Shown: piece by piece, positions 1-64,000 of the stretch
Numbering within the stretch: position 1 is the first letter of the stretch
Layout: the number at the start of each line of letters is the position of its first letter
Position numbers and translations under genes: made by a program
Source: a virus
Taxonomy: Duplodnaviria; Caudoviricetes
Length of the DNA stretch: 64,000 bases
Direction: 5' to 3' (one strand)
IMG/VR virus record: IMGVR_UViG_3300021400_000063
Notes under the pieces: generated by a model
Database searches by the model: none
What the model was told of the DNA's origin: nothing
What the model saw: only the letters and a program-made list of their open reading frames with translations

Positions 1-170
1 AGTTGATTATATGTTTCAGCAAAATTTACAAGGTTTTCTGTAGAAGCTATTTCAAGACTCATAGAATCAAAATCGCCATCGAAATTTGTTTTCTTAGTAT
101 TGAAAAGAGAATCTGAGAAGCCTAAACCATTACTGATAATGGCTTCCATTCCAAATTCGTTATTTTCCAT
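1..170 (-). CDS. Partial (runs off left edge) probable internal head protein
   Basis: ATG at 170 with AAGGAG RBS. MENNEFGMEAIIS...SLEIASTENL contains GME/SLE/STE motifs like neighbouring head proteins. Late-type promoter at 247-260. Confidence 0.6.
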   Translation of the reverse strand, partial: MENNEFGMEAIISNGLGFSDSLFNTKKTNFDGDFDSMSLEIASTENLVNFAETYNQ

Positions 171-246
171 GAGAATATTCTCCTTATAATAAATAGATAT
201 CTATAATTGTTAGAATAAGACAATGAGCTCGAGACTTATACTAACA

Positions 247-260
247 TATATTTAATTGTT
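247..260 (-). promoter_or_regulatory. Late-type promoter AACA-N6-TATA
   Basis: AACA ATTAAA TATA, one of 19 copies upstream of late genes or RNAs. Confidence 0.6.
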
Positions 261-1698
261 AATTTTTAAGGCTTTCGTCACCTTCTTCATAAAGATCTTC
301 TACAGGTTTAGTAATATTAGAGATAACATCACCATCTTTACCAGTTAAATCTTTAGATTTCTGATTACGATTAGAATTATAAGTTCCTGTATCAGTTACA
401 ATAACTGTATTCTTACCATTCTGAATAGGTTTCATTTCATCAGAAGCACCGATTAATTGATTAATACCATAATCCATAATAGAATACATAGTAAGAAGGT
501 TTCCAATAATTCCTTGACGTAATGCAACGAACTTTGTTTTTACAGATTTAATACTAACCATCATATTAGTAAATCTTTTAAATTTACCAATAATTTGTGG
601 GTTTTCAGCATAAGTAACAAGTTGACTATTAATATAGTCAGAAATTTCTTTAATTACTTTAGAATCCTTAGCAGCAATATCTTTGTACTTTTTAAGAATT
701 TCAGTAAGAACGTCAATATATCCACCCTTACCAATAATTTTTCTTGAATCATCAAGATACATTCTTAAAAGTTTAGTAACACTTGCTGAAGAATTTCTAT
801 CAATTCCTAAAAATTCTGTTGTAGGAATTGAAATATTTGAAATTTCAGCTGAACCATAAATCATCAAATCTGCAATAACTTTAGGTTTATTACCATTTTT
901 AATGAGTTCAATATATTTATTGGTGTTAGCATTAAAGTTTGCTGAAACTTCTCCAGCAATAATTCCTTGTGCAGCTAATATTCCAACGTTTTGTTCAAGT
1001 GTTACTAAAGATTCTTCAGAACTTTCCTTAGCAAGATCACTAGTAGCAAATTGTTTAAGTGTATCCAAGTTGAATAAAGATTTTTTATTCTGTAAAATAA
1101 TCTTATTATCATAAATGAACCAATGAAGATTAGCATCATTGATTCTAGCATGGATATCACTGAATGTCATGCCTTTACCAGATCCACCAATATCTTTTGT
1201 TTTTACAGAATAATAATTAGGATCTGAAGCCAATGTTCCAAAACGATCATCAGCATGAGTATGGAAACCATTAGAATTACTGAAGTACATATCATTAATT
1301 CTTTTATAAATAGATTGACTTACTGTACGTTTCTTCTGAATATACAAAATAAGCGCTTTAATCATATTTACAATCGAATATGTGATATTTTGGAAAATAC
1401 TTACGATAAATGCCCAAACTTTAGTAAACCATAATTTTACATTAGCACCAAATGAAATTTTCATCTCATCCTGTTCTTCAGCTTCTGTAGAATTAGCATA
1501 TTTACCTTTCAACATTTTAGCAGTTGTTTCATAATCAGCAGTAACTTTAAAAATATCTTTATCAAGTGAATCACACTTTAAAAGATTTTCAACAGATTCT
1601 CCAAAATAAGATTCATAACTTAAATTGAAGATTTTCTGTTTTTCATTATCAGAGAGTTCTTCTCTACGAAGTTTTTCTATAGAATGTAAATCTGTCAT
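259..1698 (-). CDS. phiKZ-like internal head protein (479 aa)
   Basis: N-terminal SIE/SYE/SVE/STE motifs followed by amphipathic helix KLWFTKVWAFIVSIFQNI, typical of jumbo-phage inner-head paralogues. AAGGAG RBS. Confidence 0.6.
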   Translation of the reverse strand: MTDLHSIEKLRREELSDNEKQKIFNLSYESYFGESVENLLKCDSLDKDIFKVTADYETTAKMLKGKYANSTEAEEQDEMKISFGANVKLWFTKVWAFIVSIFQNITYSIVNMIKALILYIQKKRTVSQSIYKRINDMYFSNSNGFHTHADDRFGTLASDPNYYSVKTKDIGGSGKGMTFSDIHARINDANLHWFIYDNKIILQNKKSLFNLDTLKQFATSDLAKESSEESLVTLEQNVGILAAQGIIAGEVSANFNANTNKYIELIKNGNKPKVIADLMIYGSAEISNISIPTTEFLGIDRNSSASVTKLLRMYLDDSRKIIGKGGYIDVLTEILKKYKDIAAKDSKVIKEISDYINSQLVTYAENPQIIGKFKRFTNMMVSIKSVKTKFVALRQGIIGNLLTMYSIMDYGINQLIGASDEMKPIQNGKNTVIVTDTGTYNSNRNQKSKDLTGKDGDVISNITKPVEDLYEEGDESLKN

Positions 1699-1712
1699 AG
1701 ATTTATATCTCC

Positions 1713-3308
1713 TTAATTTATCTTGATAGGTTCAATATCGATACGTGGATCTTTCCAATCACTATCAACATTACCTTCAACTTCATTATATTTACCAGAA
1801 TTGTAATATTCTACAAGTTCTGACAATTTCATAGGTTTACCATAAAGACCATAATATGAATCCAAATGGTTTTTAGCATCCATGTTGTAATATTTTTTAC
1901 TTCCATGGATATGACCATGTATATTTAAAATTCCAGGATACTTAGTCATAACTTGAGGTTCATGAGAGAATAAATATTTCTTACCAAGTAATGGTCGTTC
2001 ATATACTTCTTCAAAACCCATTTTAAGATACATATCCTTAGTTCCTGAATCATTATTACCCATAATCATAATTTTATGACCATTAAGCTTTTTAACAAGA
2101 TTAGAAACCATTTTGATATACTTAATAATATTCATATCAAAATACTCTTCTTCAGTTATATCACCTTCAAATAAAACTAGATCATTAGGTTTTATAACAC
2201 TATTATGCATTTTGATAATATTTTCAGTTCTTGTTGTATCTGTAGATCCATGTTTAAATTCTTTCAATAAATGATAGTCTGTCACAATCCAAGGATCTTT
2301 CTCTTCAAGATTATCAATTAAAAAACCTGGTACGGGTTTATTTAATCCTGTAGGTTCTATTTTATTCATAATAGCTTGAATATCTTCACTTACATTTAAA
2401 ACTATTCTAAAGAAAGCAGATAATAATGAAAAAATAAATTTTACAAACACACATGCGTATTCAGCATTAGGTGTATTAGTAACAGATTTTATTTTAATAG
2501 TAGAAATCATATTACCAATATTATGATTACATTCTTTCCAATTACTAATAACATTATCAGGATTAGCAAGAATAGAAATCAAAGGTACTTCTTTTTCATT
2601 TATAATTAATCCACTGTATTTCTCAAGTCTAGTAGTTATATAAGCTACAGAATATTTTTCAAGATTTGTAAAGAAACTGTGCATATCTTTATTATTCAGA
2701 TATTCATACATTTCTTTAGTAAATAACCAAGATGTATCTAAATTGTCGAAAAAATTCAAATAAGTATCGAATTTTTCTAGATTTAATTCAGATAATCCGT
2801 TAAAAACTTGGTCACATACTTTAAGTAATGCTCCAATATTACTACCTGTATTATTATACAGATAATGTGTACAAATAGTCGATTTTAAGTTCTTTATAAC
2901 TTTATTGAAAATAGAATTTACAACTTCTTTATCTTTAAATTCTAAAGATTTATCAATCTTTTTTAATTCATTTTGACAAATACTAATGTGATTATTAACA
3001 GTATTAATAAGTTGAATGATTTCTTGTTGATATTTTTCATCATTGAATCCATTAATAATTTCATCCTCAACTGAAAATTCATATGATTCCATACCTTCAG
3101 CTATTCCATTTCCTGTAGGATCTGGATTTATATAATCAGGATCAGGTTTCATAACTATGGAAATCATTTTTTCTTCAGTCTTTTTAATATCATCATTAAT
3201 GTTTTCTCTAAGATGTTTTATTTCTTCTTTCGTCGCTTGACGATTATTAACTCTCGGTAATGTGAATTCCATACCGATTTGTGTTAGTTCATCAAAGTTC
3301 GGTTCCAT
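1713..3308 (-). CDS. Calcineurin-like metallophosphoesterase with long N-terminal domain, probably virion-packaged
   Basis: Motifs TDYH, GDI, GNND, SHEP, HGHIH. Start moved from 3407 to 3308 (or 3320) because a terminator (3367-3394) and late promoter (3328-3341) lie inside the longer ORF. GME/SYE/SVE sites in the N-terminus. Confidence 0.75.
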   Translation of the reverse strand: MEPNFDELTQIGMEFTLPRVNNRQATKEEIKHLRENINDDIKKTEEKMISIVMKPDPDYINPDPTGNGIAEGMESYEFSVEDEIINGFNDEKYQQEIIQLINTVNNHISICQNELKKIDKSLEFKDKEVVNSIFNKVIKNLKSTICTHYLYNNTGSNIGALLKVCDQVFNGLSELNLEKFDTYLNFFDNLDTSWLFTKEMYEYLNNKDMHSFFTNLEKYSVAYITTRLEKYSGLIINEKEVPLISILANPDNVISNWKECNHNIGNMISTIKIKSVTNTPNAEYACVFVKFIFSLLSAFFRIVLNVSEDIQAIMNKIEPTGLNKPVPGFLIDNLEEKDPWIVTDYHLLKEFKHGSTDTTRTENIIKMHNSVIKPNDLVLFEGDITEEEYFDMNIIKYIKMVSNLVKKLNGHKIMIMGNNDSGTKDMYLKMGFEEVYERPLLGKKYLFSHEPQVMTKYPGILNIHGHIHGSKKYYNMDAKNHLDSYYGLYGKPMKLSELVEYYNSGKYNEVEGNVDSDWKDPRIDIEPIKIN

Positions 3309-3327
3309 ATTTTTCACCATATTAAGA

Positions 3328-3341
3328 TATATAATAATGTT
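3328..3341 (-). promoter_or_regulatory. Late-type promoter
   Basis: AACA TTATTA TATA. Confidence 0.65.
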
Positions 3342-3366
3342 TTCGAATAGAAGGCGAAAATAAATA

Positions 3367-3394
3367 TAAAGATGGACCCGAAGGTCCATCTTTA
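3367..3394 (-). terminator. Intrinsic terminator, C(UUCG)G loop
   Basis: TAAAGATGGACC-TTCG-GGTCCATCTTTA on the minus strand. Confidence 0.8.
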
Positions 3395-3419
3395 CTACAT
3401 AATCCAATCAGATTATCAA

Positions 3420-4760
3420 TTAGTTAAAATCAAAAAGTGATTCTACTGACTGATAAGATTCTGTTGCCTTAGCTTTAGCAGCTTTAGCTGGACCACCCTT
3501 TACTTCAGCAATAACAGCCTTAAGAGCGTTATGAGCTGAACGGCGATAGCGGAGTGCTGCAGATTCAACTTCAAGCAAGATAGAGTTCATGTATGAGTTG
3601 TAGCGACAACGTGTGTTACAGAGCTGTGATGTAAGCTGTGAAAGTGAAGAAATCTTAGCGTTCTCTTTACCTGTTTTAGCAACAGCGCGATCAAAAGCTG
3701 CAGCAACTTTGTCAATAGCCTTTGTATACTGTGTGAAAGTTTTCATGCTTTCGTTACAGAGAGTTACATAAGACTTAACATTGTCTGCCATCCATGAATC
3801 TGAAAGAATTGAGAAGTCACCAGAAAGTGAGCAAAGTTTAGAAACAGCGATATCTTTTACAGTATCACCCTTAGCGAGTTTACCGTAAACTACAGAATGT
3901 GCATTCTGTTTTCCTTCCTGAGCTCTACCGAAAGCACTTGTAGTTACATCTTCAAGTTCTTTATTGATAGAATCGATCATCTTCTGGAATACTGTGCGGA
4001 ATCCTTTGAAGTTAGATTCAGCAGAGCTTCCCAAATGTAAGCCAGCATTAGCTTCTGAGAAGATCTTTCCAAACTTAGTAGGATCAGTAAGCAAAGAAGC
4101 ATCCATGTTACCGATCTTTTCAACTGTAGCCATATCAGCTGACTTAGAACGTACAACCTTCATGTATTCACCATTAAACTTAGCGAGAACCTTAGAGAAT
4201 TCACTTGCAGGTACCCATTCAATAGATTTTACAGTTGACTTAGATTTCTTAGCAACAGCACCAAGAGTAGCTTTGTTAGCTTTGTAATAGTTGTAATCCT
4301 TAACCTGAGCTTTTGTGAAAGCTGACTGGATCTGGTTTGACAACCATTTGATAGCGTTAGCAATTGCTGCAATTATCTTGCGGCAAGTTGTCTTGATTGC
4401 TTCCCAAACTTTCTTGAAGAATTCTGAAGCTTTTCCTTCAATTGCATACTCCCAAGGATTGAGGTATTCAACTGACTGGAATCCCTCTACTCCTCTGTCT
4501 TTAGCAGTGTTTACAGATTTTGCAATCTTAGCAGCTGTCTGAAGACGATCACTGAGAGCTCCAAGGGTTTTGTTTACGTACATAATATTGCGGTCTGCTG
4601 CGCCTGTATCTGCAATAGCACCTGTGATAAATGCTTCTGTAGATTTAGAAGGATCTGCGAAGATCTTCTTTACATTATTAACACCTTCGATCTTAACAGA
4701 TCTACGTGTTGTTGAAGGCATGATAGCAGATTCGATACTGAATTCGTGGTAATTAGCCAT
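3420..4760 (-). CDS. Abundant phiKZ-like internal head protein
   Basis: Start MANYHEF at 4760 with AAGGAG. SIE/STE/GVE/SVE/AIE sites, then GKASEFFKKVWEAIKTTCRKIIAAI helix. C-terminal ATE/SVE sites. Codon usage resembles the MCP. Confidence 0.7.
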   Translation of the reverse strand: MANYHEFSIESAIMPSTTRRSVKIEGVNNVKKIFADPSKSTEAFITGAIADTGAADRNIMYVNKTLGALSDRLQTAAKIAKSVNTAKDRGVEGFQSVEYLNPWEYAIEGKASEFFKKVWEAIKTTCRKIIAAIANAIKWLSNQIQSAFTKAQVKDYNYYKANKATLGAVAKKSKSTVKSIEWVPASEFSKVLAKFNGEYMKVVRSKSADMATVEKIGNMDASLLTDPTKFGKIFSEANAGLHLGSSAESNFKGFRTVFQKMIDSINKELEDVTTSAFGRAQEGKQNAHSVVYGKLAKGDTVKDIAVSKLCSLSGDFSILSDSWMADNVKSYVTLCNESMKTFTQYTKAIDKVAAAFDRAVAKTGKENAKISSLSQLTSQLCNTRCRYNSYMNSILLEVESAALRYRRSAHNALKAVIAEVKGGPAKAAKAKATESYQSVESLFDFN

Positions 4761-4894
4761 TTTGTTTTTCTCCTTAAGGAAAAAATTATTTAAATTGAGC
4801 ATCGAAGATTGTATTTCTTATTAAACAAAGATTAAGTGGTCTGACGGCTTAATACTAAGTTTTGCGAAACCTGTCATCTTCTTCCGGAAAATAT

Positions 4895-4908
4895 TATATT
4901 CTATTGTT
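4895..4908 (-). promoter_or_regulatory. Late-type promoter
   Basis: AACA ATAGAA TATA. Confidence 0.65.
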
Positions 4909-4922
4909 ACTAATATAAAAAT

Positions 4923-4950
4923 AATGGTAGACACCGAAGTGTCTACCATT
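4923..4950 (-). terminator. Intrinsic terminator, C(UUCG)G loop
   Basis: AATGGTAGACAC-TTCG-GTGTCTACCATT. Confidence 0.8.
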
Positions 4951-4961
4951 TAATATGTAAT

Positions 4962-6440
4962 TTAGAATAAAACTACAGGTTTGTTTGTTGGAACTGGTTC
5001 AGTTTCAATATCTACAGTCGTATCATCAGTAGTAGCTGTACCAGAAAGTTCATCATTAGATGATTCTTCAGCTGATTCCTGATCATAAGCTAATTTATCG
5101 AAATCAACCTTTTCATCTTGACGAATTTCATACATAGTATCTGAACTTGCATCTACTTCAGATTTATAGAACATGTTAGCCCAAGCTGTCATATTCTTAA
5201 TCCAAACTCTCTGTTTCTGGATGATTTTATTTAAACGATCTTTTTCCATTTGAGAAGTTGTAGGTTTATCACGAAGTTCGATGAGATATTCAATGTTAGC
5301 ATTAGTAGTTTCAATCTGTTCTTCAAAGAATGTATTCATTCTTATACGCCAGCTCTTGAAATGATAGATACAAGCACGGATTAATGGAATACCAACCTTA
5401 ATAAATCCAATAATCATACCGACTGCAATAATAGCAGTTTTCCACTTAGCAACAAATGTGATAAATTTATCGTAAAGTGGCTGAGCAATTTGGATAATTT
5501 TATCACCAACTGCTCCTTCTTTAGACTGTGCTACAATATCATTGCAATCTTGATTGAATTCTTCTACAGATTTATCAAGAGCAGAATAATCTGCTTTAGA
5601 AAGCTGATTTATCTGTCTAATACTATATTTAGAAGCTTTGATAATAGTCTGTTTTGTTAAAGTAGGCATACTCTGTTCCATAGCCAGAGCAGCAGCTTTG
5701 ACATTGTCTTGACGAGTTTTCAAAGCTCCTTTAAGTTTAACATCATCATCTGACAATTTATCAAGAATTTTAGCTAATTCAGCATGATACTGAGCATTAA
5801 TAATACAAAGAGCAATAATTGCAATAGTTATAAGTACCAAAATGATTGATACTAAGAACATTCCATATTGAATTGAATCTGATGCAGCAGGTATCTGAGA
5901 TTTATGAAGAAGTTTTGTAAAGAAATTATCAATAAATCCTTCAGTAGATCTTAATTGACCATTTTCTGCGAGATAATTTTCCAAAGATTCAATTGAGAAT
6001 GATTCTCTAGAAAGTTTACTGCTCTTAAAGAACTTAGTCTTCTTCAAACGATTAATTGCTTCTGATGCTTTATTCAATTTAAACATTTCATAAAGATCAC
6101 AATACAATTTAGCAGAAGAATGTTTGAAAGTTTGTGGATTATTTTCGATACAATATTTTAATTCTTCATAAGTGTTCTGAAGAGAATTTCTTACATGAGG
6201 TTTTAACCCATCAAGACTGTAATTAGCAGCTTCGAATTCATCAACAATTGGTCTTAATTCAGATGAAATGATTTTTCCATCTTTGCATTTATTCAATGTA
6301 TGTTCATATTCGATTAAACTTTTTCTAAGTTCATGTTCTTCATCTTTAGAAAGAACTCTAGATTTTGGAATAGCATCAAACATATCCAACTGTTTATCGA
6401 ACTGATCATCATTAAGTTTTAAAATTTCACTTAATTTCAT
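4962..6440 (-). CDS. Head-processed virion protein with two predicted hydrophobic/TM segments
   Basis: ASE/SRE/SIE/SLE/STE/SKE sites. Hydrophobic stretches MFLVSIILVLITIAIIALCII and AIIAVGMIIGFIKVGIPLI. Confidence 0.55.
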   Translation of the reverse strand: MKLSEILKLNDDQFDKQLDMFDAIPKSRVLSKDEEHELRKSLIEYEHTLNKCKDGKIISSELRPIVDEFEAANYSLDGLKPHVRNSLQNTYEELKYCIENNPQTFKHSSAKLYCDLYEMFKLNKASEAINRLKKTKFFKSSKLSRESFSIESLENYLAENGQLRSTEGFIDNFFTKLLHKSQIPAASDSIQYGMFLVSIILVLITIAIIALCIINAQYHAELAKILDKLSDDDVKLKGALKTRQDNVKAAALAMEQSMPTLTKQTIIKASKYSIRQINQLSKADYSALDKSVEEFNQDCNDIVAQSKEGAVGDKIIQIAQPLYDKFITFVAKWKTAIIAVGMIIGFIKVGIPLIRACIYHFKSWRIRMNTFFEEQIETTNANIEYLIELRDKPTTSQMEKDRLNKIIQKQRVWIKNMTAWANMFYKSEVDASSDTMYEIRQDEKVDFDKLAYDQESAEESSNDELSGTATTDDTTVDIETEPVPTNKPVVLF

Positions 6441-6458
6441 ATTTTATCTCCTATTCAA

Positions 6459-7988
6459 TTAATGACGTGCTAACAGACGTGTTGTATTAGCAATAGCTTC
6501 TGCAAGAGATTTATTAGTATTATCACCACCAGCATTATTTCCAAGTTTATCCATAGCAATAATCTGTGGTTCAGATTCTCCAGCATAGAAGAGATAAATA
6601 TAATCCGAAGTAGTGTCAACTACACCAAAACCAAGAAGCATATAAGTATCAATGATTTCATCGATAATTTTTCTTGTTCGATAAATATAAGTCCATTTTT
6701 GATTATAAGCTTCTTCGAGTTCAGCTACTGTACAAATAATAGTACACATAGGAAGATCTTTTTGATTCTTCCCTGCAATAAATTTAGCAAGACGTGGTCT
6801 AGTTTCAGCTATAGATTTAATTCTATAACGATTCTTAGCATCAAGTAAACGTCTAAAAATAGGAACTTTTCCTAATATTTTTTCACGATCGATATCTTCA
6901 TTGATTTCGCTAAGAGAAGCTAACCAATCTTTGAAAAATCCCATCTGACCACTTGTAACTTTGATGAATCTATCAAGTTTTCTATTATTTGTATTAGTCC
7001 TAGATAATACAGTCATAAGATCTATAGAATCTACGAATTGAAGAGATGATTTAATAGCAAGAGGTAACTGAATTGCTCTTTGACCGCCGGCACCATCTGT
7101 GAGATACAATGTAATAGTTACGATTGTAGGACCAACATCCTGAAGCTTTCTAAGAATATCAGCATTATCTCTAGCATTAGCCATAGACATCGAAATTTTT
7201 GATTGCTTCACAATATTAGAGTATTTATCAAAAGCAGCATCGTAATCTGCTTTAGCTTTAGTATAATCTACACCTTCAGCCTTTAATTCATCTGGAGTTT
7301 TTAATTTTTGACCAGTTAATTGGAAATAAAGTTCTTTGAAATTGTCTTCTGTAGGTTCTTTAAAAGTTGCTAATTCAGATTCACCATGATTTGGTGTTGC
7401 TTTACTAAAAAATGTATCATAATCATTACCATTTAAATCAGTAGGATTATTCATTACATTTTCATCATCACCTTCATCATTGAAAGCATTTACAGTTCCG
7501 ATAGCTTCGGTTGACATGGCTACAGAATCCTTATCAGGATCTTCATCTTTATAAGTATGATAAAGCTCTGTTGAGAAATATTTATCCATATATTCTCTAC
7601 CAGCATTAATAAATTCTGTAGTAGCAGGTTCTATTGTACAAGGAACTCCATAAGATTCAAATGAAGTAACCATTGAATTTAAATGGGCTTCAATTGTATC
7701 ACCATGTTTTCTATCTACAATAGGATTTAATCCAGATGCTAAAATTACGAAACGAGCACAATCGAGTTCTACTTGTTTAGCAATAGCAAGAGCCTTTTTA
7801 TAATCAGTAATTTGACTTGAGCAAGCTACAGGATATTCCATAACATATTTTGCAGCTTGAGCAGAAATAGCTTTAGCTTTAGACCAACAAGCTGCAGCTG
7901 TTTTCATATTTTCAGAATCTAAACCTGCATCTTGTTTAATTTTATTTGCAAGTTTAGTAAGTGTAATAACGTCACTTATGAAACCCAT
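6459..7988 (-). CDS. Virion structural (head) protein
   Basis: 509-aa ORF, AAGGAG RBS, late promoter 8024-8037, internal SFE/STE sites, first gene of a head-protein operon. Confidence 0.5.
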   Translation of the reverse strand: MGFISDVITLTKLANKIKQDAGLDSENMKTAAACWSKAKAISAQAAKYVMEYPVACSSQITDYKKALAIAKQVELDCARFVILASGLNPIVDRKHGDTIEAHLNSMVTSFESYGVPCTIEPATTEFINAGREYMDKYFSTELYHTYKDEDPDKDSVAMSTEAIGTVNAFNDEGDDENVMNNPTDLNGNDYDTFFSKATPNHGESELATFKEPTEDNFKELYFQLTGQKLKTPDELKAEGVDYTKAKADYDAAFDKYSNIVKQSKISMSMANARDNADILRKLQDVGPTIVTITLYLTDGAGGQRAIQLPLAIKSSLQFVDSIDLMTVLSRTNTNNRKLDRFIKVTSGQMGFFKDWLASLSEINEDIDREKILGKVPIFRRLLDAKNRYRIKSIAETRPRLAKFIAGKNQKDLPMCTIICTVAELEEAYNQKWTYIYRTRKIIDEIIDTYMLLGFGVVDTTSDYIYLFYAGESEPQIIAMDKLGNNAGGDNTNKSLAEAIANTTRLLARH

Positions 7989-8023
7989 ATATTACTCCTT
8001 AAAGGATATTTTTTTATATTAAG

Positions 8024-8071
8024 TATATTTAATTGTTTTCGTCTAAAAGTAAAAATCGACATTTACATATA
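8024..8071. promoter_or_regulatory. Divergent pair of late-type promoters
   Basis: Minus AACA ATTAAA TATA (8037-8024) and plus GACA TTTACA TATA (8058-8071). Confidence 0.7.
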
Positions 8072-8099
8072 TCTTAGTTAAACGGAGATATTTTTATAA

Positions 8100-9800
8100 A
8101 TGAGTACAGAAAAGAAACCTTTTGAAATAGATTTTCAACGAGAATCTCAAAAAATATTCAAAAATAATGTAAGCGAATATAATACAAATGATATATCTTT
8201 TTTAAGAAGACTTAATAACCTATATGGAGATGCTTTAAACGCTAAAGGTTTAAATGTAGCAGATCCATTTGAAGCAAATATGTTTCATTATAATAAATTA
8301 GGTTTTAAAGGAAATATTGATCAACCTAGAGTTACTAAAACTTATGTATTCTTCACACGTCCTGAATTAAACTTTAGTTTTGAAAACATAAGTTCAGTTC
8401 CATTCTTTAAATGGTTATATGCTCAAGATATTGGTAAAATGATTATGGCATCATTAACTGATCCTGAATATTTTATCAATGCTCCTACAGCATTCAATGC
8501 ATCAAATTTTAATGGTAAAACATTTGAATCGATTTTGAATAATTTCAAAACCAGTATGCAAAATTCTGAAAAAAATATGGCTGGAACTTCACCAGATGAT
8601 GGTTATTCTAAGTACGGATTAAATTCATCAAATGGTCAAGATTTTTCAGGATTAACTGATGATGATTCTGAAGATGTTGAGAATTTACAAGCTATAAACT
8701 TAGATTCCATAGGTATGGATGAAAATGCTTTACAAATTTTGGCAAAAAATTCAGATGCATTAAAATCTCAATATACTAATTTTTATTCGTCAGCATCAAA
8801 GACTCTAGCTACTTCATTGGCTTATGCAAATGGTAGAGATGAAAATGGAACCAATAATAAATATATTCGAACTTTAAGAGAAAATAATTTATTCCAGGCT
8901 AAAACATCTATATTTGGTGGGGACGATTATTTAAACACTACACCTTTTATACCATTGCTTTCTAATATAGTAACTTCTTTAGATGGTGCTAAAGATTTCC
9001 AATTAGATCTTTATAATTACGAAGAAGATGAACACGGAACTTCATTATCTGTAGCAACAGGTATGGATAGTGTTTGGAAAGAAGGAGATTTTACAACATC
9101 AATTGAAGACATCACATATTCTCCAGGTTCATTATTATTCATGGTTTGGTTATTATACATTCACTATGTATCCCGTGGTTACATTATGCCTACTCGAGAG
9201 CATATTACAGAACGTATTCTCGATTACACTTGTTCAGCTTATGTTTTTGTAATTGGTGAAGATGGTCGAAGAATTGAACGTTTTGGTAAATTCACAGGAT
9301 GTTTCCCTACATCATTCCCATTATCACAACAGTTAATTCATAATAATCAGATCGATCCTGATATGCTTCATAAATTTTCAGTAAACTGGCATTTTAATAG
9401 ATACACTCCTATGGATCCTCAGATATTTACAGATTTCAACTTTATTTCTCAAACAGAATGGTTGATAAAACTTAAAGATCCTTTATGGGAAAATCTATAT
9501 ACTAGAGGTTCTGAAAAGAATTTAGGCTCTAATATATATGATACTTCGTCTGCAACCGATAAACAGATAATTGAAAAATCATTTAATAGACCTTCTGGAT
9601 TATGGGATCTTGTAAAGAAACCAGGTATGTCTGGTAAATTACCACCTAGTTTATATCCTGATTCTAGACGTCCTAATAACTTCTGGGGAGGTTATCCATT
9701 TATCTATAAAGGTCGAGAATTTTTATGGGTTCAACCTTCTTATAATACAACAAATTTGGATTTATCAGCAGAAGTGTCTCCTGAAGTTGAAAAAGCGTAA
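8100..9800 (+). CDS. Baseplate/tail-tube-initiator-like virion protein
   Basis: YVFFTRPELN and DYTCSAYVF...GCFPTSFP motifs seen in jumbo-phage tube-fold baseplate proteins. Late promoter 8058-8071. Confidence 0.55.
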   Translation: MSTEKKPFEIDFQRESQKIFKNNVSEYNTNDISFLRRLNNLYGDALNAKGLNVADPFEANMFHYNKLGFKGNIDQPRVTKTYVFFTRPELNFSFENISSVPFFKWLYAQDIGKMIMASLTDPEYFINAPTAFNASNFNGKTFESILNNFKTSMQNSEKNMAGTSPDDGYSKYGLNSSNGQDFSGLTDDDSEDVENLQAINLDSIGMDENALQILAKNSDALKSQYTNFYSSASKTLATSLAYANGRDENGTNNKYIRTLRENNLFQAKTSIFGGDDYLNTTPFIPLLSNIVTSLDGAKDFQLDLYNYEEDEHGTSLSVATGMDSVWKEGDFTTSIEDITYSPGSLLFMVWLLYIHYVSRGYIMPTREHITERILDYTCSAYVFVIGEDGRRIERFGKFTGCFPTSFPLSQQLIHNNQIDPDMLHKFSVNWHFNRYTPMDPQIFTDFNFISQTEWLIKLKDPLWENLYTRGSEKNLGSNIYDTSSATDKQIIEKSFNRPSGLWDLVKKPGMSGKLPPSLYPDSRRPNNFWGGYPFIYKGREFLWVQPSYNTTNLDLSAEVSPEVEKA

Positions 9801-9810
9801 AAATATTAAG

Positions 9811-9838
9811 AAACATTCGGGTTTTTGCCCGAATGTTT
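9811..9838 (+). terminator. Intrinsic terminator
   Basis: AAACATTCGGG/CCCGAATGTTT. Confidence 0.75.
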
Positions 9839-9852
9839 TATATATTACGGTT

Positions 9853-9866
9853 GACATTATTATATA
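9853..9866 (+). promoter_or_regulatory. Late-type promoter
   Basis: GACA TTATTA TATA. Confidence 0.65.
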
Positions 9867-9889
9867 ATTTTTAAGGAGCTGAAATTATT

Positions 9890-12800
9890 ATGGCTACAAA
9901 AATTAATATTGAAGACGTTATAGAAGCCAATGATCATAATAGTGCCATGGCCCTAACAGCTGCTTGGTCTCAAATGTTTAAAAAGTATGCCCTTAATGAA
10001 ACTGAAGAATTAACAGATGATCCAGGTAATTCATTCAATATTTTTATGCATCTTACAGCTCAAGGTGCAGCCAAAATGATGTATGAATCTGCTGCAAGAA
10101 TCAATGAAACAAATGAATCTACAGCAATCTTACCAAAATCTTTAATAAATAAGTTAAATTCTGATGAATTATTAGGTATATTTGGTACTCCAGCGTCAAC
10201 TACTATTGCTTTCTGTTTAAAGAAAGAAGATATTTTAACATATGCAATTGATGATGCCGATACTTCCGATTTAAAGAAAATCATTATTAATAAAAATATG
10301 ACTGCTGTATTTGAATCCCATCCAAGTTTTACTTTACCTTACGATGTAGTTGTAAATGTAAAACAACTTTCAGATGGAGATGTAAATATTTTCGCCACAT
10401 ATGATATGCCTGATAGTAATAATGATGGAATGCGATCGATTTATGGTATAAACAATCAATATATTTCATCTCGTGAAATGAGATACGATGGTAATGTTTA
10501 TGTAGTTTTCTTCTTAAAGATGTTCCAAATGGAACGTAAAGAAACTGAAGTTTACGTATCGGATCCTAATACAGCAGATACAACTGTTTCATTTAGTGAT
10601 TCTTTAATAGGAGTTGAAGTATTTAGAACTCGTCAGAATAAATCTGGTGAAGTTCTTATGACGGGATATACAGATGGTTCTCCATTAATACAAAACTCTT
10701 ATAATTACAGTTATGATTATAAACGTAATAAACAGAATTACAATATTACATTTAGTAAAATGAATGATTCTGCTTCATTGAGTATTGGTGATAAACTAAG
10801 AATTGTTACTTATACAACTAAAGGTGAAGAAGGAAATATTGATTTTCCTAACATGGTAAACAATTTAAATAGTTTATCTATTAACTATGCTCAAGATTTA
10901 GCAATATCATATCAAAATACTGTATTGAATATAGTTGTTTTAGCGTTTGCTCGTGATGAAGCTTCAACAGGTGGATCTAATCAAACTGATATTGAACAAA
11001 TTCGTGCAAAAGTTATCAATAAAAAATATACTCGTAATATTCTTATTTCTGGAAATGAAATTATTAATAAAGCTAAAGAATATGGTTTGGATGCTTGGAA
11101 ATATAGACACGATGTTATCAATCTTTATTATAAAGCTCTAGACAAATTAGTTTACAACGATATGATTCTTTCAACAGGATCTAATAATTTCTATTTCGAT
11201 TTGAAAAAGAAACCGTTATTGATTTCTGGTTATAATTATTATATGATTGAACCTACAGATGTTTTCTCATATGATAGTGAAACTAGACGTTTCGAATATT
11301 CTCCAAAAATTTATGACGGAGATCCTTCTAAGAATTTAAAATCTTGGAAACAGTATATTTTGGATTATAATGATACATCTAATATCGAATCTATTTTACA
11401 GGCACAATTCCCATTCTATATACGTTATGAGAATAGTACAAATCCTAAAATTACAGTTTATGATATGACTGTAAATAAAACAGAAATTTTATCATTTAAA
11501 TCTTATAATGAAGATTATGCATTGGATAAAGTAGATGTTCCTTTCTTAAAAATATTACGAAATCCATTTAAGGGTTCTATAGACGGTACATTTGAAAGTG
11601 ATTTAGCAAATACCTATTTCTTCTCATTTGTATTACATGCAGGTTCGAATACTCTTGAAAAAATATATGCGCAATGTCATGATCCTGATGATGAAATCAA
11701 CTATGTAAATAGTACGGATGAAAGTACATATTTAAAACAATATATTTCATTCAATCTTAAAATGATTGGAAAAAATACAGGTACTATTTATGTAGTAGAT
11801 CCTACAAAAATTAAAATAATTAATACTGATACTATGCTTGAAGATGGATACATCGCTTATCAAGCTACAGTAACAACAAATAACTTTGTAACAGATGAAT
11901 CGCAAATTCAATTAAAAGGTATACGTAATACAAGTTTAATTTCAAAAGATTATACTGTGTATTATAACGTCGATACCGAAGTTAAATTCGAATTATCTGC
12001 TAAATTTGATGGATATGCTGACTGTATCTCATATGAAACTGATTATGTAAAATTAGTTGAAAATATGTCGGAATCATTTGGTCTAGAATTCGATATTGAA
12101 ACTAGAATTCCTGGATATGAAACTTATGAACAAGATGTTGGTGAAACTTATGAAACTACAGAATATGTAGTTAATAAGAGTTATGATCCTGAATCTACAA
12201 ATAAATCCGATCCTAATTATTATGAAAATGTAGTTGAGATTGGAGATGATGGATTACCAATATTTATTTCACTTAGCGGTGGAAATGTAGTTCCTAAATT
12301 CAAGATTCTTCATAAAGCTGGAGATTTTGTATACGATTATACAAAATTAACAGAAGATGAAATAGAATATGGTCCAGATGATACTGTACAATATTATACT
12401 TATGATCCTGATTATGAAATGTATACATTAGTTTCAGATCTAGATGATTTCGAATCTGGTGTAGATTATTATACAGCTAAAGCTAGAATTAAGCATAATA
12501 AAGGTGATACTAAATGGTATAAGAAAGTTCTTAAAAATGGAGTTTATGTTCCTGGTGAACTTTCAGATCTTAGTGAAAAAGAAGCATTTACAGATCCTAC
12601 TTTAATGCGAAAAGCTTTAACTACAGAATACATTGGTATTATTAAAAACGTTCCATGGATTAATAGACTTTATTTCTCATCTGAGGATATGTTTAATACA
12701 ATTCGTGAAAAGTATTTAAATATTACTGATAACATTTCTAAGATTCGTTCTAATATGTTTGATGGTGGTAAGATCTTTGGGGGTTTAAAAAATACTTCTG

Positions 12801-13204
12801 GTAAATCTTCTAAATATAAAGCATATTTGCTTTCAACAAACAATTATGAATATATTTCAAATATAGCTTTGAAAATAGAATTCAGAGTTAAATTTAAAAC
12901 TAATGAATCTATAGAATTTAAACGTTCTCAAATAATTTCTACTACTGCTAGTTATATTGAAAGTCTTGGAGATAACAATTTCTCAACTGATAGCCTTTTC
13001 GAAGCTATTAAGGGAGTTGTTCCAGATATTGAATATATTAACATAGTAAGAATTAATGATTATAAAAATGGTGAGGTACAGACCATTATAAATGATACCA
13101 GTGTTTCAACTGAAGTATTAACTGTATCACAAAAAGTAACATCTACGGATGACGGATCGATAGTTTTCGAACCTGATATTACAGTTAATGTAGTAGGTGA
13201 ATAA
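9890..13204 (+). CDS. Baseplate wedge protein (T4 gp6/baseplate-J-like)
   Basis: 1104 aa. N-terminal TAILPKSL...GTPAS and ASTGGSNQTDIEQIRAK resemble gp6/J motifs. Late promoter. Confidence 0.6.
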   Translation: MATKINIEDVIEANDHNSAMALTAAWSQMFKKYALNETEELTDDPGNSFNIFMHLTAQGAAKMMYESAARINETNESTAILPKSLINKLNSDELLGIFGTPASTTIAFCLKKEDILTYAIDDADTSDLKKIIINKNMTAVFESHPSFTLPYDVVVNVKQLSDGDVNIFATYDMPDSNNDGMRSIYGINNQYISSREMRYDGNVYVVFFLKMFQMERKETEVYVSDPNTADTTVSFSDSLIGVEVFRTRQNKSGEVLMTGYTDGSPLIQNSYNYSYDYKRNKQNYNITFSKMNDSASLSIGDKLRIVTYTTKGEEGNIDFPNMVNNLNSLSINYAQDLAISYQNTVLNIVVLAFARDEASTGGSNQTDIEQIRAKVINKKYTRNILISGNEIINKAKEYGLDAWKYRHDVINLYYKALDKLVYNDMILSTGSNNFYFDLKKKPLLISGYNYYMIEPTDVFSYDSETRRFEYSPKIYDGDPSKNLKSWKQYILDYNDTSNIESILQAQFPFYIRYENSTNPKITVYDMTVNKTEILSFKSYNEDYALDKVDVPFLKILRNPFKGSIDGTFESDLANTYFFSFVLHAGSNTLEKIYAQCHDPDDEINYVNSTDESTYLKQYISFNLKMIGKNTGTIYVVDPTKIKIINTDTMLEDGYIAYQATVTTNNFVTDESQIQLKGIRNTSLISKDYTVYYNVDTEVKFELSAKFDGYADCISYETDYVKLVENMSESFGLEFDIETRIPGYETYEQDVGETYETTEYVVNKSYDPESTNKSDPNYYENVVEIGDDGLPIFISLSGGNVVPKFKILHKAGDFVYDYTKLTEDEIEYGPDDTVQYYTYDPDYEMYTLVSDLDDFESGVDYYTAKARIKHNKGDTKWYKKVLKNGVYVPGELSDLSEKEAFTDPTLMRKALTTEYIGIIKNVPWINRLYFSSEDMFNTIREKYLNITDNISKIRSNMFDGGKIFGGLKNTSGKSSKYKAYLLSTNNYEYISNIALKIEFRVKFKTNESIEFKRSQIISTTASYIESLGDNNFSTDSLFEAIKGVVPDIEYINIVRINDYKNGEVQTIINDTSVSTEVLTVSQKVTSTDDGSIVFEPDITVNVVGE

Positions 13205-13225
13205 ATTTTAAGGAGATAACTAGTC

Positions 13226-15457
13226 ATGGTTAATGATAATAAAAATGACTTTATGTCTGTTGTAGACAACGCTTCTAAAGAATATAAGAAACGCTCATAT
13301 GAATCTTGTATGGAAGGCTTTATGTCTTCAATGATTAAAGATGCTGTAACAATCGATGCTCCAAAAAATGTAGAACTTGGAATTGATACAAAAGAAGCAA
13401 TCTTAAATGAAGTTACAAAAACAATTAAAGATTCTGCTAAAGAATTCGTTAATAATGCTGTTAATGAAGAAACTGGTGCACTGTACAATGTTAATGTAGC
13501 TCATGAAATTGTAAATCCTAAAAATCTTACAGAATCTATCATGCAACTTGTAGCAGCTCATGTTTATAATGAAGCTGATGATCGTGCTAAAATGCTTGAA
13601 GCTGATTTCGATGCTGGGAAGATTAATAATATGAGTTTCGAAGATGCTGCAAAATATGTAGATACTATTTATGAACCTCTCTTTATCAAACAGCTTGATA
13701 ATGGTAAAAACCTTAAGAAAGGTTTGGAAGTTCTTATGTCTACAGAAGGTGCTGAACTTGTTGATGATATTAAAGATACAGTATCTAAATTGGTTCTTGA
13801 AACTGAAGCTAAAAATTCTGTAATTCGTGAAGCTGTTTCAGAAATTAATGAAACTAAAGCTGAAATCGAAAAGAAGATCAATGGTGAAACTGATGAAGAA
13901 AAAGAAGCTAAAGAAAATGGTGATAATTCTTCAAACGATACATCAAGTGATGATACTTCTACAGATGATGCTGATATGGGAGATGCTGCTCAAGCAACTG
14001 AAGGTCTTCTCATTAAAGCTATGAAACGTAGTAAGAAAAATAAGATGCTTTCATGTGAAGATCTTTTCTCAATGAGAGATATCGGTGGAACATCTATTCA
14101 GTCTGGTGAAGATTGGTCAACAAATTACGATCCTACTTCTTTCTCAAGAGAGGCTGCTGAAGATATTCTCGATCAATTCCGTGAACTTGATGATGGTATT
14201 GATCCTAATACAGTTAACGATGATGAAGCATATTCAGTAAGTGGCGATAATGGTGAATCTTGTATCGATAACCAGGGTTCATCTACAGCTGAATCTACTG
14301 AAAATGATTATGTAGATGATAATGGAAACGTTATTGAAGAATTCCAGTCTTCATATGATAATGAAATTACACCAGATCCTATTCCAAGTCTCGAAGCTAT
14401 GGTTCAGAACATTATTCCTATGAATCTTAAAAAGATTGGAACTCATGCATTTGAACCTTCTTCAAAACTTACAGCTTATTTAGCTCTTCAGAAAGATAAT
14501 GGTAAGATGTTCTTCGATACAATGCGTACTAGAGCATCTCATGCATTTGAAATGCTTAATAAGACAGAGGGAGATGTTATCGAAGGAATGGCTAAGTCGG
14601 ATATCGATAAACAGCTTACTGATACTTGTGAAAAAATCAATGCTACTGAAGAAGGAGTTAATAAACTTCTTGAAGATATGGGTATTGCTGGTATTTTGGA
14701 TAACAAATTCCAGAGAACTGGTAATCCTGTAGAAAATGCTGTAAATTCACTTTTTAATCCTGAACTTATTAAGCCTATGACTAAAGACATGGCTTCTAAA
14801 GAAGAACTTCATGAACATGAACTCGCTGATATTTTCAAACTCGCTCTTAAGATTTCTGATGTTAAATCTGAAATTGCTGATAGATCTGATGTTATTGGTA
14901 ATAAAGAACAACTCGGATATCTTAATGAACTTCTCAATGAAAAGGTTGTAAATCTTGAACCTAATGAAAAGTTTGAAGTTGAAAATAAAATCGAAGCTCT
15001 TCAGTCTATCGAATCTCAGATTAGTCTTAGTGATTTGATGGATATGCAGGTATTCTGTTCTGAAAAAGATGGAAATGATAATCAGAGAGTAACATTGACT
15101 TCTCTTAAAGATATCGATGCTTATGGTTATTCATTCTTTGAAGAAGCAGAAAAGATTAAGAAAGAAGTTCGTTCTAACTGGAATGAAAAACTTAAAAATA
15201 GCGGTGTAAAATATAACTTCGATACCGATAAATTGGTTGAACTTATTCTTGAAGAAGAAGATACAACTAAGATCGATTCGAATATTTTTGAAAAAGTAAT
15301 GTCTAAGCTTGCTGCTGATAAGACTATTGAAAAATCATCTGAGGCTCTTCTTATTAGAAATAAAGTCAAAGCAATTACAACAGCTTATATTACAGCAGAT
15401 AAACTCGGATTCCTTTCAAAAGAAGATATCGCTGATATTAGAAATTACGTAATGTAA
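13226..15457 (+). CDS. Acidic head-processed structural protein (core/scaffold-like)
   Basis: Very D/E-rich with many S/A/G-X-E sites (SYE, SFE, STE, ATE, SCE, SGE, SRE, SLE, SKE). Confidence 0.5.
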   Translation: MVNDNKNDFMSVVDNASKEYKKRSYESCMEGFMSSMIKDAVTIDAPKNVELGIDTKEAILNEVTKTIKDSAKEFVNNAVNEETGALYNVNVAHEIVNPKNLTESIMQLVAAHVYNEADDRAKMLEADFDAGKINNMSFEDAAKYVDTIYEPLFIKQLDNGKNLKKGLEVLMSTEGAELVDDIKDTVSKLVLETEAKNSVIREAVSEINETKAEIEKKINGETDEEKEAKENGDNSSNDTSSDDTSTDDADMGDAAQATEGLLIKAMKRSKKNKMLSCEDLFSMRDIGGTSIQSGEDWSTNYDPTSFSREAAEDILDQFRELDDGIDPNTVNDDEAYSVSGDNGESCIDNQGSSTAESTENDYVDDNGNVIEEFQSSYDNEITPDPIPSLEAMVQNIIPMNLKKIGTHAFEPSSKLTAYLALQKDNGKMFFDTMRTRASHAFEMLNKTEGDVIEGMAKSDIDKQLTDTCEKINATEEGVNKLLEDMGIAGILDNKFQRTGNPVENAVNSLFNPELIKPMTKDMASKEELHEHELADIFKLALKISDVKSEIADRSDVIGNKEQLGYLNELLNEKVVNLEPNEKFEVENKIEALQSIESQISLSDLMDMQVFCSEKDGNDNQRVTLTSLKDIDAYGYSFFEEAEKIKKEVRSNWNEKLKNSGVKYNFDTDKLVELILEEEDTTKIDSNIFEKVMSKLAADKTIEKSSEALLIRNKVKAITTAYITADKLGFLSKEDIADIRNYVM

Positions 15458-15463
15458 TATATA

Positions 15464-15493
15464 AATCTTGGTGGGATTATTCCCACCAAGATT
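15464..15493. terminator. Bidirectional terminator between convergent genes
   Basis: AATCTTGGTGGGA/TCCCACCAAGATT. Confidence 0.8.
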
Positions 15494-15502
15494 ATTTTAT
15501 AT

Positions 15503-17617
15503 TTATTTTATTTCAGGATAGTTAGAATTAGAAAATTCAGATGAAATTGCTGAAAGAGATTCACTATCAGCTTTATGAATTTTTGCAATTTCATTATATC
15601 CATCTCCACCAGATCTATTTACGAAATGATAACCAAATGATGGAGCTGCAAATTTTACATTAGCTGTATTTTTCAAAGTTTGATCTGCATTTTCTTTAGT
15701 AAAATCACCAAGAGAATTATAAGTATCAAAATCTACTGAAGAGAATAAACCTATAATATTGGAAACTGCTCTAGTATTAGCAACTGATGAAACCATATTC
15801 GATGGATCTAATTTAGCTTTCCAAGCATTTACAAACATCATTCCAGCACGTTTGAAATGTGATTTACGGAAGTTATGTGTCATATCATCGAGTGATAATC
15901 CGCCAAGTGTTGCTAAATATTCAGAAATACCACAAGATGGGAACATTGATTCCAAAGCCATACGAACTGGTCCACGAGATGCTAATGGTAAACTAATATT
16001 AGGTTCCATATCTTTAATATTTATTTCAACAGACATTGTTTTTGGGAAACCATCTGGACCCCAATCGTTTCCATCTCCACCACGAGTTACTGATAATGAT
16101 TCAACCATTCCATAATTAATCATAATTTTATTCTTAACGAATACTCTTACAGCAAATGGTGATGTATAAGACATTTTACCAATTTGTCTAGGAGCACTCA
16201 TAGTAAGTAATGTTAAAAATGGAATATAAAGATTTTCAAATTTACCCATAGGATCACCATATGGATAATGAAATTTAAATGAGCAAGTAAATGTTCTAGA
16301 GAAAGAACTTGATGAGAATACATCTGGTAATGTAATTCGTCCTTTTCCAGATAATACTGCAGCTTGTTCTGAGAATGAAGAAGCCATTTTCAAACCTAAT
16401 TTCTTAACACCAGCTGTTACAGCACCTAATCCTGTTTCACCACCATTAGGATTAGCTTCATCATTTTGAGAAGCTGTAGCATTCATACTTTCCATTAACG
16501 GGTTAGTTTCAGTAGAGTTTGAAAATGTTTCAGATCCAATTACATCTTTAGAACATCTAAAGGAAATGAATTGATCATTTAAAACATTTACTCCGGATCC
16601 ACCTTCAGCATTCATAATATTTGTAGGTATAACTTTATTAAGATCTAGATCTTTTATAGAACCACAGTATCCATTATCTGTATAAAGTCCCATAATTGTT
16701 GCTAAATCTTTCCAAAGAAATTCTACATATTGCTTGAATAAGTTTCTAGCCTGTCTAAATTCTATAACTTTATTTCCACCAAATATAGCAGAACCTACAG
16801 AACCTACTACGCCTAAAACATCTGTTACACCAGTCCAAAGTTTAGAAAGAACTCCTAATAATCCTTCTCCACCAGTACGAATCAAAGTTTCATTCATACC
16901 TGCCCCGGAACCGAGTCCAAGCATTTTAAAGAATCCTGAATGATATTTAATTCTTCCAGGTTGAAATAAAACTATTGGCCAGTTATTCATAACTTCAGAA
17001 GAATAAATTCTTCCAATTTTAGTATAAACTGGATTAGTTCTAGGATCATCACGTTTATTAAATTGGAATTGTGGATTTAATATAGTTGCTTCACCTAAAC
17101 CAATACCTAAATGTGGAGCTAAACGTTTATATTTTTCAGTACTTGCATAGTCTGAATCTGATACAGCGGAATCGTTTACAGGACTATTATCATAATTTCT
17201 AACAAATGGTCCGCCTTTTAAATAAGTTTTAAAGGTTAAGTTATCTTCCAAATCCGGAGTTATATCCAACTTAGTAGGATCATTATTAATTGATTTTTGT
17301 AATATAGAATCTTTACCAGTTATTTTATCATTAATATAACTAGTCGTATATAAACCTAAAGCTTCTACACAAGAAACAGCATTTAAACCTTCTTCTGAAT
17401 CTTCTATAAATCCCGCAAGTAAATTAGAATCCATATTATATTTATTATAAACAGTTCCATCATTCTTATTCCTTGCAAGTCTAAAAGAATCTGAAATGCT
17501 TGTGATATCTATAGGTTTACCAGTTTCAGTATCTATAATAGCAATATTTTGTAATCCTAAATTATAATTTAAATCTGTAGAATTAGGATTAAAATTTTCT
17601 TGATATGAACTAGCCAT
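15503..17617 (-). CDS. Baseplate hub / tail-tube cap-like protein (T4 gp48-like fold)
   Basis: SFKFHYPYGDP...PRQ...YTSPFAVR...GMVESLSVTRG...DGFP...INIKD pattern. Late promoter 17643-17656. Confidence 0.55.
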   Translation of the reverse strand: MASSYQENFNPNSTDLNYNLGLQNIAIIDTETGKPIDITSISDSFRLARNKNDGTVYNKYNMDSNLLAGFIEDSEEGLNAVSCVEALGLYTTSYINDKITGKDSILQKSINNDPTKLDITPDLEDNLTFKTYLKGGPFVRNYDNSPVNDSAVSDSDYASTEKYKRLAPHLGIGLGEATILNPQFQFNKRDDPRTNPVYTKIGRIYSSEVMNNWPIVLFQPGRIKYHSGFFKMLGLGSGAGMNETLIRTGGEGLLGVLSKLWTGVTDVLGVVGSVGSAIFGGNKVIEFRQARNLFKQYVEFLWKDLATIMGLYTDNGYCGSIKDLDLNKVIPTNIMNAEGGSGVNVLNDQFISFRCSKDVIGSETFSNSTETNPLMESMNATASQNDEANPNGGETGLGAVTAGVKKLGLKMASSFSEQAAVLSGKGRITLPDVFSSSSFSRTFTCSFKFHYPYGDPMGKFENLYIPFLTLLTMSAPRQIGKMSYTSPFAVRVFVKNKIMINYGMVESLSVTRGGDGNDWGPDGFPKTMSVEINIKDMEPNISLPLASRGPVRMALESMFPSCGISEYLATLGGLSLDDMTHNFRKSHFKRAGMMFVNAWKAKLDPSNMVSSVANTRAVSNIIGLFSSVDFDTYNSLGDFTKENADQTLKNTANVKFAAPSFGYHFVNRSGGDGYNEIAKIHKADSESLSAISSEFSNSNYPEIK

Positions 17618-17642
17618 AAATATGACCTCTTATTAATTATAG

Positions 17643-17656
17643 TATATCATTTTGTC
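17643..17656 (-). promoter_or_regulatory. Late-type promoter
   Basis: GACA AAATGA TATA. Confidence 0.65.
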
Positions 17657-17669
17657 ATCTGAACAAAAA

Positions 17670-17858
17670 TTATACGGGGCAGAATTAACTGCCCCGTTTT
17701 ATCAAAAAGACTAAAAGCTTTTTGCCATCGATAAGAGAAAATTCACGAAAACTCTTACCAATGGGTAATTTCAAAAAAATTTATAGGAGGATTTAAATGA
17801 AAAAAAATGACAATTGAAAGACCAAAAGACGTCAGGATGCAGGTTTGTGAATTTGTAT
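17670..17858 (-). ncRNA. Candidate late small RNA (~190 nt) with anti-SD/anti-start-codon segment
   Basis: Perfect late promoter AACA-TATAGA-TATA (17869-17856), no annotated ORF, ends at hairpin 17674-17697. 13-bp stem CCAUUGGUAAGAG/CUCUUAUCGAUGG needs two G-U pairs on the minus strand. Confidence 0.55.
17674..17697. terminator. Intrinsic terminator
   Basis: ACGGGGCAG/CTGCCCCGT. Confidence 0.75.
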
Positions 17859-17869
17859 ATCTATATGTT
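17856..17869 (-). promoter_or_regulatory. Late-type promoter (orphan; drives candidate sRNA)
   Basis: AACA TATAGA TATA. Confidence 0.6.
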
Positions 17870-17883
17870 CAAATAAAAATTTC

Positions 17884-18513
17884 CTATTTTTTCAAAAAAA
17901 CTTTATAACAAGAAATTTTATTTACATCTTTATATTTATGAACTGTACCTTTAGCCGGATCATACATAAGTGTTCCAATTGAATTATATAGTTCAAAATG
18001 ATGTCCACCATAATTACCAGTACTACCTGTTAAGAAATCTACAATAAAGAAATAAACATTTCCATTTCCAGGAAGATCACTAGTATGTTGATAATTTGAT
18101 ACATTCCAATCTGAACCAGAAGCAACAGCTTTAACAAAAACGTTTGCATATTTATGTTTTTTATCATTTAATATTTGTGCCGCATAATTCATAATTTCAT
18201 TTGGACTAATTACTGTACAATCATAGTCAAGCCATCCACTTTTAACCGCATATAAATAAATATCAATTATTTGAGAAGGTCGTAATTTTTTCCCTTTCAC
18301 AAATTGAGGGGCCGCTAAGCAACACATAAAGTTACACCCAAATTTATGGATATTTGTTTCAGGATCTTTAGGTTTACTATCAGTTCTCTTAAAATCGATC
18401 TGATACATTACTTTAACATTAGGTTTAATAAAAGGAACTTTATAAGCAGCAGAATTCTTTTTTATTTCCATAATAATATCTCCATCTTTTATATTAAAAT
18501 GTTTTTCAGTCAT
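17884..18513 (-). CDS. DUF261-like / papain-fold cysteine peptidase (possible cell-wall hydrolase)
   Basis: IHKFGCNFMC (Cys), GHHF (His), YDP (Asp) triad spacing, resembling spirochaete DUF261 proteins. Confidence 0.5.
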   Translation of the reverse strand: MTEKHFNIKDGDIIMEIKKNSAAYKVPFIKPNVKVMYQIDFKRTDSKPKDPETNIHKFGCNFMCCLAAPQFVKGKKLRPSQIIDIYLYAVKSGWLDYDCTVISPNEIMNYAAQILNDKKHKYANVFVKAVASGSDWNVSNYQHTSDLPGNGNVYFFIVDFLTGSTGNYGGHHFELYNSIGTLMYDPAKGTVHKYKDVNKISCYKVFLKK

Positions 18514-18522
18514 AAAATAAAC

Positions 18523-18546
18523 ACCTGGTGAGATTTCTCACCAGGT
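18523..18546 (-). terminator. Terminator after tape measure gene
   Basis: ACCTGGTGAGA/TCTCACCAGGT. Confidence 0.7.
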
Positions 18547-18560
18547 ATTAAAATTATATG

Positions 18561-21500
18561 TTATTTAGACACTTGTTTTACCATAGCATCAAGTTGTGAT
18601 GCGACTCTAGGATTACCTTGTGTCTTAGCCATAATAGCTACCATATTTAATAATGCTGAATAGAATTCTTCAGAAACGTTATTATGACGTAACTGCTCAC
18701 TATGAATTTCATCAAGAATATTTAATTTGTTAATTAATTCATTCTTGAAATCAATTACGAAATCATTTATTGGCGACTGTTTTACAGAAACTTTAGAAGC
18801 TACCTTATCTACAAGACCAGGAGCTCTTTTAACAGCATTTCTAACACTATCAGCAACTTTATCAGATCTTTGTTTAATCTGATTAAGAGTATTCTGTGCA
18901 CCAGCTGTTGCTTTTTCTTTAAGAATTCTGATATTATCAGTAGAACCTAATGTACCAAATGCATCCGGTCCACCACGTTCCTCACCAATATTAGTTATAT
19001 CACCGTGAGCAACCATTCCAGGATCATCTCCATAGAAATTACCACCGATCGGTTTCCAAATTTCATTTTTAATAACCGAACTTGCAGTTTCGTGAGCTGC
19101 TAAACCTGCTTGATCATAATTTTTCATGAGTTCAGCAGAAAGTTCATCAAAGTCACGTTTCAGATCGATATTATTAGAAGAAGTAGATCCAGTTGTAGAC
19201 ATACCCATTCTTTCAAGTTCTTTCTGAAGTTTCTTATATTTTCTAGAACCTTGTTTAGTTTGACTTAATTGAGCTTGAAGTTCAGCTTGTTGTTTTTCAC
19301 GGATAGCGGCTATAGTTGCACCGGATTTAAATCCTTTTTGCTCTAATTCTTCAAATTCCTTTAAAGTTGTTTTAGTTGTAAGCCATGCTAAATCATTATC
19401 ACTAACATATTTAGCAGCTTCTTTAAGGAATTCACTGATAAATTTATTTTGAGCTTCTACATCTTCACAATGTTTATCGATAATCTCAAGATATTTACCA
19501 TATTTACCAGCAATTTGTTTTTCAATAGCAATAATAGGATCGTATTTATGTTGCTTCCAATACTTATAGATTTTAACGTCTTCGAATCCAATTCTATTAG
19601 AATCGAGTTCATCACTATCTTTTTTAGAGAAGAAACTCTTGAAACCAGCTTTAAATCTTCCCCATGCAGTAGCTTTAATACTACCTTTTAGTCCAGCTTC
19701 ATAAGCTTTAAGTTTATCCTGTGGAGCACCAAGTATTTCAGCACGTCTTGTAATATATTTTTCATAATTGTTTGCAGCTTTAGCTATTTTTTCACCTTTA
19801 ACGATTATTTTTACAGCTAAGTGTTTTACAGTCATACCGTATATACTTTGACACATACCATCAAGTTCAGGCATATATTCAGAAACCCATCCAACCATAC
19901 CAGATGCAACAGCAATATTATCTCTATCAGGATGATCTTTTGGAATTGATAGACCTAATGTAGAATTAACCATATCGATAACATTTCCATTTTCATCATG
20001 ATATTTATAATTGGCACATTTAATAAATGTTTCAGCCATCTGCTTACCAATTCCAGGATTCATCTCACTATTGTAACCGCTAAGTTTATCGTTGAATTCT
20101 GTCCATTCGCTAATATGACTTTCGCCATATTTATCAGCAATTTCAATAAGTTTCTTAACGAAATTAGCTCGAACTTTTTTAGTATTACTAAATAAGTTCA
20201 TTATTCTTGCACGTTCCATCTGTGTATATGGATCCATAATTAAACCTTTAGTAGCACCACGTCTAAACGCATTAGCAATAGCTCTACCAATATGTTTACG
20301 TTCTTTAAAAACTTTTTTAGCACCAGCTACAAGAGCAATTCCACCACCAACTAATAATCCGCCAAGAGGACCAGCTACTAATGTTGCAATCGCTGTTGCA
20401 GATACAGTAGCTCCCATTTTCTTAACAGCTTTAGCTTCTTTATCAGTTATAGCACCTTTCTTTTTCAAAACACTATTTGCTAAAGAACCTACAGGATTAG
20501 TAATAATTCCTGCAGCACGTTTAGCTCTATCTTTACCAGATAAATCAGTTTGTGCATCTTGTCCAGTATATTTCTTAAATTTTTCGAGAGAACAGTGTGA
20601 GGTTAACCAAGCAATCTTGTTTTCCAAAACATAAGCACGACAAATTTCAAGATAAATCTTTCGATAAGTGTTTTGATGCTCCAATGCAGCGGCTTCAGCT
20701 TCTGCTTTAGAATTCTCATCTACTTCACCATCTCCATTATTATCAAGATCTTCTTTAGAAACAGCATTCATTTTTTCAAGATATTTCTTAAGTTTAGTAT
20801 CGTCCATACTTGCTATGGTTTGATCATCTTTCTTTTCTTCACGAAGTTTAGCAATTGCTCTATCAACACATTCTGTAGTAAGAGGAATATATTTTCTCTC
20901 TTTCCACATCTTATAAATATCAACAGATTGGAAACCAAGTAACTGCGAATCTCTTTCATCATTGTTTTTAGCAATTCCGAATGTAGCTACATTAGCAATA
21001 GATCTTCCTAAACGTTTAGCACCAGAACCAAGATTATCAAAGAAATTTCCACCTTTTTCAAGATTTCTATTTTCATAAGCTATCAAGTTCTGAGGATCAT
21101 CGATACCGAAGATAGTAGAACGCATATTATTATATTTTGTATATCTATCTAATGCTTCTTTTTCTGCACCTTTTCCAACTATAGAATAGAACCATTCTTC
21201 AGCATTTCTAAAACCCATAGCTTTACAAATAACACCAGGTATTCCTAAAAGTACACCATCAAGCATTGCGGCTAAACCACAAGCTAAACGCATACCAACA
21301 GTAGGTCTTAAACCTCTACCGATATTAAATGTAGTTTTAGCTCTAGACATTCCTTTAATAAAATTTGCTACAGCAGTTGCTGCTAAAGCAGCCCAACCTA
21401 TCCAGTTAGTAGCCATACCGTTTAAAGTAGCTAATTTAGGGAATATCTTAGATAATACTTTTTTAGCACCGGTTTTTATACCAGAAATGACCGATTTAAC

Positions 21501-24500
21501 ACCAGATTTACCAAGTTTAGCTAATATTTTAGGTGTACTTAAAAGTTTTTGTAAAACTTTTGTTAATCCGCCTAATGCTCCACTGCCACCGCCAACTGCA
21601 GCAGCAGCTCCACCTAACATTGATGAACCACCAGAAGCGGCAGCAGCGCCACCAAATTTACCAGCAGCTCCTAAAACAGTACTACCAATCTTAGATTTTC
21701 CTAAGACTGATACTATTTTACTATTTCCAGTTATATGTTTAGCTAAAGATCCACCTTTATTTAATACAGTCTGTATTCCTTTACCAAGTTTAGTATTACT
21801 TAAACCTGTATTATCCATGAATGCTGAAATCTTTCCAGACCAACCTTCACTAGAACCTTCTTTGGCTCCTTCAGAAATAGCATCTTGCATTTTACTAGTA
21901 GATTCATCGTCTAGTTTAAATCCTTTCTTTTTCCAACCCGTAATAGTTGAAACTAATGTGGAAAGTAAACCAAAACGCATTTTATTTTCTTTAGCTCTTT
22001 CTTTTTCTTCTTTAGCTCTAGCTTTAGCTTCACGTTGTTCACTGGCTGAATTACCTTCTACACCGTCTTCTTCACCAAGAGCTCTATTTATTTTTCTAGA
22101 AGCTTTATCTTTACGATTTTTAGCTTTGTCTAATTTATGATTTTCTCTATCAAGATCTTCATCTCTCATAGCTTCTAACTGTTTCTTTTCAGAAGCAGAC
22201 ATAGAATCACCATATTTAGACATTTCATTTTGGAAACTATTATTTATAGATGAAATATTCGAATTAATAAAATTGATAGATGCTGTTGCAGCTTCTTTAT
22301 CAAGTTCAGATCTCATCAAACCTTTAAGAGCACGTTTCAGTTTACCATTAAGACGTTTAGCAGATTTGTTAGCATCAAGAATAAATTCAATTTGTTTAGA
22401 AGCTTTATGATATTCGTTATCTTTAAAAGCTAATTCAACATCAATACCGAGAGAATCGATTACATCCATTGTAGCTTTTGTTCCGCCGAATAATTTAACA
22501 ATATCAGGATGAACATATTTTTCAATTATAGATAACTCTTCATTAGCATCTTTTTTACGTTTACTGAATAAACTCTTAACACCGTCAATAGATTTCTTAA
22601 TCATATCGAAACCTGTAACAAGACCCATTCCAACAATACCAGCTACTCCACCTTGTGCTTCATCATCCATATGTTTATCTTTTAATTCACGAATAGCTTT
22701 CTTAAAAGGTTGTAATTCTGGATTAGAACTTTGAAGTAAGAATTCTGCTAAATCAGTCATAGTATTGAAAGATTCGATCTTTTCACCAAAACTAGGATCT
22801 TTTTTAGCTATTTCTCCAAGAACTTCACCAAGAGTTTTTTCACCAACTTTTATTTTCTTTAATTTCTTAACTAAAGTGTTCTTAATGAATTTATCAAGAT
22901 TTTCTTTTCCTCTCTGTTTAGTCCAAGCAACTATACCACCGAATGATTTATCCAATGAAGCTGCAGACTTTTTAAATTTAATTAAATCTTGTTTACATTT
23001 GTTTAATTGAGGATTATCATAAGCAAGCAAAATATTGATTTTTTCATCAACAGATTTAGCAGAATTAAGATTTAAAATTAAAGAAGGATCGTTTATTTCA
23101 GAAACAATTTGTCCAATAGTTTTACCAGTTTCCTTATTTTTTAACTTGATAAGGTCTCCAGATAAAATTCTATTCTGATTCATTGCTGCTAATTTTCCAC
23201 CGATTTTATTTTTAACAGTATCAAGTATCTTGTTTTTAAAGTTTCCAAGTATACCTTTTATAGAACCAGAATTACTAAGATCTTCGAGAGCTTTAGCTCT
23301 AAATTCTTCAATCTTAGGTTTGAAAGGATCGAGTTCTTTATAATCTGCGTTTAACAAAATCTTACATTTTTCTGCAGGATCAGGTTCTTTAGCAAGTTTA
23401 TAATTAAGAACTTGGCTATTTATTTCAGCGAGAGCATCTTTTAATTTATTACCCTTATCATCCTTAATATTGATTAATTCAGTACCAAGAACTTTATTCT
23501 GAACAGTAGAAAGTCCACTATAAATTTTCTTACCTAAACCAGCTTTTATACTATCTAAAGTATATTTTCCACTTGTACTATCTTTAAAATCAGAATCAAA
23601 TTTAGATTTATTAGTATTGTATTGTTTCTGAGCTTCATCAGCAAAAGCTTTTGCTTTAGAAGAACCCATATCTCTAATAATATTGATTTTTTCTTCTACA
23701 GATGTAGCTTTAGAGAGTTTATTCATCAATTCTGAATTATTAGTCTCGGACACATATTCACCAAGAGTTTTACCTTTTACAGAAACTCTAGAAAGTTTAG
23801 AACCTAAAACTTTAATAGATTTTGAAAGTTCAGATCTGTTGAAAGCTGATGTAAAAATATTTGCTCCGAATTTTAAAGATTTAGCAACTTTAGAATTCTT
23901 TGTTTTCATTAACAAAGTTTTGATTTCAGATTTAATCTTATCTTTAGCTTCTTTAGGAGCTGAATCATATTGATTCTTTAATTCACGATATTTAGAACGT
24001 TCTTCTTCTGTAAGTACAGTTCTAAAATATTCGCCATTTTCATCAATAGGTTGGAATGAATCATGTACAGAATAGAAGTTTTCACCAAGAATTCTGTTAC
24101 CAAAATTATTGATACCATTAGTAGCTTTATTAAAAGTTCTATAAACACTTTTCATTCCAGGTATTTTTCCCCAAAGTGTACTTTCAAATGCTTTATCAGA
24201 AGAATTAAATGAAGCCTCACGATCTGCTAAAGTTTTACTAACAGAATCTACACCGAATACATTAGATTCGTCTTCTTCAGTTTCAGAAGCTTTAGATTTT
24301 CTTATAGTAGCTTCTCTTATAGAAAGAGCATTATCTACAATTTGTTTATGGTAATCATATTGTTTACCTGAAGGATTTTTAACATAAACATCCAATCCAG
24401 TTAACAAAAGATTAAAGATATTATTTATTAAACCATGTGTAGAACTATCATGTAAATCTGAAATAATAAATTTATCAGCATCGGAAGGAGAATGAACTTT

Positions 24501-26813
24501 GAGCATACCTGTTGTACTATTAGCTTCTTGTTCATTTAAATCTCTTTCAGCAGCATTTAATTTTTTAAGTTGATCGTTAATATCTTTTACACTTTCAACA
24601 TCTTTACCTAAATATTTGCTACTTAAAGATTCTAACTTTAGAGTTTTACTATCTTTTTTAAGTAAAGCTTCTTTTCTCTTTTCTAATTTTTGACGCTGTT
24701 TATTTAATTCATTGCGTTCATTTTCAAAAATATCGCTAGAAATAGAAGCATCGAAAGCTATACCTGCTCCAGCTCCAAAATATTTATCTTCATTTTCAAA
24801 GTTGTTAGAAGTCAATTTATTTTTATAACTAGCCAGATCTGTTTGGAAAGAAATCCATTCCTGAGGTTCAGCTTTAGAAAATTCTTTAATTGTATTGTAT
24901 AAATAATAAGCTACGATTTCCTCAGTTAATTCTCCAGTAGGAGATGGAACCCCTTCAAAGAATCTAGAAAAATTATCAGATTCATCATCGAGTAATGAAG
25001 CTAATACATCATCCATTTCTTCATCAGAAGCAATCATCATAACATTATGAATAAGAGTTTTCTTATTTTTCATAATGAATTTTTTAGCTTCAGTACCTAA
25101 ATTAACTGCGGCCTGTGCTTTATCTTTATTCCAAGTTTTATTATAATATCCTGCTTTAAATGTAGGATTAGTTTCATATTCAGTAAGAATCTGTTTATAA
25201 GAATTCTTTAAATCGATTCCAGCAGCAAGGCGATCATTGATAGCACTATATCCATTAGAATATTCAAGAACTTCATCTTTAGTTCTATCAAGATGTTTTC
25301 TAATAGAAGAAACTTTCTCCCATTTATTGCTCTTGTAATTAAAAAATTCTTGTTCAGTTCTATTGATACCAGCATCGATTTTTGCAAGTTGCCAAGGAAT
25401 AACTTCTGTTAAAGCTTTATGAGCAGCATTATCAAATGGATGCACTTCTGACGGATCCATATCATATTTGCCAGACTTTAATTTAACATCATTATCTACA
25501 TGAGCCCAACCAGCGAGTTGTTTTAAATCTATTTTATTTCCAAGACCAAATGGTAATTTACCTAATAATTTTTCTAAACCAGGAGCTCCACGTTTTGATA
25601 CGGAACCTAGTTTACGATTTATAGCACCAGGCAACCCTTCAAGTTTAGAATTTAATAATCTTGTGCCATAAGAAGATCGACCACCAGTGATAGCGTCTAC
25701 AGCGGATTCAAAGAGCATATCAGATATCATGTTTTTGAGAGCACCTGTACCGCCACCCATATCCATCATCATATCGATCATTTCTTTACCAGTGCCAAGC
25801 ATATCAAATGCTCCACCAGCAGCTTCAGATTTCATACTATTAAAGAAATGTTTCTGAAATTCTCCAAGATTAAATCCGCTAGTTTTACCATTTCCAAATA
25901 TAGACTGGAATTTAGATTTTCTGACATCACCAGGTTTCTTAGGTTTGATTTGAGACCATTGAGCATCTCTAACTTCTTTAACCATAGCGGCTAAATCTTG
26001 AGAGAATGCTAATTGTTTAGCAGAGAATTCCATTTGAGCTTTTATAGAAACATTTCCCTGCTCAATGATTTTACCAATATTTGTTGCAATATTTGTCATC
26101 ATCAACATTTTCTGTCGATGTTGTTCTTGAGAAATTTCAAGATTCTGAGCAAACATTGCTCTATCAGATTTAATTTGAGTTTGTGTAGCACCAACGATTG
26201 TAGCATTAGTTTTTTCAGTAAGTTTTGTATTTAATCTAGCATTAGCGTAACTTGATTTTACAACGGCAGAACCGACATTTAAAGTAGCTCCAACAGAACC
26301 GCTATCATCATCTGATCCGAGATTAAAATTAGAATCATCTCCACCTACATCAGAATCAAATGAAACATTATCACCGCCAAAGTCGAACCCATCATCACCA
26401 AACATATCACCGAACATTTCTTCAGCATTATTACGTTCGTCTTCAGTTTTTACAAATTTACCAGTTCTTGCTGCTTCTTTAATATCTTTTAGAGTACTTC
26501 CAGCTATATCTTTAGCGATACTACCATATTTTTTAGCTTCAGATTTCCAGTTAGCAATGTATGCTTTTGGATCAGTTGTAGAAGTTGTATCAGGCTTAAA
26601 TTTTTCACCAAGTTCAACAGCTTCAGGATATAAATGTTTTCCAGTTTTAACACCAAGATTAACTACAGATTTTGCAACATTTTTAAGATACCCTTTTACT
26701 CCTTTAGGAGCCTTGGTATCTTTATTAGTTTTATCAACATTTAAAGGGAAGAATTCGTCTCCACCAGTAGAGAAAGAAAAATCATCGTTTCCAGAATTAT
26801 TACCTTTTTTCAT
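18561..26813 (-). CDS. Tape-measure-like giant tail protein (2750 aa)
   Basis: Length, helical K/A/G-rich composition, internal repeats, position between tail tube/sheath and baseplate genes. Late promoter 26854-26867. Confidence 0.65.
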   Translation of the reverse strand: MKKGNNSGNDDFSFSTGGDEFFPLNVDKTNKDTKAPKGVKGYLKNVAKSVVNLGVKTGKHLYPEAVELGEKFKPDTTSTTDPKAYIANWKSEAKKYGSIAKDIAGSTLKDIKEAARTGKFVKTEDERNNAEEMFGDMFGDDGFDFGGDNVSFDSDVGGDDSNFNLGSDDDSGSVGATLNVGSAVVKSSYANARLNTKLTEKTNATIVGATQTQIKSDRAMFAQNLEISQEQHRQKMLMMTNIATNIGKIIEQGNVSIKAQMEFSAKQLAFSQDLAAMVKEVRDAQWSQIKPKKPGDVRKSKFQSIFGNGKTSGFNLGEFQKHFFNSMKSEAAGGAFDMLGTGKEMIDMMMDMGGGTGALKNMISDMLFESAVDAITGGRSSYGTRLLNSKLEGLPGAINRKLGSVSKRGAPGLEKLLGKLPFGLGNKIDLKQLAGWAHVDNDVKLKSGKYDMDPSEVHPFDNAAHKALTEVIPWQLAKIDAGINRTEQEFFNYKSNKWEKVSSIRKHLDRTKDEVLEYSNGYSAINDRLAAGIDLKNSYKQILTEYETNPTFKAGYYNKTWNKDKAQAAVNLGTEAKKFIMKNKKTLIHNVMMIASDEEMDDVLASLLDDESDNFSRFFEGVPSPTGELTEEIVAYYLYNTIKEFSKAEPQEWISFQTDLASYKNKLTSNNFENEDKYFGAGAGIAFDASISSDIFENERNELNKQRQKLEKRKEALLKKDSKTLKLESLSSKYLGKDVESVKDINDQLKKLNAAERDLNEQEANSTTGMLKVHSPSDADKFIISDLHDSSTHGLINNIFNLLLTGLDVYVKNPSGKQYDYHKQIVDNALSIREATIRKSKASETEEDESNVFGVDSVSKTLADREASFNSSDKAFESTLWGKIPGMKSVYRTFNKATNGINNFGNRILGENFYSVHDSFQPIDENGEYFRTVLTEEERSKYRELKNQYDSAPKEAKDKIKSEIKTLLMKTKNSKVAKSLKFGANIFTSAFNRSELSKSIKVLGSKLSRVSVKGKTLGEYVSETNNSELMNKLSKATSVEEKINIIRDMGSSKAKAFADEAQKQYNTNKSKFDSDFKDSTSGKYTLDSIKAGLGKKIYSGLSTVQNKVLGTELINIKDDKGNKLKDALAEINSQVLNYKLAKEPDPAEKCKILLNADYKELDPFKPKIEEFRAKALEDLSNSGSIKGILGNFKNKILDTVKNKIGGKLAAMNQNRILSGDLIKLKNKETGKTIGQIVSEINDPSLILNLNSAKSVDEKINILLAYDNPQLNKCKQDLIKFKKSAASLDKSFGGIVAWTKQRGKENLDKFIKNTLVKKLKKIKVGEKTLGEVLGEIAKKDPSFGEKIESFNTMTDLAEFLLQSSNPELQPFKKAIRELKDKHMDDEAQGGVAGIVGMGLVTGFDMIKKSIDGVKSLFSKRKKDANEELSIIEKYVHPDIVKLFGGTKATMDVIDSLGIDVELAFKDNEYHKASKQIEFILDANKSAKRLNGKLKRALKGLMRSELDKEAATASINFINSNISSINNSFQNEMSKYGDSMSASEKKQLEAMRDEDLDRENHKLDKAKNRKDKASRKINRALGEEDGVEGNSASEQREAKARAKEEKERAKENKMRFGLLSTLVSTITGWKKKGFKLDDESTSKMQDAISEGAKEGSSEGWSGKISAFMDNTGLSNTKLGKGIQTVLNKGGSLAKHITGNSKIVSVLGKSKIGSTVLGAAGKFGGAAAASGGSSMLGGAAAAVGGGSGALGGLTKVLQKLLSTPKILAKLGKSGVKSVISGIKTGAKKVLSKIFPKLATLNGMATNWIGWAALAATAVANFIKGMSRAKTTFNIGRGLRPTVGMRLACGLAAMLDGVLLGIPGVICKAMGFRNAEEWFYSIVGKGAEKEALDRYTKYNNMRSTIFGIDDPQNLIAYENRNLEKGGNFFDNLGSGAKRLGRSIANVATFGIAKNNDERDSQLLGFQSVDIYKMWKERKYIPLTTECVDRAIAKLREEKKDDQTIASMDDTKLKKYLEKMNAVSKEDLDNNGDGEVDENSKAEAEAAALEHQNTYRKIYLEICRAYVLENKIAWLTSHCSLEKFKKYTGQDAQTDLSGKDRAKRAAGIITNPVGSLANSVLKKKGAITDKEAKAVKKMGATVSATAIATLVAGPLGGLLVGGGIALVAGAKKVFKERKHIGRAIANAFRRGATKGLIMDPYTQMERARIMNLFSNTKKVRANFVKKLIEIADKYGESHISEWTEFNDKLSGYNSEMNPGIGKQMAETFIKCANYKYHDENGNVIDMVNSTLGLSIPKDHPDRDNIAVASGMVGWVSEYMPELDGMCQSIYGMTVKHLAVKIIVKGEKIAKAANNYEKYITRRAEILGAPQDKLKAYEAGLKGSIKATAWGRFKAGFKSFFSKKDSDELDSNRIGFEDVKIYKYWKQHKYDPIIAIEKQIAGKYGKYLEIIDKHCEDVEAQNKFISEFLKEAAKYVSDNDLAWLTTKTTLKEFEELEQKGFKSGATIAAIREKQQAELQAQLSQTKQGSRKYKKLQKELERMGMSTTGSTSSNNIDLKRDFDELSAELMKNYDQAGLAAHETASSVIKNEIWKPIGGNFYGDDPGMVAHGDITNIGEERGGPDAFGTLGSTDNIRILKEKATAGAQNTLNQIKQRSDKVADSVRNAVKRAPGLVDKVASKVSVKQSPINDFVIDFKNELINKLNILDEIHSEQLRHNNVSEEFYSALLNMVAIMAKTQGNPRVASQLDAMVKQVSK

Positions 26814-26853
26814 ATATTTGCTCCTTTAAAGGACATGTTTTACTTATTATTAG

Positions 26854-26904
26854 TATATAGAAATGTCTTTTAATAAACTAATACCAGACTTACATTTTTA
26901 TATA
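26854..26904. promoter_or_regulatory. Divergent pair of late-type promoters
   Basis: Minus GACA TTTCTA TATA (26867-26854) and plus TACA TTTTTA TATA (26891-26904). Confidence 0.65.
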
Positions 26905-26927
26905 AATATTTGGAGGATTCAACCGAA

Positions 26928-27416
26928 ATGAAACTTTTTAAGAAAATCAAAGCACGATATATTGCTAATTATATTATTAAGCAAATTCAAAAAATTAGTA
27001 AAACTGATACTTGTAACGAATATTTACGTGTTACTGAAAATATAAAGAAATCGAAATATATTTACATAAAATTTAATCTAATGGATGGTGTAAAAGATGT
27101 CCAGATGAATTTCATTGAATATTATAATTCTCATAAAAAAGCTGATGAAAGAGATTATTGTTATTTCCCAAGAAAATCAATTTTTGAATATTGGAAAATT
27201 TATAAAAAACATTTACCTAGTAAACTTTATAAATATCTTGATCTTTTAAGTAAACGATACGATTTTTATGAACCTGAAAAGATTAGAAAACTTGCTCTTA
27301 TGGTAATAGATAATATTTCTAATTCAAGATATGAACTTTCTGATGATTCAGTTGTATATAACACAATGGTTAATACAGGAATTAATTGTTATAAAATAAC
27401 TTTAAAACTTCTTTAA
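26928..27416 (+). CDS. Hypothetical protein
   Basis: ATG at 26928 after GGAGG. Late-type promoter 26891-26904. Confidence 0.55.
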   Translation: MKLFKKIKARYIANYIIKQIQKISKTDTCNEYLRVTENIKKSKYIYIKFNLMDGVKDVQMNFIEYYNSHKKADERDYCYFPRKSIFEYWKIYKKHLPSKLYKYLDLLSKRYDFYEPEKIRKLALMVIDNISNSRYELSDDSVVYNTMVNTGINCYKITLKLL

Positions 27417-27420
27417 AAAT

Positions 27421-27450
27421 ATAAGTACTGGGACGAATCCCAGTACTTAT
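27421..27450. terminator. Bidirectional terminator (UUCG loop on minus strand)
   Basis: ATAAGTACTGGGA-CGAA-TCCCAGTACTTAT. Confidence 0.8.
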
Positions 27451-27472
27451 TATATTAATTTATTGGTATAAA

Positions 27473-28564
27473 TTATTCACCAACGAACTTATCAGCACCG
27501 AATTTATTTTCGCCTGAAAGTTCACTGTACATACCGTCTACAGTTCTTGTAGCTTCGCCACTTACAGCAGATGTATCAACACCATACTGTTCTGTAATAG
27601 ATTTACGAGTTTCAAGAGCGTTACCGTATACATCACCAGCAGCATTAGAAGCCATACGTGTTGCGATAGTCATATCCAGTTGTTTCTGAACTGTTTCACG
27701 AGTAGCAGGATTACCAAGAGGTCCAACATATTTATCGTACATATATGCAGGAAGCATTTGTTCGAAATATGACTGACCAGCAAGGCCTGTACCAGCAAGA
27801 ATGTATTTTGCAAGAATGTTAACTTCTGGTCCATCCTGGAAAATACCAGAAAGAGTAACCGACTGAGCATCAACTGCTGTATCGCTACCGATTTCACCAG
27901 AGTTAAATTTAGAAATACCATCAGGAGATGAAGGCCATACTTCATTCCAAAGACATGCATATTCAATGTCACCAGGACGACATGTAGGTCCGAGGAATAC
28001 GTAAAGCAATGTTCCTGAATAGTTTGGACGGATAAAACGGAGATCCTTACCATACATATGGTGGATACCTGTTACAGGGTCAGTAATACCATACATCCAG
28101 TAACGCATAAGTTTACCAAGACCATCACCAGTACAAGTAATAGTATTGAGTGTAACATCTTTGTTACCTTGAGTAAGCTGACCAGGGAAGTCGAACTGTT
28201 GTCCATTTGGTCCAAATGTAACTGAACCAGAAGCATTGATCTGGTTATCAGCAATTCCTTCAACGCTTCTTACAGCATTTTCAAGGAAGAACTTAAGATA
28301 TTTAACAGCTACAGGATCGAAGAACGATGGTACTTTAAGCCATTTTACAATGAACTTACCAGTACGAATAGGTTCGAGAGCACCAATATGGTTAGGATCG
28401 AATGATTTAATACCATTCTGAGAAAGAAGATTATCGAATACAGATGATGCCATACCAACAGTTGTGTTATCCCAACCAACTACGTTATGGTGCATACCAT
28501 TGATGCCACCTTTTCCGAAATCTCCAGTATTTTTATACATACCTTCAATCATTTCTTCTGCCAT
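27473..28564 (-). CDS. Tail tube protein
   Basis: Directly downstream of the sheath. WMYGITDPVTG...Y...VWP tube-fold motifs and high-expression codon bias. Confidence 0.75.
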   Translation of the reverse strand: MAEEMIEGMYKNTGDFGKGGINGMHHNVVGWDNTTVGMASSVFDNLLSQNGIKSFDPNHIGALEPIRTGKFIVKWLKVPSFFDPVAVKYLKFFLENAVRSVEGIADNQINASGSVTFGPNGQQFDFPGQLTQGNKDVTLNTITCTGDGLGKLMRYWMYGITDPVTGIHHMYGKDLRFIRPNYSGTLLYVFLGPTCRPGDIEYACLWNEVWPSSPDGISKFNSGEIGSDTAVDAQSVTLSGIFQDGPEVNILAKYILAGTGLAGQSYFEQMLPAYMYDKYVGPLGNPATRETVQKQLDMTIATRMASNAAGDVYGNALETRKSITEQYGVDTSAVSGEATRTVDGMYSELSGENKFGADKFVGE

Positions 28565-28566
28565 AA

Positions 28567-30684
28567 TTAAGCCTCCTTAACACCATTACGGTTAGCTGTA
28601 ATAGTACAATTCCAAGAATCAAATACATCAGGGAATGTAACGGAAATATCACAAGAAGCTTGATTAAGAAGCTTATCACGATTAGACTGGTATAAGTTAT
28701 AATCGAGAATAATGTTGTTAGGATATCTATTTTGGAAAATAGATTTCAGTTCTTCACTTGCTTTCTCGATAGCAGCATCAGCACCATCAGAATCAAATGT
28801 GTATTTAACAAGAACAAGTTTAACAACACGGCGGATATCATTGATAAGTAATGAGTTTCTAAACTCAGCAAGTTTAGAAATTGATTCTTTATAACAGTTA
28901 GCATCTGAGAAGAAATAAACATTCTTTCCAGTATAATTACCAACGATTGTGTTAGAAAGAGCTTTACCAAGATCAGTAGCCCAATAAAGTTTATTAGCTT
29001 TAGCAAGTTTGATCTGATATCCCTTAGGAATAGTCTCTTCAACTACCCAGTCGAAAATTGTCTTACGAACGCATCCATAATCATGTTGAGCACCAGCAAT
29101 CTTAACGAAAGGATGACTAGCATAAATTGTATGAATGTCGTTTGAAAGTTCATATGTACCAGTTACGCGTACATTAATTCCACGATCTGCAGTAATACCA
29201 CAGTGAGGAATAATAGCAAAGTTTTCACTTGCTGCACTTGGAACGAGAGCAAGAAGCTGCTGAGCAACTGCACAAGCCTGTTCAAGATTATCAGTAAATC
29301 CAGTATCCCAAACTATACAGATATCACGACGATTCTGTACAATATTAGCCATAGCTGTTTTTACTTCAAGAGGATAATTTGCATCATAGATAATTCCAGC
29401 ATCACATTTGAGTACATTTGTGATTGTTGGTGTGTCAATTTCACACTTAAAGAATTTCTTAAGCATATCATTACGATATGTTTCGAGTTCATCACCAGAC
29501 ATAGATTCGATAGCTCCATCAGAACCACCATTCATGTAAACAGGTGTAGAAACATCAACACTTTCGCCATCAATAACGACGTTATCGTACTGATTACCAG
29601 ATTTATCATAACCATTGATGAAATCGAAATCTTCAACAGTTTCAGGAACTGTCATTCTGTTAAGATCAGCTTCGTCAATTCCATTAGTCATAACTGGTTC
29701 TTCATTAAGTAATCCTTTAAGATAACTTATGAGTTCGGCATAATTATCCTGATAATATTCAATCTGAATCTGTTTCTTATTCTTAGAATCGTCGAGATTC
29801 TGATAAACCTTCTGTAAACCTTCGATAACAGAGATTGTTTTAGAAACCTGAGCACTAGGGTTGAAAGAGAAGCTTAAATCATTACCAATACTAAGAGTAA
29901 GAGCTCCAGCTGAAGTTTTCTTCAAAAGGAATAATTCATAACGGCGTCCATCATTAACTACTTCATCACGAGCAAAGTCATTAATGAGACGGAAACCATA
30001 ATCATTACCACATTTACCACGTGCATAATAATACATAGTGAATAATGGGAAAATATTCCAATCAGAGTCACTAGTAATAATATGTTTTTCACCAGCAGCA
30101 ATTTTAGCACCATTTGCGTATTCTTTTACAGTTTCATCATACTGTTCAACAAGTAATTTGATTCTGTAACCAGAAGTTGTAGCATTTGTAACTACCTGAT
30201 TTTCACCATTTAAAGGCTCACCAGTATCAGGATCAACTCCTGTAGTAGGAACAGATGAAACAACAGTGATAGGAATTTTTTCACCAAGATCATCCTTAGC
30301 GAAATTTCCATACATATCACGCTTGTAAAGTGGAATATCTGATTCTTTCTTAATTGCTACCTTAAAAATAAGGTGAGCAAGTTTTGCATCTTCAGGAAGA
30401 AGACGACATAAATAAGCTGTTGCTCCAGCTTTCATTACGTTTTCAGCGATAAGGTTCTGAAGACCATATGCCTTTGAATCGGCGAAGTCTGAACCATATT
30501 TTTCAATAGCTTCGGCGTAACCACCAGTCATTTCACGAATAACATTATCTTCACCATCTGATGCAAAAATAGCATGTAATGAAGGTAAAATTGAGTGAGC
30601 TACCGGTGTGCTAGAAACACTGCCTATAGAGTTATCAATGACTTCAATACTGTTGATACCGAAGCCTGAATCTTCAATAACCAT
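28567..30684 (-). CDS. Contractile tail sheath protein
   Basis: RLLPEDAKLA, RGKCGNDY, MNGGSDG, DANYPLEVK and RRD motifs of phiKZ/AR9-type sheaths. Start MVIEDSG at 30684 with GGAGGA RBS. Confidence 0.85.
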   Translation of the reverse strand: MVIEDSGFGINSIEVIDNSIGSVSSTPVAHSILPSLHAIFASDGEDNVIREMTGGYAEAIEKYGSDFADSKAYGLQNLIAENVMKAGATAYLCRLLPEDAKLAHLIFKVAIKKESDIPLYKRDMYGNFAKDDLGEKIPITVVSSVPTTGVDPDTGEPLNGENQVVTNATTSGYRIKLLVEQYDETVKEYANGAKIAAGEKHIITSDSDWNIFPLFTMYYYARGKCGNDYGFRLINDFARDEVVNDGRRYELFLLKKTSAGALTLSIGNDLSFSFNPSAQVSKTISVIEGLQKVYQNLDDSKNKKQIQIEYYQDNYAELISYLKGLLNEEPVMTNGIDEADLNRMTVPETVEDFDFINGYDKSGNQYDNVVIDGESVDVSTPVYMNGGSDGAIESMSGDELETYRNDMLKKFFKCEIDTPTITNVLKCDAGIIYDANYPLEVKTAMANIVQNRRDICIVWDTGFTDNLEQACAVAQQLLALVPSAASENFAIIPHCGITADRGINVRVTGTYELSNDIHTIYASHPFVKIAGAQHDYGCVRKTIFDWVVEETIPKGYQIKLAKANKLYWATDLGKALSNTIVGNYTGKNVYFFSDANCYKESISKLAEFRNSLLINDIRRVVKLVLVKYTFDSDGADAAIEKASEELKSIFQNRYPNNIILDYNLYQSNRDKLLNQASCDISVTFPDVFDSWNCTITANRNGVKEA

Positions 30685-30784
30685 ACAATGTCCTCCGGAG
30701 GATAAAATAAAAAAAGTTGTAATATTACAAAACATTTGATGCTATAACTCACAATTATCGCACCAATGTAGTTTACATTGTAAA

Positions 30785-30798
30785 TATATTATAATGTT
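30785..30798 (-). promoter_or_regulatory. Late-type promoter of sheath-tube operon
   Basis: AACA TTATAA TATA. Confidence 0.7.
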
Positions 30799-30838
30799 GA
30801 AAAATACCAGTATTGTTCGTTTATTTTTAAATTATGTA

Positions 30839-30853
30839 TATATTATAATAATG
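30839..30853 (+). promoter_or_regulatory. Early-type promoter TATATT-N7-TG
   Basis: TATATTATAATAATG, identical copies at 35109, 35547 and 47614. Confidence 0.65.
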
Positions 30854-30900
30854 TAAATACAACAAATTTGTATAATTCATAATTATGGGGGTAAAAAATT

Positions 30901-31857
30901 ATGAAAACTAATAACAAAAATGTGATTTCAATGTTGATGGTAACATGTTTATTATTATGTATTTCGATGTTCGGAATATTAATATTAACAATGAATGTTA
31001 TTGATAGTGAAGTTGCGCCTATCAATCAAGTTGAATTCGAAGAGGAAAAAGTTCTTGAAAAAGAGGATATTAAATGGGATGTTTCATTTGATTATGAAAA
31101 ACTTTCTCATTATCTTCTATCTGATGAAATGTTGGAAGAAAATTTCTATTTAGATAATATTCCAGCTGAATATGGTGATGCATTCTTATACTATACGAAA
31201 GATAGAAAAGAAATGCGTCCATATTTCTTCTCACTAATGATGCATGAATCTAATGGATTCACAGCATTTAAACATAAAAATAAAGATGGTTCATATGATT
31301 ACGGTCCATCTCAATTAAATTCTAATAACATTAAAAATGAAAAATTTAGAAATTGGTATAATCCTAAAGATGAATCCCATATTACTAATAAATATTGTTT
31401 TTATATGGTTATGAGTATGAATTTTTATTGGGACCTAGTAAATAAATATGGATACGATTATGCTTTTTATGCTTATAATGGTGGAGAAAGAACTGTAAAA
31501 TTAATAAAAAATAAAAGCTCGCATTATGCGAGCCTTGTTAAAGCAGTTAAAACATATGATATAGCTGTAAGAAAACAAATGCAACTAGCAGAAATAAATC
31601 TTGAAAATTATGTAGTTCAAAAACGTGCAGAGCACATTAATGAACTACAATATAAAATAGCTAAAAGTATTCATAATATCCATTTAGCAGCACTAGAACG
31701 AGCTGATAAAAATGAATCAAATAATACAATTCTACAGGATACTAATGAGTTTGGAAATTACAACATCTTCTACATCAGAAGAGAAGATCTTCTTCAATTT
31801 GAGATTAAAGAAGGAGTTGTCATAGGTGAGACGATAATTGGCACTTTCAATATATAG
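30901..31857 (+). CDS. Membrane-anchored soluble lytic transglycosylase (SLT domain)
   Basis: N-terminal TM helix. HES catalytic Glu, NKDGSYDYGPSQLN and AYNGG motifs. Early-type promoter 30839-30853. Confidence 0.8.
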   Translation: MKTNNKNVISMLMVTCLLLCISMFGILILTMNVIDSEVAPINQVEFEEEKVLEKEDIKWDVSFDYEKLSHYLLSDEMLEENFYLDNIPAEYGDAFLYYTKDRKEMRPYFFSLMMHESNGFTAFKHKNKDGSYDYGPSQLNSNNIKNEKFRNWYNPKDESHITNKYCFYMVMSMNFYWDLVNKYGYDYAFYAYNGGERTVKLIKNKSSHYASLVKAVKTYDIAVRKQMQLAEINLENYVVQKRAEHINELQYKIAKSIHNIHLAALERADKNESNNTILQDTNEFGNYNIFYIRREDLLQFEIKEGVVIGETIIGTFNI

Positions 31858-32484
31858 TGTAGACAATTCTACGTTTCCTTCAGATTCCAATAAAGCTACA
31901 TCGATATAAGATTCTGCTATTAAACCATATTCTAATACATAACCCAAGTAGTCTGTGACTATTTGTGGTTTTGTATTATCATTTATAGGAGTATGGTTTA
32001 TTTTTTCTATATAGTATTTGAATGATAATTCATTCCAGTTAGGAATATCTTCAACAAAATCTCCATCGATTTTTTGAAGTCCTAATACATATTGAATAAA
32101 ATAATCACAAATATTCAAAACGAATATTTTATAAATACAATATAATTGATAAATGTTTCCTTCAGATAAGTTAATACCAAATGAATTTGAATAAATATTT
32201 GAGACTTCTGCACAAAATTCGTGTATTTTTTCTCTATCTTTTTCAGTTAATCTTTCATCGACATAAATTGTGCAGTCTTCCAGGTCCTCGTGATCTGGAA
32301 GTCTTAAATATTCTTTTACGAACATTTGAAAATAATCCGTATTATCAATACCAGGATTTATAGTAGCACATTGTTGACGTAAACCATCAATTATACCTTG
32401 ATATTGTGTTTCATTTAAATCTAAACTTTGATCTTCACCAAAGGTTGTGAAATCGTCTTCATATTCTTCATACATGTCTTCCAT
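31732..32484 (-). CDS. Hypothetical acidic protein co-transcribed with terminase
   Basis: AAGGAG RBS 10 nt after the terL stop. 250-aa ORF. Confidence 0.6.
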   Translation of the reverse strand: MEDMYEEYEDDFTTFGEDQSLDLNETQYQGIIDGLRQQCATINPGIDNTDYFQMFVKEYLRLPDHEDLEDCTIYVDERLTEKDREKIHEFCAEVSNIYSNSFGINLSEGNIYQLYCIYKIFVLNICDYFIQYVLGLQKIDGDFVEDIPNWNELSFKYYIEKINHTPINDNTKPQIVTDYLGYVLEYGLIAESYIDVALLESEGNVELSTLYIESANYRLTYDNSFFNLKLKKIFSSDVEDVVISKLISIL

Positions 32485-32494
32485 TTTTTTCTCC

Positions 32495-34669
32495 TTAGAA
32501 TTTGGATTTGAAAAAGTTATTATCTACTTTAAAGTTAAAAGTAAACATATTAACTGGATCTTCTGATGTATCACGTTGTTCTTCAGTTTTAGCTGCGATT
32601 TTATCTGGATCGTCTTTATCAAGATTTTCAGAATATTCATGATGGTCTTCCATATGATCTTCAGCAATAGTATCAACATCGATTTCATTACGATCGATTC
32701 TTGGTGAATCGTCATAAACATCAATAAATGATTCTCTATCATTCATCAACATTTCATCATTATTCTGATTTGATAAAGCTCCATCCATAGCAGCTTTTAA
32801 TTGTTGTCTAACAAAATCATTAGATTTATCACGTTGTTTATAACTTTCATTAAGGGTCATAGCAACTCCTTTATTACCCATTACATAATCATAAGCAGCT
32901 TGTTCACTACTTATATCGATTTTAGTAAGAGTTGAATTAAAGAATACAGAATCAATATATCTACCTTTTGTTTTACAGAACATAATGAACCATCTACAAT
33001 ATAGATAAGCAATCAATGTATCATCATGTCCACCAGACTGTTTATGGTCAATACGTCCATCTTTAGTAGTAATTAATCCTGCAATTTCATCAGTAATAGT
33101 ATGATCGTGAATCATGTGACCTTGTTCGATTACTGAAACACGCAACACATCACCATACATAATTTCACGCAAATGATGAACCATTGAAACGCCTAACTGT
33201 TCATCTTTATCTTTATAAATTCGAGTAGTTCCAATTAATTCAGCAATAGTTTCAAGAACTGGTACACCTACAAAGTTACGTTCTCCAACAAGTATAGATT
33301 TAGGGAACATATAAAGTAAAATATATGCTACAGCTCTTGCAAAACGATTAATAGAATATTGGTTAACTCGCATTGTAAATACTACTTCTGAGTTACAAAC
33401 ATCTACACCAACAAGTGTTGAATAGTCTCGTCTTGTATTTCCACCACAGTCCATACCAAATACAATATGTTGTGATTGAGATCTACAAAGAGTAGGATCG
33501 CGATAAAATTTAGTAACATAAATTTTATCAACCATAATAATTTTAAGAGGATCAATGGCCATCTCTTCAAGAGCTTGTACACGTTCTTGTCCTAATGGAT
33601 GATCCGCATTAGAATCTGACCAGATATTCAATACACCACGATTAAACTCATCGAGACCAGGCATAAGAGCTTTCATCTCATCGAGATAATTCATTGGTTT
33701 AGACAATTCATACCATTGATATTCTATTCTTAAGAATTGTTGTCCGGTATTATTGTTTTTAATATAATCTTTTACTTCATCTGTATTTACTCTTATAGGA
33801 TTACCATATTCATCAAAATCACACTTATCATAAAGTAATTCTGTAAAAGGTGCACAGTTTTGTAAGAATTCATAAGCCCAAGCACCAGTTTTAGATTTTT
33901 TATTACCAGCTGTTGTAGTAATAATAATATGATGATGTGAACCATTTCTTTCAGCAGCTTTAGCAACTGTAGAATAAGCAGGAATAGCAGCACCATATTG
34001 AACCCAAATATAAGGAATAAATGCGAACTCATCATACCACTGACCCATTGTAGAAGCACCGCGACCAACGTTATTGGCAGCGTCTTCATTCATACCAGGG
34101 GCACGGGTTATAACAGTGTTAGTGAAATCTCCAGCACGGTAAACAATACTGTGTTGATTATCAGTATCTGCATTGGATTTTAGATTTAAATAGCTAGGCA
34201 ACGATTCACGAATATCTTTAACACGAGTAAGATTCTGTGTTACAAGACCATCGTTCTGTGCAAAAAAAGCAGCTGTAAAGTTTTTAGCTCCCCAATAAAT
34301 TAACCAGGAATAAAAACAAGCTACAGTATAAGATTTATAACACTGACGAGGAATTACTACGTAACTATGTAAATTGTTTAAAAGAGACCAAAGTATAGCA
34401 AGAGTAGCTCGAGTTAATTCAAAATCGAGCTTACTATCAGTCATAGGGATTTTAACAATTTCACGGAAATAGTACCATGGATTTTTCTGAATCTCCAAAT
34501 GAACTCTTAATTTTTGTTCAGGAGTTAAATGATCTTCATCCAGAGGGTCTATATCGTGCAATGTTTCATCATACAATTGAAGAAAGAAAGTATTATTAGA
34601 AATACCCATATTCTTCAAAATATAATGCATTTTAAGAAAACTTTTATTAGTTGTATCTGAATGTATCAT
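32495..34669 (-). CDS. terL: Terminase large subunit
   Basis: NPWYYFRE, Walker A variant PRQCYKS, GRG...WYDEFAF Walker B, ITTT motif, RNase H-like GMDCGG...DYS and HDDTLIAYL. Confidence 0.92.
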   Translation of the reverse strand: MIHSDTTNKSFLKMHYILKNMGISNNTFFLQLYDETLHDIDPLDEDHLTPEQKLRVHLEIQKNPWYYFREIVKIPMTDSKLDFELTRATLAILWSLLNNLHSYVVIPRQCYKSYTVACFYSWLIYWGAKNFTAAFFAQNDGLVTQNLTRVKDIRESLPSYLNLKSNADTDNQHSIVYRAGDFTNTVITRAPGMNEDAANNVGRGASTMGQWYDEFAFIPYIWVQYGAAIPAYSTVAKAAERNGSHHHIIITTTAGNKKSKTGAWAYEFLQNCAPFTELLYDKCDFDEYGNPIRVNTDEVKDYIKNNNTGQQFLRIEYQWYELSKPMNYLDEMKALMPGLDEFNRGVLNIWSDSNADHPLGQERVQALEEMAIDPLKIIMVDKIYVTKFYRDPTLCRSQSQHIVFGMDCGGNTRRDYSTLVGVDVCNSEVVFTMRVNQYSINRFARAVAYILLYMFPKSILVGERNFVGVPVLETIAELIGTTRIYKDKDEQLGVSMVHHLREIMYGDVLRVSVIEQGHMIHDHTITDEIAGLITTKDGRIDHKQSGGHDDTLIAYLYCRWFIMFCKTKGRYIDSVFFNSTLTKIDISSEQAAYDYVMGNKGVAMTLNESYKQRDKSNDFVRQQLKAAMDGALSNQNNDEMLMNDRESFIDVYDDSPRIDRNEIDVDTIAEDHMEDHHEYSENLDKDDPDKIAAKTEEQRDTSEDPVNMFTFNFKVDNNFFKSKF

Positions 34670-34682
34670 ATATTTAAATGTG
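34669..34682 (-). promoter_or_regulatory. Late-type promoter abutting terL start codon
   Basis: CACA TTTAAA TAT-ATG with no SD upstream. Confidence 0.6.
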
Positions 34683-34695
34683 AAAAAATAAAAAA

Positions 34696-34722
34696 AGAAA
34701 GAAGGAACAAATCCTTCTTTCT
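34696..34722 (-). terminator. Intrinsic terminator
   Basis: AGAAAGAAGGA/TCCTTCTTTCT plus U tract on the minus strand. Confidence 0.75.
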
Positions 34723-34740
34723 ATAATTTCTCAACAAACT

Positions 34741-35055
34741 TTAATTTGTTGGCTGGGTTAAATCGGGCTGCTGTTGTAAGAGTTCTGCATCTCTTACAAA
34801 AGAATCGGCAACTGAACCCAGTGATTCCATAAATGTTTTAGGTCGCGAACAAACATCCAAACACCTATTTACTAAACTGTAATATTTTTCCATATCTTCG
34901 TGACAAATTTTTTCACTCATTTTATAAAATTCTGTATCTGAATTTTGTAATAATTGAGCGCAAAGTTCTGGACTCATCTGACCAGATGTAACAGCATCTA
35001 AATATGTTTTACGTATTTTTTCACGTTCATTTGAAATTGTTTCTAAAATACTCAT
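34741..35055 (-). CDS. Small early hypothetical protein
   Basis: AAAGGAG RBS, own early promoter (35109-35123) and terminator. Confidence 0.65.
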   Translation of the reverse strand: MSILETISNEREKIRKTYLDAVTSGQMSPELCAQLLQNSDTEFYKMSEKICHEDMEKYYSLVNRCLDVCSRPKTFMESLGSVADSFVRDAELLQQQPDLTQPTN

Positions 35056-35108
35056 AGTATTTCTCCTTTATAATAATTATAACATTAAGAATTCGTATGA
35101 ATTCTTTA

Positions 35109-35123
35109 CATTATTATAATATA
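35109..35123 (-). promoter_or_regulatory. Early-type promoter
   Basis: TATATTATAATAATG. Confidence 0.65.
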
Positions 35124-35129
35124 TAAAAT

Positions 35130-35160
35130 AAAATGAGAGGAAATGAATCCCTCTCATTTT
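35130..35160 (-). terminator. Intrinsic terminator
   Basis: AAAATGAGAGG/CCTCTCATTTT. Confidence 0.7.
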
Positions 35161-35179
35161 AAATTAAACTCTTATCCAA

Positions 35180-35536
35180 TCATTTGTTCATAAACTTTCT
35201 AAATATTGGATGAAACATAACAAATGTTAATGGCTTCATATTAAGTTTATTTTTTGCATTAACAAAATCTTCTTTATATAGATTTAGATATTTTAATAAT
35301 ACTAACGTTTTAACATCATTGTCTAAGAAAATATCTACTATAAATGAAGTTTTATTAAATATCAAATCTTTATTAGATTCTATAAAATTTCTAATTTTTT
35401 CACTAATTTCGGATTTTCGTTTTACCTCTAAATCGAAATCAAATACGAGTACATTATCATATTTTATCGATTTAAACGCTTGTAAAAATCTATTTCCGGA
35501 ATTATTTGTAATTAGTATTTTTAATTTATGATTCAT
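35180..35536 (-). CDS. Small early hypothetical protein
   Basis: GGAGG RBS, early promoter 35547-35561, terminator 35130-35160. Confidence 0.6.
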   Translation of the reverse strand: MNHKLKILITNNSGNRFLQAFKSIKYDNVLVFDFDLEVKRKSEISEKIRNFIESNKDLIFNKTSFIVDIFLDNDVKTLVLLKYLNLYKEDFVNAKNKLNMKPLTFVMFHPIFRKFMNK

Positions 35537-35546
35537 ATCTTACCTC

Positions 35547-35561
35547 CATTATTATAATATA
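35547..35561 (-). promoter_or_regulatory. Early-type promoter
   Basis: TATATTATAATAATG. Confidence 0.65.
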
Positions 35562-35563
35562 TA

Positions 35564-35594
35564 AAAAAAGAGGAAGATACACTTCCTCTTTTTT
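35564..35594 (-). terminator. Intrinsic terminator
   Basis: AAAAAAGAGGAAG/CTTCCTCTTTTTT. Confidence 0.75.
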
Positions 35595-35596
35595 AA

Positions 35597-36517
35597 TTAA
35601 ATCTTATTCATCCAAGATAAATAAGATTTTTCTTTATTATTCTTTTTCTTTTTAGATTCTGTTAATTTTTCATGTTTCTTATTATAATATTCTTTATTAT
35701 TATCTTTTATATGTCTTCTATAATATGGAGTATTATCTATTACTGATAAATTTTGTTTATTATATAAACTCCATTCACCAGGCTCATAATCATCAAAAGT
35801 ATTAGAAGCATAAATAACATTTTCATTTATAAATTTTTCACCAGATACAGTTCTTAAAAATTTATTTATTTCATAATTTGTTATAGAATCCGATTTCATA
35901 CTTTTACCAATTTCATATTCAGTATTAAATAAAGTAAATATTAAATCGGCAATTTGTTCAGAATATAAATCGTTAGAATTAAACGATTGAAAAGTATTTT
36001 TATTTTTAAGATTTAGTATATTATCAATAAAATATAAAAATTCTTTACAAGCTAATGCAGCTTTTTTATTAGAAAAAAGTGTAGTATTATTTTGAGATTT
36101 TATTCTTTGAAGATCATATAAATTAGCTATATAATACGATACTGTATGTATATGTTTTGTAACTTTATAGTCATCAACATCTGATAAATAAAAATCTCTG
36201 AATATTTTTCCCAAATATTCCTTAATAACTTTCATTAAGAAATATTCATTTGGAAATAATAAAATACTAATTACAGATTCTTGAAAATACATAGTCATTA
36301 ATATCAATGCACCATATAAAATGGTCATACATATTACAGTTGAATCTGCTACATTTTTACCATCTATACCGATGGTAACATTTGTAAACATTCCACAAAA
36401 TATTACAAATAATAAAAATGTAACAAACCGTAACCAGTTTTTAGCTTTTTTCATTCTTTTTGAAATTATACATCCTTCAAAGAATTTAATAAATAATACA
36501 ATTGATGAATTTTCCAT
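35597..36517 (-). CDS. Membrane protein (2 N-terminal TM helices)
   Basis: Hydrophobic FVTFLLFVIFCGMF and VICMTILYGALILMTMYF segments. GGAGG RBS. Confidence 0.6.
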   Translation of the reverse strand: MENSSIVLFIKFFEGCIISKRMKKAKNWLRFVTFLLFVIFCGMFTNVTIGIDGKNVADSTVICMTILYGALILMTMYFQESVISILLFPNEYFLMKVIKEYLGKIFRDFYLSDVDDYKVTKHIHTVSYYIANLYDLQRIKSQNNTTLFSNKKAALACKEFLYFIDNILNLKNKNTFQSFNSNDLYSEQIADLIFTLFNTEYEIGKSMKSDSITNYEINKFLRTVSGEKFINENVIYASNTFDDYEPGEWSLYNKQNLSVIDNTPYYRRHIKDNNKEYYNKKHEKLTESKKKKNNKEKSYLSWMNKI

Positions 36518-36545
36518 AAAAGTTTTAAACCTCCATAAATATAAA

Positions 36546-36572
36546 AAGAGACCCCTTAATAAAGGGTCTCTT
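36546..36572 (-). terminator. Intrinsic terminator
   Basis: AAGAGACCC/GGGTCTCTT. Confidence 0.7.
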
Positions 36573-36589
36573 AAATTCCAATAGTTAAA

Positions 36590-37090
36590 TTAATCGTTTG
36601 TAGAATTATTATCGTCATGGACTATATATTCTGAACTGGTTAATACAAGCGTTTCTTTTCCATATTTATGGTCATATGCTTTCTTTTCTAAAGGAGTCAT
36701 AGCACGTATTTTACCATCTAATGGTTTTTCAGATTCACATTTAACGACAATTCTATCCATCAAATCGTCATACTCTTTTTTCAAAGGTTTGAAGATATAT
36801 TTATACCCAACATAACTTAAACCTATAACACCACTAACTGTAAGAACGCCTTTAAGTTTTTGTAGCTTTCCAGATTTTTTCTTAGTAGTAGTTTCAGTTT
36901 TATTTATACTAGGTAATCTATTTGCAAATGGATTAATAGAATCGTTCCGTCGATAATCACCATCTTTGATTATCATACCAGACATTGTCCGTCCACTATT
37001 TTCAAAATCTCTTATCATACGATTAATCTTATCACATTCATTGTAAGCATCGTTGAAATTTTTATTCTCGTTCCACAAATCTAATGTCAT
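36590..37090 (-). CDS. Single-TM hypothetical protein
   Basis: GVLTVSGVIGLSYVGYKYIF hydrophobic segment flanked by Lys. Confidence 0.55.
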   Translation of the reverse strand: MTLDLWNENKNFNDAYNECDKINRMIRDFENSGRTMSGMIIKDGDYRRNDSINPFANRLPSINKTETTTKKKSGKLQKLKGVLTVSGVIGLSYVGYKYIFKPLKKEYDDLMDRIVVKCESEKPLDGKIRAMTPLEKKAYDHKYGKETLVLTSSEYIVHDDNNSTND

Positions 37091-37118
37091 AGTCTATGTT
37101 TCCGAATACGTTCTCTAA

Positions 37119-37292
37119 TTACTGACAACTCGAGTAAATGCTCGAGAAAGAGAAGTTACGTACTTTCAGATTATCCATTGATGATTGTGACGAGCTAGAT
37201 CCGGTAAATGTTATAGTCTCGATAGTTCTTCTTAATGGAACAATTTCGATTGTAAAACATTCGCGAATTTTAGCCAAGATCTTCTTCAACAT
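37119..37292 (-). CDS. Small early hypothetical protein (57 aa)
   Basis: AGGAGG RBS before MLKKILAK at 37292. Early-type promoter 37362-37376. Confidence 0.5.
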   Translation of the reverse strand: MLKKILAKIRECFTIEIVPLRRTIETITFTGSSSSQSSMDNLKVRNFSFSSIYSSCQ

Positions 37293-37425
37293 ATCCTTAC
37301 CTCCTATATTAAGATTACACTTTGGATAATCGAAAAGGATTTTTAAATCCTGCCAATCATTCAAATAAACAATATATAAAAGTAATTATTGTTTAACTCT
37401 CAAACTGAGAGAGTAAGAATACGTT

Positions 37426-39498
37426 TTAAAAATCTAAGCCAACTAAACCACGACGCTGTAATCCCATAACAAAGTTATGTTTGAGATCATAATGTTCACG
37501 ATCGCTAACATTGTAAGAAACTATAAAACCATCGTCAACTTCATGATTAGGTGATTTATTTTCAGGTTGTTTTAATACGTCTCTAACAAGTTGATCGATT
37601 TTGTGTGAATCTCTAGATACAACAGGTTTAGCATAATTTGAACAGTATTTAAGAATTTTTGTCAAAGGTGGAAGATCAAATTTCCAAGCTCTGAAACCAA
37701 CAGTAAATTGATTAGGAACATATCTAGCTTCAGAAATCATATTTACAAGAGTTCCGTAAACAAATTCTGCAAAATTATTTACAGTTTCACTTACTTTTTC
37801 ATGTAATTTAATATCTGAATCTCTTACCGGTTTAGTCTGTTCCATCATACCAATTAACTTAGATGTAAGAATCAATAAATTAGATAATTCCATCCAAAGT
37901 TTTCTTGATAACTTGCTGTACATGAAGAACATATATTCGCCATTTGCAAGTTTTCCAGGATCATAAATACTGTTTTTACATGATTTAAATTCTGAAATAA
38001 TTGTCTGAATAAAATCACGAATATTGTAATCTGAAATAGATGAAGCCTTTCTTAACAGATCACCAAAATCATATGGTCTATAGAATTCACGAGTATATGA
38101 ACCCATTTCTATAGACTTAGAATAATGACCTTTACTATCATATTTTCTATGGAAATTTATCAAAACAGCATTTTCAAAGAAAACTGTAAATGTTTTTCTA
38201 AATAAAACAGATGCTTGATGTAAAATAAACTCGTCTTTATTAGAATCACTATAATCTGATATAGCCATAAACATTTGATTAATAAATTGATCATCACACA
38301 TATAATAATCTTTATTTATGTATTTGAATATTTTTTCAAATGTTTCATGATTCATTGAATCTGTTTCTTTAGCCATTCTAGGATCAACATGAGATTCTGA
38401 GAAATTAGCAAAGTAATTTACTTTAGTTACAAGATTCATTGTATCAGGATTTGATACAAGAAGTTTATTATATGAACCAATGAATTTTTGTAAGAAATGT
38501 CTCCAGTTTCCAGAAATATTGTAAGACATATCATAAATTTCCATAACAATACGTCTAGCAATCTTTTCACCGAAGTTTACATATTCACCCAATACAGAAC
38601 GAATATATTCGTCTCTAACAGTTTCGCCAGAATCTAAGAATTCAGGTAACTCATCAGGAAGTTTACAATTATTCATCAACCAGCTAATTATTTTATGCAT
38701 GTCTAAACATACTCTATAATTTACGACTGGAATAGAATCATAAATTGATGATCCAACGGTAAGTGAAATTCTTTCAATAAATGGCTTAACTTTGAAAGCT
38801 ATAGAACTAAGATTACTTTTACTTGTAGAATAAAAACAATCTGATCTATGAGCTGTATATTCTATACAGTTTTCAACGTCAAATCTGAAATTAGATTTAA
38901 TATTTTGAAGACCAAATCTTAACTTAGCTATTTCATCAAAATATTCATTTTTATTTAAAATAGCCGGAATATCACTATTGTGATTATCATGAAGAATATT
39001 TATGATAAATCTTCTAAAACATACTTCATCTTCTGGATCATCAATAGTTCTGATTCCATTAGTTTTATTATACTCATTAACCAATTCTTCTTCAACTTTC
39101 TTATTATCAGTAAGATTGTTAATTGATGTTACAAATGGTGAATATAATGAATTCTCATTAATCTTTACCATTTCTTCAATAGCTTCTTTATATTTATCAG
39201 GATTTGCAGACTTAAGTTTAACAAATTTCTGATAAGAATCCCAAATAATTCCAGCTCCAGCTTCTATACATCTATTAACAGCATCTGTAAAATCGTTATA
39301 AGATAAATATAGCTTTTTAGCAGAAATCTCAGGATTTATATAAAGAAGTGCACCAGTATCATAATTATAATCAACATCTTCGTTGAATGAACTGATAACA
39401 TTTGGAATTGATGTATCTGAAGGATGAACTTCAGAAGCAACAGAATTTTCCATCTGATGTACACCAGGCATATCTGGTGTTCTAATCAATGTTTCCAT
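37426..39498 (-). CDS. Large hypothetical protein (~690 aa)
   Basis: Start METLIRT at 39498 with AAGGAG RBS. No motif recognised. Confidence 0.6.
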   Translation of the reverse strand: METLIRTPDMPGVHQMENSVASEVHPSDTSIPNVISSFNEDVDYNYDTGALLYINPEISAKKLYLSYNDFTDAVNRCIEAGAGIIWDSYQKFVKLKSANPDKYKEAIEEMVKINENSLYSPFVTSINNLTDNKKVEEELVNEYNKTNGIRTIDDPEDEVCFRRFIINILHDNHNSDIPAILNKNEYFDEIAKLRFGLQNIKSNFRFDVENCIEYTAHRSDCFYSTSKSNLSSIAFKVKPFIERISLTVGSSIYDSIPVVNYRVCLDMHKIISWLMNNCKLPDELPEFLDSGETVRDEYIRSVLGEYVNFGEKIARRIVMEIYDMSYNISGNWRHFLQKFIGSYNKLLVSNPDTMNLVTKVNYFANFSESHVDPRMAKETDSMNHETFEKIFKYINKDYYMCDDQFINQMFMAISDYSDSNKDEFILHQASVLFRKTFTVFFENAVLINFHRKYDSKGHYSKSIEMGSYTREFYRPYDFGDLLRKASSISDYNIRDFIQTIISEFKSCKNSIYDPGKLANGEYMFFMYSKLSRKLWMELSNLLILTSKLIGMMEQTKPVRDSDIKLHEKVSETVNNFAEFVYGTLVNMISEARYVPNQFTVGFRAWKFDLPPLTKILKYCSNYAKPVVSRDSHKIDQLVRDVLKQPENKSPNHEVDDGFIVSYNVSDREHYDLKHNFVMGLQRRGLVGLDF

Positions 39499-39637
39499 TA
39501 TCTTTCTTCTCCTTAGAAGCATTTTTATCATCTTTACGAATAATTTTAATCTGAAAACCAGTTTTGGCTTCATTAACTTGTTTATCAAATGTATTTATAG
39601 GTAAAGATGAATTTTTAGGGTTTTTATTAGTATCCAT
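39482..39637 (-). CDS. Unannotated near-leaderless 51-aa ORF (MDTNKNPKNSSLPINTFDKQVNEAKTGFQIKIIRKDDKNASKEKKDNGNID)
   Basis: ATG lies 2 nt after the predicted +1 of late promoter 39637-39650. It fills the otherwise empty 140-nt leader and overlaps the next start by 17 nt. Confidence 0.5.
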   Translation of the reverse strand: MDTNKNPKNSSLPINTFDKQVNEAKTGFQIKIIRKDDKNASKEKKDNGNID

Positions 39638-39650
39638 ATATTATTGTGTC
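39637..39650 (-). promoter_or_regulatory. Late-type promoter
   Basis: GACA CAATAA TAT-ATG. Confidence 0.6.
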
Positions 39651-39670
39651 AAATTGAAAAGAAATAAAAT

Positions 39671-39700
39671 ATAAGTAGGTGGTCGAAACCACCTACTTAT
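39671..39700 (-). terminator. Terminator after MCP (UUCG loop)
   Basis: ATAAGTAGGTGGT-CGAA-ACCACCTACTTAT. Confidence 0.8.
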
Positions 39701-39744
39701 GTAATTCACAAGCTTAAATCAGCTGATCAAACTATTATCGATTA

Positions 39745-41703
39745 TTATTCACCAATTTTTGTGAATTCATAACCAATCTTAGAGTTGTCCATCTGCTGAT
39801 CGAAGTTATTTACTGGCATACCTGCGTTATCGAGAACTCCTTCGAGTGTGAGCTTGATAGCTGCTGCAGCGAAGTGTCCACGGTATTCACGACCACCAAG
39901 AATGATAGCTGTGCGGTTAGGCATATCAGGATCGATAGCTGTAAACATACGGATAGCATGTGGATAGTATACGAGGAATGGATATTCCATTGAGTATGTG
40001 CGGAGAGCACCGTATACAGAAGAACCACGTTCCTGCCAACGCTTATCAGTGTTACCGATAATACGTACTGAACGACCAAGGCTATCGATGTATCCACACT
40101 TAGTATCAACAGCGAATCCATAGTGTTCATTAACAGCAGAACCTTCAGCCTGTTCCTGGAGGTTAACAGCAGCGTTTTCAAACTTAACTTCAGGGAATTC
40201 AGTTACAACAGCGTCGTATCCCATAAGGATCCATTCACGTTTAACTGATGTAGGAATGTTAAGATCAGTATCAGCCATAGCGAGTACCTTGTTAAGGTAG
40301 TTCTTAAGACCGAACTTGTAATCCTGCAATCCAAGACCAGGTGTGAACTTAGAAATTCCGAATGAAAGATTGTTCTGGATGAATCCGCCCATCTTTCTTG
40401 TAAGTTCGAAAGTATCGATATCTACATCGTCATCAAGAACCTGCTTGATGAGGAAGTCTTCAGCTTCGAGTTCGCGGTTAGCGATTGTGTACTGAAGCAT
40501 TTTATCAGTAGCGTAAGCAGCATAAGAAATGTTGTTGTTACCACCGATACGGAAGTTATCAGCCATATATTCGTTGAGAGAAACTTTTGAGTAGTTTCTG
40601 TATTCACATTCACGAATGAACTGGAACTTATCAACACCCATTGTTGGGATATCTGTGATTTCGTTAGCTTCGTTAGAAACTTTACCATCAAACTTGAATC
40701 CCTTAATAAGTTTAAGAGCAGCAGCTGTAGGAGCTTTTACGAAGAGGATGAAATCACCATTATCGATATTTACACGCATGTAGATCTGGAGAACGATTGG
40801 TTCATCAAAGCCAGCAACATCTTTCAATGTATATGTAGCTTTCATATCACGTTCATTTGGCTGTCCAACCATAATAGAATAGTGGAGTTCTGTACGACGT
40901 GTTACAACTTCACCATCTTCACCATTCTGGAACTTAATTGCTGTAAGCTGATAGTTTGGTTCGATACCATACTTCATCTTATTGCGTCCAGATACAGTGA
41001 GAAGGTTACCCTTAACACCTGCAGTATCAGAACCGTCAGCAGCGTTGAGAAGGATGAACATATCTTCACCACACCATGTTTCAGGAGCAGTATATGTTCC
41101 AGCATTTGTATTAGGTGTTACCCAGTCAACCTGTGGAAGTTTGTTGAAACCTGTGATTTCGCCAGCACGGAAACACTGTGGGAAGAAGAACTTCTGATCA
41201 CCGATCTGTGCATAGTCGATATTGTATTCAAATTCAAGACGCATATTGTTCTTATTGTCAATATGCTGGAAGATTTCTTCTGAACGAGCAGAAGCAAGCC
41301 AACCACCAATAATGAATGGTGTTGTACCAAGTGCAAAACCACCCTGTGAAGATGCGTATACAGCTGTACCGCCACCCCAACCTTCCATACCGAATCCACC
41401 CTTATCAACAGCAGCTACTGTTTCACGAGTGTTATCCATAAGACGGTTGAAACGGCCCTGGAGAACTTTGTCACCAGCGAACATTTCAGCTGACAAGCTC
41501 TTTGCTTTAGCGAAGAGATTGTCATCGTCAACGATTCTTCCCCAGCCTTCTTTTCCGAACACTGACTGTGCTCCTACATACTTCTGAAGTTCATGCTGAT
41601 ACTTCTCAAGAGATTTGTAGTAAGACTGAGCGTGATCTTTCTTGTGAGATTCATATACTTTGGCAATATCTTCACGAGATAATTGAGTAAATGTATTAGC
41701 CAT
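39745..41703 (-). CDS. Major capsid protein precursor
   Basis: 652 aa with the strongest high-expression codon bias. Propeptide ending at GME/GW, YYPHAIRMF...YRG C-terminal motifs, next to DnaB as in phiKZ-like phages, strong terminator. Confidence 0.8.
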   Translation of the reverse strand: MANTFTQLSREDIAKVYESHKKDHAQSYYKSLEKYQHELQKYVGAQSVFGKEGWGRIVDDDNLFAKAKSLSAEMFAGDKVLQGRFNRLMDNTRETVAAVDKGGFGMEGWGGGTAVYASSQGGFALGTTPFIIGGWLASARSEEIFQHIDNKNNMRLEFEYNIDYAQIGDQKFFFPQCFRAGEITGFNKLPQVDWVTPNTNAGTYTAPETWCGEDMFILLNAADGSDTAGVKGNLLTVSGRNKMKYGIEPNYQLTAIKFQNGEDGEVVTRRTELHYSIMVGQPNERDMKATYTLKDVAGFDEPIVLQIYMRVNIDNGDFILFVKAPTAAALKLIKGFKFDGKVSNEANEITDIPTMGVDKFQFIRECEYRNYSKVSLNEYMADNFRIGGNNNISYAAYATDKMLQYTIANRELEAEDFLIKQVLDDDVDIDTFELTRKMGGFIQNNLSFGISKFTPGLGLQDYKFGLKNYLNKVLAMADTDLNIPTSVKREWILMGYDAVVTEFPEVKFENAAVNLQEQAEGSAVNEHYGFAVDTKCGYIDSLGRSVRIIGNTDKRWQERGSSVYGALRTYSMEYPFLVYYPHAIRMFTAIDPDMPNRTAIILGGREYRGHFAAAAIKLTLEGVLDNAGMPVNNFDQQMDNSKIGYEFTKIGE

Positions 41704-41732
41704 TTTATTTCTCCTTAAAAGAATAAAGGAAT

Positions 41733-42422
41733 TTAATTTTTACTAACCGGAGTAGATTTGTTATTCTGAGATAACTTACTATCACGTTTAGCTTTATCAC
41801 TTATCATACTGCTGAGTTTTTTAACTATAGTCTCGTATTGTTTAGTATACAACCTCAACTTAATTAAATTTTCCGGATTTTGTTGCATAATGAACGAATT
41901 ACGTTCTTCATCTAACATAGATTTGAGTTCACGTAGCTGAGTTAATTCAGACCAGTCAGCGTACATGTTATTATACTCTGTAATCGTATGTTGAATGGAG
42001 TCAGACAGTTCATTCAACTCACCAATAAGATAGTTTTTCTGATAAATTTGGGTAAATGGATTTAATGAAGATCCTCTATTTTTTTCTAGATCATCTACAC
42101 CAGTGGCTCCATCTGACCCATCTGATCCACCATCGGAAGAATCCATATCATCTCCACCAAAATCCCCATCGTCCATACTATCCATCTGAGAATCAAGTGA
42201 ATCCATATCATCTTCCATATCTCCTAAACCATCATCACCTGAATCACCGCCAGAAGATTCTTCATTAGCAGCATCTTCAAATGTTTCATCTTCAAGAGAT
42301 TGTTCGTAATCCTGGTGAATTATATCATTTTGTTCTATTTTTTTGTCCTCGAGGGACTCTGTGCTATTAGCTTTTGAACCAAAATCTGATGAAAAGCTAA
42401 GAATTTTAGAATGATTTATCAT
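41733..42422 (-). CDS. Acidic scaffold/prohead core-like protein
   Basis: Immediately upstream of the MCP, D/G-rich linker, STE/SLE sites, coiled-coil C-terminus. Confidence 0.5.
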   Translation of the reverse strand: MINHSKILSFSSDFGSKANSTESLEDKKIEQNDIIHQDYEQSLEDETFEDAANEESSGGDSGDDGLGDMEDDMDSLDSQMDSMDDGDFGGDDMDSSDGGSDGSDGATGVDDLEKNRGSSLNPFTQIYQKNYLIGELNELSDSIQHTITEYNNMYADWSELTQLRELKSMLDEERNSFIMQQNPENLIKLRLYTKQYETIVKKLSSMISDKAKRDSKLSQNNKSTPVSKN

Positions 42423-42451
42423 AAAAGTAGCCCTAAAGGTATAATTTAAGT

Positions 42452-42465
42452 TATATTATAATGTA
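42452..42465 (-). promoter_or_regulatory. Late-type promoter of scaffold-MCP operon
   Basis: TACA TTATAA TATA. Confidence 0.65.
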
Positions 42466-42479
42466 ATAAAGAAAAAAGT

Positions 42480-42645
42480 AAAAGAAAGGTGCTGGTTTTA
42501 CCCAGCACCTATTTATTTAAAGGTTTAAAAATAAATTAAACTCGAGAGATCTAATATCATCGACGATGAATACTAAATCTTAAGGAGAGTTATACGAATT
42601 ACACAATTCTAATTTGAAGATAAAGAATTTGAGCTTAATTTATTT
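42480..42645 (-). ncRNA. Candidate structured RNA (sRNA or helicase 3' UTR element)
   Basis: 15-bp closing stem 42631-42645/42529-42543 and internal stem AGAUUUAGUA/UAUUAGAUCU both pair fully only on the minus strand (G-U). Ends at terminator 42487-42510. Confidence 0.45.
42487..42510 (-). terminator. Intrinsic terminator
   Basis: AGGTGCTGG/CCAGCACCT plus U-rich tract on the minus strand. Confidence 0.75.
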
Positions 42646-42658
42646 ATAACCTGTTAAA

Positions 42659-44599
42659 TTAAGCATAAGCTACTTCTTCGTTAAAATCGCAGCTAACATA
42701 TTCTGTTTCTCCAATAATAAACGATCTATCATAATATGACATTTCAGAGTTAGACCAAACATAGAAATCTTCTGTTTCATAATCACCAGTATCAAGATAA
42801 TCAATCCATTTATTCCAATCGATATATTCGATAGGAACCTTTTCTTTAGAATTAAGGAAGTCTTCTCTTTCTTCAGTTGAAGATTTAACTTTAATAAGAT
42901 GATCTTTCGGAGGTGTTTTATGTTTATTATCTCTAATATCGATAATACCTCTAGAACCTTGATTCTGATTAGCATCATCAGTTCCAATTCCATCAGGAAT
43001 CTTAGGAAGTGACAATGGAGTCGAAAGATAGATATCATCATCAATGATAATACCATCACGAATTTTCATTACAAATGTTTCTGTACCAAACTTATTCTTA
43101 TAACGAGATTTATTTCTCTTAAACATCAACCAACGATCTTCACCATGAATTTCGATATCGATAAATGCTGACCATGAAACAGCCTGTTCAATACCATAAG
43201 ATTCACCAATGAATTCATTAGTCATTTGTGAAATAGCATTAACTCCACCTTGATTCTTTAAGTTTGTAAGAACCGCACCACCAGAACGGTTAATCTGATG
43301 AGCCGTAATAACTGGAATATCTCTATTCTTTGCAAGTGAAAGTAAATCATCTGCAATATTCTTTAACTGAAGACGGTTGTCCTTACCCATATCTTCCATT
43401 CTAGGTTTAATTAAACCTAAATAGTCAACAACACAAGCAATTACACGATATCCTTCTTCTTCAAGATTTTCAATAATAACATCAATTTCATCAACACTAA
43501 GAGATCTAGCATCGACATGTAAGAATGAAATATCAATAGGATTTTCTTCTTCACTATTAGTATTTCCAAAATTATGTTCCCAAGACTGATTAAGTTCTTC
43601 TCGAGATGTACATTTTCCAAGATCTTTTTTAACTACAGTCTTATACAAACGTTCATTATCTTCATCATTATCATTCTCCATACTAATGTGAAGAACTGTT
43701 GGAATTTTTCCAGTACGTTTAAATTCATCGATAACTCTTGAAGCATTATACTCCTTAATCATACGAGAAATATGAAGAAGCATTGCAGATTTAAATGAAT
43801 TAGTATTAGCATGAAGACAATATAAGTTTTTATTCTGGAATCCACCACGAGGTCCAAGTGCAGAGTTTAATGCTTGCCAACCTGTCTGTAAAGCAGATGC
43901 TGGATTACGAATAGCTTCATAAGTATCGTAAAGAATATCTAAGAATGTTGGATCTCCAGTATGAACAATTTCATTTGTCATTGAACTTGAATCTGTACTT
44001 CTGAAAAAGTTCATAATACTAGTAACTAAATCACGATATTGATGTAATAAATTTGGAAAATCTGTATAAGATGATGTTTCAATATCATTTGTTAATTCGA
44101 TAAGATTATCTTTTACATCGAGAATATATGAAAACTTAAGATTTTGATCTAGACTATTTGTAATATATTCAAGATCATCTTCAGGTAATTCATCTTTTGC
44201 AACATTAATCTGAGGTATAATTAATTGATCTCTTACTTTATCATAAGGTTCAACTAAAAGATTTTCAACTTTATATGTTAATGATTCTAATGAAACTCCA
44301 TGAGGATTTTTAGTTCTAATTGAAACTAATAAATCGCAAACAAGAAGCATAGCTTCTATATTTTCACTTCTACAATAATAATCTCTATCTATGATAGTTA
44401 GGAAACGTTTTATATTAGCAAGGGAACGTCTATTAACTGTAATGTCACTTGCTAAAACTTTTATAATCATGAGCAAAAAACGCTCAGAAACTAAATGTGA
44501 TCTATATTTTTTATTAGGTTTTCGTCTCTTAAATTCAGAATAATCAGTTGTACTATCGTACGATCCTAATGTTCCCATCTTCATATTGTTTAACTCCAA
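42659..44599 (-). CDS. dnaB: DnaB-like replicative helicase
   Basis: LQTGWQALN..GGF, Walker A variant ANTNSFKS, ISMEN, VVDYLGLI, PVITAHQINR. Confidence 0.88.
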   Translation of the reverse strand: MELNNMKMGTLGSYDSTTDYSEFKRRKPNKKYRSHLVSERFLLMIIKVLASDITVNRRSLANIKRFLTIIDRDYYCRSENIEAMLLVCDLLVSIRTKNPHGVSLESLTYKVENLLVEPYDKVRDQLIIPQINVAKDELPEDDLEYITNSLDQNLKFSYILDVKDNLIELTNDIETSSYTDFPNLLHQYRDLVTSIMNFFRSTDSSSMTNEIVHTGDPTFLDILYDTYEAIRNPASALQTGWQALNSALGPRGGFQNKNLYCLHANTNSFKSAMLLHISRMIKEYNASRVIDEFKRTGKIPTVLHISMENDNDEDNERLYKTVVKKDLGKCTSREELNQSWEHNFGNTNSEEENPIDISFLHVDARSLSVDEIDVIIENLEEEGYRVIACVVDYLGLIKPRMEDMGKDNRLQLKNIADDLLSLAKNRDIPVITAHQINRSGGAVLTNLKNQGGVNAISQMTNEFIGESYGIEQAVSWSAFIDIEIHGEDRWLMFKRNKSRYKNKFGTETFVMKIRDGIIIDDDIYLSTPLSLPKIPDGIGTDDANQNQGSRGIIDIRDNKHKTPPKDHLIKVKSSTEEREDFLNSKEKVPIEYIDWNKWIDYLDTGDYETEDFYVWSNSEMSYYDRSFIIGETEYVSCDFNEEVAYA

Positions 44600-44677
44600 A
44601 CTTTAAAATTCTTTATCTTCGTCCTATAATTATATATTCAAAAGAATTTTTAAAATTACAAACTTGAATACATCTTA

Positions 44678-45535
44678 ATGTCAATATATGATAATTTAGA
44701 GGCATGGAAAATGGACTATAATGAAAAAGAAGAATTAAGTAATAATAAAAAGATTTTTTTATTTAAATGGTTTATAAAATTTCTCGAAATATATGGTCAA
44801 GAAACATTTGGTGAATCCGCTTCAATAAATTGGGGTTTAGTACATGATGAAATAGTTGGTCATAGTATATGGTCAATGAATATAGAATTAGACAATTTAC
44901 TTTATAATGACCAGGAATCTTTAGATTCTGAAGAATTTAGAGATAAAGTATTTTCTTATATAGAAAATATGGTCTTAAAAGGTTATCCAATTTTTAGATT
45001 ATTTTATCTTCCAGAAAAACTTGAGAAATATTATGAAGATGAAATTAAACAAAATATTTATGAAAATGATAAAAAACGTTTTGCTAAATACAAATGTTTT
45101 AAATGTAAACACTATTGTGATAAGATAAAAGTCTATGTTGGTGATCCAGGAATGAATATTATGGGTGTTGCTCATATGAGTATTGATACTTTTAAAGAAA
45201 GATATCCTGATGCAGATATTGGATCTTTTAGATTAAATCATCATCAAATGTGTGATTTATTTGAAAAATATTTTAAAGAATTTGAAGATGAAGAGTCTAA
45301 AACTAAAGGTTATGTTTCATATTTTAATAGAGAAAAACGTTTTAACGATTGGATTGATAAACGTGAATATGCTAAAGGTGTAAAATTTCCAAAAGATGAA
45401 AATTATCATAGAGATTTAAAAAAAGAATATGAATTGAAACCTTTGTTAAATAGATGTAAATGTAATGAATATGAACCAATTGAAAATTTTTCATTCGACA
45501 ATTTTTTAGAAAAATACATAGAGCTTCCTTATTAA
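44678..45535 (+). CDS. Hypothetical protein with Cys cluster (CFKCKHYC...C...CKC)
   Basis: 285-aa ORF, possible Zn binding. Confidence 0.55.
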   Translation: MSIYDNLEAWKMDYNEKEELSNNKKIFLFKWFIKFLEIYGQETFGESASINWGLVHDEIVGHSIWSMNIELDNLLYNDQESLDSEEFRDKVFSYIENMVLKGYPIFRLFYLPEKLEKYYEDEIKQNIYENDKKRFAKYKCFKCKHYCDKIKVYVGDPGMNIMGVAHMSIDTFKERYPDADIGSFRLNHHQMCDLFEKYFKEFEDEESKTKGYVSYFNREKRFNDWIDKREYAKGVKFPKDENYHRDLKKEYELKPLLNRCKCNEYEPIENFSFDNFLEKYIELPY

Positions 45536-45539
45536 TTTA

Positions 45540-45554
45540 TATATTATACTAATG
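45540..45554 (+). promoter_or_regulatory. Early-type promoter
   Basis: TATATTATACTAATG. Confidence 0.6.
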
Positions 45555-45590
45555 TGACAGATAAATATATTTATAAAATGAGGGGTCAAA

Positions 45591-45929
45591 ATGTTATTTT
45601 GTCAACACGGTAGTACTGATAGCGGTTTATTTATCGGTAAATTAGAAACTGATGTATTAGGATTTGATGTTGTTAATGAATATATCCCTGAGCAAGGAGA
45701 TAGTTTCAAAAATACTTCATTTGTAGTGATTGATTTCAATAAACATGAAGCATGGTTATTGGATGATGAATGGATTTATTTTAATGTCGTTAGACATAAC
45801 GGATCCACATACAAACCTAATATAATAATCGCAACTAGCCATTATAAAAAAGTTTTTTATAGTGACTACATTGATATCATAAGCTATCGAAACAAACATA
45901 AAGCAATTCCAAATGTTGTTGTTTTATAA
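45591..45929 (+). CDS. Small early hypothetical protein
   Basis: Early promoter 45540-45554, GAGGGG RBS, terminator 45937-45961. Confidence 0.6.
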   Translation: MLFCQHGSTDSGLFIGKLETDVLGFDVVNEYIPEQGDSFKNTSFVVIDFNKHEAWLLDDEWIYFNVVRHNGSTYKPNIIIATSHYKKVFYSDYIDIISYRNKHKAIPNVVVL

Positions 45930-45936
45930 TGTAAAT

Positions 45937-45961
45937 AAAGAGAGGATCTATTCCTCTCTTT
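45937..45961 (+). terminator. Intrinsic terminator
   Basis: AAAGAGAGGA/TCCTCTCTTT plus T run. Confidence 0.75.
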
Positions 45962-45988
45962 TTTTTGTAAACTAATTGTTTTTTTTTG

Positions 45989-46003
45989 TATATTATATTA
46001 ATG
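45989..46003 (+). promoter_or_regulatory. Early-type promoter
   Basis: TATATTATATTAATG preceded by T-run. Confidence 0.6.
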
Positions 46004-46063
46004 AGGGTGGATGACTATAAACTCTTAATAAAAATAAATTAATTATAGTCAAGGGTAAGTTAT

Positions 46064-46414
46064 ATGATAACATTTAAGAAAATTTTGCTTCCAATTGAGA
46101 AAATGGAAGAAATCATTGGAGACTATAACAGAGTTTCCAATGAAATCATGGAACAGCATGGTAAGCAATTAATTGCTTACTATAAGTCATTGAATAAATA
46201 TTCGACTAAAGAAATAGTCGATATTACTGGCGAGAAAATCGCCTTATTAACTAAGATCAGATTTGAACATGATCTTAGAGATATTTATGATCCATGCGAA
46301 TCTGATCCAATACTTGTTGAAAGACAAGAAGATCTCATGTACAGTATGCTATACGCTACTGAAACATATATGGATTTAAGAAGGTTGAATAAACTTAATA
46401 TTAAGAACTATTAA
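46064..46414 (+). CDS. Small early hypothetical protein
   Basis: Early promoter 45989-46003, terminator 46432-46467. Confidence 0.6.
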   Translation: MITFKKILLPIEKMEEIIGDYNRVSNEIMEQHGKQLIAYYKSLNKYSTKEIVDITGEKIALLTKIRFEHDLRDIYDPCESDPILVERQEDLMYSMLYATETYMDLRRLNKLNIKNY

Positions 46415-46431
46415 GTTTATTCGAATGAAAT

Positions 46432-46467
46432 AATAAAACTACCCGATATTATTCGGGTAGTTTTATT
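46432..46467. terminator. Bidirectional terminator
   Basis: AATAAAACTACCCGA/TCGGGTAGTTTTATT. Confidence 0.8.
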
Positions 46468-46471
46468 TTTT

Positions 46472-47548
46472 TTATTTACAATACTTAATATAAACGCTAT
46501 TAAGCATTAAATATGAACTATAGTTTGATACATAATGAAGAACATCTAAAATAGAATTATGCATTTTAGTCTTTATATTATCATAATCAGCTTCAACAGA
46601 TTTACCTATAGTTTCCAATTCACTGATATATTGTTTAGTATGTTCAGATGTAATTTCATTTAAAGGTTTCTTAAAAGTATTTTGCATTTCTGTAGAAAAA
46701 CGTTCTTCAAATGGTATATATTTGTATTTAAACATAATATCTATAATTGACTTATCATTTAATTTATCCAAAGCATAATTTGTACAATCTACAATATCTT
46801 TATACATTAATCCATCATTTACAATTTCTTCATCATTATCTGATGTATCAAATGGTGATATTATGATAGAACTATCAGATATCAACCATTTGAAAAAAGG
46901 TTCTATATTTTTATAATACCAAAGTTTTATTGTAGCAAAAAATGATGACTGTTGTCTTTTAAGTTTTTCAGCATCTTTGTTTAATAAATAATTTACATTT
47001 TCATAATTCTTTTTACATTCATCATGTTCATCGATATATTTATTAACTATAGATATAATTTTCGTAAAAAAGTTATCTAATATAACACTTTTATCTTCTT
47101 TAAAATAATCAACATTTATATCATAAGATCTTTTTGTTACATAAATATTTTTAACACATTTACTAGTTAATAATAAAATATCATCGATAAAATTATTTAC
47201 ATTTACTTTTCCAGTAAGTTTATCAGCATTATATATTACATCCATTGCTAACATGTCATAATTAAATTCTAATACTTTATCAAAAATATAAATTATATTT
47301 GCTATTTCTTTTAAATATACACAAGCTGAATTTAAATTTTTTGGAAGCTCTGTATAATTATTAACTTTGATATAGTTATTTGTTAGATATGAAATATTTG
47401 ACCCGTCGAATATATAACCTGTAGTTTTATAATTTTCCACAAATAAATTATATATTTCGGTAATCATTTCTTTATCGTATTTAAAAGATTTAGACTTTTT
47501 ATATTTCTTAAAAAATAATCTCTCTAAAGGTTTAAATTTATTTTTCAT
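46472..47548 (-). CDS. Hypothetical protein
   Basis: AGGAG RBS before MKNKF at 47548. Late promoter 47564-47577. Confidence 0.6.
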   Translation of the reverse strand: MKNKFKPLERLFFKKYKKSKSFKYDKEMITEIYNLFVENYKTTGYIFDGSNISYLTNNYIKVNNYTELPKNLNSACVYLKEIANIIYIFDKVLEFNYDMLAMDVIYNADKLTGKVNVNNFIDDILLLTSKCVKNIYVTKRSYDINVDYFKEDKSVILDNFFTKIISIVNKYIDEHDECKKNYENVNYLLNKDAEKLKRQQSSFFATIKLWYYKNIEPFFKWLISDSSIIISPFDTSDNDEEIVNDGLMYKDIVDCTNYALDKLNDKSIIDIMFKYKYIPFEERFSTEMQNTFKKPLNEITSEHTKQYISELETIGKSVEADYDNIKTKMHNSILDVLHYVSNYSSYLMLNSVYIKYCK

Positions 47549-47563
47549 TATATGTCTCCTATT

Positions 47564-47577
47564 CATATTCATGTGTC
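47564..47577 (-). promoter_or_regulatory. Late-type promoter
   Basis: GACA CATGAA TATG. Confidence 0.55.
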
Positions 47578-47613
47578 GAAGTTCATGTTATTTTGTAAAA
47601 TGTTTATTTTTTG

Positions 47614-47628
47614 TATATTATAATAATG
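47614..47628 (+). promoter_or_regulatory. Early-type promoter (orphan)
   Basis: TATATTATAATAATG with upstream context like the 45989 copy. No ORF >=60 aa with a credible start downstream. Confidence 0.6.
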
Positions 47629-47637
47629 AATAAAAGA

Positions 47638-47666
47638 TAAGGAGGGCGCCGCAAACGCCCTCCTTA
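47638..47666 (-). terminator. GC-rich hairpin/terminator of candidate sRNA
   Basis: TAAGGAGGGCG/CGCCCTCCTTA. Confidence 0.65.
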
Positions 47667-47697
47667 AATTTAATTTTTATTCAAGGTGGTGAGCACG

Positions 47698-47796
47698 ATG
47701 AATAACGATCTATACACTTATTTTTATAGTGTACACGATTATGACGGTTCTGCGTTAACTTTAAAAACACAGATAACTCGAAGACCAGTTTATTAG
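47698..47796 (+). CDS. Possible 32-aa peptide MNNDLYTYFYSVHDYDGSALTLKTQITRRPVY
   Basis: AAGGTGG RBS-like element 8 nt upstream. Lies between early promoter 47614-47628 and terminator 47869-47898. May only be the antisense image of the sRNA. Confidence 0.3.
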   Translation: MNNDLYTYFYSVHDYDGSALTLKTQITRRPVY

Positions 47797-47833
47797 AGAA
47801 ACCGGAATCGATCCCGTCACAAATAAATGTATA

Positions 47834-47847
47834 TATACATAATTGTT
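47834..47847 (-). promoter_or_regulatory. Late-type promoter (orphan; drives candidate sRNA)
   Basis: AACA ATTATG TATA. Confidence 0.6.
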
Positions 47848-47868
47848 ATACATACATTTATTAAATAT

Positions 47869-47898
47869 AAAAGAAGGGAGAAATATCTCCCTTCTTTT
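47869..47898. terminator. Bidirectional terminator
   Basis: AAAAGAAGGGAGA/TCTCCCTTCTTTT. Confidence 0.8.
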
Positions 47899-47899
47899 T

Positions 47900-48649
47900 T
47901 TAACCTTTTTTCTGATAAAGACATTGAACTTGAAAAGTTTCAGGATTATGAACACAATCTTTTTCAAAGATTGCTTCTAATTCTTTTATATCAGATTCGG
48001 CACTACTGTACTCATCAATCTTAGTTTCAATATCAACACCACCAAATGATTGATTACCACCTTCATATTTATACTTATGATATAAAGCAAATTTCATATA
48101 AGCAATGAAGTATTCTTCAAATAATGGTTGAATATTTTTTGGAATTGTTTTTAAAGTTCTGTTTGCTTTCAGTTGTACAGTAAAATCTCTATGAGATTGT
48201 TGAGGTGGATCTACTATAAGTAAATCCGGTTCTTGGAAAGTTACTAAATAATATGATCGTGTATGAGGCATATCTGCTCTAGCAGATAAGAAGATTTGGT
48301 TTAACATGAAGTTTCCACCAGTATACACATCTGATGTATCATTACCACCAATTTGGTAATCGAAAATATCAAACCATTCAATATCTTCTTGCTCATCGAT
48401 CCATGGTACTTCAAATTGCTTAGGTATTCGATATGTACCATAATTTGTAATTTTACCAGAGTAGTCCCTAAAAGGAATAGCATCCTCTCTACGAATTCTT
48501 ACGTCATAGATTTTAGGATACCATTGTGAAAATCTTGGCAATACCTTTACGTTTAGAACGTTATTGATCATGTTTTCTGAAATCAAACCCATGATCTTAG
48601 GTCCAACCGAGATTTCCAAACTTGCAAGTAATCTAGTTCTTGAAATCAT
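47900..48649 (-). CDS. Head completion/neck protein
   Basis: Downstream of the prohead protease. C-terminal ALYHKYKY...GGVDIE resembles T4 gp13-like adaptors. Confidence 0.45.
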   Translation of the reverse strand: MISRTRLLASLEISVGPKIMGLISENMINNVLNVKVLPRFSQWYPKIYDVRIRREDAIPFRDYSGKITNYGTYRIPKQFEVPWIDEQEDIEWFDIFDYQIGGNDTSDVYTGGNFMLNQIFLSARADMPHTRSYYLVTFQEPDLLIVDPPQQSHRDFTVQLKANRTLKTIPKNIQPLFEEYFIAYMKFALYHKYKYEGGNQSFGGVDIETKIDEYSSAESDIKELEAIFEKDCVHNPETFQVQCLYQKKG

Positions 48650-48674
48650 ATAAACTGGACCTCCTTAGATAAGA

Positions 48675-49553
48675 TTAACGTCCAGCACAAAGGATCTGAT
48701 TTACTTTGTAAACGTTTGTAGGAATCTTAATAGACTGAGAATATTCTCCATTGTCTTTGATAAGAAGAGAAATTAAACCTTCTTCAGAATATGAAATATC
48801 TTTTACATCTTTCATACTAAATCCATAAATATCTTCCATAATAGGAAGAGATTCCTGTGATTTAAGAAGATTCATAAATTCTTCTTTCTTTCTTCCAGCA
48901 GTCCAATGGATATCGAGACCTTTCCAATTCTCTTGAGAAGCATCATATGAATCAACATTTTCGATAATAGATGCTGGTTTAAAACCTGGTGCGGAAGAAA
49001 TACAGTCGAATGTTACAAGACGCATCTTTCCAAATTTATGGATATATGGATTTCCCTGAGCATCTTCTCTTTCTTCATAATTAGGTGTAAGAACACGAGT
49101 TGATAAAGATATATTGGACCCTTTCTGAATCCAATCCCAAGGAATATCTCCCTTAGGTTTTACAAACTGAATATCTCCACGAATATCATTACCAATACGT
49201 TTATATCTAAGTAAACGGTGTGAGATATTATCTTTATCGACTTTCAAGAAACGTTCGCGAGAACAATTAGCATCCGGATGATCCAATTCACCAAACCATG
49301 TTCCACGATGAACTAATTCCTGAATATATGGAGAGTTCATAGCTTCCCAATATCCTGCAGATTCATAAAGAGATCTATTTCTAGAAATAGCATCCATAGA
49401 AATCCAAAGCATATCATGAATAGTCTGTGTTTTAGGATCTATTTTATCTCCAGAAAGTTTCTGAAGTGTTGTAAAAGATTCAATAGAGAACATATCTTTT
49501 GAATTAAGATCAATTACTTTACGTTCACATGAAAATATATTAGAATTACCCAT
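48675..49553 (-). CDS. Prohead maturation protease (T4 gp21/phiKZ gp175-like)
   Basis: GELDHP (His), ISH, LSTR (Ser), VTFD...PGF..A motifs. Own SCE/SIE/SQE putative self-cleavage sites. Confidence 0.85.
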   Translation of the reverse strand: MGNSNIFSCERKVIDLNSKDMFSIESFTTLQKLSGDKIDPKTQTIHDMLWISMDAISRNRSLYESAGYWEAMNSPYIQELVHRGTWFGELDHPDANCSRERFLKVDKDNISHRLLRYKRIGNDIRGDIQFVKPKGDIPWDWIQKGSNISLSTRVLTPNYEEREDAQGNPYIHKFGKMRLVTFDCISSAPGFKPASIIENVDSYDASQENWKGLDIHWTAGRKKEEFMNLLKSQESLPIMEDIYGFSMKDVKDISYSEEGLISLLIKDNGEYSQSIKIPTNVYKVNQILCAGR

Positions 49554-49574
49554 AATATATCTCCTTTAAATAAA

Positions 49575-49588
49575 TATATTTAATTGTC
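49575..49588 (-). promoter_or_regulatory. Late-type promoter of protease operon
   Basis: GACA ATTAAA TATA. Confidence 0.65.
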
Positions 49589-49612
49589 ACGATATAACAG
49601 TGAATATTTTTA

Positions 49613-49627
49613 TATATTATATCATTG
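49613..49627 (+). promoter_or_regulatory. Early-type promoter
   Basis: TATATTATATCATTG. Confidence 0.55.
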
Positions 49628-49637
49628 GAGGTAATAG

Positions 49638-49880
49638 ATGACAAAACATTTGCGCAATGTTATTGATGCGATTAAAGATAATCGTATCAAAGAAAAAGAT
49701 GGCAGATCATTTGTTGAGTGTAAACCGATAAATGCTACTCTTTTTCTAAATGATGACGAAAAGGAAGAATTCTTAACCAAAATTCGTAAATACGGATTTA
49801 AAGATTATGAAGCGATTCCAGTAAAGGATAGAATAAATCCAACATCGATTCATCATTATGAAATCATCTTAAAAAAATAA
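49638..49880 (+). CDS. Small early hypothetical protein
   Basis: Early promoter 49613-49627, GGAGG RBS, terminator 49887-49918. Confidence 0.65.
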   Translation: MTKHLRNVIDAIKDNRIKEKDGRSFVECKPINATLFLNDDEKEEFLTKIRKYGFKDYEAIPVKDRINPTSIHHYEIILKK

Positions 49881-49886
49881 ACTCAG

Positions 49887-49918
49887 AAAGAGAGGGTGAT
49901 AAATATCACCCTCTCTTT
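49887..49918. terminator. Bidirectional terminator
   Basis: AAAGAGAGGGTGAT/ATCACCCTCTCTTT. Confidence 0.8.
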
Positions 49919-49920
49919 TT

Positions 49921-50145
49921 TTAATGTGTTTTTTCCCATTCACGTTGTTTAGCCAACCTTTCAGATCTGATTTTGTTGTAATACTCTGGAGTAAGACAAC
50001 CAGGTCTGTTTGTAAAAACAGGACGTCCACTACCTTTGGCCATTTCCCCACCCGATTCAAATAAATGAAAATGTAAAGTTTCAAGAATTCCCTTTAAAAT
50101 GGTGTGTTTAGTAGAGGTTTTCTTTTTTCCTTTTGAATTAGCCAT
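49921..50145 (-). CDS. Small basic protein
   Basis: GGAGG RBS, MANSKGKKKTSTKH. Confidence 0.6.
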   Translation of the reverse strand: MANSKGKKKTSTKHTILKGILETLHFHLFESGGEMAKGSGRPVFTNRPGCLTPEYYNKIRSERLAKQREWEKTH

Positions 50146-50269
50146 AGCGGTGTACCTCCAAATAATTTAGATATATATTGTTATATCGGCAAATTAATAT
50201 ATAAAACATTAATAATTAAAAAACGATTAAATATAATATTTACATTTATTATGGAGGAAACTAAGAAAA

Positions 50270-51358
50270 ATGTATACTAAAGAAGAAAAATTTGATCGGG
50301 TATCAGCTGTTATTTTTGAAGGTCCAGATTGTTGTGGTAAATCAACACAGGTTGATAAATTTATTGAGAAAGTTGCAAAAAGCGATCGACATGATGTTAT
50401 TATTAAAGTTCATTTTCCATTCGATTCATTAGGTTATGATTTATTAAAGAATAATTATAATGAACTTGTAAATACAGTTTATTCTAAAGAATATATGGAA
50501 AATATCAACAATGATAAACTTGAAAAATTAAATAGAATTCTTATTCGAAATGTAGATTTAAATCATGTCGATAAACTATTATTCATATATGTTTTAAAAA
50601 ATCTTCTTTTGGGTAAAGAATATGATACAGCTATACCTATATCTCTTTATGAAAATACACTTAAACTGTCTCCAAGACAACTTATTGAAAATAAAAATTG
50701 TGAAATATGGTTCAATGGTTGTAAAATGAATAAAACCGATAATGATATAGATGTATTACGTATATATTTCGAACAGACTAAAAAACCTAACGTTTTGTTA
50801 GTGTTTGATAGATTTATTATTAGCGGTATAGTTTATAATTTACATTTACCAAGTTCTATGTCAGATAATAAATTATTTGAAAGAATTACAGATTCATTAT
50901 CTGTGGCTCAAATACATCATACTGAAAATGAAATCGATATATTAAATTCTATTGTACCAAACATTTTAAATTACGAAGAATCTTGTTTTGATGATAGGAT
51001 TAATTATTGTAATCCTAAAATTATCTGGTTTGTATTTAAACCATCTGAAACAATTTATAAAGCTTTCTTAAATGATAAAGAACGTAAAGTTGAAGAATAT
51101 GATACAAATGATATCTTACGAACTACAGTAAATGATATTTATACCGATATAGCTTCAAATAAGAATAAATCAAGATTCTTATTAACTAATCAATTCAATA
51201 TAATTCCAGTAGATTCTGACAAATATATTGAAATTTATAAAGATAAATCAATCGATGCTATTTCTTCAGATCTTTACAATAGATATACAAATAACATAAA
51301 AGTATATCATTCTCTTGAAAATAATATTAATAATTATTTAAGAGATATGTATGAATAA
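50270..51358 (+). CDS. Thymidylate/dNMP kinase-like protein with large insertion
   Basis: P-loop FEGPDCCGKSTQ, HFP, FDRFIISGIVY. Confidence 0.75.
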   Translation: MYTKEEKFDRVSAVIFEGPDCCGKSTQVDKFIEKVAKSDRHDVIIKVHFPFDSLGYDLLKNNYNELVNTVYSKEYMENINNDKLEKLNRILIRNVDLNHVDKLLFIYVLKNLLLGKEYDTAIPISLYENTLKLSPRQLIENKNCEIWFNGCKMNKTDNDIDVLRIYFEQTKKPNVLLVFDRFIISGIVYNLHLPSSMSDNKLFERITDSLSVAQIHHTENEIDILNSIVPNILNYEESCFDDRINYCNPKIIWFVFKPSETIYKAFLNDKERKVEEYDTNDILRTTVNDIYTDIASNKNKSRFLLTNQFNIIPVDSDKYIEIYKDKSIDAISSDLYNRYTNNIKVYHSLENNINNYLRDMYE

Positions 51359-51367
51359 AAAAAAATA

Positions 51368-51553
51368 ATGGAGAAAAGTATGGTTAGTTATGCAAATATG
51401 TCCGATGCTGAACTTGAAAAGTATCGTGAAGAAAGTCGTAAAAGAGATGAAAAAATACAAGAAGAATGGAAAAAAGAACATCCGAATGGTGTAGATCCTT
51501 CGTGTAGAACACCATATGATGTACCACATCATGTTCCTTATCGTGTAGGTTAA
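51368..51553 (+). CDS. Small hypothetical protein
   Basis: 61-aa ORF followed by terminator 51558-51590. Confidence 0.5.
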   Translation: MEKSMVSYANMSDAELEKYREESRKRDEKIQEEWKKEHPNGVDPSCRTPYDVPHHVPYRVG

Positions 51554-51557
51554 AAAA

Positions 51558-51590
51558 AATATAAAGTAGGACTATGTCCTACTTTATATT
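51558..51590. terminator. Bidirectional terminator
   Basis: AATATAAAGTAGGAC/GTCCTACTTTATATT. Confidence 0.8.
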
Positions 51591-51597
51591 ATATTTT

Positions 51598-51912
51598 TTA
51601 TAATACTTCAATTTCGTTATTTTCTTTAATCATATCTTCTTTTATACTTTCAACATCCATACAATAAATATCAGATTCATCATATGGTACAATATGTGGA
51701 GGATCGAATGGCCCATAAATTTTATTAACAAATTTAACCATCATTTTTTTAGCTTCATCTGAATCATTAGCTAAAACAGAATAATCAGTATCTATTCCAC
51801 CTACACTACAAATGAATAATTTTTTATTTTTATATTTGTCACACATGTCTTTACTCCTAATATCTGAACAATTTTTATTGTTTTTCATTAGTTGTATTTT
51901 GTGGAGTCTCAC
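51598..51912 (-). CDS. Hypothetical protein (true start probably MCDKY, ~51847)
   Basis: AGGAG before MCDKY. Last gene of the sbcC operon. Confidence 0.5.
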   Translation of the reverse strand: MRLHKIQLMKNNKNCSDIRSKDMCDKYKNKKLFICSVGGIDTDYSVLANDSDEAKKMMVKFVNKIYGPFDPPHIVPYDESDIYCMDVESIKEDMIKENNEIEVL

Positions 51913-52105
51913 CTTTTACATGAGATTTTACTTTGTTATTTTCTTTATAGTAATCGAGATATGTCATTAATACGAATAATGCTGTTTGAACTTGAGGTTC
52001 CCACTTTGGATCTTCATCAGCTTCAACAACATTTGGATTGTAAATAGCATCTCGCAGTTTACAAAACTGGTTATTCATCTCAATATACTTTTCTGTAGCT
52101 GTCAT
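51875..52105 (-). CDS. Small hypothetical protein
   Basis: AAGGAG RBS overlapping the sbcC stop. Confidence 0.55.
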   Translation of the reverse strand: MTATEKYIEMNNQFCKLRDAIYNPNVVEADEDPKWEPQVQTALFVLMTYLDYYKENNKVKSHVKGETPQNTTNEKQ

Positions 52106-52116
52106 AATTTTACTCC

Positions 52117-54852
52117 TTAATATCTAAATAAGATATTTTTATTTTTAAGTTTTTCTTCATCGATTTTAGCATCTTTCATAAGAATGATGTCACAAGGAAT
52201 ATCTTCAAATTCACCATTATGTGTAATAATGAAACAAGAATCACAACCCATTTCATTTATTCGATTTTGTATAACATCCATGAATCCTCTACGACGAGTT
52301 TCATCAAATGCACCATCAACTTCATCGAGTCTTAAAACATCATAACCACCTTTATCAACATTACTTTCAATAATACTGAAACTTATAGCAGTTGTAATTG
52401 TTTTAGTTTCACCTTGACTACATACTGATGCGTCAGGAATTGTTTCACCATTCTTATTTATTCTAATACTGAATTCATTTTCATCAATATTAAATTTTTC
52501 AATTTTAATATTTTCTCCCCACATGTTATTAAGATCTTCATTAGTTTTAACTGTAAGTTCATTTAAGAAACTTTCAATTTTCCAACTCGGATAACCTACT
52601 TTAGGAGACCATATTTTATTAAGAATGTTAATACGATTAAACTGTTCTTGGAGTTCATTTCGCATCTTTTCAATCTGACGTTTACTAATATAGAATGTAG
52701 TCATTTCATCACGTTTCTTATTCAAATCAGTTAATTCTTTTTCATATTCCAATTTCTTTTTATTAAGTTTAGTTTCAATATAATTTTTATTAGAATTGTA
52801 TGCATAATTAACTTTAGCAATTTGAAGAAGATTATGTTTATCAATAAGGGTTTGTTTTATCTGATAATTGATATCATTTATTTCGTTTTCACGTTCAACT
52901 ATCAATGACTCAGCATTCTTATATGATATAACCAAATTATGAACTTGATCATATTCATTATAACAAGATTCTTTTAAAGATTTCAATTCTTCATAGTTTT
53001 GAAGAGATTGTTTAATCTTTTCATTAAGCTTGCTATTTGTAAATACTAACGATTTTATGTTTTCAAGATCATTAATAGATTTACTAATATCATCTCTTTT
53101 TACACAAAGTGATGAATATTCCGTAATATCGTTAATAATACCTTTTATATCGTTGATATGTACATATACTGTATAAAGCTCTTTAGTAAAATAATCTGAA
53201 ATTACAGTAGGCATTTTACCTATTTTATCGGTATTTTTCATCAAAAAATCCTCAATTTCAACATAGATCTGGTGCCCTTTTTTCATATTTTCTAAAGATT
53301 CTTTAATTTCTGTAAGTTCCGAGTCATAATCAAAAATTTGTTTTTGAATAGTTGTAGATTCATTATAAAGTTCAGTTAAATTATCTTTTGGATTAAGATA
53401 CTTTAATAATTCGTCAACTATACCACATTGATGAGTTGCGCAGAACTTTGGTCGCTTCATAAGAATCTCAGTATCAAGATTACCATGTTCATATTTATAA
53501 ATTTCATTATTCACAAATGTAAGTTTTTCATTTGCCGTTTTCTTAAGATTATCAACCAATTGATATCTTTCATTCTTATCCGATAATGATTTCTCCAATT
53601 GACTCATATCTATGATTGTTTCCATTGGAACCAAATTATTCAATTGAATAAATCTATCATCAAGAATTTGCAACATCGTGTTAGTATCTGATATTACTGA
53701 TGAATCGGTTTTAAGTTGATCTTCAGTCATTTCATATTTGTTTTCAATTTCAACTATAGACTTATTTATAGTATTTAATAATTCATTATTAGAATCAATT
53801 GTATTATAAATACTATTTAAATCCATTCTGGAAATTCTTTCATCTGTATTTAACATAGCTTTTGATGAAGATATTTCGGATGATAACAATGACATTTTAT
53901 CTTCAATAGATTGAATCTGTTGAATCAGATCATTTTCTTTTCGTTGAATCATATCTAATTCTTTTTGGAACTGAATAGGATCACTTGTATTAGGAATATT
54001 AAATTTGCTCCATTTTTCCATAATCTCATCTTTTTTATTATTCAGTTCTCTGATAGTACTGATCAATTTAGATTTTTTGTCATTCAATTCTCTATCAGAT
54101 AAAATATATTTTTCAAATTGTGAATTGTATGTAAGTAATTGAGTTATATTAGTTTCAACTTCTTTTAAATTTTTAGTTATAGAAGCTATATTAGTATCAA
54201 CATAATTTAATTCAAGTTCATAATTTATAGAACTCATATTACCAATCTGTTTATTGTAATTATCAATTTCTTTTTTAAGTTTATTGATAATTTTTGCAGA
54301 TTTTTTATAAGCTTCTAAGAATTCAGAAATTTCAGGCATCCATTCAGAAATATAATTATTTCTTTCAGCAGGTTTCATACTAACAAAATCTTTAGCTCCA
54401 CCACTACCACAAAGATATCCAACATTTGTATAATTCTTAGACATATGGAGTTCATTTTCAATTATTTCAAGATAGCTTTCAACATTTCCATTAGGATTTA
54501 AATCTATTTCTTTTCCATCTATACATTTTTTAATGAAACATTTTGTAGTTTTCTTAGGATCATAAATAATTTTAATTTTATAAAGAATAAATCCATCTAC
54601 AAGATAATCTAATTCTTTAACTCCAACTTTATCCGGAATAATTCTAGATTTTGTTCTATCACCAACATGTTCCAATGGAAGTGGTGTCATTTCAGCCATA
54701 AGAGAAGTTTTACCAGAACCATTCTCACCTAATATCAAAATAATATTATTTGGAGAATTCGTTCTATCTATTTCGATTTCTGTTAATTCACGATTGGTAC
54801 CATGCCAAATTCCTATAAAATTAACAAGTTTAATACGTACTAAATTAACCAT
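52117..54852 (-). CDS. sbcC: SbcC/Rad50-like SMC ATPase (recombination nuclease subunit)
   Basis: Walker A GENGSGKTS, long coiled coils with central CATHQC hook, signature CSQGE, Walker B LRLDEVDGAFD, ITH. Start at 54852 or 54876. Confidence 0.9.
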   Translation of the reverse strand: MVNLVRIKLVNFIGIWHGTNRELTEIEIDRTNSPNNIILILGENGSGKTSLMAEMTPLPLEHVGDRTKSRIIPDKVGVKELDYLVDGFILYKIKIIYDPKKTTKCFIKKCIDGKEIDLNPNGNVESYLEIIENELHMSKNYTNVGYLCGSGGAKDFVSMKPAERNNYISEWMPEISEFLEAYKKSAKIINKLKKEIDNYNKQIGNMSSINYELELNYVDTNIASITKNLKEVETNITQLLTYNSQFEKYILSDRELNDKKSKLISTIRELNNKKDEIMEKWSKFNIPNTSDPIQFQKELDMIQRKENDLIQQIQSIEDKMSLLSSEISSSKAMLNTDERISRMDLNSIYNTIDSNNELLNTINKSIVEIENKYEMTEDQLKTDSSVISDTNTMLQILDDRFIQLNNLVPMETIIDMSQLEKSLSDKNERYQLVDNLKKTANEKLTFVNNEIYKYEHGNLDTEILMKRPKFCATHQCGIVDELLKYLNPKDNLTELYNESTTIQKQIFDYDSELTEIKESLENMKKGHQIYVEIEDFLMKNTDKIGKMPTVISDYFTKELYTVYVHINDIKGIINDITEYSSLCVKRDDISKSINDLENIKSLVFTNSKLNEKIKQSLQNYEELKSLKESCYNEYDQVHNLVISYKNAESLIVERENEINDINYQIKQTLIDKHNLLQIAKVNYAYNSNKNYIETKLNKKKLEYEKELTDLNKKRDEMTTFYISKRQIEKMRNELQEQFNRINILNKIWSPKVGYPSWKIESFLNELTVKTNEDLNNMWGENIKIEKFNIDENEFSIRINKNGETIPDASVCSQGETKTITTAISFSIIESNVDKGGYDVLRLDEVDGAFDETRRRGFMDVIQNRINEMGCDSCFIITHNGEFEDIPCDIILMKDAKIDEEKLKNKNILFRY

Positions 54853-55123
54853 AATTCTTATTTTAACCTCAGTCAAATATTATATAAATATATTTTAAGA
54901 TAAATAGAAAATAAATTTTTAAATTCGGTATCACAATATAATGAGTAAATACAATTAGGGTGAATGAAAATGGTCTCAGACATAACTTGTAGGAAAATTT
55001 TAAATAGTTTTCCTACAAGTATATGTTTTTACATACCGCTAATTTATTTTTCACTTATATATTTTAATCGTGAATAGGAGTTTTATATACTCTTATAAAT
55101 ATATTTATAAGGAGGCCACTAAC

Positions 55124-55519
55124 ATGGCTGATAAAATTGCTACAATTAAAAGATCTGATTGGATTGCAGTAGCAGCAAGTCAAACAGGTTTAAAAACAGA
55201 GGACATCGATAAGCTTGATAAAGCTATTCCTGGTGTTATCACAAATCTTGCATTGGAAAAAATCAATGATGGCGGTGCTAAAACAGTAATCACTGAAACA
55301 GGTCTTTGTGCCGTTAAAATGAATTACCATGAAAATGGTGAACGTACAAATGCTGATGGAACAAAAACAAAAGTAGGTCCAAACGTTACAGTTAACTTTG
55401 CTGTAAGTAAGAAGATGCTTCAGGATCTTAACAAAGGTTTGGCAATTGGTGTTAAAGTTGCAAAAGCTGCACCTGCAATTGGTAAGATAATTGATGGTGT
55501 AAAAACTCTTGCCGCTTAA
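55124..55519 (+). CDS. HU/IHF-like DNA-binding protein
   Basis: KRSDWIAVAASQTGLKTEDIDK helix, beta-arm ERTNADGTKTKVGP..VNFAVSKKMLQDLN. AAGGAGG RBS. Confidence 0.6.
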   Translation: MADKIATIKRSDWIAVAASQTGLKTEDIDKLDKAIPGVITNLALEKINDGGAKTVITETGLCAVKMNYHENGERTNADGTKTKVGPNVTVNFAVSKKMLQDLNKGLAIGVKVAKAAPAIGKIIDGVKTLAA

Positions 55520-55552
55520 ATAAATAAATGTTAAGCTTAATGTGATAACAAT

Positions 55553-55584
55553 ATAGAGATCCACCCTATGAGGTGGATCTCTAT
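55553..55584. terminator. Bidirectional terminator
   Basis: ATAGAGATCCACC/GGTGGATCTCTAT. Confidence 0.8.
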
Positions 55585-55597
55585 TAATATATTTTTT

Positions 55598-56275
55598 TTA
55601 TTTTCGTTTGTTATATTTAGGCATATCTGAAGCAGTAATTGGATCAACGATTGGTAATTCGTTAACTTCCATAACAGTTTCATCTTCCCATTTTGCATCT
55701 TTAACGAGTTTATCGATAGCTTCAGCTTCGTAACTAAGTAATCTTCTAGATTCTGCTTTACGAGCATCAAGAATTTCTTTATGCTTTCTAGCAGTATCAG
55801 CTTTCTTAATTCGTTCTTCAGCTGAAATAAAGTCATCACTATCAAATACCCTATCGAACATTTGATTACTAAGATTGTTAACGATTCTATCAGTAATATC
55901 CGAGTAATCGAATAAATGCTTTTCACGTTCCTCAAGTTCTTCTTTAGGAGTGATTTTAGAATCGTTAATTTCTTGTATAAGTTCTATAGCAGTATCAACT
56001 CTATTAGCGTCAACATAACCTTTCTTTTCAGCTTTCTGACGTTTTAATTCATATTCAATAATGAATTCTTCTATTTTATTAGAAATTTCATTTTTAGAAG
56101 ACTGTTGAGGAAACTCAACCGATATACCCCTATTCAAAATAGCTATTACTTTTTCTATAGGGGCATACAATTCTAATGGTGAATATGTACTAAATTCAGG
56201 AAACCAATATCCAGGAGTTTTGACCTTGATACAAACTGGTGTATCGATCGTGAATTTTGAAGTATCTACTGCCAT
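55598..56275 (-). CDS. Hypothetical coiled-coil protein
   Basis: 225-aa ORF in operon with 56284-56832. Confidence 0.6.
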   Translation of the reverse strand: MAVDTSKFTIDTPVCIKVKTPGYWFPEFSTYSPLELYAPIEKVIAILNRGISVEFPQQSSKNEISNKIEEFIIEYELKRQKAEKKGYVDANRVDTAIELIQEINDSKITPKEELEEREKHLFDYSDITDRIVNNLSNQMFDRVFDSDDFISAEERIKKADTARKHKEILDARKAESRRLLSYEAEAIDKLVKDAKWEDETVMEVNELPIVDPITASDMPKYNKRK

Positions 56276-56283
56276 AAATTTCC

Positions 56284-56832
56284 TTATTTAGAATTTCTAG
56301 CAATCCAATATGTAGACAATTCTGTTACACGTGTAACAAGATGTTTCTTAGCAGCATCTGAGAAGTCTACAAGTTTACCATCTTTATCTTCAACTTTAAT
56401 AGTTTTAGCTTTAAGAAGAGTTTCAAAATCTTTAAGATCTTCTTTTGATTCAAATGCAATGAAACATGTAGGTGCTTTTACAAACTGTTTTACAATTTCT
56501 GTTGTAGAAAGTGTACGACGAGCAGTAGTAGATCTACTATCGATAGAATAACCAAAGCGGATATCGAAACGTTTAAATTCATTAATTTTAACAGGTTCTT
56601 TATCTTTATCACTTGGTTTTTCATCATCTACTGGATCTTTATCACCATCTGTTACTTCATCAACTGGAGTTACAGGTGTTTCTGTAGTATCAGGAGTTAC
56701 AGATTTTTCATCTGTTACTGGAGTTTCAGTAGCATCTGGAGTTACAGATGTATCAGGTGTAGAAGAATCTACAGTCTGTTCAGTTGTTTCGTAAATTTCA
56801 TCGTCAGAAAATTGTGAATTTTTCTTAGCCAT
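56284..56832 (-). CDS. Hypothetical protein with T/P/V-rich low-complexity repeats
   Basis: SVTPDATETPVT / SVTPDTTETPVT repeats. AGGAG RBS. Confidence 0.6.
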   Translation of the reverse strand: MAKKNSQFSDDEIYETTEQTVDSSTPDTSVTPDATETPVTDEKSVTPDTTETPVTPVDEVTDGDKDPVDDEKPSDKDKEPVKINEFKRFDIRFGYSIDSRSTTARRTLSTTEIVKQFVKAPTCFIAFESKEDLKDFETLLKAKTIKVEDKDGKLVDFSDAAKKHLVTRVTELSTYWIARNSK

Positions 56833-56876
56833 AATTATATTTCTCCTATATTGTTATAGTTAGTAATTAAAAAATA

Positions 56877-56904
56877 AACTAGGTGTAGATTTCTACACCT
56901 AGTT
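56877..56904 (-). terminator. Intrinsic terminator
   Basis: AACTAGGTGTAGA/TCTACACCTAGTT. Confidence 0.75.
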
Positions 56905-56924
56905 ATAATAAGGAAACTTATAAA

Positions 56925-57752
56925 TTAGAAAGTCCAAGCATCGCGCCAAGATTCAGCGCCAGCTTCAGGTTCCTCACCTACATCATTTCCTTCTTCAGCA
57001 GGAGCTTCTTCACCTTCGCCTTCAGCTTCACCACCTTCAGCAGGCTGTTCTTCACCTTCGCCTTCAGCAGGAGTTTCTTCAGCTGGTTCACTACCTGTAT
57101 CACCAGTTGGTTCAATTGTTACAGCCTTTCCTTCCATTTCGAAATCCATGCTATTATTAGGTGTAGTAACTGAGAATTCTACATCTGCACCAGAAGCAGA
57201 TTCATCAGGTTCACCATCTTCACGAGAGAAGATTCTGTGAAGATTTTCAATTGAAGCTACGTCTGATTCACTTTCGATAGGAACTTCAACATTTTCTGAA
57301 ACTTCACTAGTAGGATCAACAGGAACAGCAGTAGATCCTTCTTCAGGTACGATCTTGATAGTTGTTACACCATCAGCTACATCCTGAGCAACTGGAGAAG
57401 CAGCAGCTTCTTCATCAGCAGAAGGAATAACAGCAGCTTCAGCAACCTTTTCCTCAACAACTTCTTCCATGTCTTCTACAGACAGTCCGAAGTTACGACG
57501 GATGAATGATTCAGAAGCAGCAACTGGATCCATTTCGAGATCATCCTGGTTAGAACCTGTAGCGATTCCACCAGCAGAAGCTTCTTCATTGTGAGAAGTT
57601 TCTGATGTAGAAGGATTCATGTCTACCACTTCAGTATCAGAACCAGCATCTTCTACAACGTCTGTCTCGTCTTTTACGAGATCGTTCATTCCAACATCGA
57701 TTTCATCGTTGTCAGATTCCATAGAAAAAATATCAAAATATCCTTTAGCCAT
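56925..57752 (-). CDS. Highly acidic head core/scaffold-like protein
   Basis: E/D/A/P-rich, SME/ASE/SVE/SIE/SRE/GAE sites, MCP-like codon bias. Confidence 0.55.
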   Translation of the reverse strand: MAKGYFDIFSMESDNDEIDVGMNDLVKDETDVVEDAGSDTEVVDMNPSTSETSHNEEASAGGIATGSNQDDLEMDPVAASESFIRRNFGLSVEDMEEVVEEKVAEAAVIPSADEEAAASPVAQDVADGVTTIKIVPEEGSTAVPVDPTSEVSENVEVPIESESDVASIENLHRIFSREDGEPDESASGADVEFSVTTPNNSMDFEMEGKAVTIEPTGDTGSEPAEETPAEGEGEEQPAEGGEAEGEGEEAPAEEGNDVGEEPEAGAESWRDAWTF

Positions 57753-57777
57753 TTTGATTTCTCCTTAACAAAAATAT

Positions 57778-59250
57778 TTATCTCAGCAAAATATTATCGC
57801 TGTAGATTTCTTCCAAAGATTTCTCTATTACATAACCTAACATTGGGAATAGATAATAAATATCTGCATACTTGATATTGTGCTCATAGAGTTTATCAAT
57901 ATTATTATACAGATATTCAAAACGATCTATAAAATCATATGTTTGTTTATAAACAAACCTGACAATAGTTTCGATTATCATAGATTCTATAGAACTATAA
58001 ACCTTATTACTACAAGGTTCTTGCATTTCGGATTTATTTCCATTCAGAATATTAGTTGTAAGTTTAGCTGGGAATATTTGCTCTTCATCAGGTACACAAT
58101 TCATAATTGGTACATCTGAATAAATTACATTCTTTTTACCAACTAAATAAGATGGAACGCCGTGTTGCATATATGCTATATTAACTGGCGAAACGAACGT
58201 ATTCTTAAAGTTAGCAACCGTTCTTGTCTCTAAACAATTAAAAATAGATCTTTTGTAACCCACACGATCCAAATTGAGTAATGATTCTACTGACAGAGTA
58301 ACTCCATCATATTTACGGAAAATACGATTTTTTGTTATAAAGTGATTTAACATATTATCATATGCTATATCTTCTTTTCTAACAATTCTAGGCATATTTT
58401 GGTATGCAAAAGAATCACCATCATAATTTCCGCGGAATATTCCACCACGTTTGCCAAGAGTATTTATATTATTATTGTCCAATAAGTAATCTTTACCACG
58501 TTTTTGAACGTCATAATTCTTATATAAGTATCCATTTACAGTTTTATCATAGAAAAGATCATTGAAAACTTGAGAAATATGATTACATAAATCTCCCAAA
58601 TGTTGAATATTTTCATATTCTTTTAATGTTAAAACTGGTCTATATGTCGTTCCTACAAATTCATGATAATAAATATATTTAGAAGCGATCATAGTCTCTG
58701 GGAGTCTATAATCTTCTTTATATTGTACATATTGACATTCAAAACCAGAATCTTGTTCAAATGCTTTTGTCTCAACAGTAGAAATTTTATAACATACATC
58801 TCTACCATAATAAGACATTACAAATAAATCGCCTTCAACAGGTTTAATAGTACGAGGTAATATAATTAATGAACCACTAGATTCATAAGATTTATTATCT
58901 TCTTCACCTTCCTGTCCAAAATTAGCAGCACCATTAATTTTAACTTTAAATTTAGAAATTTCATCATATTTCTTAGTATCTAAAGCTACACCATTTGGTC
59001 CATTAGAATCTGAAGCATAATTATTTTGAGGATCTTTTACAGATCTATAATATGTAACAGTTGTGAGGACTCCTATCATCTCCATCATGGAGGTGTTTTT
59101 CATTTTAGTCCGTTCATCAACTATTTCAGATAACATATCTTCAGTATTACTTTGTACAGTATCTGTTTGAGGTGTAGTTATTCGTTCAGTTATAGGTATA
59201 TTTGATAAATAATCACTATCATCGTCATAATCATTGAACTTTTTAGGCAT
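57778..59250 (-). CDS. Virion structural (neck/head-tail connector-like) protein
   Basis: VTYY...KYDEI..F and IILPRTIKPVEGDLF motifs of jumbo-phage neck proteins. Late promoter 59270-59283. Confidence 0.5.
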   Translation of the reverse strand: MPKKFNDYDDDSDYLSNIPITERITTPQTDTVQSNTEDMLSEIVDERTKMKNTSMMEMIGVLTTVTYYRSVKDPQNNYASDSNGPNGVALDTKKYDEISKFKVKINGAANFGQEGEEDNKSYESSGSLIILPRTIKPVEGDLFVMSYYGRDVCYKISTVETKAFEQDSGFECQYVQYKEDYRLPETMIASKYIYYHEFVGTTYRPVLTLKEYENIQHLGDLCNHISQVFNDLFYDKTVNGYLYKNYDVQKRGKDYLLDNNNINTLGKRGGIFRGNYDGDSFAYQNMPRIVRKEDIAYDNMLNHFITKNRIFRKYDGVTLSVESLLNLDRVGYKRSIFNCLETRTVANFKNTFVSPVNIAYMQHGVPSYLVGKKNVIYSDVPIMNCVPDEEQIFPAKLTTNILNGNKSEMQEPCSNKVYSSIESMIIETIVRFVYKQTYDFIDRFEYLYNNIDKLYEHNIKYADIYYLFPMLGYVIEKSLEEIYSDNILLR

Positions 59251-59269
59251 AATTACCCTCTTTAATAGT

Positions 59270-59312
59270 TATATTTGATTGTTACGAGGTAGAACTTTAA
59301 CATTTTAATATA
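59270..59312. promoter_or_regulatory. Divergent pair of late-type promoters
   Basis: Minus AACA ATCAAA TATA (59283-59270) and plus AACA TTTTAA TATA (59299-59312). Confidence 0.65.
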
Positions 59313-59337
59313 TTTGTTAACGAGAGAGGAAATCAAA

Positions 59338-59640
59338 ATGTTTACATTGTATATAGTAAAAAATGTTGACGGTTTACCGAATAAATTAAAAATAGTTTCT
59401 ATACATCAATATAAACCTATAGCTTTTGATCGATTAGAACATATTTTAGCATCATTAGGTTTTAGTTATTATACTGATTATTCTTCAGTAGCAGTTTATA
59501 AAAATACTAAAAAATATGAAATTGGAGATATTATCGAAATATCACCAACAAATAATGATACAATATTCTATAAAACATATTGTTCAGATATTTATTTAGG
59601 TGATTATTCAGATAATATGATTATTGAACTTATAAAATAA
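59338..59640 (+). CDS. Hypothetical protein
   Basis: GAGG RBS before ATG 59338. Late promoter 59299-59312. Confidence 0.5.
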   Translation: MFTLYIVKNVDGLPNKLKIVSIHQYKPIAFDRLEHILASLGFSYYTDYSSVAVYKNTKKYEIGDIIEISPTNNDTIFYKTYCSDIYLGDYSDNMIIELIK

Positions 59641-59663
59641 TTTTATATTAAGGAGATAAAATT

Positions 59664-60617
59664 ATGAGTACTCATAATGAAGAAAACTTGGTTTCAGTAG
59701 AAGATATCAATAAATCTATTGAAAAATTTATCGGAAAACATCCAGAAAATATATCTATGTGGATTGATGGTAAAAATATCATAATTCAAATTAGTAACAT
59801 TGGTATACGTGATAAATTATTTTCTAGATTAGCTTATCTTGTAGAAAATACTTCTATTGAAGATAATTTAACAATATTTAATATGCCTGCTAAATGTGTT
59901 AATGTAACTGATCGAATAGCTAGATTCGTTTGTACAGTAAATGAATTAGTTACATTTGTTGAATCTAACAATTCAGGAAATATTTTAACAGATTCAAATT
60001 CATCATTAGTAACACCTCCTGTTAAGAAATTCTTAAATCGTCTGACAACTAGCAAAACATTTAAACGAGCTCAAACATTTGTTAAGAAATTAACAAATGT
60101 TGACACTAATGTTGTTGATAGTTCTAAAATAACAGTTTATATCATAGGTAAACCTACAGCTCATTGGCAGGATGAAAATGAAGCAGATTGTTCATATGTA
60201 ACTTGGGAAGTCCTCGATATAATTCAGATTGATGCTGGTACTACTTGGAACGATGAAGAATTTAGAGAAAGATTGTCTAATTTAAAAAATTCATTAAATA
60301 TTTATTCTGACTTAGGAGATTATGGAACATTTAACATTGCTTTCAATTCTTCAGACAATGTAAAAATTGAAAATAATGAACTCATTGGAAAGCTTCCAGA
60401 ATTTATACTTGATCCTTCAGTTAAAGTTGGAGATATTATTGATTCTCGTGATTATACTGATGAAGATATTTGGACTAATGGTTATAATTATCAAACAAAT
60501 GATTACGACTACCAACAATATTATAATTTCTCTGAAAATACTTTACCATTGAAAGAAATTGATACAAAACCATATGGAGAAACATTAATTCCTGATGGAG
60601 CAATTATAACTATCTAA
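59664..60617 (+). CDS. Hypothetical protein
   Basis: AAGGAG RBS, terminator 60624-60647. Confidence 0.6.
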   Translation: MSTHNEENLVSVEDINKSIEKFIGKHPENISMWIDGKNIIIQISNIGIRDKLFSRLAYLVENTSIEDNLTIFNMPAKCVNVTDRIARFVCTVNELVTFVESNNSGNILTDSNSSLVTPPVKKFLNRLTTSKTFKRAQTFVKKLTNVDTNVVDSSKITVYIIGKPTAHWQDENEADCSYVTWEVLDIIQIDAGTTWNDEEFRERLSNLKNSLNIYSDLGDYGTFNIAFNSSDNVKIENNELIGKLPEFILDPSVKVGDIIDSRDYTDEDIWTNGYNYQTNDYDYQQYYNFSENTLPLKEIDTKPYGETLIPDGAIITI

Positions 60618-60623
60618 AAATAT

Positions 60624-60647
60624 AGAGACGTTCTTATGAACGTCTCT
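60624..60647 (+). terminator. Intrinsic terminator
   Basis: AGAGACGTTC/GAACGTCTCT plus T run. Confidence 0.75.
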
Positions 60648-60696
60648 TTTATTTAATATATTTATTTAGATATTTAAATATATGAGGTAGTTTTAT

Positions 60697-61416
60697 ATGT
60701 TAATTAGTTTAATAATTAATTTTTATGATAAAGATCATCAACATATACCGAAAATGTTAAATCAAATAAATAATATTTCTTTTAATAAAGAAGTTATATT
60801 TGTTGATGATAGAAATGATAAAACTGAAGATATTAGAAAACTTTATAATATTCCTAATGAATATAAAATAATACCTAGTTTTTCTACTGGTGAAAATATA
60901 GGTACATTTGAAGCTAGAAGAAGTGGGGTTTTAAATGCTATTGGAGATTATATTTGGTTTATAGATATAGATGATGAAATATATGATTTTAATCCTATAA
61001 TGGATGGATCAGATGTAATCTGTTATAATTTCAAAATGAATAATAAACCAAATAAACGTTTTTATAAAACTAGATATTTTACTTGTAAATCATATGAAAA
61101 TTATAAATATGTATATAGATTTCTTCTATACGGTTCATTATGGAGAAATTTGTATTTACGAAAAACTTTATTGAAAGTCTATAAACAAATTCCAACTCAT
61201 AAACATTTATTCTTTTATGAAGATATGTTTTTAAATGGATATGTTTTAAATAATTTAAAACGTATCACTTGTAATACTCAAATTATTTATAATTATAATA
61301 TGACTTATAATTATTATTGGAAAGAAAATGAAGATAAAGTCAATTATATGATAGAACATTCTACTGGAATAGCTAAAAAAATTCTTATAGAATGTAAAAA
61401 TAATTCATTTAGATAA
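60697..61416 (+). CDS. Glycosyltransferase family 2 (GT-A)
   Basis: FVDDR, NIGTFEARRSGVLNAIGDYIWFIDIDD, LW, ED motifs. Confidence 0.85.
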   Translation: MLISLIINFYDKDHQHIPKMLNQINNISFNKEVIFVDDRNDKTEDIRKLYNIPNEYKIIPSFSTGENIGTFEARRSGVLNAIGDYIWFIDIDDEIYDFNPIMDGSDVICYNFKMNNKPNKRFYKTRYFTCKSYENYKYVYRFLLYGSLWRNLYLRKTLLKVYKQIPTHKHLFFYEDMFLNGYVLNNLKRITCNTQIIYNYNMTYNYYWKENEDKVNYMIEHSTGIAKKILIECKNNSFR

Positions 61417-61433
61417 AACGAGGTTTATACATT

Positions 61434-62399
61434 ATGGATTTAACATTATCTATTTTAATTTATGATAACGATCAATATGTGAATTATGTAAATAGATTAT
61501 TGAACTCGATTGATAAAAATTTAAAAAATTATAAAACACTTTTATTAATCGATGATCGAAGAAATCAAGATATTTCATTAGATAAAATTTTTGATTTACA
61601 TAAGTTTAATTATGAAATTATCGAACATGGTGAAAATAAAGGAATTCTACAAGGTTATTTATCATCTATGAAATATTCTAAAACTGATTGGTTATGGATA
61701 TTAGATATGGATGATGAAGTAGCAAGTTTTGATTTTAATACAATACATTTAAAAAACGATGCTGATATAATTTATTTTACAAACTCATATGATACTACAC
61801 GAAAATATTACGAAAATAAACCTAATCAAGAAATAGTTAACTATGATAAGTTTTTTATAGTTTATGGAAAAAAGATAACTAAATTTGAACATATTTTTAA
61901 AGAAACTGAATATGATAGTATAGAATTAATTGTAAACAAACTATCAGATCGATATTATTTATATTATCATTATGAATGGTTTTTAATTCCTGTTTGGGAA
62001 AAAATATTGAATGCCAATTATTGTAAAAAACATATTCTTAAAAAAGATTTTTCTAAATTTGGTAAACTTAATATGTCTGCCGATATGTTAATGGATATAA
62101 TCATATATGATAATTTAAAATCTATTTTAGTAATAAATAAATGTTTACCATATATACATTATCATTATAATTCTGAAAAATATTTTACAGAAATTTATAG
62201 AAATGGGATATATGTACCCAATACCAATGTTCCTGAAGAAACTAAAGAAAGTTGGGGTACAGTAAATAAGTATCTAGATGATATTTTAAACAATAGTCAT
62301 TTCAAAATACTATGGAAGCGCCGTTTAGTTGAAGCTTATACAAATTGTAATATAGATTTTGCTAAATATGGTATAAATTTAAAGGAGGATATAAATTAA
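61434..62399 (+). CDS. Glycosyltransferase family 2 (GT-A)
   Basis: LIDDR, HGENKG, DWLWILDMDD, VWEKI. Confidence 0.8.
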   Translation: MDLTLSILIYDNDQYVNYVNRLLNSIDKNLKNYKTLLLIDDRRNQDISLDKIFDLHKFNYEIIEHGENKGILQGYLSSMKYSKTDWLWILDMDDEVASFDFNTIHLKNDADIIYFTNSYDTTRKYYENKPNQEIVNYDKFFIVYGKKITKFEHIFKETEYDSIELIVNKLSDRYYLYYHYEWFLIPVWEKILNANYCKKHILKKDFSKFGKLNMSADMLMDIIIYDNLKSILVINKCLPYIHYHYNSEKYFTEIYRNGIYVPNTNVPEETKESWGTVNKYLDDILNNSHFKILWKRRLVEAYTNCNIDFAKYGINLKEDIN

Positions 62400-62401
62400 T
62401 T

Positions 62402-63250
62402 ATGTTATTAACATTTGTTGAAAATAAAAACAATACATGGTATAAAAAGATAGAAATTGAGTTTGATGATAATTCTGGTATTGAAGAATTTAGATTTGAT
62501 GATATTATAAAAGATGATAAAATTGAAAATTTACAATATTATTATGATCTATCATCTACATCAGATATCAATAAAATTATAAAACTATATGGTTTCGATT
62601 TCGATAAATATGATTCTGCTACTAAAAAAATTTATTTAAAACAAAATCCAAATTTCAATGATGAAAATTTATTAAAGGAATATGATTATTTCATAATGAA
62701 ATATTTTAAATATAAATTACCTGAAGATAAATCTATAATAGTAATTGATACTATTTTCAATATCGAAGATTTAGATATGGATAAATTTGAAACTATTAAG
62801 GAAATGTCTAAGGATTATGATTCTATAAAAATAACAGAATACCCAAATGATGAAAAAATTAATTTTAATCCATATATGAGTAATAATCATGATAACAAAT
62901 ACATTTTTGATCTTTCTATTTTAAATGAAGTTTTATTAATCGATGAAAGTAAAAACAAACTATATGTTTTGAAATGTCCTATTGGTTTGGAATATAAATT
63001 AATTGGTATAGAAAATTATAATAATGTTATTTTCTTAAAATATGGTGATTTAATCGATTATAAAAAAGATAATATTGAATTAGATATAACTAAAATAGAA
63101 GATTCTAACATTTCTCCTACAAACGGATATATTTTTTCAAATATATTTATTAAAGTAAAATCTATTGATGAAGACATTTTAAATAAATATAATAAACAAA
63201 TGAAAACATTATTTGAAATGGATATAATTTGTGGAGTTTATGATTTATGA
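62402..63250 (+). CDS. Hypothetical protein within GT cluster
   Basis: 282-aa ORF coupled to flanking GTs. No intact DxDD motif. Confidence 0.55.
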   Translation: MLLTFVENKNNTWYKKIEIEFDDNSGIEEFRFDDIIKDDKIENLQYYYDLSSTSDINKIIKLYGFDFDKYDSATKKIYLKQNPNFNDENLLKEYDYFIMKYFKYKLPEDKSIIVIDTIFNIEDLDMDKFETIKEMSKDYDSIKITEYPNDEKINFNPYMSNNHDNKYIFDLSILNEVLLIDESKNKLYVLKCPIGLEYKLIGIENYNNVIFLKYGDLIDYKKDNIELDITKIEDSNISPTNGYIFSNIFIKVKSIDEDILNKYNKQMKTLFEMDIICGVYDL

Positions 63251-64000
63251 ATTTAACTATCGCATTAGGAATTTATGAATGTGATGATTGGATATTTCAT
63301 CTGAATAGAATTTTAGATGAAATATCTAAAAATTTACTAAACTATAATGAATTATTATTAATTGATGATAGACATGATCAAACTATCGAATTAGATAAGT
63401 TTATAAAAAATAAAGATATTAAATATAATTTAATTAAACATGGAAAAAATTTGAAAAATTTATCTGTTCAATTAACAGCTATCAATAATTGTAAATCTGA
63501 TTATATTTGGATCATAGATATGGATGATACGATATTACAGTACGATTTCAATAAAATAAATACTTTGTCTAATCCAGATTTAATCTATTTCGATTCGATA
63601 ATATTCCATAATATAAAAAATTCATTATTCAATATTGTAAATTTTTTACCAGGTTACCAATATTATTTATTTAAATTACAAAATATTGATGATAGGTGTG
63701 TTTTCCAATTACATTTTGATAATATTGTAAAAGCATTATGGTTTAAAATTATTAATATTAATTTTATAAAAAAATGTATATCTGAAATAGATTTAAATAA
63801 ATTTAAAATGTTACGTTATTCAAATGATGTATTATTAAATTTATTTATTTTTAAAAACGTTTCAAAAATATTATTAATAAATGATTTAATTCCATATGTT
63901 TATGATGAAAAATCAATATTCAATTATTATCATATGGATGTAAATGGTAATCCAAATAAAAATATAAAAAAAGAAGTTATAGAATCTTGGAAATGGATTT
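63247..64000 (+). CDS. Glycosyltransferase family 2, partial (runs off right edge)
   Basis: ATGA overlap with previous stop. MNLTIALGIY...LLIDDR...KHGKN...DYIWIIDMDD...LWFKI, a paralogue of 61434-62399. Confidence 0.8.
   Translation, partial: MNLTIALGIYECDDWIFHLNRILDEISKNLLNYNELLLIDDRHDQTIELDKFIKNKDIKYNLIKHGKNLKNLSVQLTAINNCKSDYIWIIDMDDTILQYDFNKINTLSNPDLIYFDSIIFHNIKNSLFNIVNFLPGYQYYLFKLQNIDDRCVFQLHFDNIVKALWFKIININFIKKCISEIDLNKFKMLRYSNDVLLNLFIFKNVSKILLINDLIPYVYDEKSIFNYYHMDVNGNPNKNIKKEVIESWKWI

Follow-up and report, generated by a model that had tools for sequence, protein, structure and literature searches.

Which product is made from a late phage promoter that stands directly behind the stop codon of one gene and has no annotated gene of its own to serve? 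The question is raised by a gap of 266 nt (17618-17883), which separates two minus-strand late genes in the window, i.e. in the whole stretch of 64,000 nucleotides analysed here. The window has a G+C content of about 30%, and its structural proteins, including a tail sheath (phrog_3242), are of the phiKZ type. It derives from an uncultivated, AR9-like giant phage; phages of the phiKZ/AR9 type are known to take over transcription from the host by means of two RNA polymerases that they encode themselves. The gap holds a late promoter of the AR9 type, approximately 194 nt in which neither strand has a conserved ORF, an intrinsic terminator, and another late promoter for the next gene. In the initial annotation it had been read as an orphan late transcript that carries the reverse complement of a ribosome-binding site (RBS) plus start codon. 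In the order of transcription, the features are:

17884-18513, minus strand: upstream gene, encoding a DUF261-family protein (Pfam PF03196)
17856-17869, minus strand: late promoter AACATATAGATATA, AACA-TATAGA-TA(TA), AR9-type, predicted to be used by the non-virion RNA polymerase (RNAP); the motif class is enriched upstream of genes
17665-17858, minus strand: predicted small RNA of about 190-194 nt, from the start site to the U-tract of the terminator (promoter, terminator, fold)
17847-17854, minus strand: 5'-proximal segment AAAUUCAC, complementary to the P1 loop (inverted repeat; block identity 0.96)
17797-17817, plus strand: mini-ORF MKKNDN, six codons behind AGGAGG; not conserved and judged not functional
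17797-17807, minus strand: U-run plus CAU, the complement of AUG-AAAAAAAA; cross-clade pattern CAU-N(2-9)-CUCC
17782-17795, minus strand: conserved single-stranded block UAAAUCCUCCUAUA with the anti-Shine-Dalgarno (anti-SD) motif CCUCCU at 17785-17790; identity 0.88, predicted unpaired
17725-17764, minus strand: hairpin P1, a 13-bp stem with an invariant 14-nt loop UUUUCGUGAAUUUU (17738-17751); covariation
17703-17724, minus strand: hairpin P2, CAAAAAG / CUUUUUG; 100% of cells paired, one compensatory A-U to U-A change
17674-17697, minus strand: intrinsic terminator hairpin P3; terminator consensus scan and covariation
17643-17656, minus strand: second late promoter GACAAAATGATATA, GACA-AAATGA-TATA, a RACA-N6-TATA motif 26 nt upstream of the start of the 704-aa protein
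15503-17617, minus strand: downstream late gene, encoding a 704-aa virion structural protein (phrog_3181 and phrog_20401)

A predicted late transcription unit and its relatives

In phage AR9, late promoters were mapped by dRNA-seq and primer extension to the form AACA-(6N)-TA/G, the last base being the start site, and early promoters have the form AAATATATATTAT-(6N)-G; internal late promoters were reported as well, seven of which give antisense transcription (PMC5312081). The sequence AACATATAGATA at 17858-17869 on the minus strand fits the late form. Applying the AR9 grammar to it therefore yields 17858 as the predicted start site, at which the phage's non-virion RNAP would initiate. The initial annotation had called this promoter perfect, which is correct with respect to the AACA-N6-TA class; the exact 14-mer, however, occurs only once in the window, and a search allowing two mismatches showed no enrichment, so that "perfect" designates the fit to a class and not a repeated sequence. 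The class itself is well represented: [AG]ACA-N6-TATA matches 22 times in the window, and 16 of these matches fall into intergenic DNA (about 3.8 kb, approximately 6% of the sequence), mostly 20-50 nt before a start codon on the same strand, the sheath and virion protein genes included. The early motif TATATTAT-N6-G precedes a separate set of genes in the window. Examples are found at 35537-35560, 49610-49637 and 46030-46063; several of the predicted starts lie only 8-18 nt before the ATG, and several early mRNAs would therefore begin at or next to their own SD. On the plus strand of the gap a search for an early promoter found none in the clade of the window, in agreement with the earlier observation that no plus-strand promoter was visible.

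On the transcribed strand, the GC-rich hairpin that the initial annotation had placed at the end of the transcript lies at 17674-17697 (P3; 9-bp stem, seven GC pairs, tail AUAAUUUUUG) and is followed by a U-tract at 17665-17673, as in an intrinsic terminator. The second late promoter is kept as RACA-N6-TATA in the relatives, with TACA in L027. As it is located 26 nt before the 704-aa gene, the first promoter is unnecessary for the expression of this gene.

The DUF261 gene probably begins at M15 (ATG at 18471, SD GGAGAT), because the gene calls of its relatives give 194-197 aa. Between the 2750-aa gene and this start, a hairpin of 13 bp that resembles a terminator is found at 18520-18549. Since there is no terminator between the DUF261 stop codon and the promoter at 17858, the small-RNA region is also the 3' UTR of the DUF261 gene; the DUF261 mRNA would continue through it and end at the same terminator (17674-17697). 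The designation "orphan" is thus appropriate for a late promoter without an annotated gene behind it, but not for the sequence, which the DUF261 message would share.

Nucleotide searches of the phage collection gave no match among near or distant phages, and an exact-pattern scan of GTDB genomes found nothing; the corresponding scan of viral contigs returned only the two known relatives, and a metagenome scan one usable extra locus. Relatives were retrieved via the protein level, where more than 100 exist, and further clades by means of profile-guided scans and of proteins homologous to the 704-aa protein. For the DUF261 protein, 12 relatives were obtained with identities of 49-84%, and they keep the order large gene, DUF261, gap of approximately 245-290 nt, 704-aa homologue. 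For the 704-aa protein, the nearest named relatives belong to Staphylococcus jumbo phages (about 25% identity). A homologue with 49% identity (P0051) was found in a MAG that bears the label Malacoplasma sp.; this is a possible indication of the hosts infected by the wider group of phages. The loci were assigned to five clades: A, consisting of the window and seven distinct relatives; B (L017, L019); C (L020, L026); D (L027); and E (L045).

In all five clades the late promoter directly follows the DUF261 stop codon. A covariance model of the 3' domain of clade A (R1) scored 126 bits for the window, 125 bits for a 95%-identical relative, and 49-52 bits for clade B (E ~1e-8); due to the latter value, clades A and B are considered one family. 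For one close relative (G001) the complete genome of 276 kb is available, and an R1 search for paralogues in it found none; two extra matches were rejected, being ordinary terminators at gene ends. The loci of clades C, D and E cannot be aligned to clade A, yet they occupy the same syntenic position and possess a late promoter, a terminator and a second late promoter; between promoter and terminator, a folded RNA with unpaired CUCC motifs is predicted. In the clades of L044 (from a biogas fermenter) and L046 the flanking genes abut, with neither a gap nor an RNA unit. The RNA is consequently dispensable in some lineages. In Staphylococcus phage Madawaska, only a terminator was found at the corresponding position.

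Fold, strand and coding capacity

The MFE of the minus strand is -44.3 kcal/mol, which corresponds to z = -5.1 in comparison with shuffles, versus z = -2.8 for the plus strand. For the alignment of the eight clade-A sequences (A2; window and seven distinct relatives), RNAalifold gave a consensus fold with three hairpins, P1, P2 and P3, in the 3' half. Both partners have changed in 11 of 29 pairs. If the pairing between the 5' end and the P1 loop described below is added, 96% of the cells are paired, versus 42-52% after the partners have been shifted by 1-3 columns. The covariation observed was reached by none of 500 shuffles.

The stem of P1 is formed by 17752-17764 and 17725-17737. These segments are 85% complementary as DNA, i.e. 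the 13 bp include two G-U pairs on the minus strand, just as had been noticed initially. Four pairs of P1 show compensatory changes, 97% of its cells are paired, and the identity of its loop is 0.98. One U.G pair is invariant and the adjacent pair is G.U in four sequences; on the plus strand both would turn into A.C mismatches, which identifies the minus strand as that of the RNA. In P3, compensatory changes were found for six of nine pairs; all of its cells are paired (100%), and the identity of the U-tract tail is 1.00.

A complementarity absent from the initial annotation links the 5' end of the RNA to the loop of P1: AAAUUCAC matches GUGAAUUU in the P1 loop over 8-11 nt, and all eight pairs occur in 8/8 relatives without ever varying. 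As both strands are invariant, covariation does not test this pairing; judged from complementarity, it is possibly a pseudoknot or an anchor of the 5' end. In clades B, D and E, a 5' end of different sequence pairs with a downstream segment of its own, beginning at +1 or nearby, which fits a general need to bury the 5' end.

Clade A is conserved in blocks. The identity is 0.93 for the promoter, 0.96 for +1 to +13, 0.32 for each of the two variable stretches, and 0.93 for the GAUAAAAC linker. Among the single-stranded parts, conservation is highest in the 5' end and the P1 loop (0.96-0.98), which exceed the anti-SD block (0.88). A 12-nt direct repeat AAAGAC[T/C]AAAAG, to which the initial annotation had drawn attention, is present at 17706-17717 and 17817-17828, but looks incidental: it is common only to the window and its closest relatives, L003 and L010, and its copies lie in the loop and 3' strand of P2 and in the variable 5' region, respectively. 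No credible Rfam family was obtained, either with the gathering threshold or with permissive ones (best E-values 0.77-0.88, for unrelated families), and ARAGORN found no tRNA or tmRNA in the region. On the basis of the alignment, the putative structured RNA is a new family absent from Rfam, whose covariation is sufficient for curation.

The coding capacity was compared in the same way. The plus-strand ORF MKKNDN exists as initially described; it is not the conserved feature. In clade A, the ORF behind AGGAGG has six codons in the window, 17, 4, 5, 8, 43 and 33 codons in relatives, and is missing in L021; clade B offers no properly spaced start, clade D a bare ATG-stop, and clade E an ORF of two codons. 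No peptide is shared between the antisense ORFs of the relatives. In the 95%-identical relative, two 1-nt homopolymer indels reframe both plus-strand ORFs. Two longer candidates were rejected: the 33-codon plus-strand ORF at 17807-17908, whose frame is broken in the 95%-identical relative, and the 29-codon minus-strand ORF at 17685-17774, which has no SD and is frameshifted in relatives by indels of 1-2 nt. The claim of a discrete minus-strand late unit that is non-coding on both strands is supported by the comparative analysis as a whole, which establishes promoter class, terminator, scaffold and strand of the predicted RNA as well as its non-coding nature. That a conserved gene for a late non-coding RNA resides at this locus is, from the comparative sequence evidence, very probable.

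The anti-SD motif and its proposed role

The U/C-rich stretch UUUUUUUUCAUUUAAAUCCUCCUAUAAAUUUUUUU, which the initial annotation had recognized as the complement of an SD plus start codon, is indeed present on the minus strand and contains CCUCCU at 17785-17790. In clade A, the UAAAUCCUCCUAU block has an identity of 0.88 and is flanked by the two stretches with 0.32, which marks it as a selected island. The block is predicted to be unpaired with a mean probability of 0.99 for the window and 0.47-0.99 for the relatives. Conservation across clade A is restricted to UAAAUCCUCCUAUA, and the spacing between CAU and CCUCC varies: the distance is 5-6 nt in five of the eight close relatives and 13-14 nt in two, and in one the CAU is absent. 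Lack of conservation of the anti-SD in relatives had been named beforehand as an observation that would speak against the initial reading; the CCUCCU motif is kept in 8/8 close relatives (as CUCCU in L021) and recurs in the four further clades. Conservation and predicted accessibility of the anti-SD motif thus belong to the properties established comparatively.

For all five clades, motifs were counted in one representative RNA each, excluding terminators, and compared with mononucleotide shuffles. The 5-mers CUCCU/CCUCC occurred 15 times versus 1.1 expected, and CAU-N(2-9)-CUCC seven times versus 0.28 expected, with at least one occurrence in every clade; the enrichment across the five clades corresponds to P < 1/2000 in shuffles. 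With dinucleotide-preserving shuffles of four clades, 14 anti-SD 5-mers were seen versus 1.4 expected. The sense-strand pattern GGAG..AUG was not found in any of the five representative RNAs. Clade C has four sites of the CCUCC type, at least two of them in hairpin loops, and clade E has UCCUCC in an internal loop. Since clades C, D and E lack a scaffold that can be aligned to that of clade A, the mirror of SD and start codon is the feature that unites these units, and the initial observation is thereby extended beyond the window. Such a mirror-image signal is equally expected from real translation starts on the opposite strand.

Similar strings exist elsewhere. The 3' UTR of a helicase-like gene (42423-42658) contains the sense-strand string CUCUCCUUAAG, with no start codon on the opposite strand; AACA-N5-TA is found just past the stop codon, and a terminator follows at about 42490-42512. 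The intergenic DNA of the window has no other sense-strand anti-SD string, except at the locus under study and for one copy in a terminator stem. In G001, the segments 193004-193070(+), 94891-95004(-) and 259622-259819(-) are units that extend from a late promoter to a terminator, have no called gene, and contain CCUCC outside the terminator stem.

From the unpaired mirror of an RBS and a start codon it follows that the RNA probably blocks translation starts on other messages. According to this proposal, the non-virion RNAP would start at 17858 from the AACA-N6-TA promoter, and transcription would end at the hairpin/U-tract terminator 17674-17697. The 3' half would fold into the three-hairpin scaffold with the 5' end tied to the P1 loop, and the stretch left single-stranded would present CAU-N6-CCUCCU, the mirror of an SD and start codon. 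This stretch could pair in trans with initiation regions possessing a strong GGAGG, i.e. those of early phage messages and perhaps of the host, and lower the translation of such messages late in infection. Expression, trans pairing and translational effect of the RNA are what we infer from its sequence. We assign a probability of roughly 0.5 to the reading that it is a stand-alone late sRNA masking SD/AUG regions in trans. All sequence features listed in the initial annotation are thus confirmed at their coordinates, whereas its interpretation, a broad pairing with SD-AUG regions that would shut off host or early phage translation, or a mimicry of the 16S 3' end, is supported in part. If the reading holds, a conserved late RNA that mirrors the RBS would be a simple device for sorting early, late and host translation, and one of a small number of conserved regulatory RNAs ascribed to lytic phages.

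Candidate targets were sought in G001 (loci L029-L042), whose operons were classified according to the nearest upstream promoter. GGAGG is present in 26 of 67 translation-initiation regions (TIRs) of early operons (39%) versus 17 of 108 TIRs of late operons (16%; Fisher p = 0.001), and early TIRs are predicted to pair more strongly with the anti-SD block (p = 0.002). With a 16S-like tail, too, the pairing of late TIRs is poorer (p = 8e-5), and subtraction of one energy from the other leaves no significant difference (p = 0.07); as late TIRs are weaker overall and the sRNA-specific difference reaches only this value, the figures do not establish that the RNA discriminates between early and late messages. 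The statistics fit a late anti-TIR RNA that covers strong sites, without singling this model out. The sites of the phage's own genes are mostly of the AAGGAG or GGAGG type, and the AGGAG-type sites of most genes, late ones included, could pair with the RNA as well. Among the predicted targets, the TIR of a 107-aa gene without annotation (G001:208378-208701) ranks first, with 14 contiguous complementary nucleotides AGGAGGAUUUAAAU; the computed duplex energy is -25.9 kcal/mol versus a mean of -13.4, and the chance probability is estimated at ~0.01-0.06, which makes this TIR only a lead. A search for phage mRNAs mirroring the whole 21-nt anti-TIR returned only the locus itself and one site with three mismatches.

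A more far-reaching proposal, which we put forward tentatively, concerns the whole family of late RNAs in jumbo phages. These could be generic decoys for translation-initiation regions, with the anti-SD CCUCC and a CAU at start-codon distance, which titrate strong-GGAGG mRNAs and shift ribosomes from early and host messages to late messages with weaker sites. If true, this would constitute an RNA-based temporal switch of translation in a phage that already runs its own transcription.

The strongest alternative, to which we give clearly less weight than to masking in trans and slightly less than to the decoy proposal, is a structured late RNA (stand-alone and/or DUF261 3' UTR) that acts via its 5' end, its P1 loop or its scaffold, e.g. 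by protein binding, stabilisation of the transcript or pairing with one specific target, the CCUCC motif being secondary. The 5' end (0.96), the P1 loop (0.98) and the GAUAAAAC linker (0.93) all surpass the anti-SD block in conservation, the 5' end and the P1 loop are mutually complementary, and the region is at the same time a 3' UTR that no terminator separates from the DUF261 stop. However, clades C, D and E keep the unpaired CUCC and the CAU..CUCC pattern without having the scaffold sequence of clade A, which points to the motif as the shared functional core.

Alternatively, the functional element might reside on the plus strand, as a strong RBS with a mini-ORF or a start-stop, and the late minus-strand RNA might be its cis-antisense silencer. 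This would account for a well-spaced SD and ATG recurring antisense in all five clades, and clade C indeed has antisense ORFs of 11 and 29 codons with good SDs, and opposite its second late promoter an exact TATATTAT core on the antisense strand. Within the window, a convergent early(+)/late(-) unit of this kind also exists at 47573-47899: a late promoter AACAATTATGTATA (47834-47847, minus strand) without a close downstream gene faces an early-type promoter, a 33-codon plus-strand ORF has the SD AAGGTGGTGA, and two hairpins bound the unit. The same early-sense/late-antisense layout recurs in the close relative at G001:259622-259819. At the locus under study, in contrast, the ORF varies in sequence and in length (1-43 codons) and is missing from L021 and clade B, 1-nt indels shift the frame in the 95%-identical relative, and the clade of the window has no early promoter on the plus strand. 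A plus-strand transcript coming from the side of the 704-aa gene would first meet a hairpin followed by UUUUAUC, and the covarying stems need G.U pairs which are present only on the minus strand. We consider a plus-strand function unlikely.

Marginally less credit is due to a leader or attenuator acting in cis, in which transcripts from 17858 would read through the terminator under some condition and the anti-SD would sequester the RBS of the 704-aa gene or act as an antiterminator, comparable to the PR'-tR' 6S unit of lambda or to anti-SD pairing between a 3' UTR and a 5' UTR. The order of promoter, about 190 nt, terminator and late structural gene resembles that of lambda 6S RNA and StxS, and the GAGG of the downstream site is complementary to CCUC. 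Against this speaks that the downstream gene has a conserved late promoter of its own 26 nt before its start, and that all MFE folds contain the terminator and leave the anti-SD free. Moreover, the downstream SDs differ by clade (GAGG, GGUGG, GGAG, GGUG, AGGAAG) without a matching change of the anti-SD motifs; due to this lack of co-variation, cis-sequestration of the 704-aa gene was rejected.

A coincidence of promoter-like and anti-SD strings in an ordinary intergenic spacer with a terminator, for which one may cite that the window has the 14-mer promoter only once, without enrichment at two mismatches, and that short AT-rich motifs are common, can practically be dismissed in view of the covariation, the conservation islands, the five-clade motif enrichment (P < 1/2000 in shuffles), and protein identities of 49-85%, which argue against relatives being assembly duplicates.

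Comparison with known systems

Lambda 6S RNA and StxS are units consisting of a late promoter, about 190 nt and a terminator upstream of late structural genes; StxS was reported to be a trans-acting sRNA. The lambdoid units exist because Q antitermination reads through the terminator into the late operon. The present unit has the same composition and is likewise followed by a late structural gene. In contrast to the lambdoid cases, a second late promoter, which is conserved, lies between the terminator and this gene and speaks against a dependence on read-through of the lambda 6S type, and no Q-like logic is evident. P22 sar and IS10 RNA-OUT are cis-antisense RNAs covering a ribosome-binding site. 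The RNA predicted here shares with them the exact complementarity to an SD and start codon on the opposite strand; unlike in these systems, the opposite strand has neither a promoter nor a conserved ORF.

With the late units of AR9, the present unit has in common the late and early promoter consensus and hairpin/U-tract terminators at the unit ends; by its promoters, the AR9 promoter grammar now also covers uncultivated phages of gut and rumen. In the AR9 transcriptome paper we found no such ncRNA for AR9, and the word "noncoding" is absent from its text (PMC5312081); for jumbo phages in general, a description of an RNA of this type did not turn up in the literature searched.

Judged by analogy, the mechanistically closest known RNAs appear to be the sRNAs of Gram-positive bacteria that mask SD sites by means of a C/U-rich seed. 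LhrC of Listeria has three redundant CU-rich sites which mask the SD (PMC4132741), and RsaE/RoxS possess two C-rich motifs targeting SD sequences (PMC6158497). As deduced from sequence alone, the phage RNA would be like these a unit of 100-200 nt with its own promoter and terminator and without coding capacity, and would expose one or several unpaired C/U-rich motifs complementary to the SD, redundancy being seen in some members (four sites in clade C). It differs from them in sequence and structure, for which no homology is evident; because no Rfam match was obtained, it is not a member of the LhrC or RsaE/RoxS families. It further differs in being encoded by a phage and in having a late promoter of the non-virion RNAP type. 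Finally, by combining the full anti-SD CCUCCU with CAU, the predicted pairing would address a generic initiation region and not a particular target.

Follow-up and report, generated by a model that had tools for sequence, protein, structure and literature searches.

A conserved, structured candidate small RNA with an open anti-Shine-Dalgarno motif in the late region of an uncultured giant phage

Even giant phages that carry RNA polymerases of their own rely on the host for ribosomes. A sequence-only reading of the stretch of viral DNA analysed here (64,000 nt; hereafter, the window) proposed that three gaps between its genes, which we call R1, R2 and R3, encode late small RNAs that control translation, each exposing a different complement of the Shine-Dalgarno (S-D) sequence. 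Do these three motifs belong to one class of regulatory RNA, and does any of them mark an RNA gene? Coordinates and strand were confirmed exactly: CCTCCT lies at 17785-17790 (R1), CTCCTTA at 42581-42587 (R2) and CCACCTT at 47683-47689 (R3), all on the minus strand. In a simple ORF map, the gaps that contain them are the three longest (266, 236 and 327 nt), and the motifs are the only strong orphan S-D-like sites in the window, i.e. sites of at least 6 nt that are intergenic, outside hairpin stems and without a gene behind them. The proposal that such motifs are commoner than chance did not hold up in the window, where 2581 nt of intergenic DNA contain 4 orphan AGGAG or GGAGG sites compared with 2.8 ± 1.6 in dinucleotide-preserving shuffles (P = 0.31). 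Orphan S-D-like motifs are not enriched, and what supports R1 is conservation rather than motif counts. We conclude that the three motifs do not form one class and probably have three different causes: a late non-coding RNA (R1), the 3′ UTR of a helicase gene (R2) and an early plus-strand small gene (R3).

The promoters of phage AR9 have the consensus AACA-N6-TA (or the TA/G form) for late genes and AAATATATATTAT-N6-G for early genes (PMC5312081). AR9 is a distant relative, its helicase being 24% identical to that of the window, and our assignment of promoters is by analogy with it. The plain pattern AACA-N6-T[AG] proved too loose as a promoter test, with 11 of 135 matches intergenic compared with ~9.6 expected. 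The late-type test that we used is the extended form ACA-N5-ATATA, which occurs 22 times in the window compared with 8.8 expected. Fifteen of these 22 sites are intergenic, and all but one of the 15 sit 2-93 nt (mostly 20-50 nt) ahead of a gene start on the same strand; the exception is the distal promoter of R1, 239 nt from a gene start. The early-type motif found at R3 also lies, correctly oriented, upstream of six other small genes in the window. The S-D sites used by window genes are AAGGAG or GGAGG. A 276-kb close relative (G002) has two matches to beta-like RNA polymerase subunits, one of them above the Pfam cut-off, and one beta′-like match just below it, suggesting that it encodes two beta-like polymerase pieces and one beta′-like piece, as in AR9-type phages. 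The phage carrying R1 thus appears to resemble AR9 in promoter grammar (AACA-N6-TA late, TATATATTAT-N6-G type early), in giant genome type and, judging by the 276-kb relative, in split multisubunit RNA polymerases; R1 itself, with its AACA-N6-TA/G promoter, has the makings of an AR9-type late unit. Two promoter classes are thereby documented for an uncultured phage group.

R1 (17665-17869, minus strand) comprises the following features, listed in the direction of transcription, with the promoter of the next gene at the end.

17856-17869, minus strand: distal late-type promoter, AACA-TATAGA-TATA, AR9-like (AACA-N6-TA) and of the extended form (ACA-N5-ATATA); conserved in all relatives
~17858, minus strand: predicted transcription start from the distal promoter
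17665-17858, minus strand: predicted small RNA of ~194 nt, with a variable 5′ half carrying a conserved CAU-N6-CCUCCU, hairpins H1 and H2, and terminator H3
17797-17799, minus strand: CAU mirroring a start codon, 5′ of CCUCCU
17785-17790, minus strand: CCUCCU; CUCCU is invariant in 11 aligned relatives and present in three more
17725-17764, minus strand: hairpin H1, a 13-bp stem with the invariant loop UUUUCGUGAAUUUU; 7 of the 13 pairs change on both sides
17665-17697 (hairpin 17674-17697), minus strand: terminator hairpin H3 and U-tract, which also closes the upstream 2750-aa/209-aa operon
17643-17655, minus strand: proximal late-type promoter of the gene for a 704-aa virion protein, GACA-AAATG-ATATA

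Read on the opposite strand, the CAU and CCUCCU of R1 together spell out exactly a textbook start of translation, AGGAGG-N6-AUG. The distal promoter directly follows the 209-aa gene, and the R1 terminator is followed by the promoter of the 704-aa gene. Given that this gene has a promoter of its own, R1 is predicted to be a separate transcription unit, with the arrangement expected of an independent small-RNA gene. H3 is the sole terminator-like site in 17550-17950 and is on the minus strand. Folding energy is -44.3 kcal/mol for the minus strand (z = -5.1), compared with z = -2.8 for the plus strand. No conserved small protein was found in R1.

Relatives were compared down to 49% identity of the flanking proteins (from 85%). 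Conservation extends, in up to 14 of them, to the R1 promoter, the 5′ end AUACAAAUUCACA, the CUCCU motif, the two hairpins and the terminator, and the ACA and ATATA parts of the proximal promoter are invariant in all, including the relatives L020 and L022. The 5′ half is otherwise unalignable between relatives, with an open stretch, CAU-N(5-14)-CCUCCU, retained. Among 11 sequences, 16 of 29 base pairs show changes on both sides, with 98% of cells paired, as scored on a model-based alignment that leans towards the model's own structure; none of 500 shuffles reached this level, and slid controls gave 4-7 pairs. In terminator H3, seven of the nine pairs change on both sides. R1 thus has a conserved secondary structure with support from compensating changes. 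The strand is indicated by an invariant U-G pair in H1, whose plus-strand equivalent is an A-C mismatch, and by the terminator, which is found on the minus strand alone; hence, R1 is assigned to the minus strand. The plus-strand ORF behind the S-D-like sequence has 4, 5, 6, 6, 8, 17, 29 or 33 codons across relatives, or is absent, its poly-A run differs between near-identical phages (A7, A8 or A9), and the ORFs of the relatives share no peptide. Neither strand holds a conserved reading frame (0-33 codons for the plus frame).

Every lineage has CUCCU, down to ~50% identity of the flanking proteins, and the motif is enriched over shuffles in six of seven lineages. In most of them the homologous copy has a predicted probability of 0.71-0.99 of being unpaired, compared with a unit-wide mean of ~0.5; in L020 the homologous copy is at 0.51 and a second copy at 0.97. 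The most distant relative, L022, has five such motifs, one of them within a 5-nt hairpin loop. R1 is thus predicted to present an unpaired, conserved motif complementary to S-D sites in use.

A covariance model of R1 gives one copy per genome, including three sequences outside those used to build it, and no second copy of the invariant loop sequence was found. Weaker matches to the model were considered as R1 paralogues and rejected, being coding sequence or plain terminators. The best sub-threshold Rfam score in 17600-17900 is 20.6 bits, compared with a cut-off of 56, and Rfam 15 (including RsaE and C4) has no match anywhere in the window at gathering thresholds. A tRNA search likewise found nothing, and a DNA search of a phage collection found no close relative. 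As a conserved, folded unit with its own promoter and terminator, R1 is a real small-RNA candidate. What began as three loose candidates is thus narrowed to one RNA family with clear boundaries, a covariance model, at least 10 sequence lineages and a precise motif.

At R3 (47606-47894), the features are mostly on the plus strand.

47606-47628, plus strand: early-type promoter, TTTTTTGTATATTAT-AATAAT-G; conserved in the relatives L001 and L002
47639-47665: 5′ UTR hairpin, with pairing kept by compensatory changes in L001 and L002
47684-47692, plus strand: true S-D sequence AGGTGGTGA, 5 nt upstream of the ATG (47698)
47698-47842, plus strand: small gene, frameshifted in the window; its first frame, 47698-47796, is 32 aa
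47836-47847, minus strand: possible late promoter, oriented antisense to the small gene, AACA-ATTATG-TA, with GTATA instead of ATATA
47873-47894, both directions: two-way terminator hairpin common to a 249-aa gene (minus strand) and the small gene (plus strand)

The CCACCUU of R3 is the complement of the working S-D sequence of this small gene, and relatives keep AAGG[G/C]GGTGA-N5-ATG ahead of an intact ORF. In the window, a 1-nt insertion near 47775-47780 places the conserved C-terminus (FIRETGIDPVTNKCIYT, then the stop) in the +1 frame (~47777-47842). The gene is intact in relatives (47-51 aa), among them L036, which has the gene order of the window, and a database holds ten intact protein clusters of 50-51 aa; the frameshift recurs in an independent assembly, L037. 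R3 thus contains a conserved frame, and its one late promoter site is only near-consensus. That antisense site differs in spacing by 1 nt in L002 and overlaps conserved C-terminal codons, so that its conservation says little. Judged from its sequence, R3 is an early plus-strand small gene, a conserved micro-gene missed by gene callers in the window, and CCACCUU is the back of a real ribosome-binding site.

R2 belongs to the transcript of a gene for a DnaB-like helicase.

42516-42658, minus strand: structured 3′ UTR of the helicase gene (z = -7.7), with an inner hairpin within a 32-nt inverted repeat
42512-42543 and 42631-42662, minus strand: arms of the inverted repeat, 32 nt
42480-42517, minus strand: terminator of the helicase transcript, followed by the promoter of a 229-aa gene
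42452-42464, minus strand: promoter of the 229-aa gene

Since no NACA-N6-TA promoter lies upstream of the motif, R2 is simply the helicase 3′ UTR. CUCCUUA is partly paired in the consensus fold and is absent from L006 and L009, whose helicases are 88-89% identical. In three close relatives (L003, L004 and L007), an ATG and an 18-codon plus-strand ORF directly follow the S-D-like sequence; CUCCUUA may be a remnant of the start of a plus-strand mini-ORF, and there is no support for it as a functional element. Covariation was seen in 0 of 59 pairs among close relatives, which are too similar to reveal it, and no conserved small protein was found in R2. The locus was also considered as a repeated mobile element and rejected, being single-copy in the 276-kb relative.

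These results bear directly on the model in which all three loci, R1, R2 and R3, give rise to late small RNAs with different anti-S-D variants that jointly tune translation. The minus strands of all three fold far better than shuffles (z = -5.1 for R1, -7.7 for R2 and -6.6 for R3), and the AACA-N6-TA site facing the R3 small gene would yield an RNA covering the ribosome-binding site of that gene, like an ordinary cis-antisense RNA. Against this, R2 has no promoter and loses its motif in near relatives, a conserved gene accounts for the R3 motif, whose variation (T, G or C) falls just where an S-D sequence can tolerate it, the covariance model yields no paralogues and there is no window-wide enrichment. 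We consider the model largely refuted and highly improbable. The description of gene-free, terminator-closed minus-strand units fits R1 and fails for R3, which holds a plus-strand gene, and for R2, which has no upstream promoter. The outcome that the sequence-only reading had set against its own proposal, that the plus-strand S-D-like motifs belong to plus-strand genes intact in relatives, was found for R3 and in part for R2; the idea survives for R1, and is strengthened. Two other explanations concern R1 itself. It may resemble R3, i.e. be a reverse-oriented small gene decayed in most lineages, such that the selected feature is a plus-strand translation start (AGGAGG, 5-15 nt, ATG AAA AAA) for a peptide that is very small or evolves fast, or else a site of ribosome loading, and CCUCCU is only its complement. 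The S-D sequence, ATG and A-rich start are kept in about eight of ten lineages with all spacings in the working range, a spacing of 5-15 nt is predicted more simply by a real tiny start than by a pairing seed, and R3 demonstrates that this phage group places small plus-strand genes in such gaps. Frames of 33 codons in L011 and 29 codons in L022 also favour this explanation, the latter having been called by a gene caller. However, these two frames encode unrelated peptides, and the conserved promoter DNA is read in one frame in L011 and in another in L032. Moreover, no early- or late-type promoter faces the plus direction at R1, no plus-strand terminator lies downstream, ORF length ranges from 0 to 33 codons with homopolymer indels shifting the frame among near-identical phages, and covarying helices with U-G pairs favour a minus-strand RNA. 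We therefore regard a plus-strand start as unlikely.

Alternatively, R1 could act in cis only, as a structured 3′ UTR and terminator of the 2750-aa/209-aa operon or, ahead of the 704-aa gene, as a leader or insulator, governing message stability or read-through, with no trans-pairing role for CCUCCU. There is no terminator between the 209-aa gene and R1, so transcripts from upstream must traverse R1 to reach H3; the stretch is thus the 3′ UTR of the operon too, its hairpins might serve the operon message, and R2 shows that long structured 3′ UTRs occur in this phage. Against this, a conserved promoter of full consensus lies within the unit, and stability elements leave unexplained a conserved, open CUCCU in an otherwise unalignable 5′ half. 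By inspection, neither the terminator nor the S-D sequence of the 704-aa gene shows compensating pairing with CCUCCU across relatives, and R1 was rejected on this basis as an attenuator or sequesterer of that S-D sequence. We give the cis-only explanation as little weight as a plus-strand start.

Translational control by an anti-S-D RNA is thus retained, as a proposal, for R1 alone; R2 and R3 drop out. We propose that R1 would be produced as a separate, late-transcribed non-coding RNA of ~190 nt whose open CCUCCU could pair with the S-D and start regions of mRNAs and so keep ribosomes from loading during the late phase of infection; the likely targets would be early messages of the phage, or host messages. 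In a bolder version, R1 would imitate the 3′ tail of 16S rRNA, binding early phage and host ribosome-binding sites across the board and so switching translation to late genes. The AUCCUCCUA stretch of R1 resembles the 16S rRNA tail AUCACCUCCUUA. We regard this version as possible but doubtful; if true, it would amount to RNA-level shut-off of host and early genes in phages already equipped with RNA polymerases of their own. The full mirror sequence of R1 matches only itself in the window, and its best match in the 276-kb relative differs at 2 of 20 positions. Duplex energies of R1 with 50 gene starts of the window form a continuum with no outlier. GGAGG is present at the starts of none of 12 promoter-proximal late genes compared with two of six early genes, a weak difference given the small numbers; it does occur in genes located inside late operons, and several of the start calls are uncertain.

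The C-rich trans-acting small RNAs of Firmicutes of the RsaE/RoxS type are short and structured, end in an intrinsic terminator and use unpaired C/U-rich motifs to pair with G-rich S-D sites, blocking the start of translation. R1 is similar in being structured, terminator-ended and equipped with an open C/U-rich motif. It differs in belonging to a virulent-type giant phage, in its phage late-type promoter, in matching no Rfam sequence or model and in the motif itself, which is CCUCCU with an anti-AUG and not a CCCC run. The c4 RNA of temperate phages acts on a single specific target, ant, which belongs to the same operon. In phages P1 and P7, exposed sequences of this antisense RNA pair around the ribosome-binding site and block translation (PMC12197685). 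R1 is likewise a phage-encoded, candidate RBS-pairing small RNA; unlike c4, it lies in a late structural region, does not match the Rfam model and has no standout target in the window or the 276-kb relative. Virulent phages have yielded few described small RNAs, several of them of obscure function (PMC4933390; PMC12197685). Pseudomonas phage PAK_P3 has two, sRNA1 and sRNA2, which are abundant, ~100 nt, late and intergenic, were seen by RNA-seq and have been proposed to silence translation (PMC4933390). R1 resembles them in coming from a virulent-type phage, in being intergenic and in its predicted late expression; whereas the PAK_P3 RNAs were seen by RNA-seq without an anti-S-D logic, R1, a candidate predicted from sequence, has that logic and conservation. 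For AR9, the main text of the published study contains none of the terms 'noncoding', 'non-coding' or 'small RNA', and reports antisense transcripts only (PMC5312081). If R1 acts as proposed, translation would be reprogrammed in a simple way, by a conserved late RNA masking ribosome-binding sites. With its five motifs, the R1 of L022 resembles the multi-motif layout of RsaE/RoxS-type RNAs.

Three minus-strand units of the window, R1, R2 and R3, carry complements of Shine-Dalgarno (SD) sites: CCUCCU (17785-17790), CUCCUUA (42581-42587) and CCACCUU (47683-47689), respectively. The sequence-only reading had placed these motifs in the longest gene-free, terminator-closed units of the morphogenesis region and proposed a possible set of anti-SD small RNAs. 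This observation is borne out in part: all three are found exactly at these positions, their gaps are the longest of the ORF map, and no other orphan SD-like site is as strong (at least 6 nt, outside hairpin stems, no gene behind). Orphan AGGAG/GGAGG is not enriched: dinucleotide-preserving shuffles give 2.8 +/- 1.6 orphan copies, and all intergenic DNA of the window holds 4 (P = 0.31). Moreover, the R3 motif is the complement of a gene's ribosome-binding site and R2 belongs to a helicase 3′ UTR, so that reading the three units as one set is not supported.

The window has a G+C content of 30%, and its DnaB-like helicase shares 24-26% identity with the helicases of AR9/PBS1-type and staphylococcal giant phages. 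A close relative with a 276-kb genome (99% complete) has multisubunit RNA polymerase pieces, two beta-like and one beta'-like. Searches of the window for close phage records, tRNA and Rfam families found none. SD sites of its genes are strong, e.g. TAAGGAG and GGAGG. The late-type promoter, ACA-N5-ATATA, is an extended version of the late consensus of the Bacillus giant phage AR9, AACA-N6-TA/G (PMC5312081); the window has 22 copies where 8.8 +/- 2.5 would be expected. Intergenic DNA makes up 7% of the window, yet holds 15 of the 22 copies, 14 of which have a same-strand gene start 2-93 nt downstream (mostly 20-50 nt). The early-type promoter, TTTTTATATATTAT-AATAAT-G, closely resembles the AR9 early consensus and lies upstream of seven small genes, correctly oriented in each. 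These small genes are often oriented opposite to the late operons around them.

Late-type ACA-N5-ATATA, example sites: 4895, 8024, 8059, 9854, 26854, 30785, 39637, 45557, 49575, 59270
Early-type TTTTTATATATTAT-AATAAT-G: 30839-30859(+), 35116-35136(-), 35554-35574(-), 45540(+), 45989(+), 47606-47628(+), 49613(+), 63608(-)

In relatives L001 and L002, the R3 gap (47573-47899 in the window) contains two genes on the strand equal to the window's plus strand. One encodes 47-51 aa with the C-terminus ..ITGIDPVTNKCIYT, and its family is confirmed by ten database clusters of 50-51 aa. This small gene has an early-type promoter (47606-47628, plus strand), a 5′ UTR hairpin with pairing preserved by compensating changes, and the SD AAGG[T/G/C]GGTGA with an ATG 5 nt further on; it ends at a shared two-way terminator. 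What reads CCACCUU on the minus strand is thus a genuine ribosome-binding site on the plus strand. Relative L036 has the gene order of the window and an intact small gene. The window copy is split by a 1-nt insertion near 47775-47780; since the identical allele occurs in L037, an independent assembly, the frameshift is probably a real variant rather than an assembly error. A cis-antisense RNA could arise from an AACA-N6-TA sequence at 47836-47847, but this site deviates from the extended promoter consensus, and it coincides in part with conserved codons. The other gene in the gap adjoins the small gene, encodes 118-143 aa and has no family match (L002:3562-3918(-) and L001:3523-3954(-), the window's plus strand by orientation). 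L036, L037 and the window (47573-47640) all lack it, indicating a presence/absence difference inside one phage population.

R2 (42423-42658) is the 3′ UTR of the helicase gene, because the stretch from the helicase stop codon to the motif has no late-type promoter; the sole one in R2 (42452-42464) comes after the terminator and belongs to the gene that follows. The RNA fold is strong (z = -7.7) and built around a 32-nt inverted repeat (42512-42662; arms 81% complementary, 87 nt enclosed). The element is single-copy, and no compensating changes were found among close relatives. CUCCUUA is partly paired in the consensus fold and missing in L006 and L009 (helicase identity 88-89%). The plus strand of L003, L004 and L007 reads TAAGGAGAGTT-ATG plus an 18-codon frame; the ATG is replaced by ATA in the window and L008, and L005 has a deletion at this place. 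Nothing supports a function for the R2 motif.

We collected relatives of R1 via its neighbour gene, which encodes a 209-aa, DUF261-like protein (17884-18513(-); Pfam match 27.7 bits, cut-off 26.1). The R1 gap is kept in every relative gathered (245-293 nt), with one copy per genome. The homopolymer beside the motif (17800-17807 and relatives; A on the plus strand) is 7, 8 or 9 bases long among near-identical phages, and is therefore an indel hot spot. The minus strand of the gap reads, in order:

17618-17883, minus strand: R1 gap
Promoter AACATATA(A/G)ATATA
5′ end AUACAAAUUCACA
Variable stretch
UUUUUCAU-N-AAUCCUCCUAU
Hairpin H1, 13 bp, loop invariant
Hairpin H2
Terminator hairpin H3
A further conserved promoter, followed by the SD of a 704-aa virion gene

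The consensus fold (RNAalifold, 8 sequences) has 29 pairs, 9 with compensating changes, and the covariance model recovers three sequences outside its building set (L032, L033 and L020). In an 11-sequence alignment, which was fitted to that model and so favours its structure, 98% of cells pair and both sides change in 16 of 29 pairs, a level reached by 0 of 500 shuffles; slid controls gave 4-7 pairs. The model at E <= 0.001 missed the version in L022. The distant relatives L020 and L022 both retain the three-hairpin layout with differing sequence. An invariant U-G pair and a terminator on the minus strand only assign R1 to that strand, and the folding z is -5.1 there versus -2.8 on the plus strand. 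We conclude that R1 represents a new predicted small RNA family with good support. Its CUCCU is invariant across the alignment, with a predicted unpaired probability of 0.71-0.99 in most lineages (unit-wide mean ~0.5; 0.51 in L020, where a second copy has 0.97); relative to shuffles, the motif is enriched in 6 of 7 lineages. In the most distant version, L022:2111-2336 (226 nt), CCUCC/CUCCU occurs five times, once inside a 5-nt hairpin loop.

Against a pairing role of R1, most lineages retain a plus-strand ATG 5-15 nt from the SD, as would also be expected of a tiny translation start on that strand. However, the frame behind this SD varies from 0 to 33 codons, and indels in the poly-A run shift it between near-identical phages; the lineages have no peptide in common, and no promoter is oriented towards the frame. 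Most likely, R1 is an independent late small RNA inside the 3′ UTR of the upstream operon. By analogy with the C-rich small RNAs of Firmicutes, we infer that its open CCUCCU and anti-AUG would pair with translation start regions. The c4 RNA of phage P1 is a further analogue (PMC12197685), and virulent phages such as PAK_P3 make late small RNAs in abundance (PMC4933390). Also counting against pairing, a target search in the window and the 276-kb relative gave no outstanding candidate; early and late gene starts differed weakly, with small numbers. An anti-SD function of R1 is plausible.

Calling each gene by its longest ORF gives TTG starts at 1713, 26910, 37119, 37426, 42659, 52117 and 59314, and a GTG start at 55070. 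Several such starts have no SD before them and probably lie upstream of the true ones; the 366-aa gene most likely begins at 47548, preceded by AGGAGA.

Follow-up and report, generated by a model that had tools for sequence, protein, structure and literature searches.

Positions 47614-47898 of the window, by which we mean the whole AT-rich (~30% GC) stretch of 64,000 nt that was analysed, are one copy of a modular, multi-copy early-gene cassette of an AR9/phiKZ-like jumbo phage, belonging to a phage group from gut or rumen metagenomes. In order, the cassette comprises an early promoter of the AR9 type, a hairpin in the 5' UTR, a hairpin-held and very strong Shine-Dalgarno sequence (SD), an ORF of 46-51 aa under purifying selection, a late-promoter motif on the opposite strand and a terminator, and these features are present and beyond chance expectation. 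The convergent arrangement of an early sense and a late antisense promoter, which an earlier sequence-only reading of this DNA had described, recurs in 20 distinct DNA copies and, judged from their alignment, is a conserved design. We propose, as an evenly balanced call, that the cassette is an early minigene which brings its own late antisense RNA of ~200 nt, and that this RNA would turn the early gene off at a set time.

The early promoter is of the virion-RNAP type (47602-47628, plus strand), with a T-run followed by TATATTAT-N6-G, and is kept in all cassette copies. Its core at 47614-47628 had been called a perfect early promoter, and it indeed fits the AR9 early consensus, TATATTAT-N6-G(+1) (PMC5312081), a fit from which G47628 is the predicted start of early transcription. 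Four perfect occurrences of the motif were found in the window, where it is enriched when up to two mismatches are allowed (11 matches vs 2.8 expected), and it is over-represented as well in the nearest genome, G001 (276 kb), which carries two RNAP beta-like genes. Early promoters elsewhere in the window, at 30839, 35109-35123, 35547-35561, 45540 and 45989, usually have a terminator and a T-run in front of them and a small hairpin only a few bases behind, which points to a general composite design of terminator, early promoter and 5' stem-loop.

Both hairpins that the sequence-only reading had placed at the borders of the unit were recovered by a terminator scan. The first, a GC-rich hairpin at 47638-47666 in the 5' UTR of the early mRNA, was found by the scan on both strands and was retained by RNAalifold, with compensatory changes in 7 of its pairs. 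A U-rich tract (47637-47628) follows this hairpin on the antisense side only, and the matching plus-strand A-tract upstream of the hairpin is invariant across copies. Because the minus-strand tract comes right after it, the hairpin would act as an intrinsic terminator for an antisense RNA. The second hairpin, at 47869-47898, is a bidirectional terminator conserved in copies, at which the plus-strand early mRNA and, from the other direction, the minus-strand virion-protein gene 47900-48649 both end; when a consensus fold of the terminators was computed over the whole family, alignment register blurred it.

Facing the early promoter, on the minus strand at 47847-47834, lies a promoter of the late, non-virion-RNAP type (AACA-N6-TA), found in 20/20 copies. 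The claim that it is perfect held up: the sequence, AACAATTATGTATA, is a perfect match to the extended motif of the window, AACAATTA-N3-ATA, and also fits the AR9 late consensus, AACA-N6-TA/G, in which the last base is the start (PMC5312081). By its fit to this consensus, the predicted start of a late antisense transcript is A47836. With at most one mismatch, the extended motif has 24 matches in the window vs 10.7 expected, and it precedes the SD/ATG of a number of genes, that of the prohead protease among them, by 15-35 nt; the minimal motif AACA-N6-TR alone is not enriched there (135 matches vs 125 expected).

The late promoter overlaps the last codons and the stop of the small gene, and several lines of evidence bear on its conservation. 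The antisense AACA adjoins the stop codon in 20/20 distinct DNA copies, 18 of them at canonical spacing, and in a subfamily with a different C-terminus the late motif is still kept, located there in the 3' UTR. Counting only copies with the common C-terminus, we found synonymous variants at 5% (4/79) in the six overlapped last codons vs 41% (67/164) in equally conserved core codons (Fisher p = 6e-10, a probability that is not exact as the sequences are related). In distant relatives of the small protein the common C-terminal tail is not conserved. Part of the motif conservation and of the low synonymous change could be due to recent common ancestry, or to an AT-rich inverted repeat of 10 bp (47822-47831 / 47853-47862). 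This repeat, which is largely conserved, brackets the stop codon and the late-promoter core, and it might expose the promoter in a loop or fold into a hairpin at the 3' end of the mRNA.

Together, the late motif and the U-tract hairpin bound a discrete antisense unit, and both are conserved in copies. From this promoter and terminator we infer a late antisense RNA of ~200 nt (47630-47836, minus strand), which would be the complement of the entire ORF and the SD and of the greater part of the 5' UTR. Since neighbouring genes are co-directional in most copies, the antisense promoter would mostly have no downstream gene to serve. We consider that a late antisense transcript of this kind probably exists.

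Antisense transcription from late promoters has a precedent in AR9, where seven such promoters drive it, mostly late in infection (Lavysh et al. 2017, PMC5312081), and where the antisense RNAs have only been catalogued (PMC5312081). The early TATATTAT-N6-G and late AACA-N6-TA/G motifs of AR9 match those found here. Unlike in AR9, the antisense promoter described here is conserved and built into a repeated minigene cassette with its own terminator; moreover, the phage is uncultured and without detectable DNA similarity to the phage records searched, the DNA and protein searches of phage collections (two proteins tested) having returned no similar record.

Two other sites in the window carry late-type motifs. 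A late-promoter-like GACA-N6-TA at 47566-47577 on the minus strand lies 18 nt before ATG 47548 of the minus-strand gene 46472-47548, and the same site is a perfect AACA in the syntenic relative L034. ATG 47548 is likely the true start of this gene, and the start given by the ORF finder, 47572, is probably too far upstream. At 17640-17870, a minus-strand late motif (17869-17858) is followed by ~190 nt without a convincing gene, a GC-rich hairpin (~17676-17700) and a late gene, and the plus strand of this region bears an SD with an ATG and a degenerate early-like motif. This region may represent a long leader or what is left of a decayed cassette.

Between the two promoters, the sequence-only reading had seen a 32-codon ORF on the plus strand. 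Its SD, its ATG at 47698 and its stop at 47794-47796 are present, but the ORF is just the front part of a gene for a protein of 46-51 aa (47698-47842), which is broken in this window. Two-frame tblastn, alignment with L034 and the family profile delineate the gene: frame 0 (47698-47796) encodes 32 aa, and the conserved C-terminal part continues in frame +1, up to TAA 47840-47842. In the alignment with L034, the window has one extra G at 47783, along with an in-frame 6-nt indel. As the syntenic L034 does not have the extra G and keeps an intact ORF of 49 aa, the 32-aa ORF is, by this comparison, a frameshift-truncated copy of the conserved gene. The stop of the intact frame would fall inside the late motif. 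Relatives at the same locus carry an intact ORF of 46-51 aa on the plus strand of the window, with SD and ATG conserved.

Two other readings of the frame were tried and rejected. Programmed +1 frameshifting was set aside because the closest relative simply does not have the base and no slippery context is evident, and a minus-strand ORF sharing wobble positions with the plus-strand gene is interrupted by stop codons in relatives. Separately, C-terminal extensions in several metagenomic members of the protein family (P0006, P0020, P0021, P0029, P0039, P0052 and P0062) start within TA-repeat codons before the stop, which suggests frequent slippage or sequencing indels at these codons.

The protein encoded by the intact gene defines a family of its own. 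A family profile search retrieved 64 clusters at 90% identity from metagenomes, all unnamed and without Pfam domains, and an exhaustive profile search extended this by only about 20 representative clusters, taken at 50% identity, and connected the family to no known domain. The median dN/dS is 0.23 and all 118 pairs lie below 1, variability is highest at third codon positions and indels are in frame; on the strength of these substitution patterns we regard the family as truly coding. An AF2 model (pLDDT 85.8) predicts a beta-hairpin plus a helix and no hydrophobic segment, in agreement with the earlier remark that the peptide is not hydrophobic. No family for the small protein came out of Pfam, PHROGs, PADLOC, a PDB sequence search or the ESM Atlas, and fold searches gave no meaningful match (Foldseek E >=0.3, VIA Z <=3.1). 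The uracil-DNA-glycosylase inhibitor p56 appeared in the fold-search list at Z 2.4 and was not taken as evidence.

The coding region of the cassette is also strongly structured. A translation-initiation hairpin (47675-47707, plus strand) is formed in the folds of every homolog as well as in that of the window, and it takes up the ATG (47698-47700) and some of the SD (47683-47693); it comes in two different sequence versions, and the start codon is paired in each. Further along, the minimum-energy fold shows a chain of hairpins within the ORF (47711-47819), made of the helices 47711-47735, 47749-47773 and 47785-47805 and enclosed by 47742-47747 paired with 47814-47819.

This fold reproduces all four helices that had been drawn for the minus-strand RNA, but across the 20 copies the exact pairs are formed in only 60% of cells, and the exact set of four helices is, in this alignment, restricted to the sub-lineage of the window. 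The three G-U pairs that had been proposed as a signature of the minus strand are likewise present in the window as described, but they are not a family trait. The core helices comprise 323 Watson-Crick pairs, and their wobble pairs number 4 G-U on the plus strand and 11 on the minus strand; both strands fold because the core helices are nearly all Watson-Crick (323 vs 15 wobble). Two smaller elements of that drawing did not survive: a supposedly unpaired anti-SD-like segment is partly paired in the fold, and a T-loop-like motif consists of the codons for G-I-D-P.

We found that the structure over the ORF, which the sequence-only reading had pointed out, is stronger than in either of two controls. 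In the window, the minus-strand fold reaches -43.9 kcal/mol (z -5.1, with 0/200 shuffles as good) and the plus-strand fold -32.3 kcal/mol (z -1.75). Measured against dinucleotide shuffles, the 20 copies have a mean z of -4.1 (plus strand) and -4.4 (minus strand). With a synonymous-recoding null, in which the protein is kept and codons are redrawn according to the codon usage of the phage, the two means are -3.7 and -3.4, with 18/18 copies negative. These comparisons argue that strand-symmetric hairpins, too, are selected for in the coding sequence.

Compensatory changes were found at the level of the subfamily. In subfamily A, the largest (12 distinct sequences), 93.7% of cells are paired vs 26-47% with slid partners, compensatory changes occur in 7/21 pairs, some of them altering amino acids, and the covariation score was reached by 0/500 shuffles. 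Over the whole family there is no single aligned fold in common; loops recur at alignment codons ~5, 11-16, 28, 38-42 and 50, with sequences that differ between subfamilies. The preferred strand differs as well, subfamily A having the better fold on the plus strand and the window's subfamily folding better on the minus strand by 2-11 kcal/mol. A search of Rfam gave no match, the best scores being <=28 bits vs thresholds of >=48 bits, all on terminators.

Strong structure is also seen next door. The neighbouring early gene 46064-46414 (plus strand, 116 aa), with its early promoter at 45989 and its terminator at 46432-46467, is among the most structured stretches of the window (~-54 kcal/mol per 166 nt, GC-corrected z ~-4), and strong internal structure may be common to the short early genes of this phage.

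In the mechanism that we propose, the injected virion RNA polymerase would initiate at G47628 early in infection and produce the mRNA of the small protein, a compact transcript shielded by its hairpins. At the late stage, the non-virion polymerase would initiate at A47836 and make the antisense RNA of ~200 nt, which would end at the hairpin 47666-47638 and its U-tract. Because the two RNAs bear mirror-image stem-loops, they would pair rapidly via their loops and proceed to a full duplex over the SD and start codon. The duplex would stop translation and open an otherwise stable early mRNA to a double-strand-specific RNase, convergent transcription may contribute interference, and the overall result would be an early gene turned off on schedule. 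That the antisense RNA silences the early gene is the more tentative part of this proposal, and we place its likelihood somewhat below even.

Short structured cis-antisense RNAs that are fully complementary to their targets are familiar from phages and plasmids (lambda OOP, P22 sar, stem-loop kissing of the CopA/CopT type), and by analogy with them the mirror-image stem-loops of the cassette could nucleate pairing. The present case would differ from these systems in two respects: the predicted antisense RNA extends over the entire mRNA, SD included, and the predicted switch is the passage from the virion to the non-virion RNA polymerase, not a repressor circuit.

The same hairpins could instead serve the sense RNA only, making the early mRNA more stable or adjusting how it is translated, for instance if they shield it from single-strand-specific RNases while the host is being shut off, with the antisense motif weak or incidental. 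We consider this explanation unlikely. Because other early genes and promoters are likewise rich in hairpins, with 5' hairpins coming after other early promoters and the neighbouring early gene 46064-46414 being just as structured, the structure may be a general trait of early mRNAs and not an antisense switch. The sequestering of SD and ATG in every copy and the better plus-strand fold of subfamily A point the same way, and the strand symmetry of the helices fits equally well. However, the window's subfamily has its better fold on the minus strand, and wobble pairs permitted on the plus strand only are the rarer kind (4 vs 11). A role confined to the sense RNA also leaves unexplained why synonymous change is suppressed over the antisense motif and why the 5' hairpin has its U-tract on the antisense side.

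Somewhat less probable is a dual-coded element, in which a chain of RNA or DNA hairpins would be the primary functional unit and the small protein would ride along. Such an element could take the form of a sense/antisense duplex timer driven by the polymerase switch, or of a hairpin-based module for mobility or promoter presentation. If this were true, the copy in the window would still be functional at the RNA level despite its broken ORF.

The distribution of the cassette bears on a possible role of the hairpins in DNA. G001 holds four paralogous copies of the small gene and the window a single one, and the ORF of the window is closer to the G001 copy at 259.7 kb than to the syntenic copy. 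At the same syntenic site in close phages, the flanking virion gene is 97-98% identical, whereas the cassette ORF is just 69-72% identical and belongs to different subfamilies; between the window and its syntenic relative L034 the nucleotide identity is 96% in the flanking gene and 91% in the ORF. Composites of a terminator and an early promoter lie at the borders of many cassette copies. A scan of viral contigs with the SD region for further copies of the cassette returned a single extra locus, L046, which is unrelated, and no tRNA or tmRNA genes were found. One G001 paralogue of the small gene (L014, G001:C1:259097-259822) sits directly 3' of an ORF of ~1700 aa with an RNA-polymerase beta-like domain.

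A similar modularity has been described in T4-like phages, where composite terminator-plus-early-promoter motifs, known as PeSL, flank small variable early genes, and where homologous recombination between the composites would shuffle modules (PMC2839356, PMC4122927). Here, too, terminator/early-promoter composites flank many copies, and the ORF appears to have been swapped at a conserved site. Unlike the PeSL case, one gene family is re-used at several places, the internal hairpins and the antisense promoter belong to the cassette, and both the phage lineage and the promoter type are different.

The inverted repeats could also act as DNA, as cruciforms or single-strand hairpins in cassette exchange, promoter presentation or replication, the RNAs being secondary. 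The strand symmetry of the nearly pure Watson-Crick helices would fit this explanation equally well, and the several copies in differing contexts, the disparity between flank and ORF identity at the syntenic site, and the bracketing of the late promoter by the 10-bp inverted repeat speak for it. We nevertheless hold it improbable: recombination between the repeated promoter/terminator ends could explain the exchange without internal hairpins, and the cassette has no linked recombinase or nuclease.

Slightly less probable again is that the late promoter at 47847 drives the minus-strand gene 46472-47548 through a leaky hairpin and a long leader. That gene does lie on the same strand, ~290 nt downstream, and a layout of late promoter, 190-nt leader and hairpin is found before the late gene at 17.6-17.9 kb as well. 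Yet the gene has a GACA-N6-TA of its own 18 nt before its ATG, with a perfect AACA in L034, and most other copies have no minus-strand gene downstream.

The sequence-only reading had offered two functions for the unit, a type-I toxin-antitoxin-like timing switch or a second anti-RBS sRNA, and both now appear very improbable. The convergent layout, the small ORF and the predicted antisense RNA that fully overlaps it are as in a type I system, but the product is no hydrophobic membrane peptide, the toxin reading failing because the protein is predicted to be soluble (a beta-hairpin plus helix), the promoters are phage-stage-specific, and PADLOC, Pfam and PHROG hold no match for the protein. The predicted antisense RNA does bear the complement of a near-perfect SD, but any antisense of this gene must contain the complement of its SD, and the segment is partly paired in the fold, so that it gives no pointer to a trans-acting anti-RBS sRNA.

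Our preferred reading, an early minigene with its own late antisense RNA, would if true mean that, in jumbo phages possessing two RNA polymerases, the switch from one enzyme to the other itself sets off built-in antisense RNAs, and that these remove particular long-lived early transcripts; this would be a simple timing device in a portable module of ~300 bp. The cassette is also a clear case of a protein gene in which nucleic-acid pairing has shaped synonymous sites and even non-synonymous ones, and this bears on the annotation of small phage ORFs and on the reading of dN/dS. With it, a new and narrowly distributed small-protein family is defined in gut and rumen jumbo phages.
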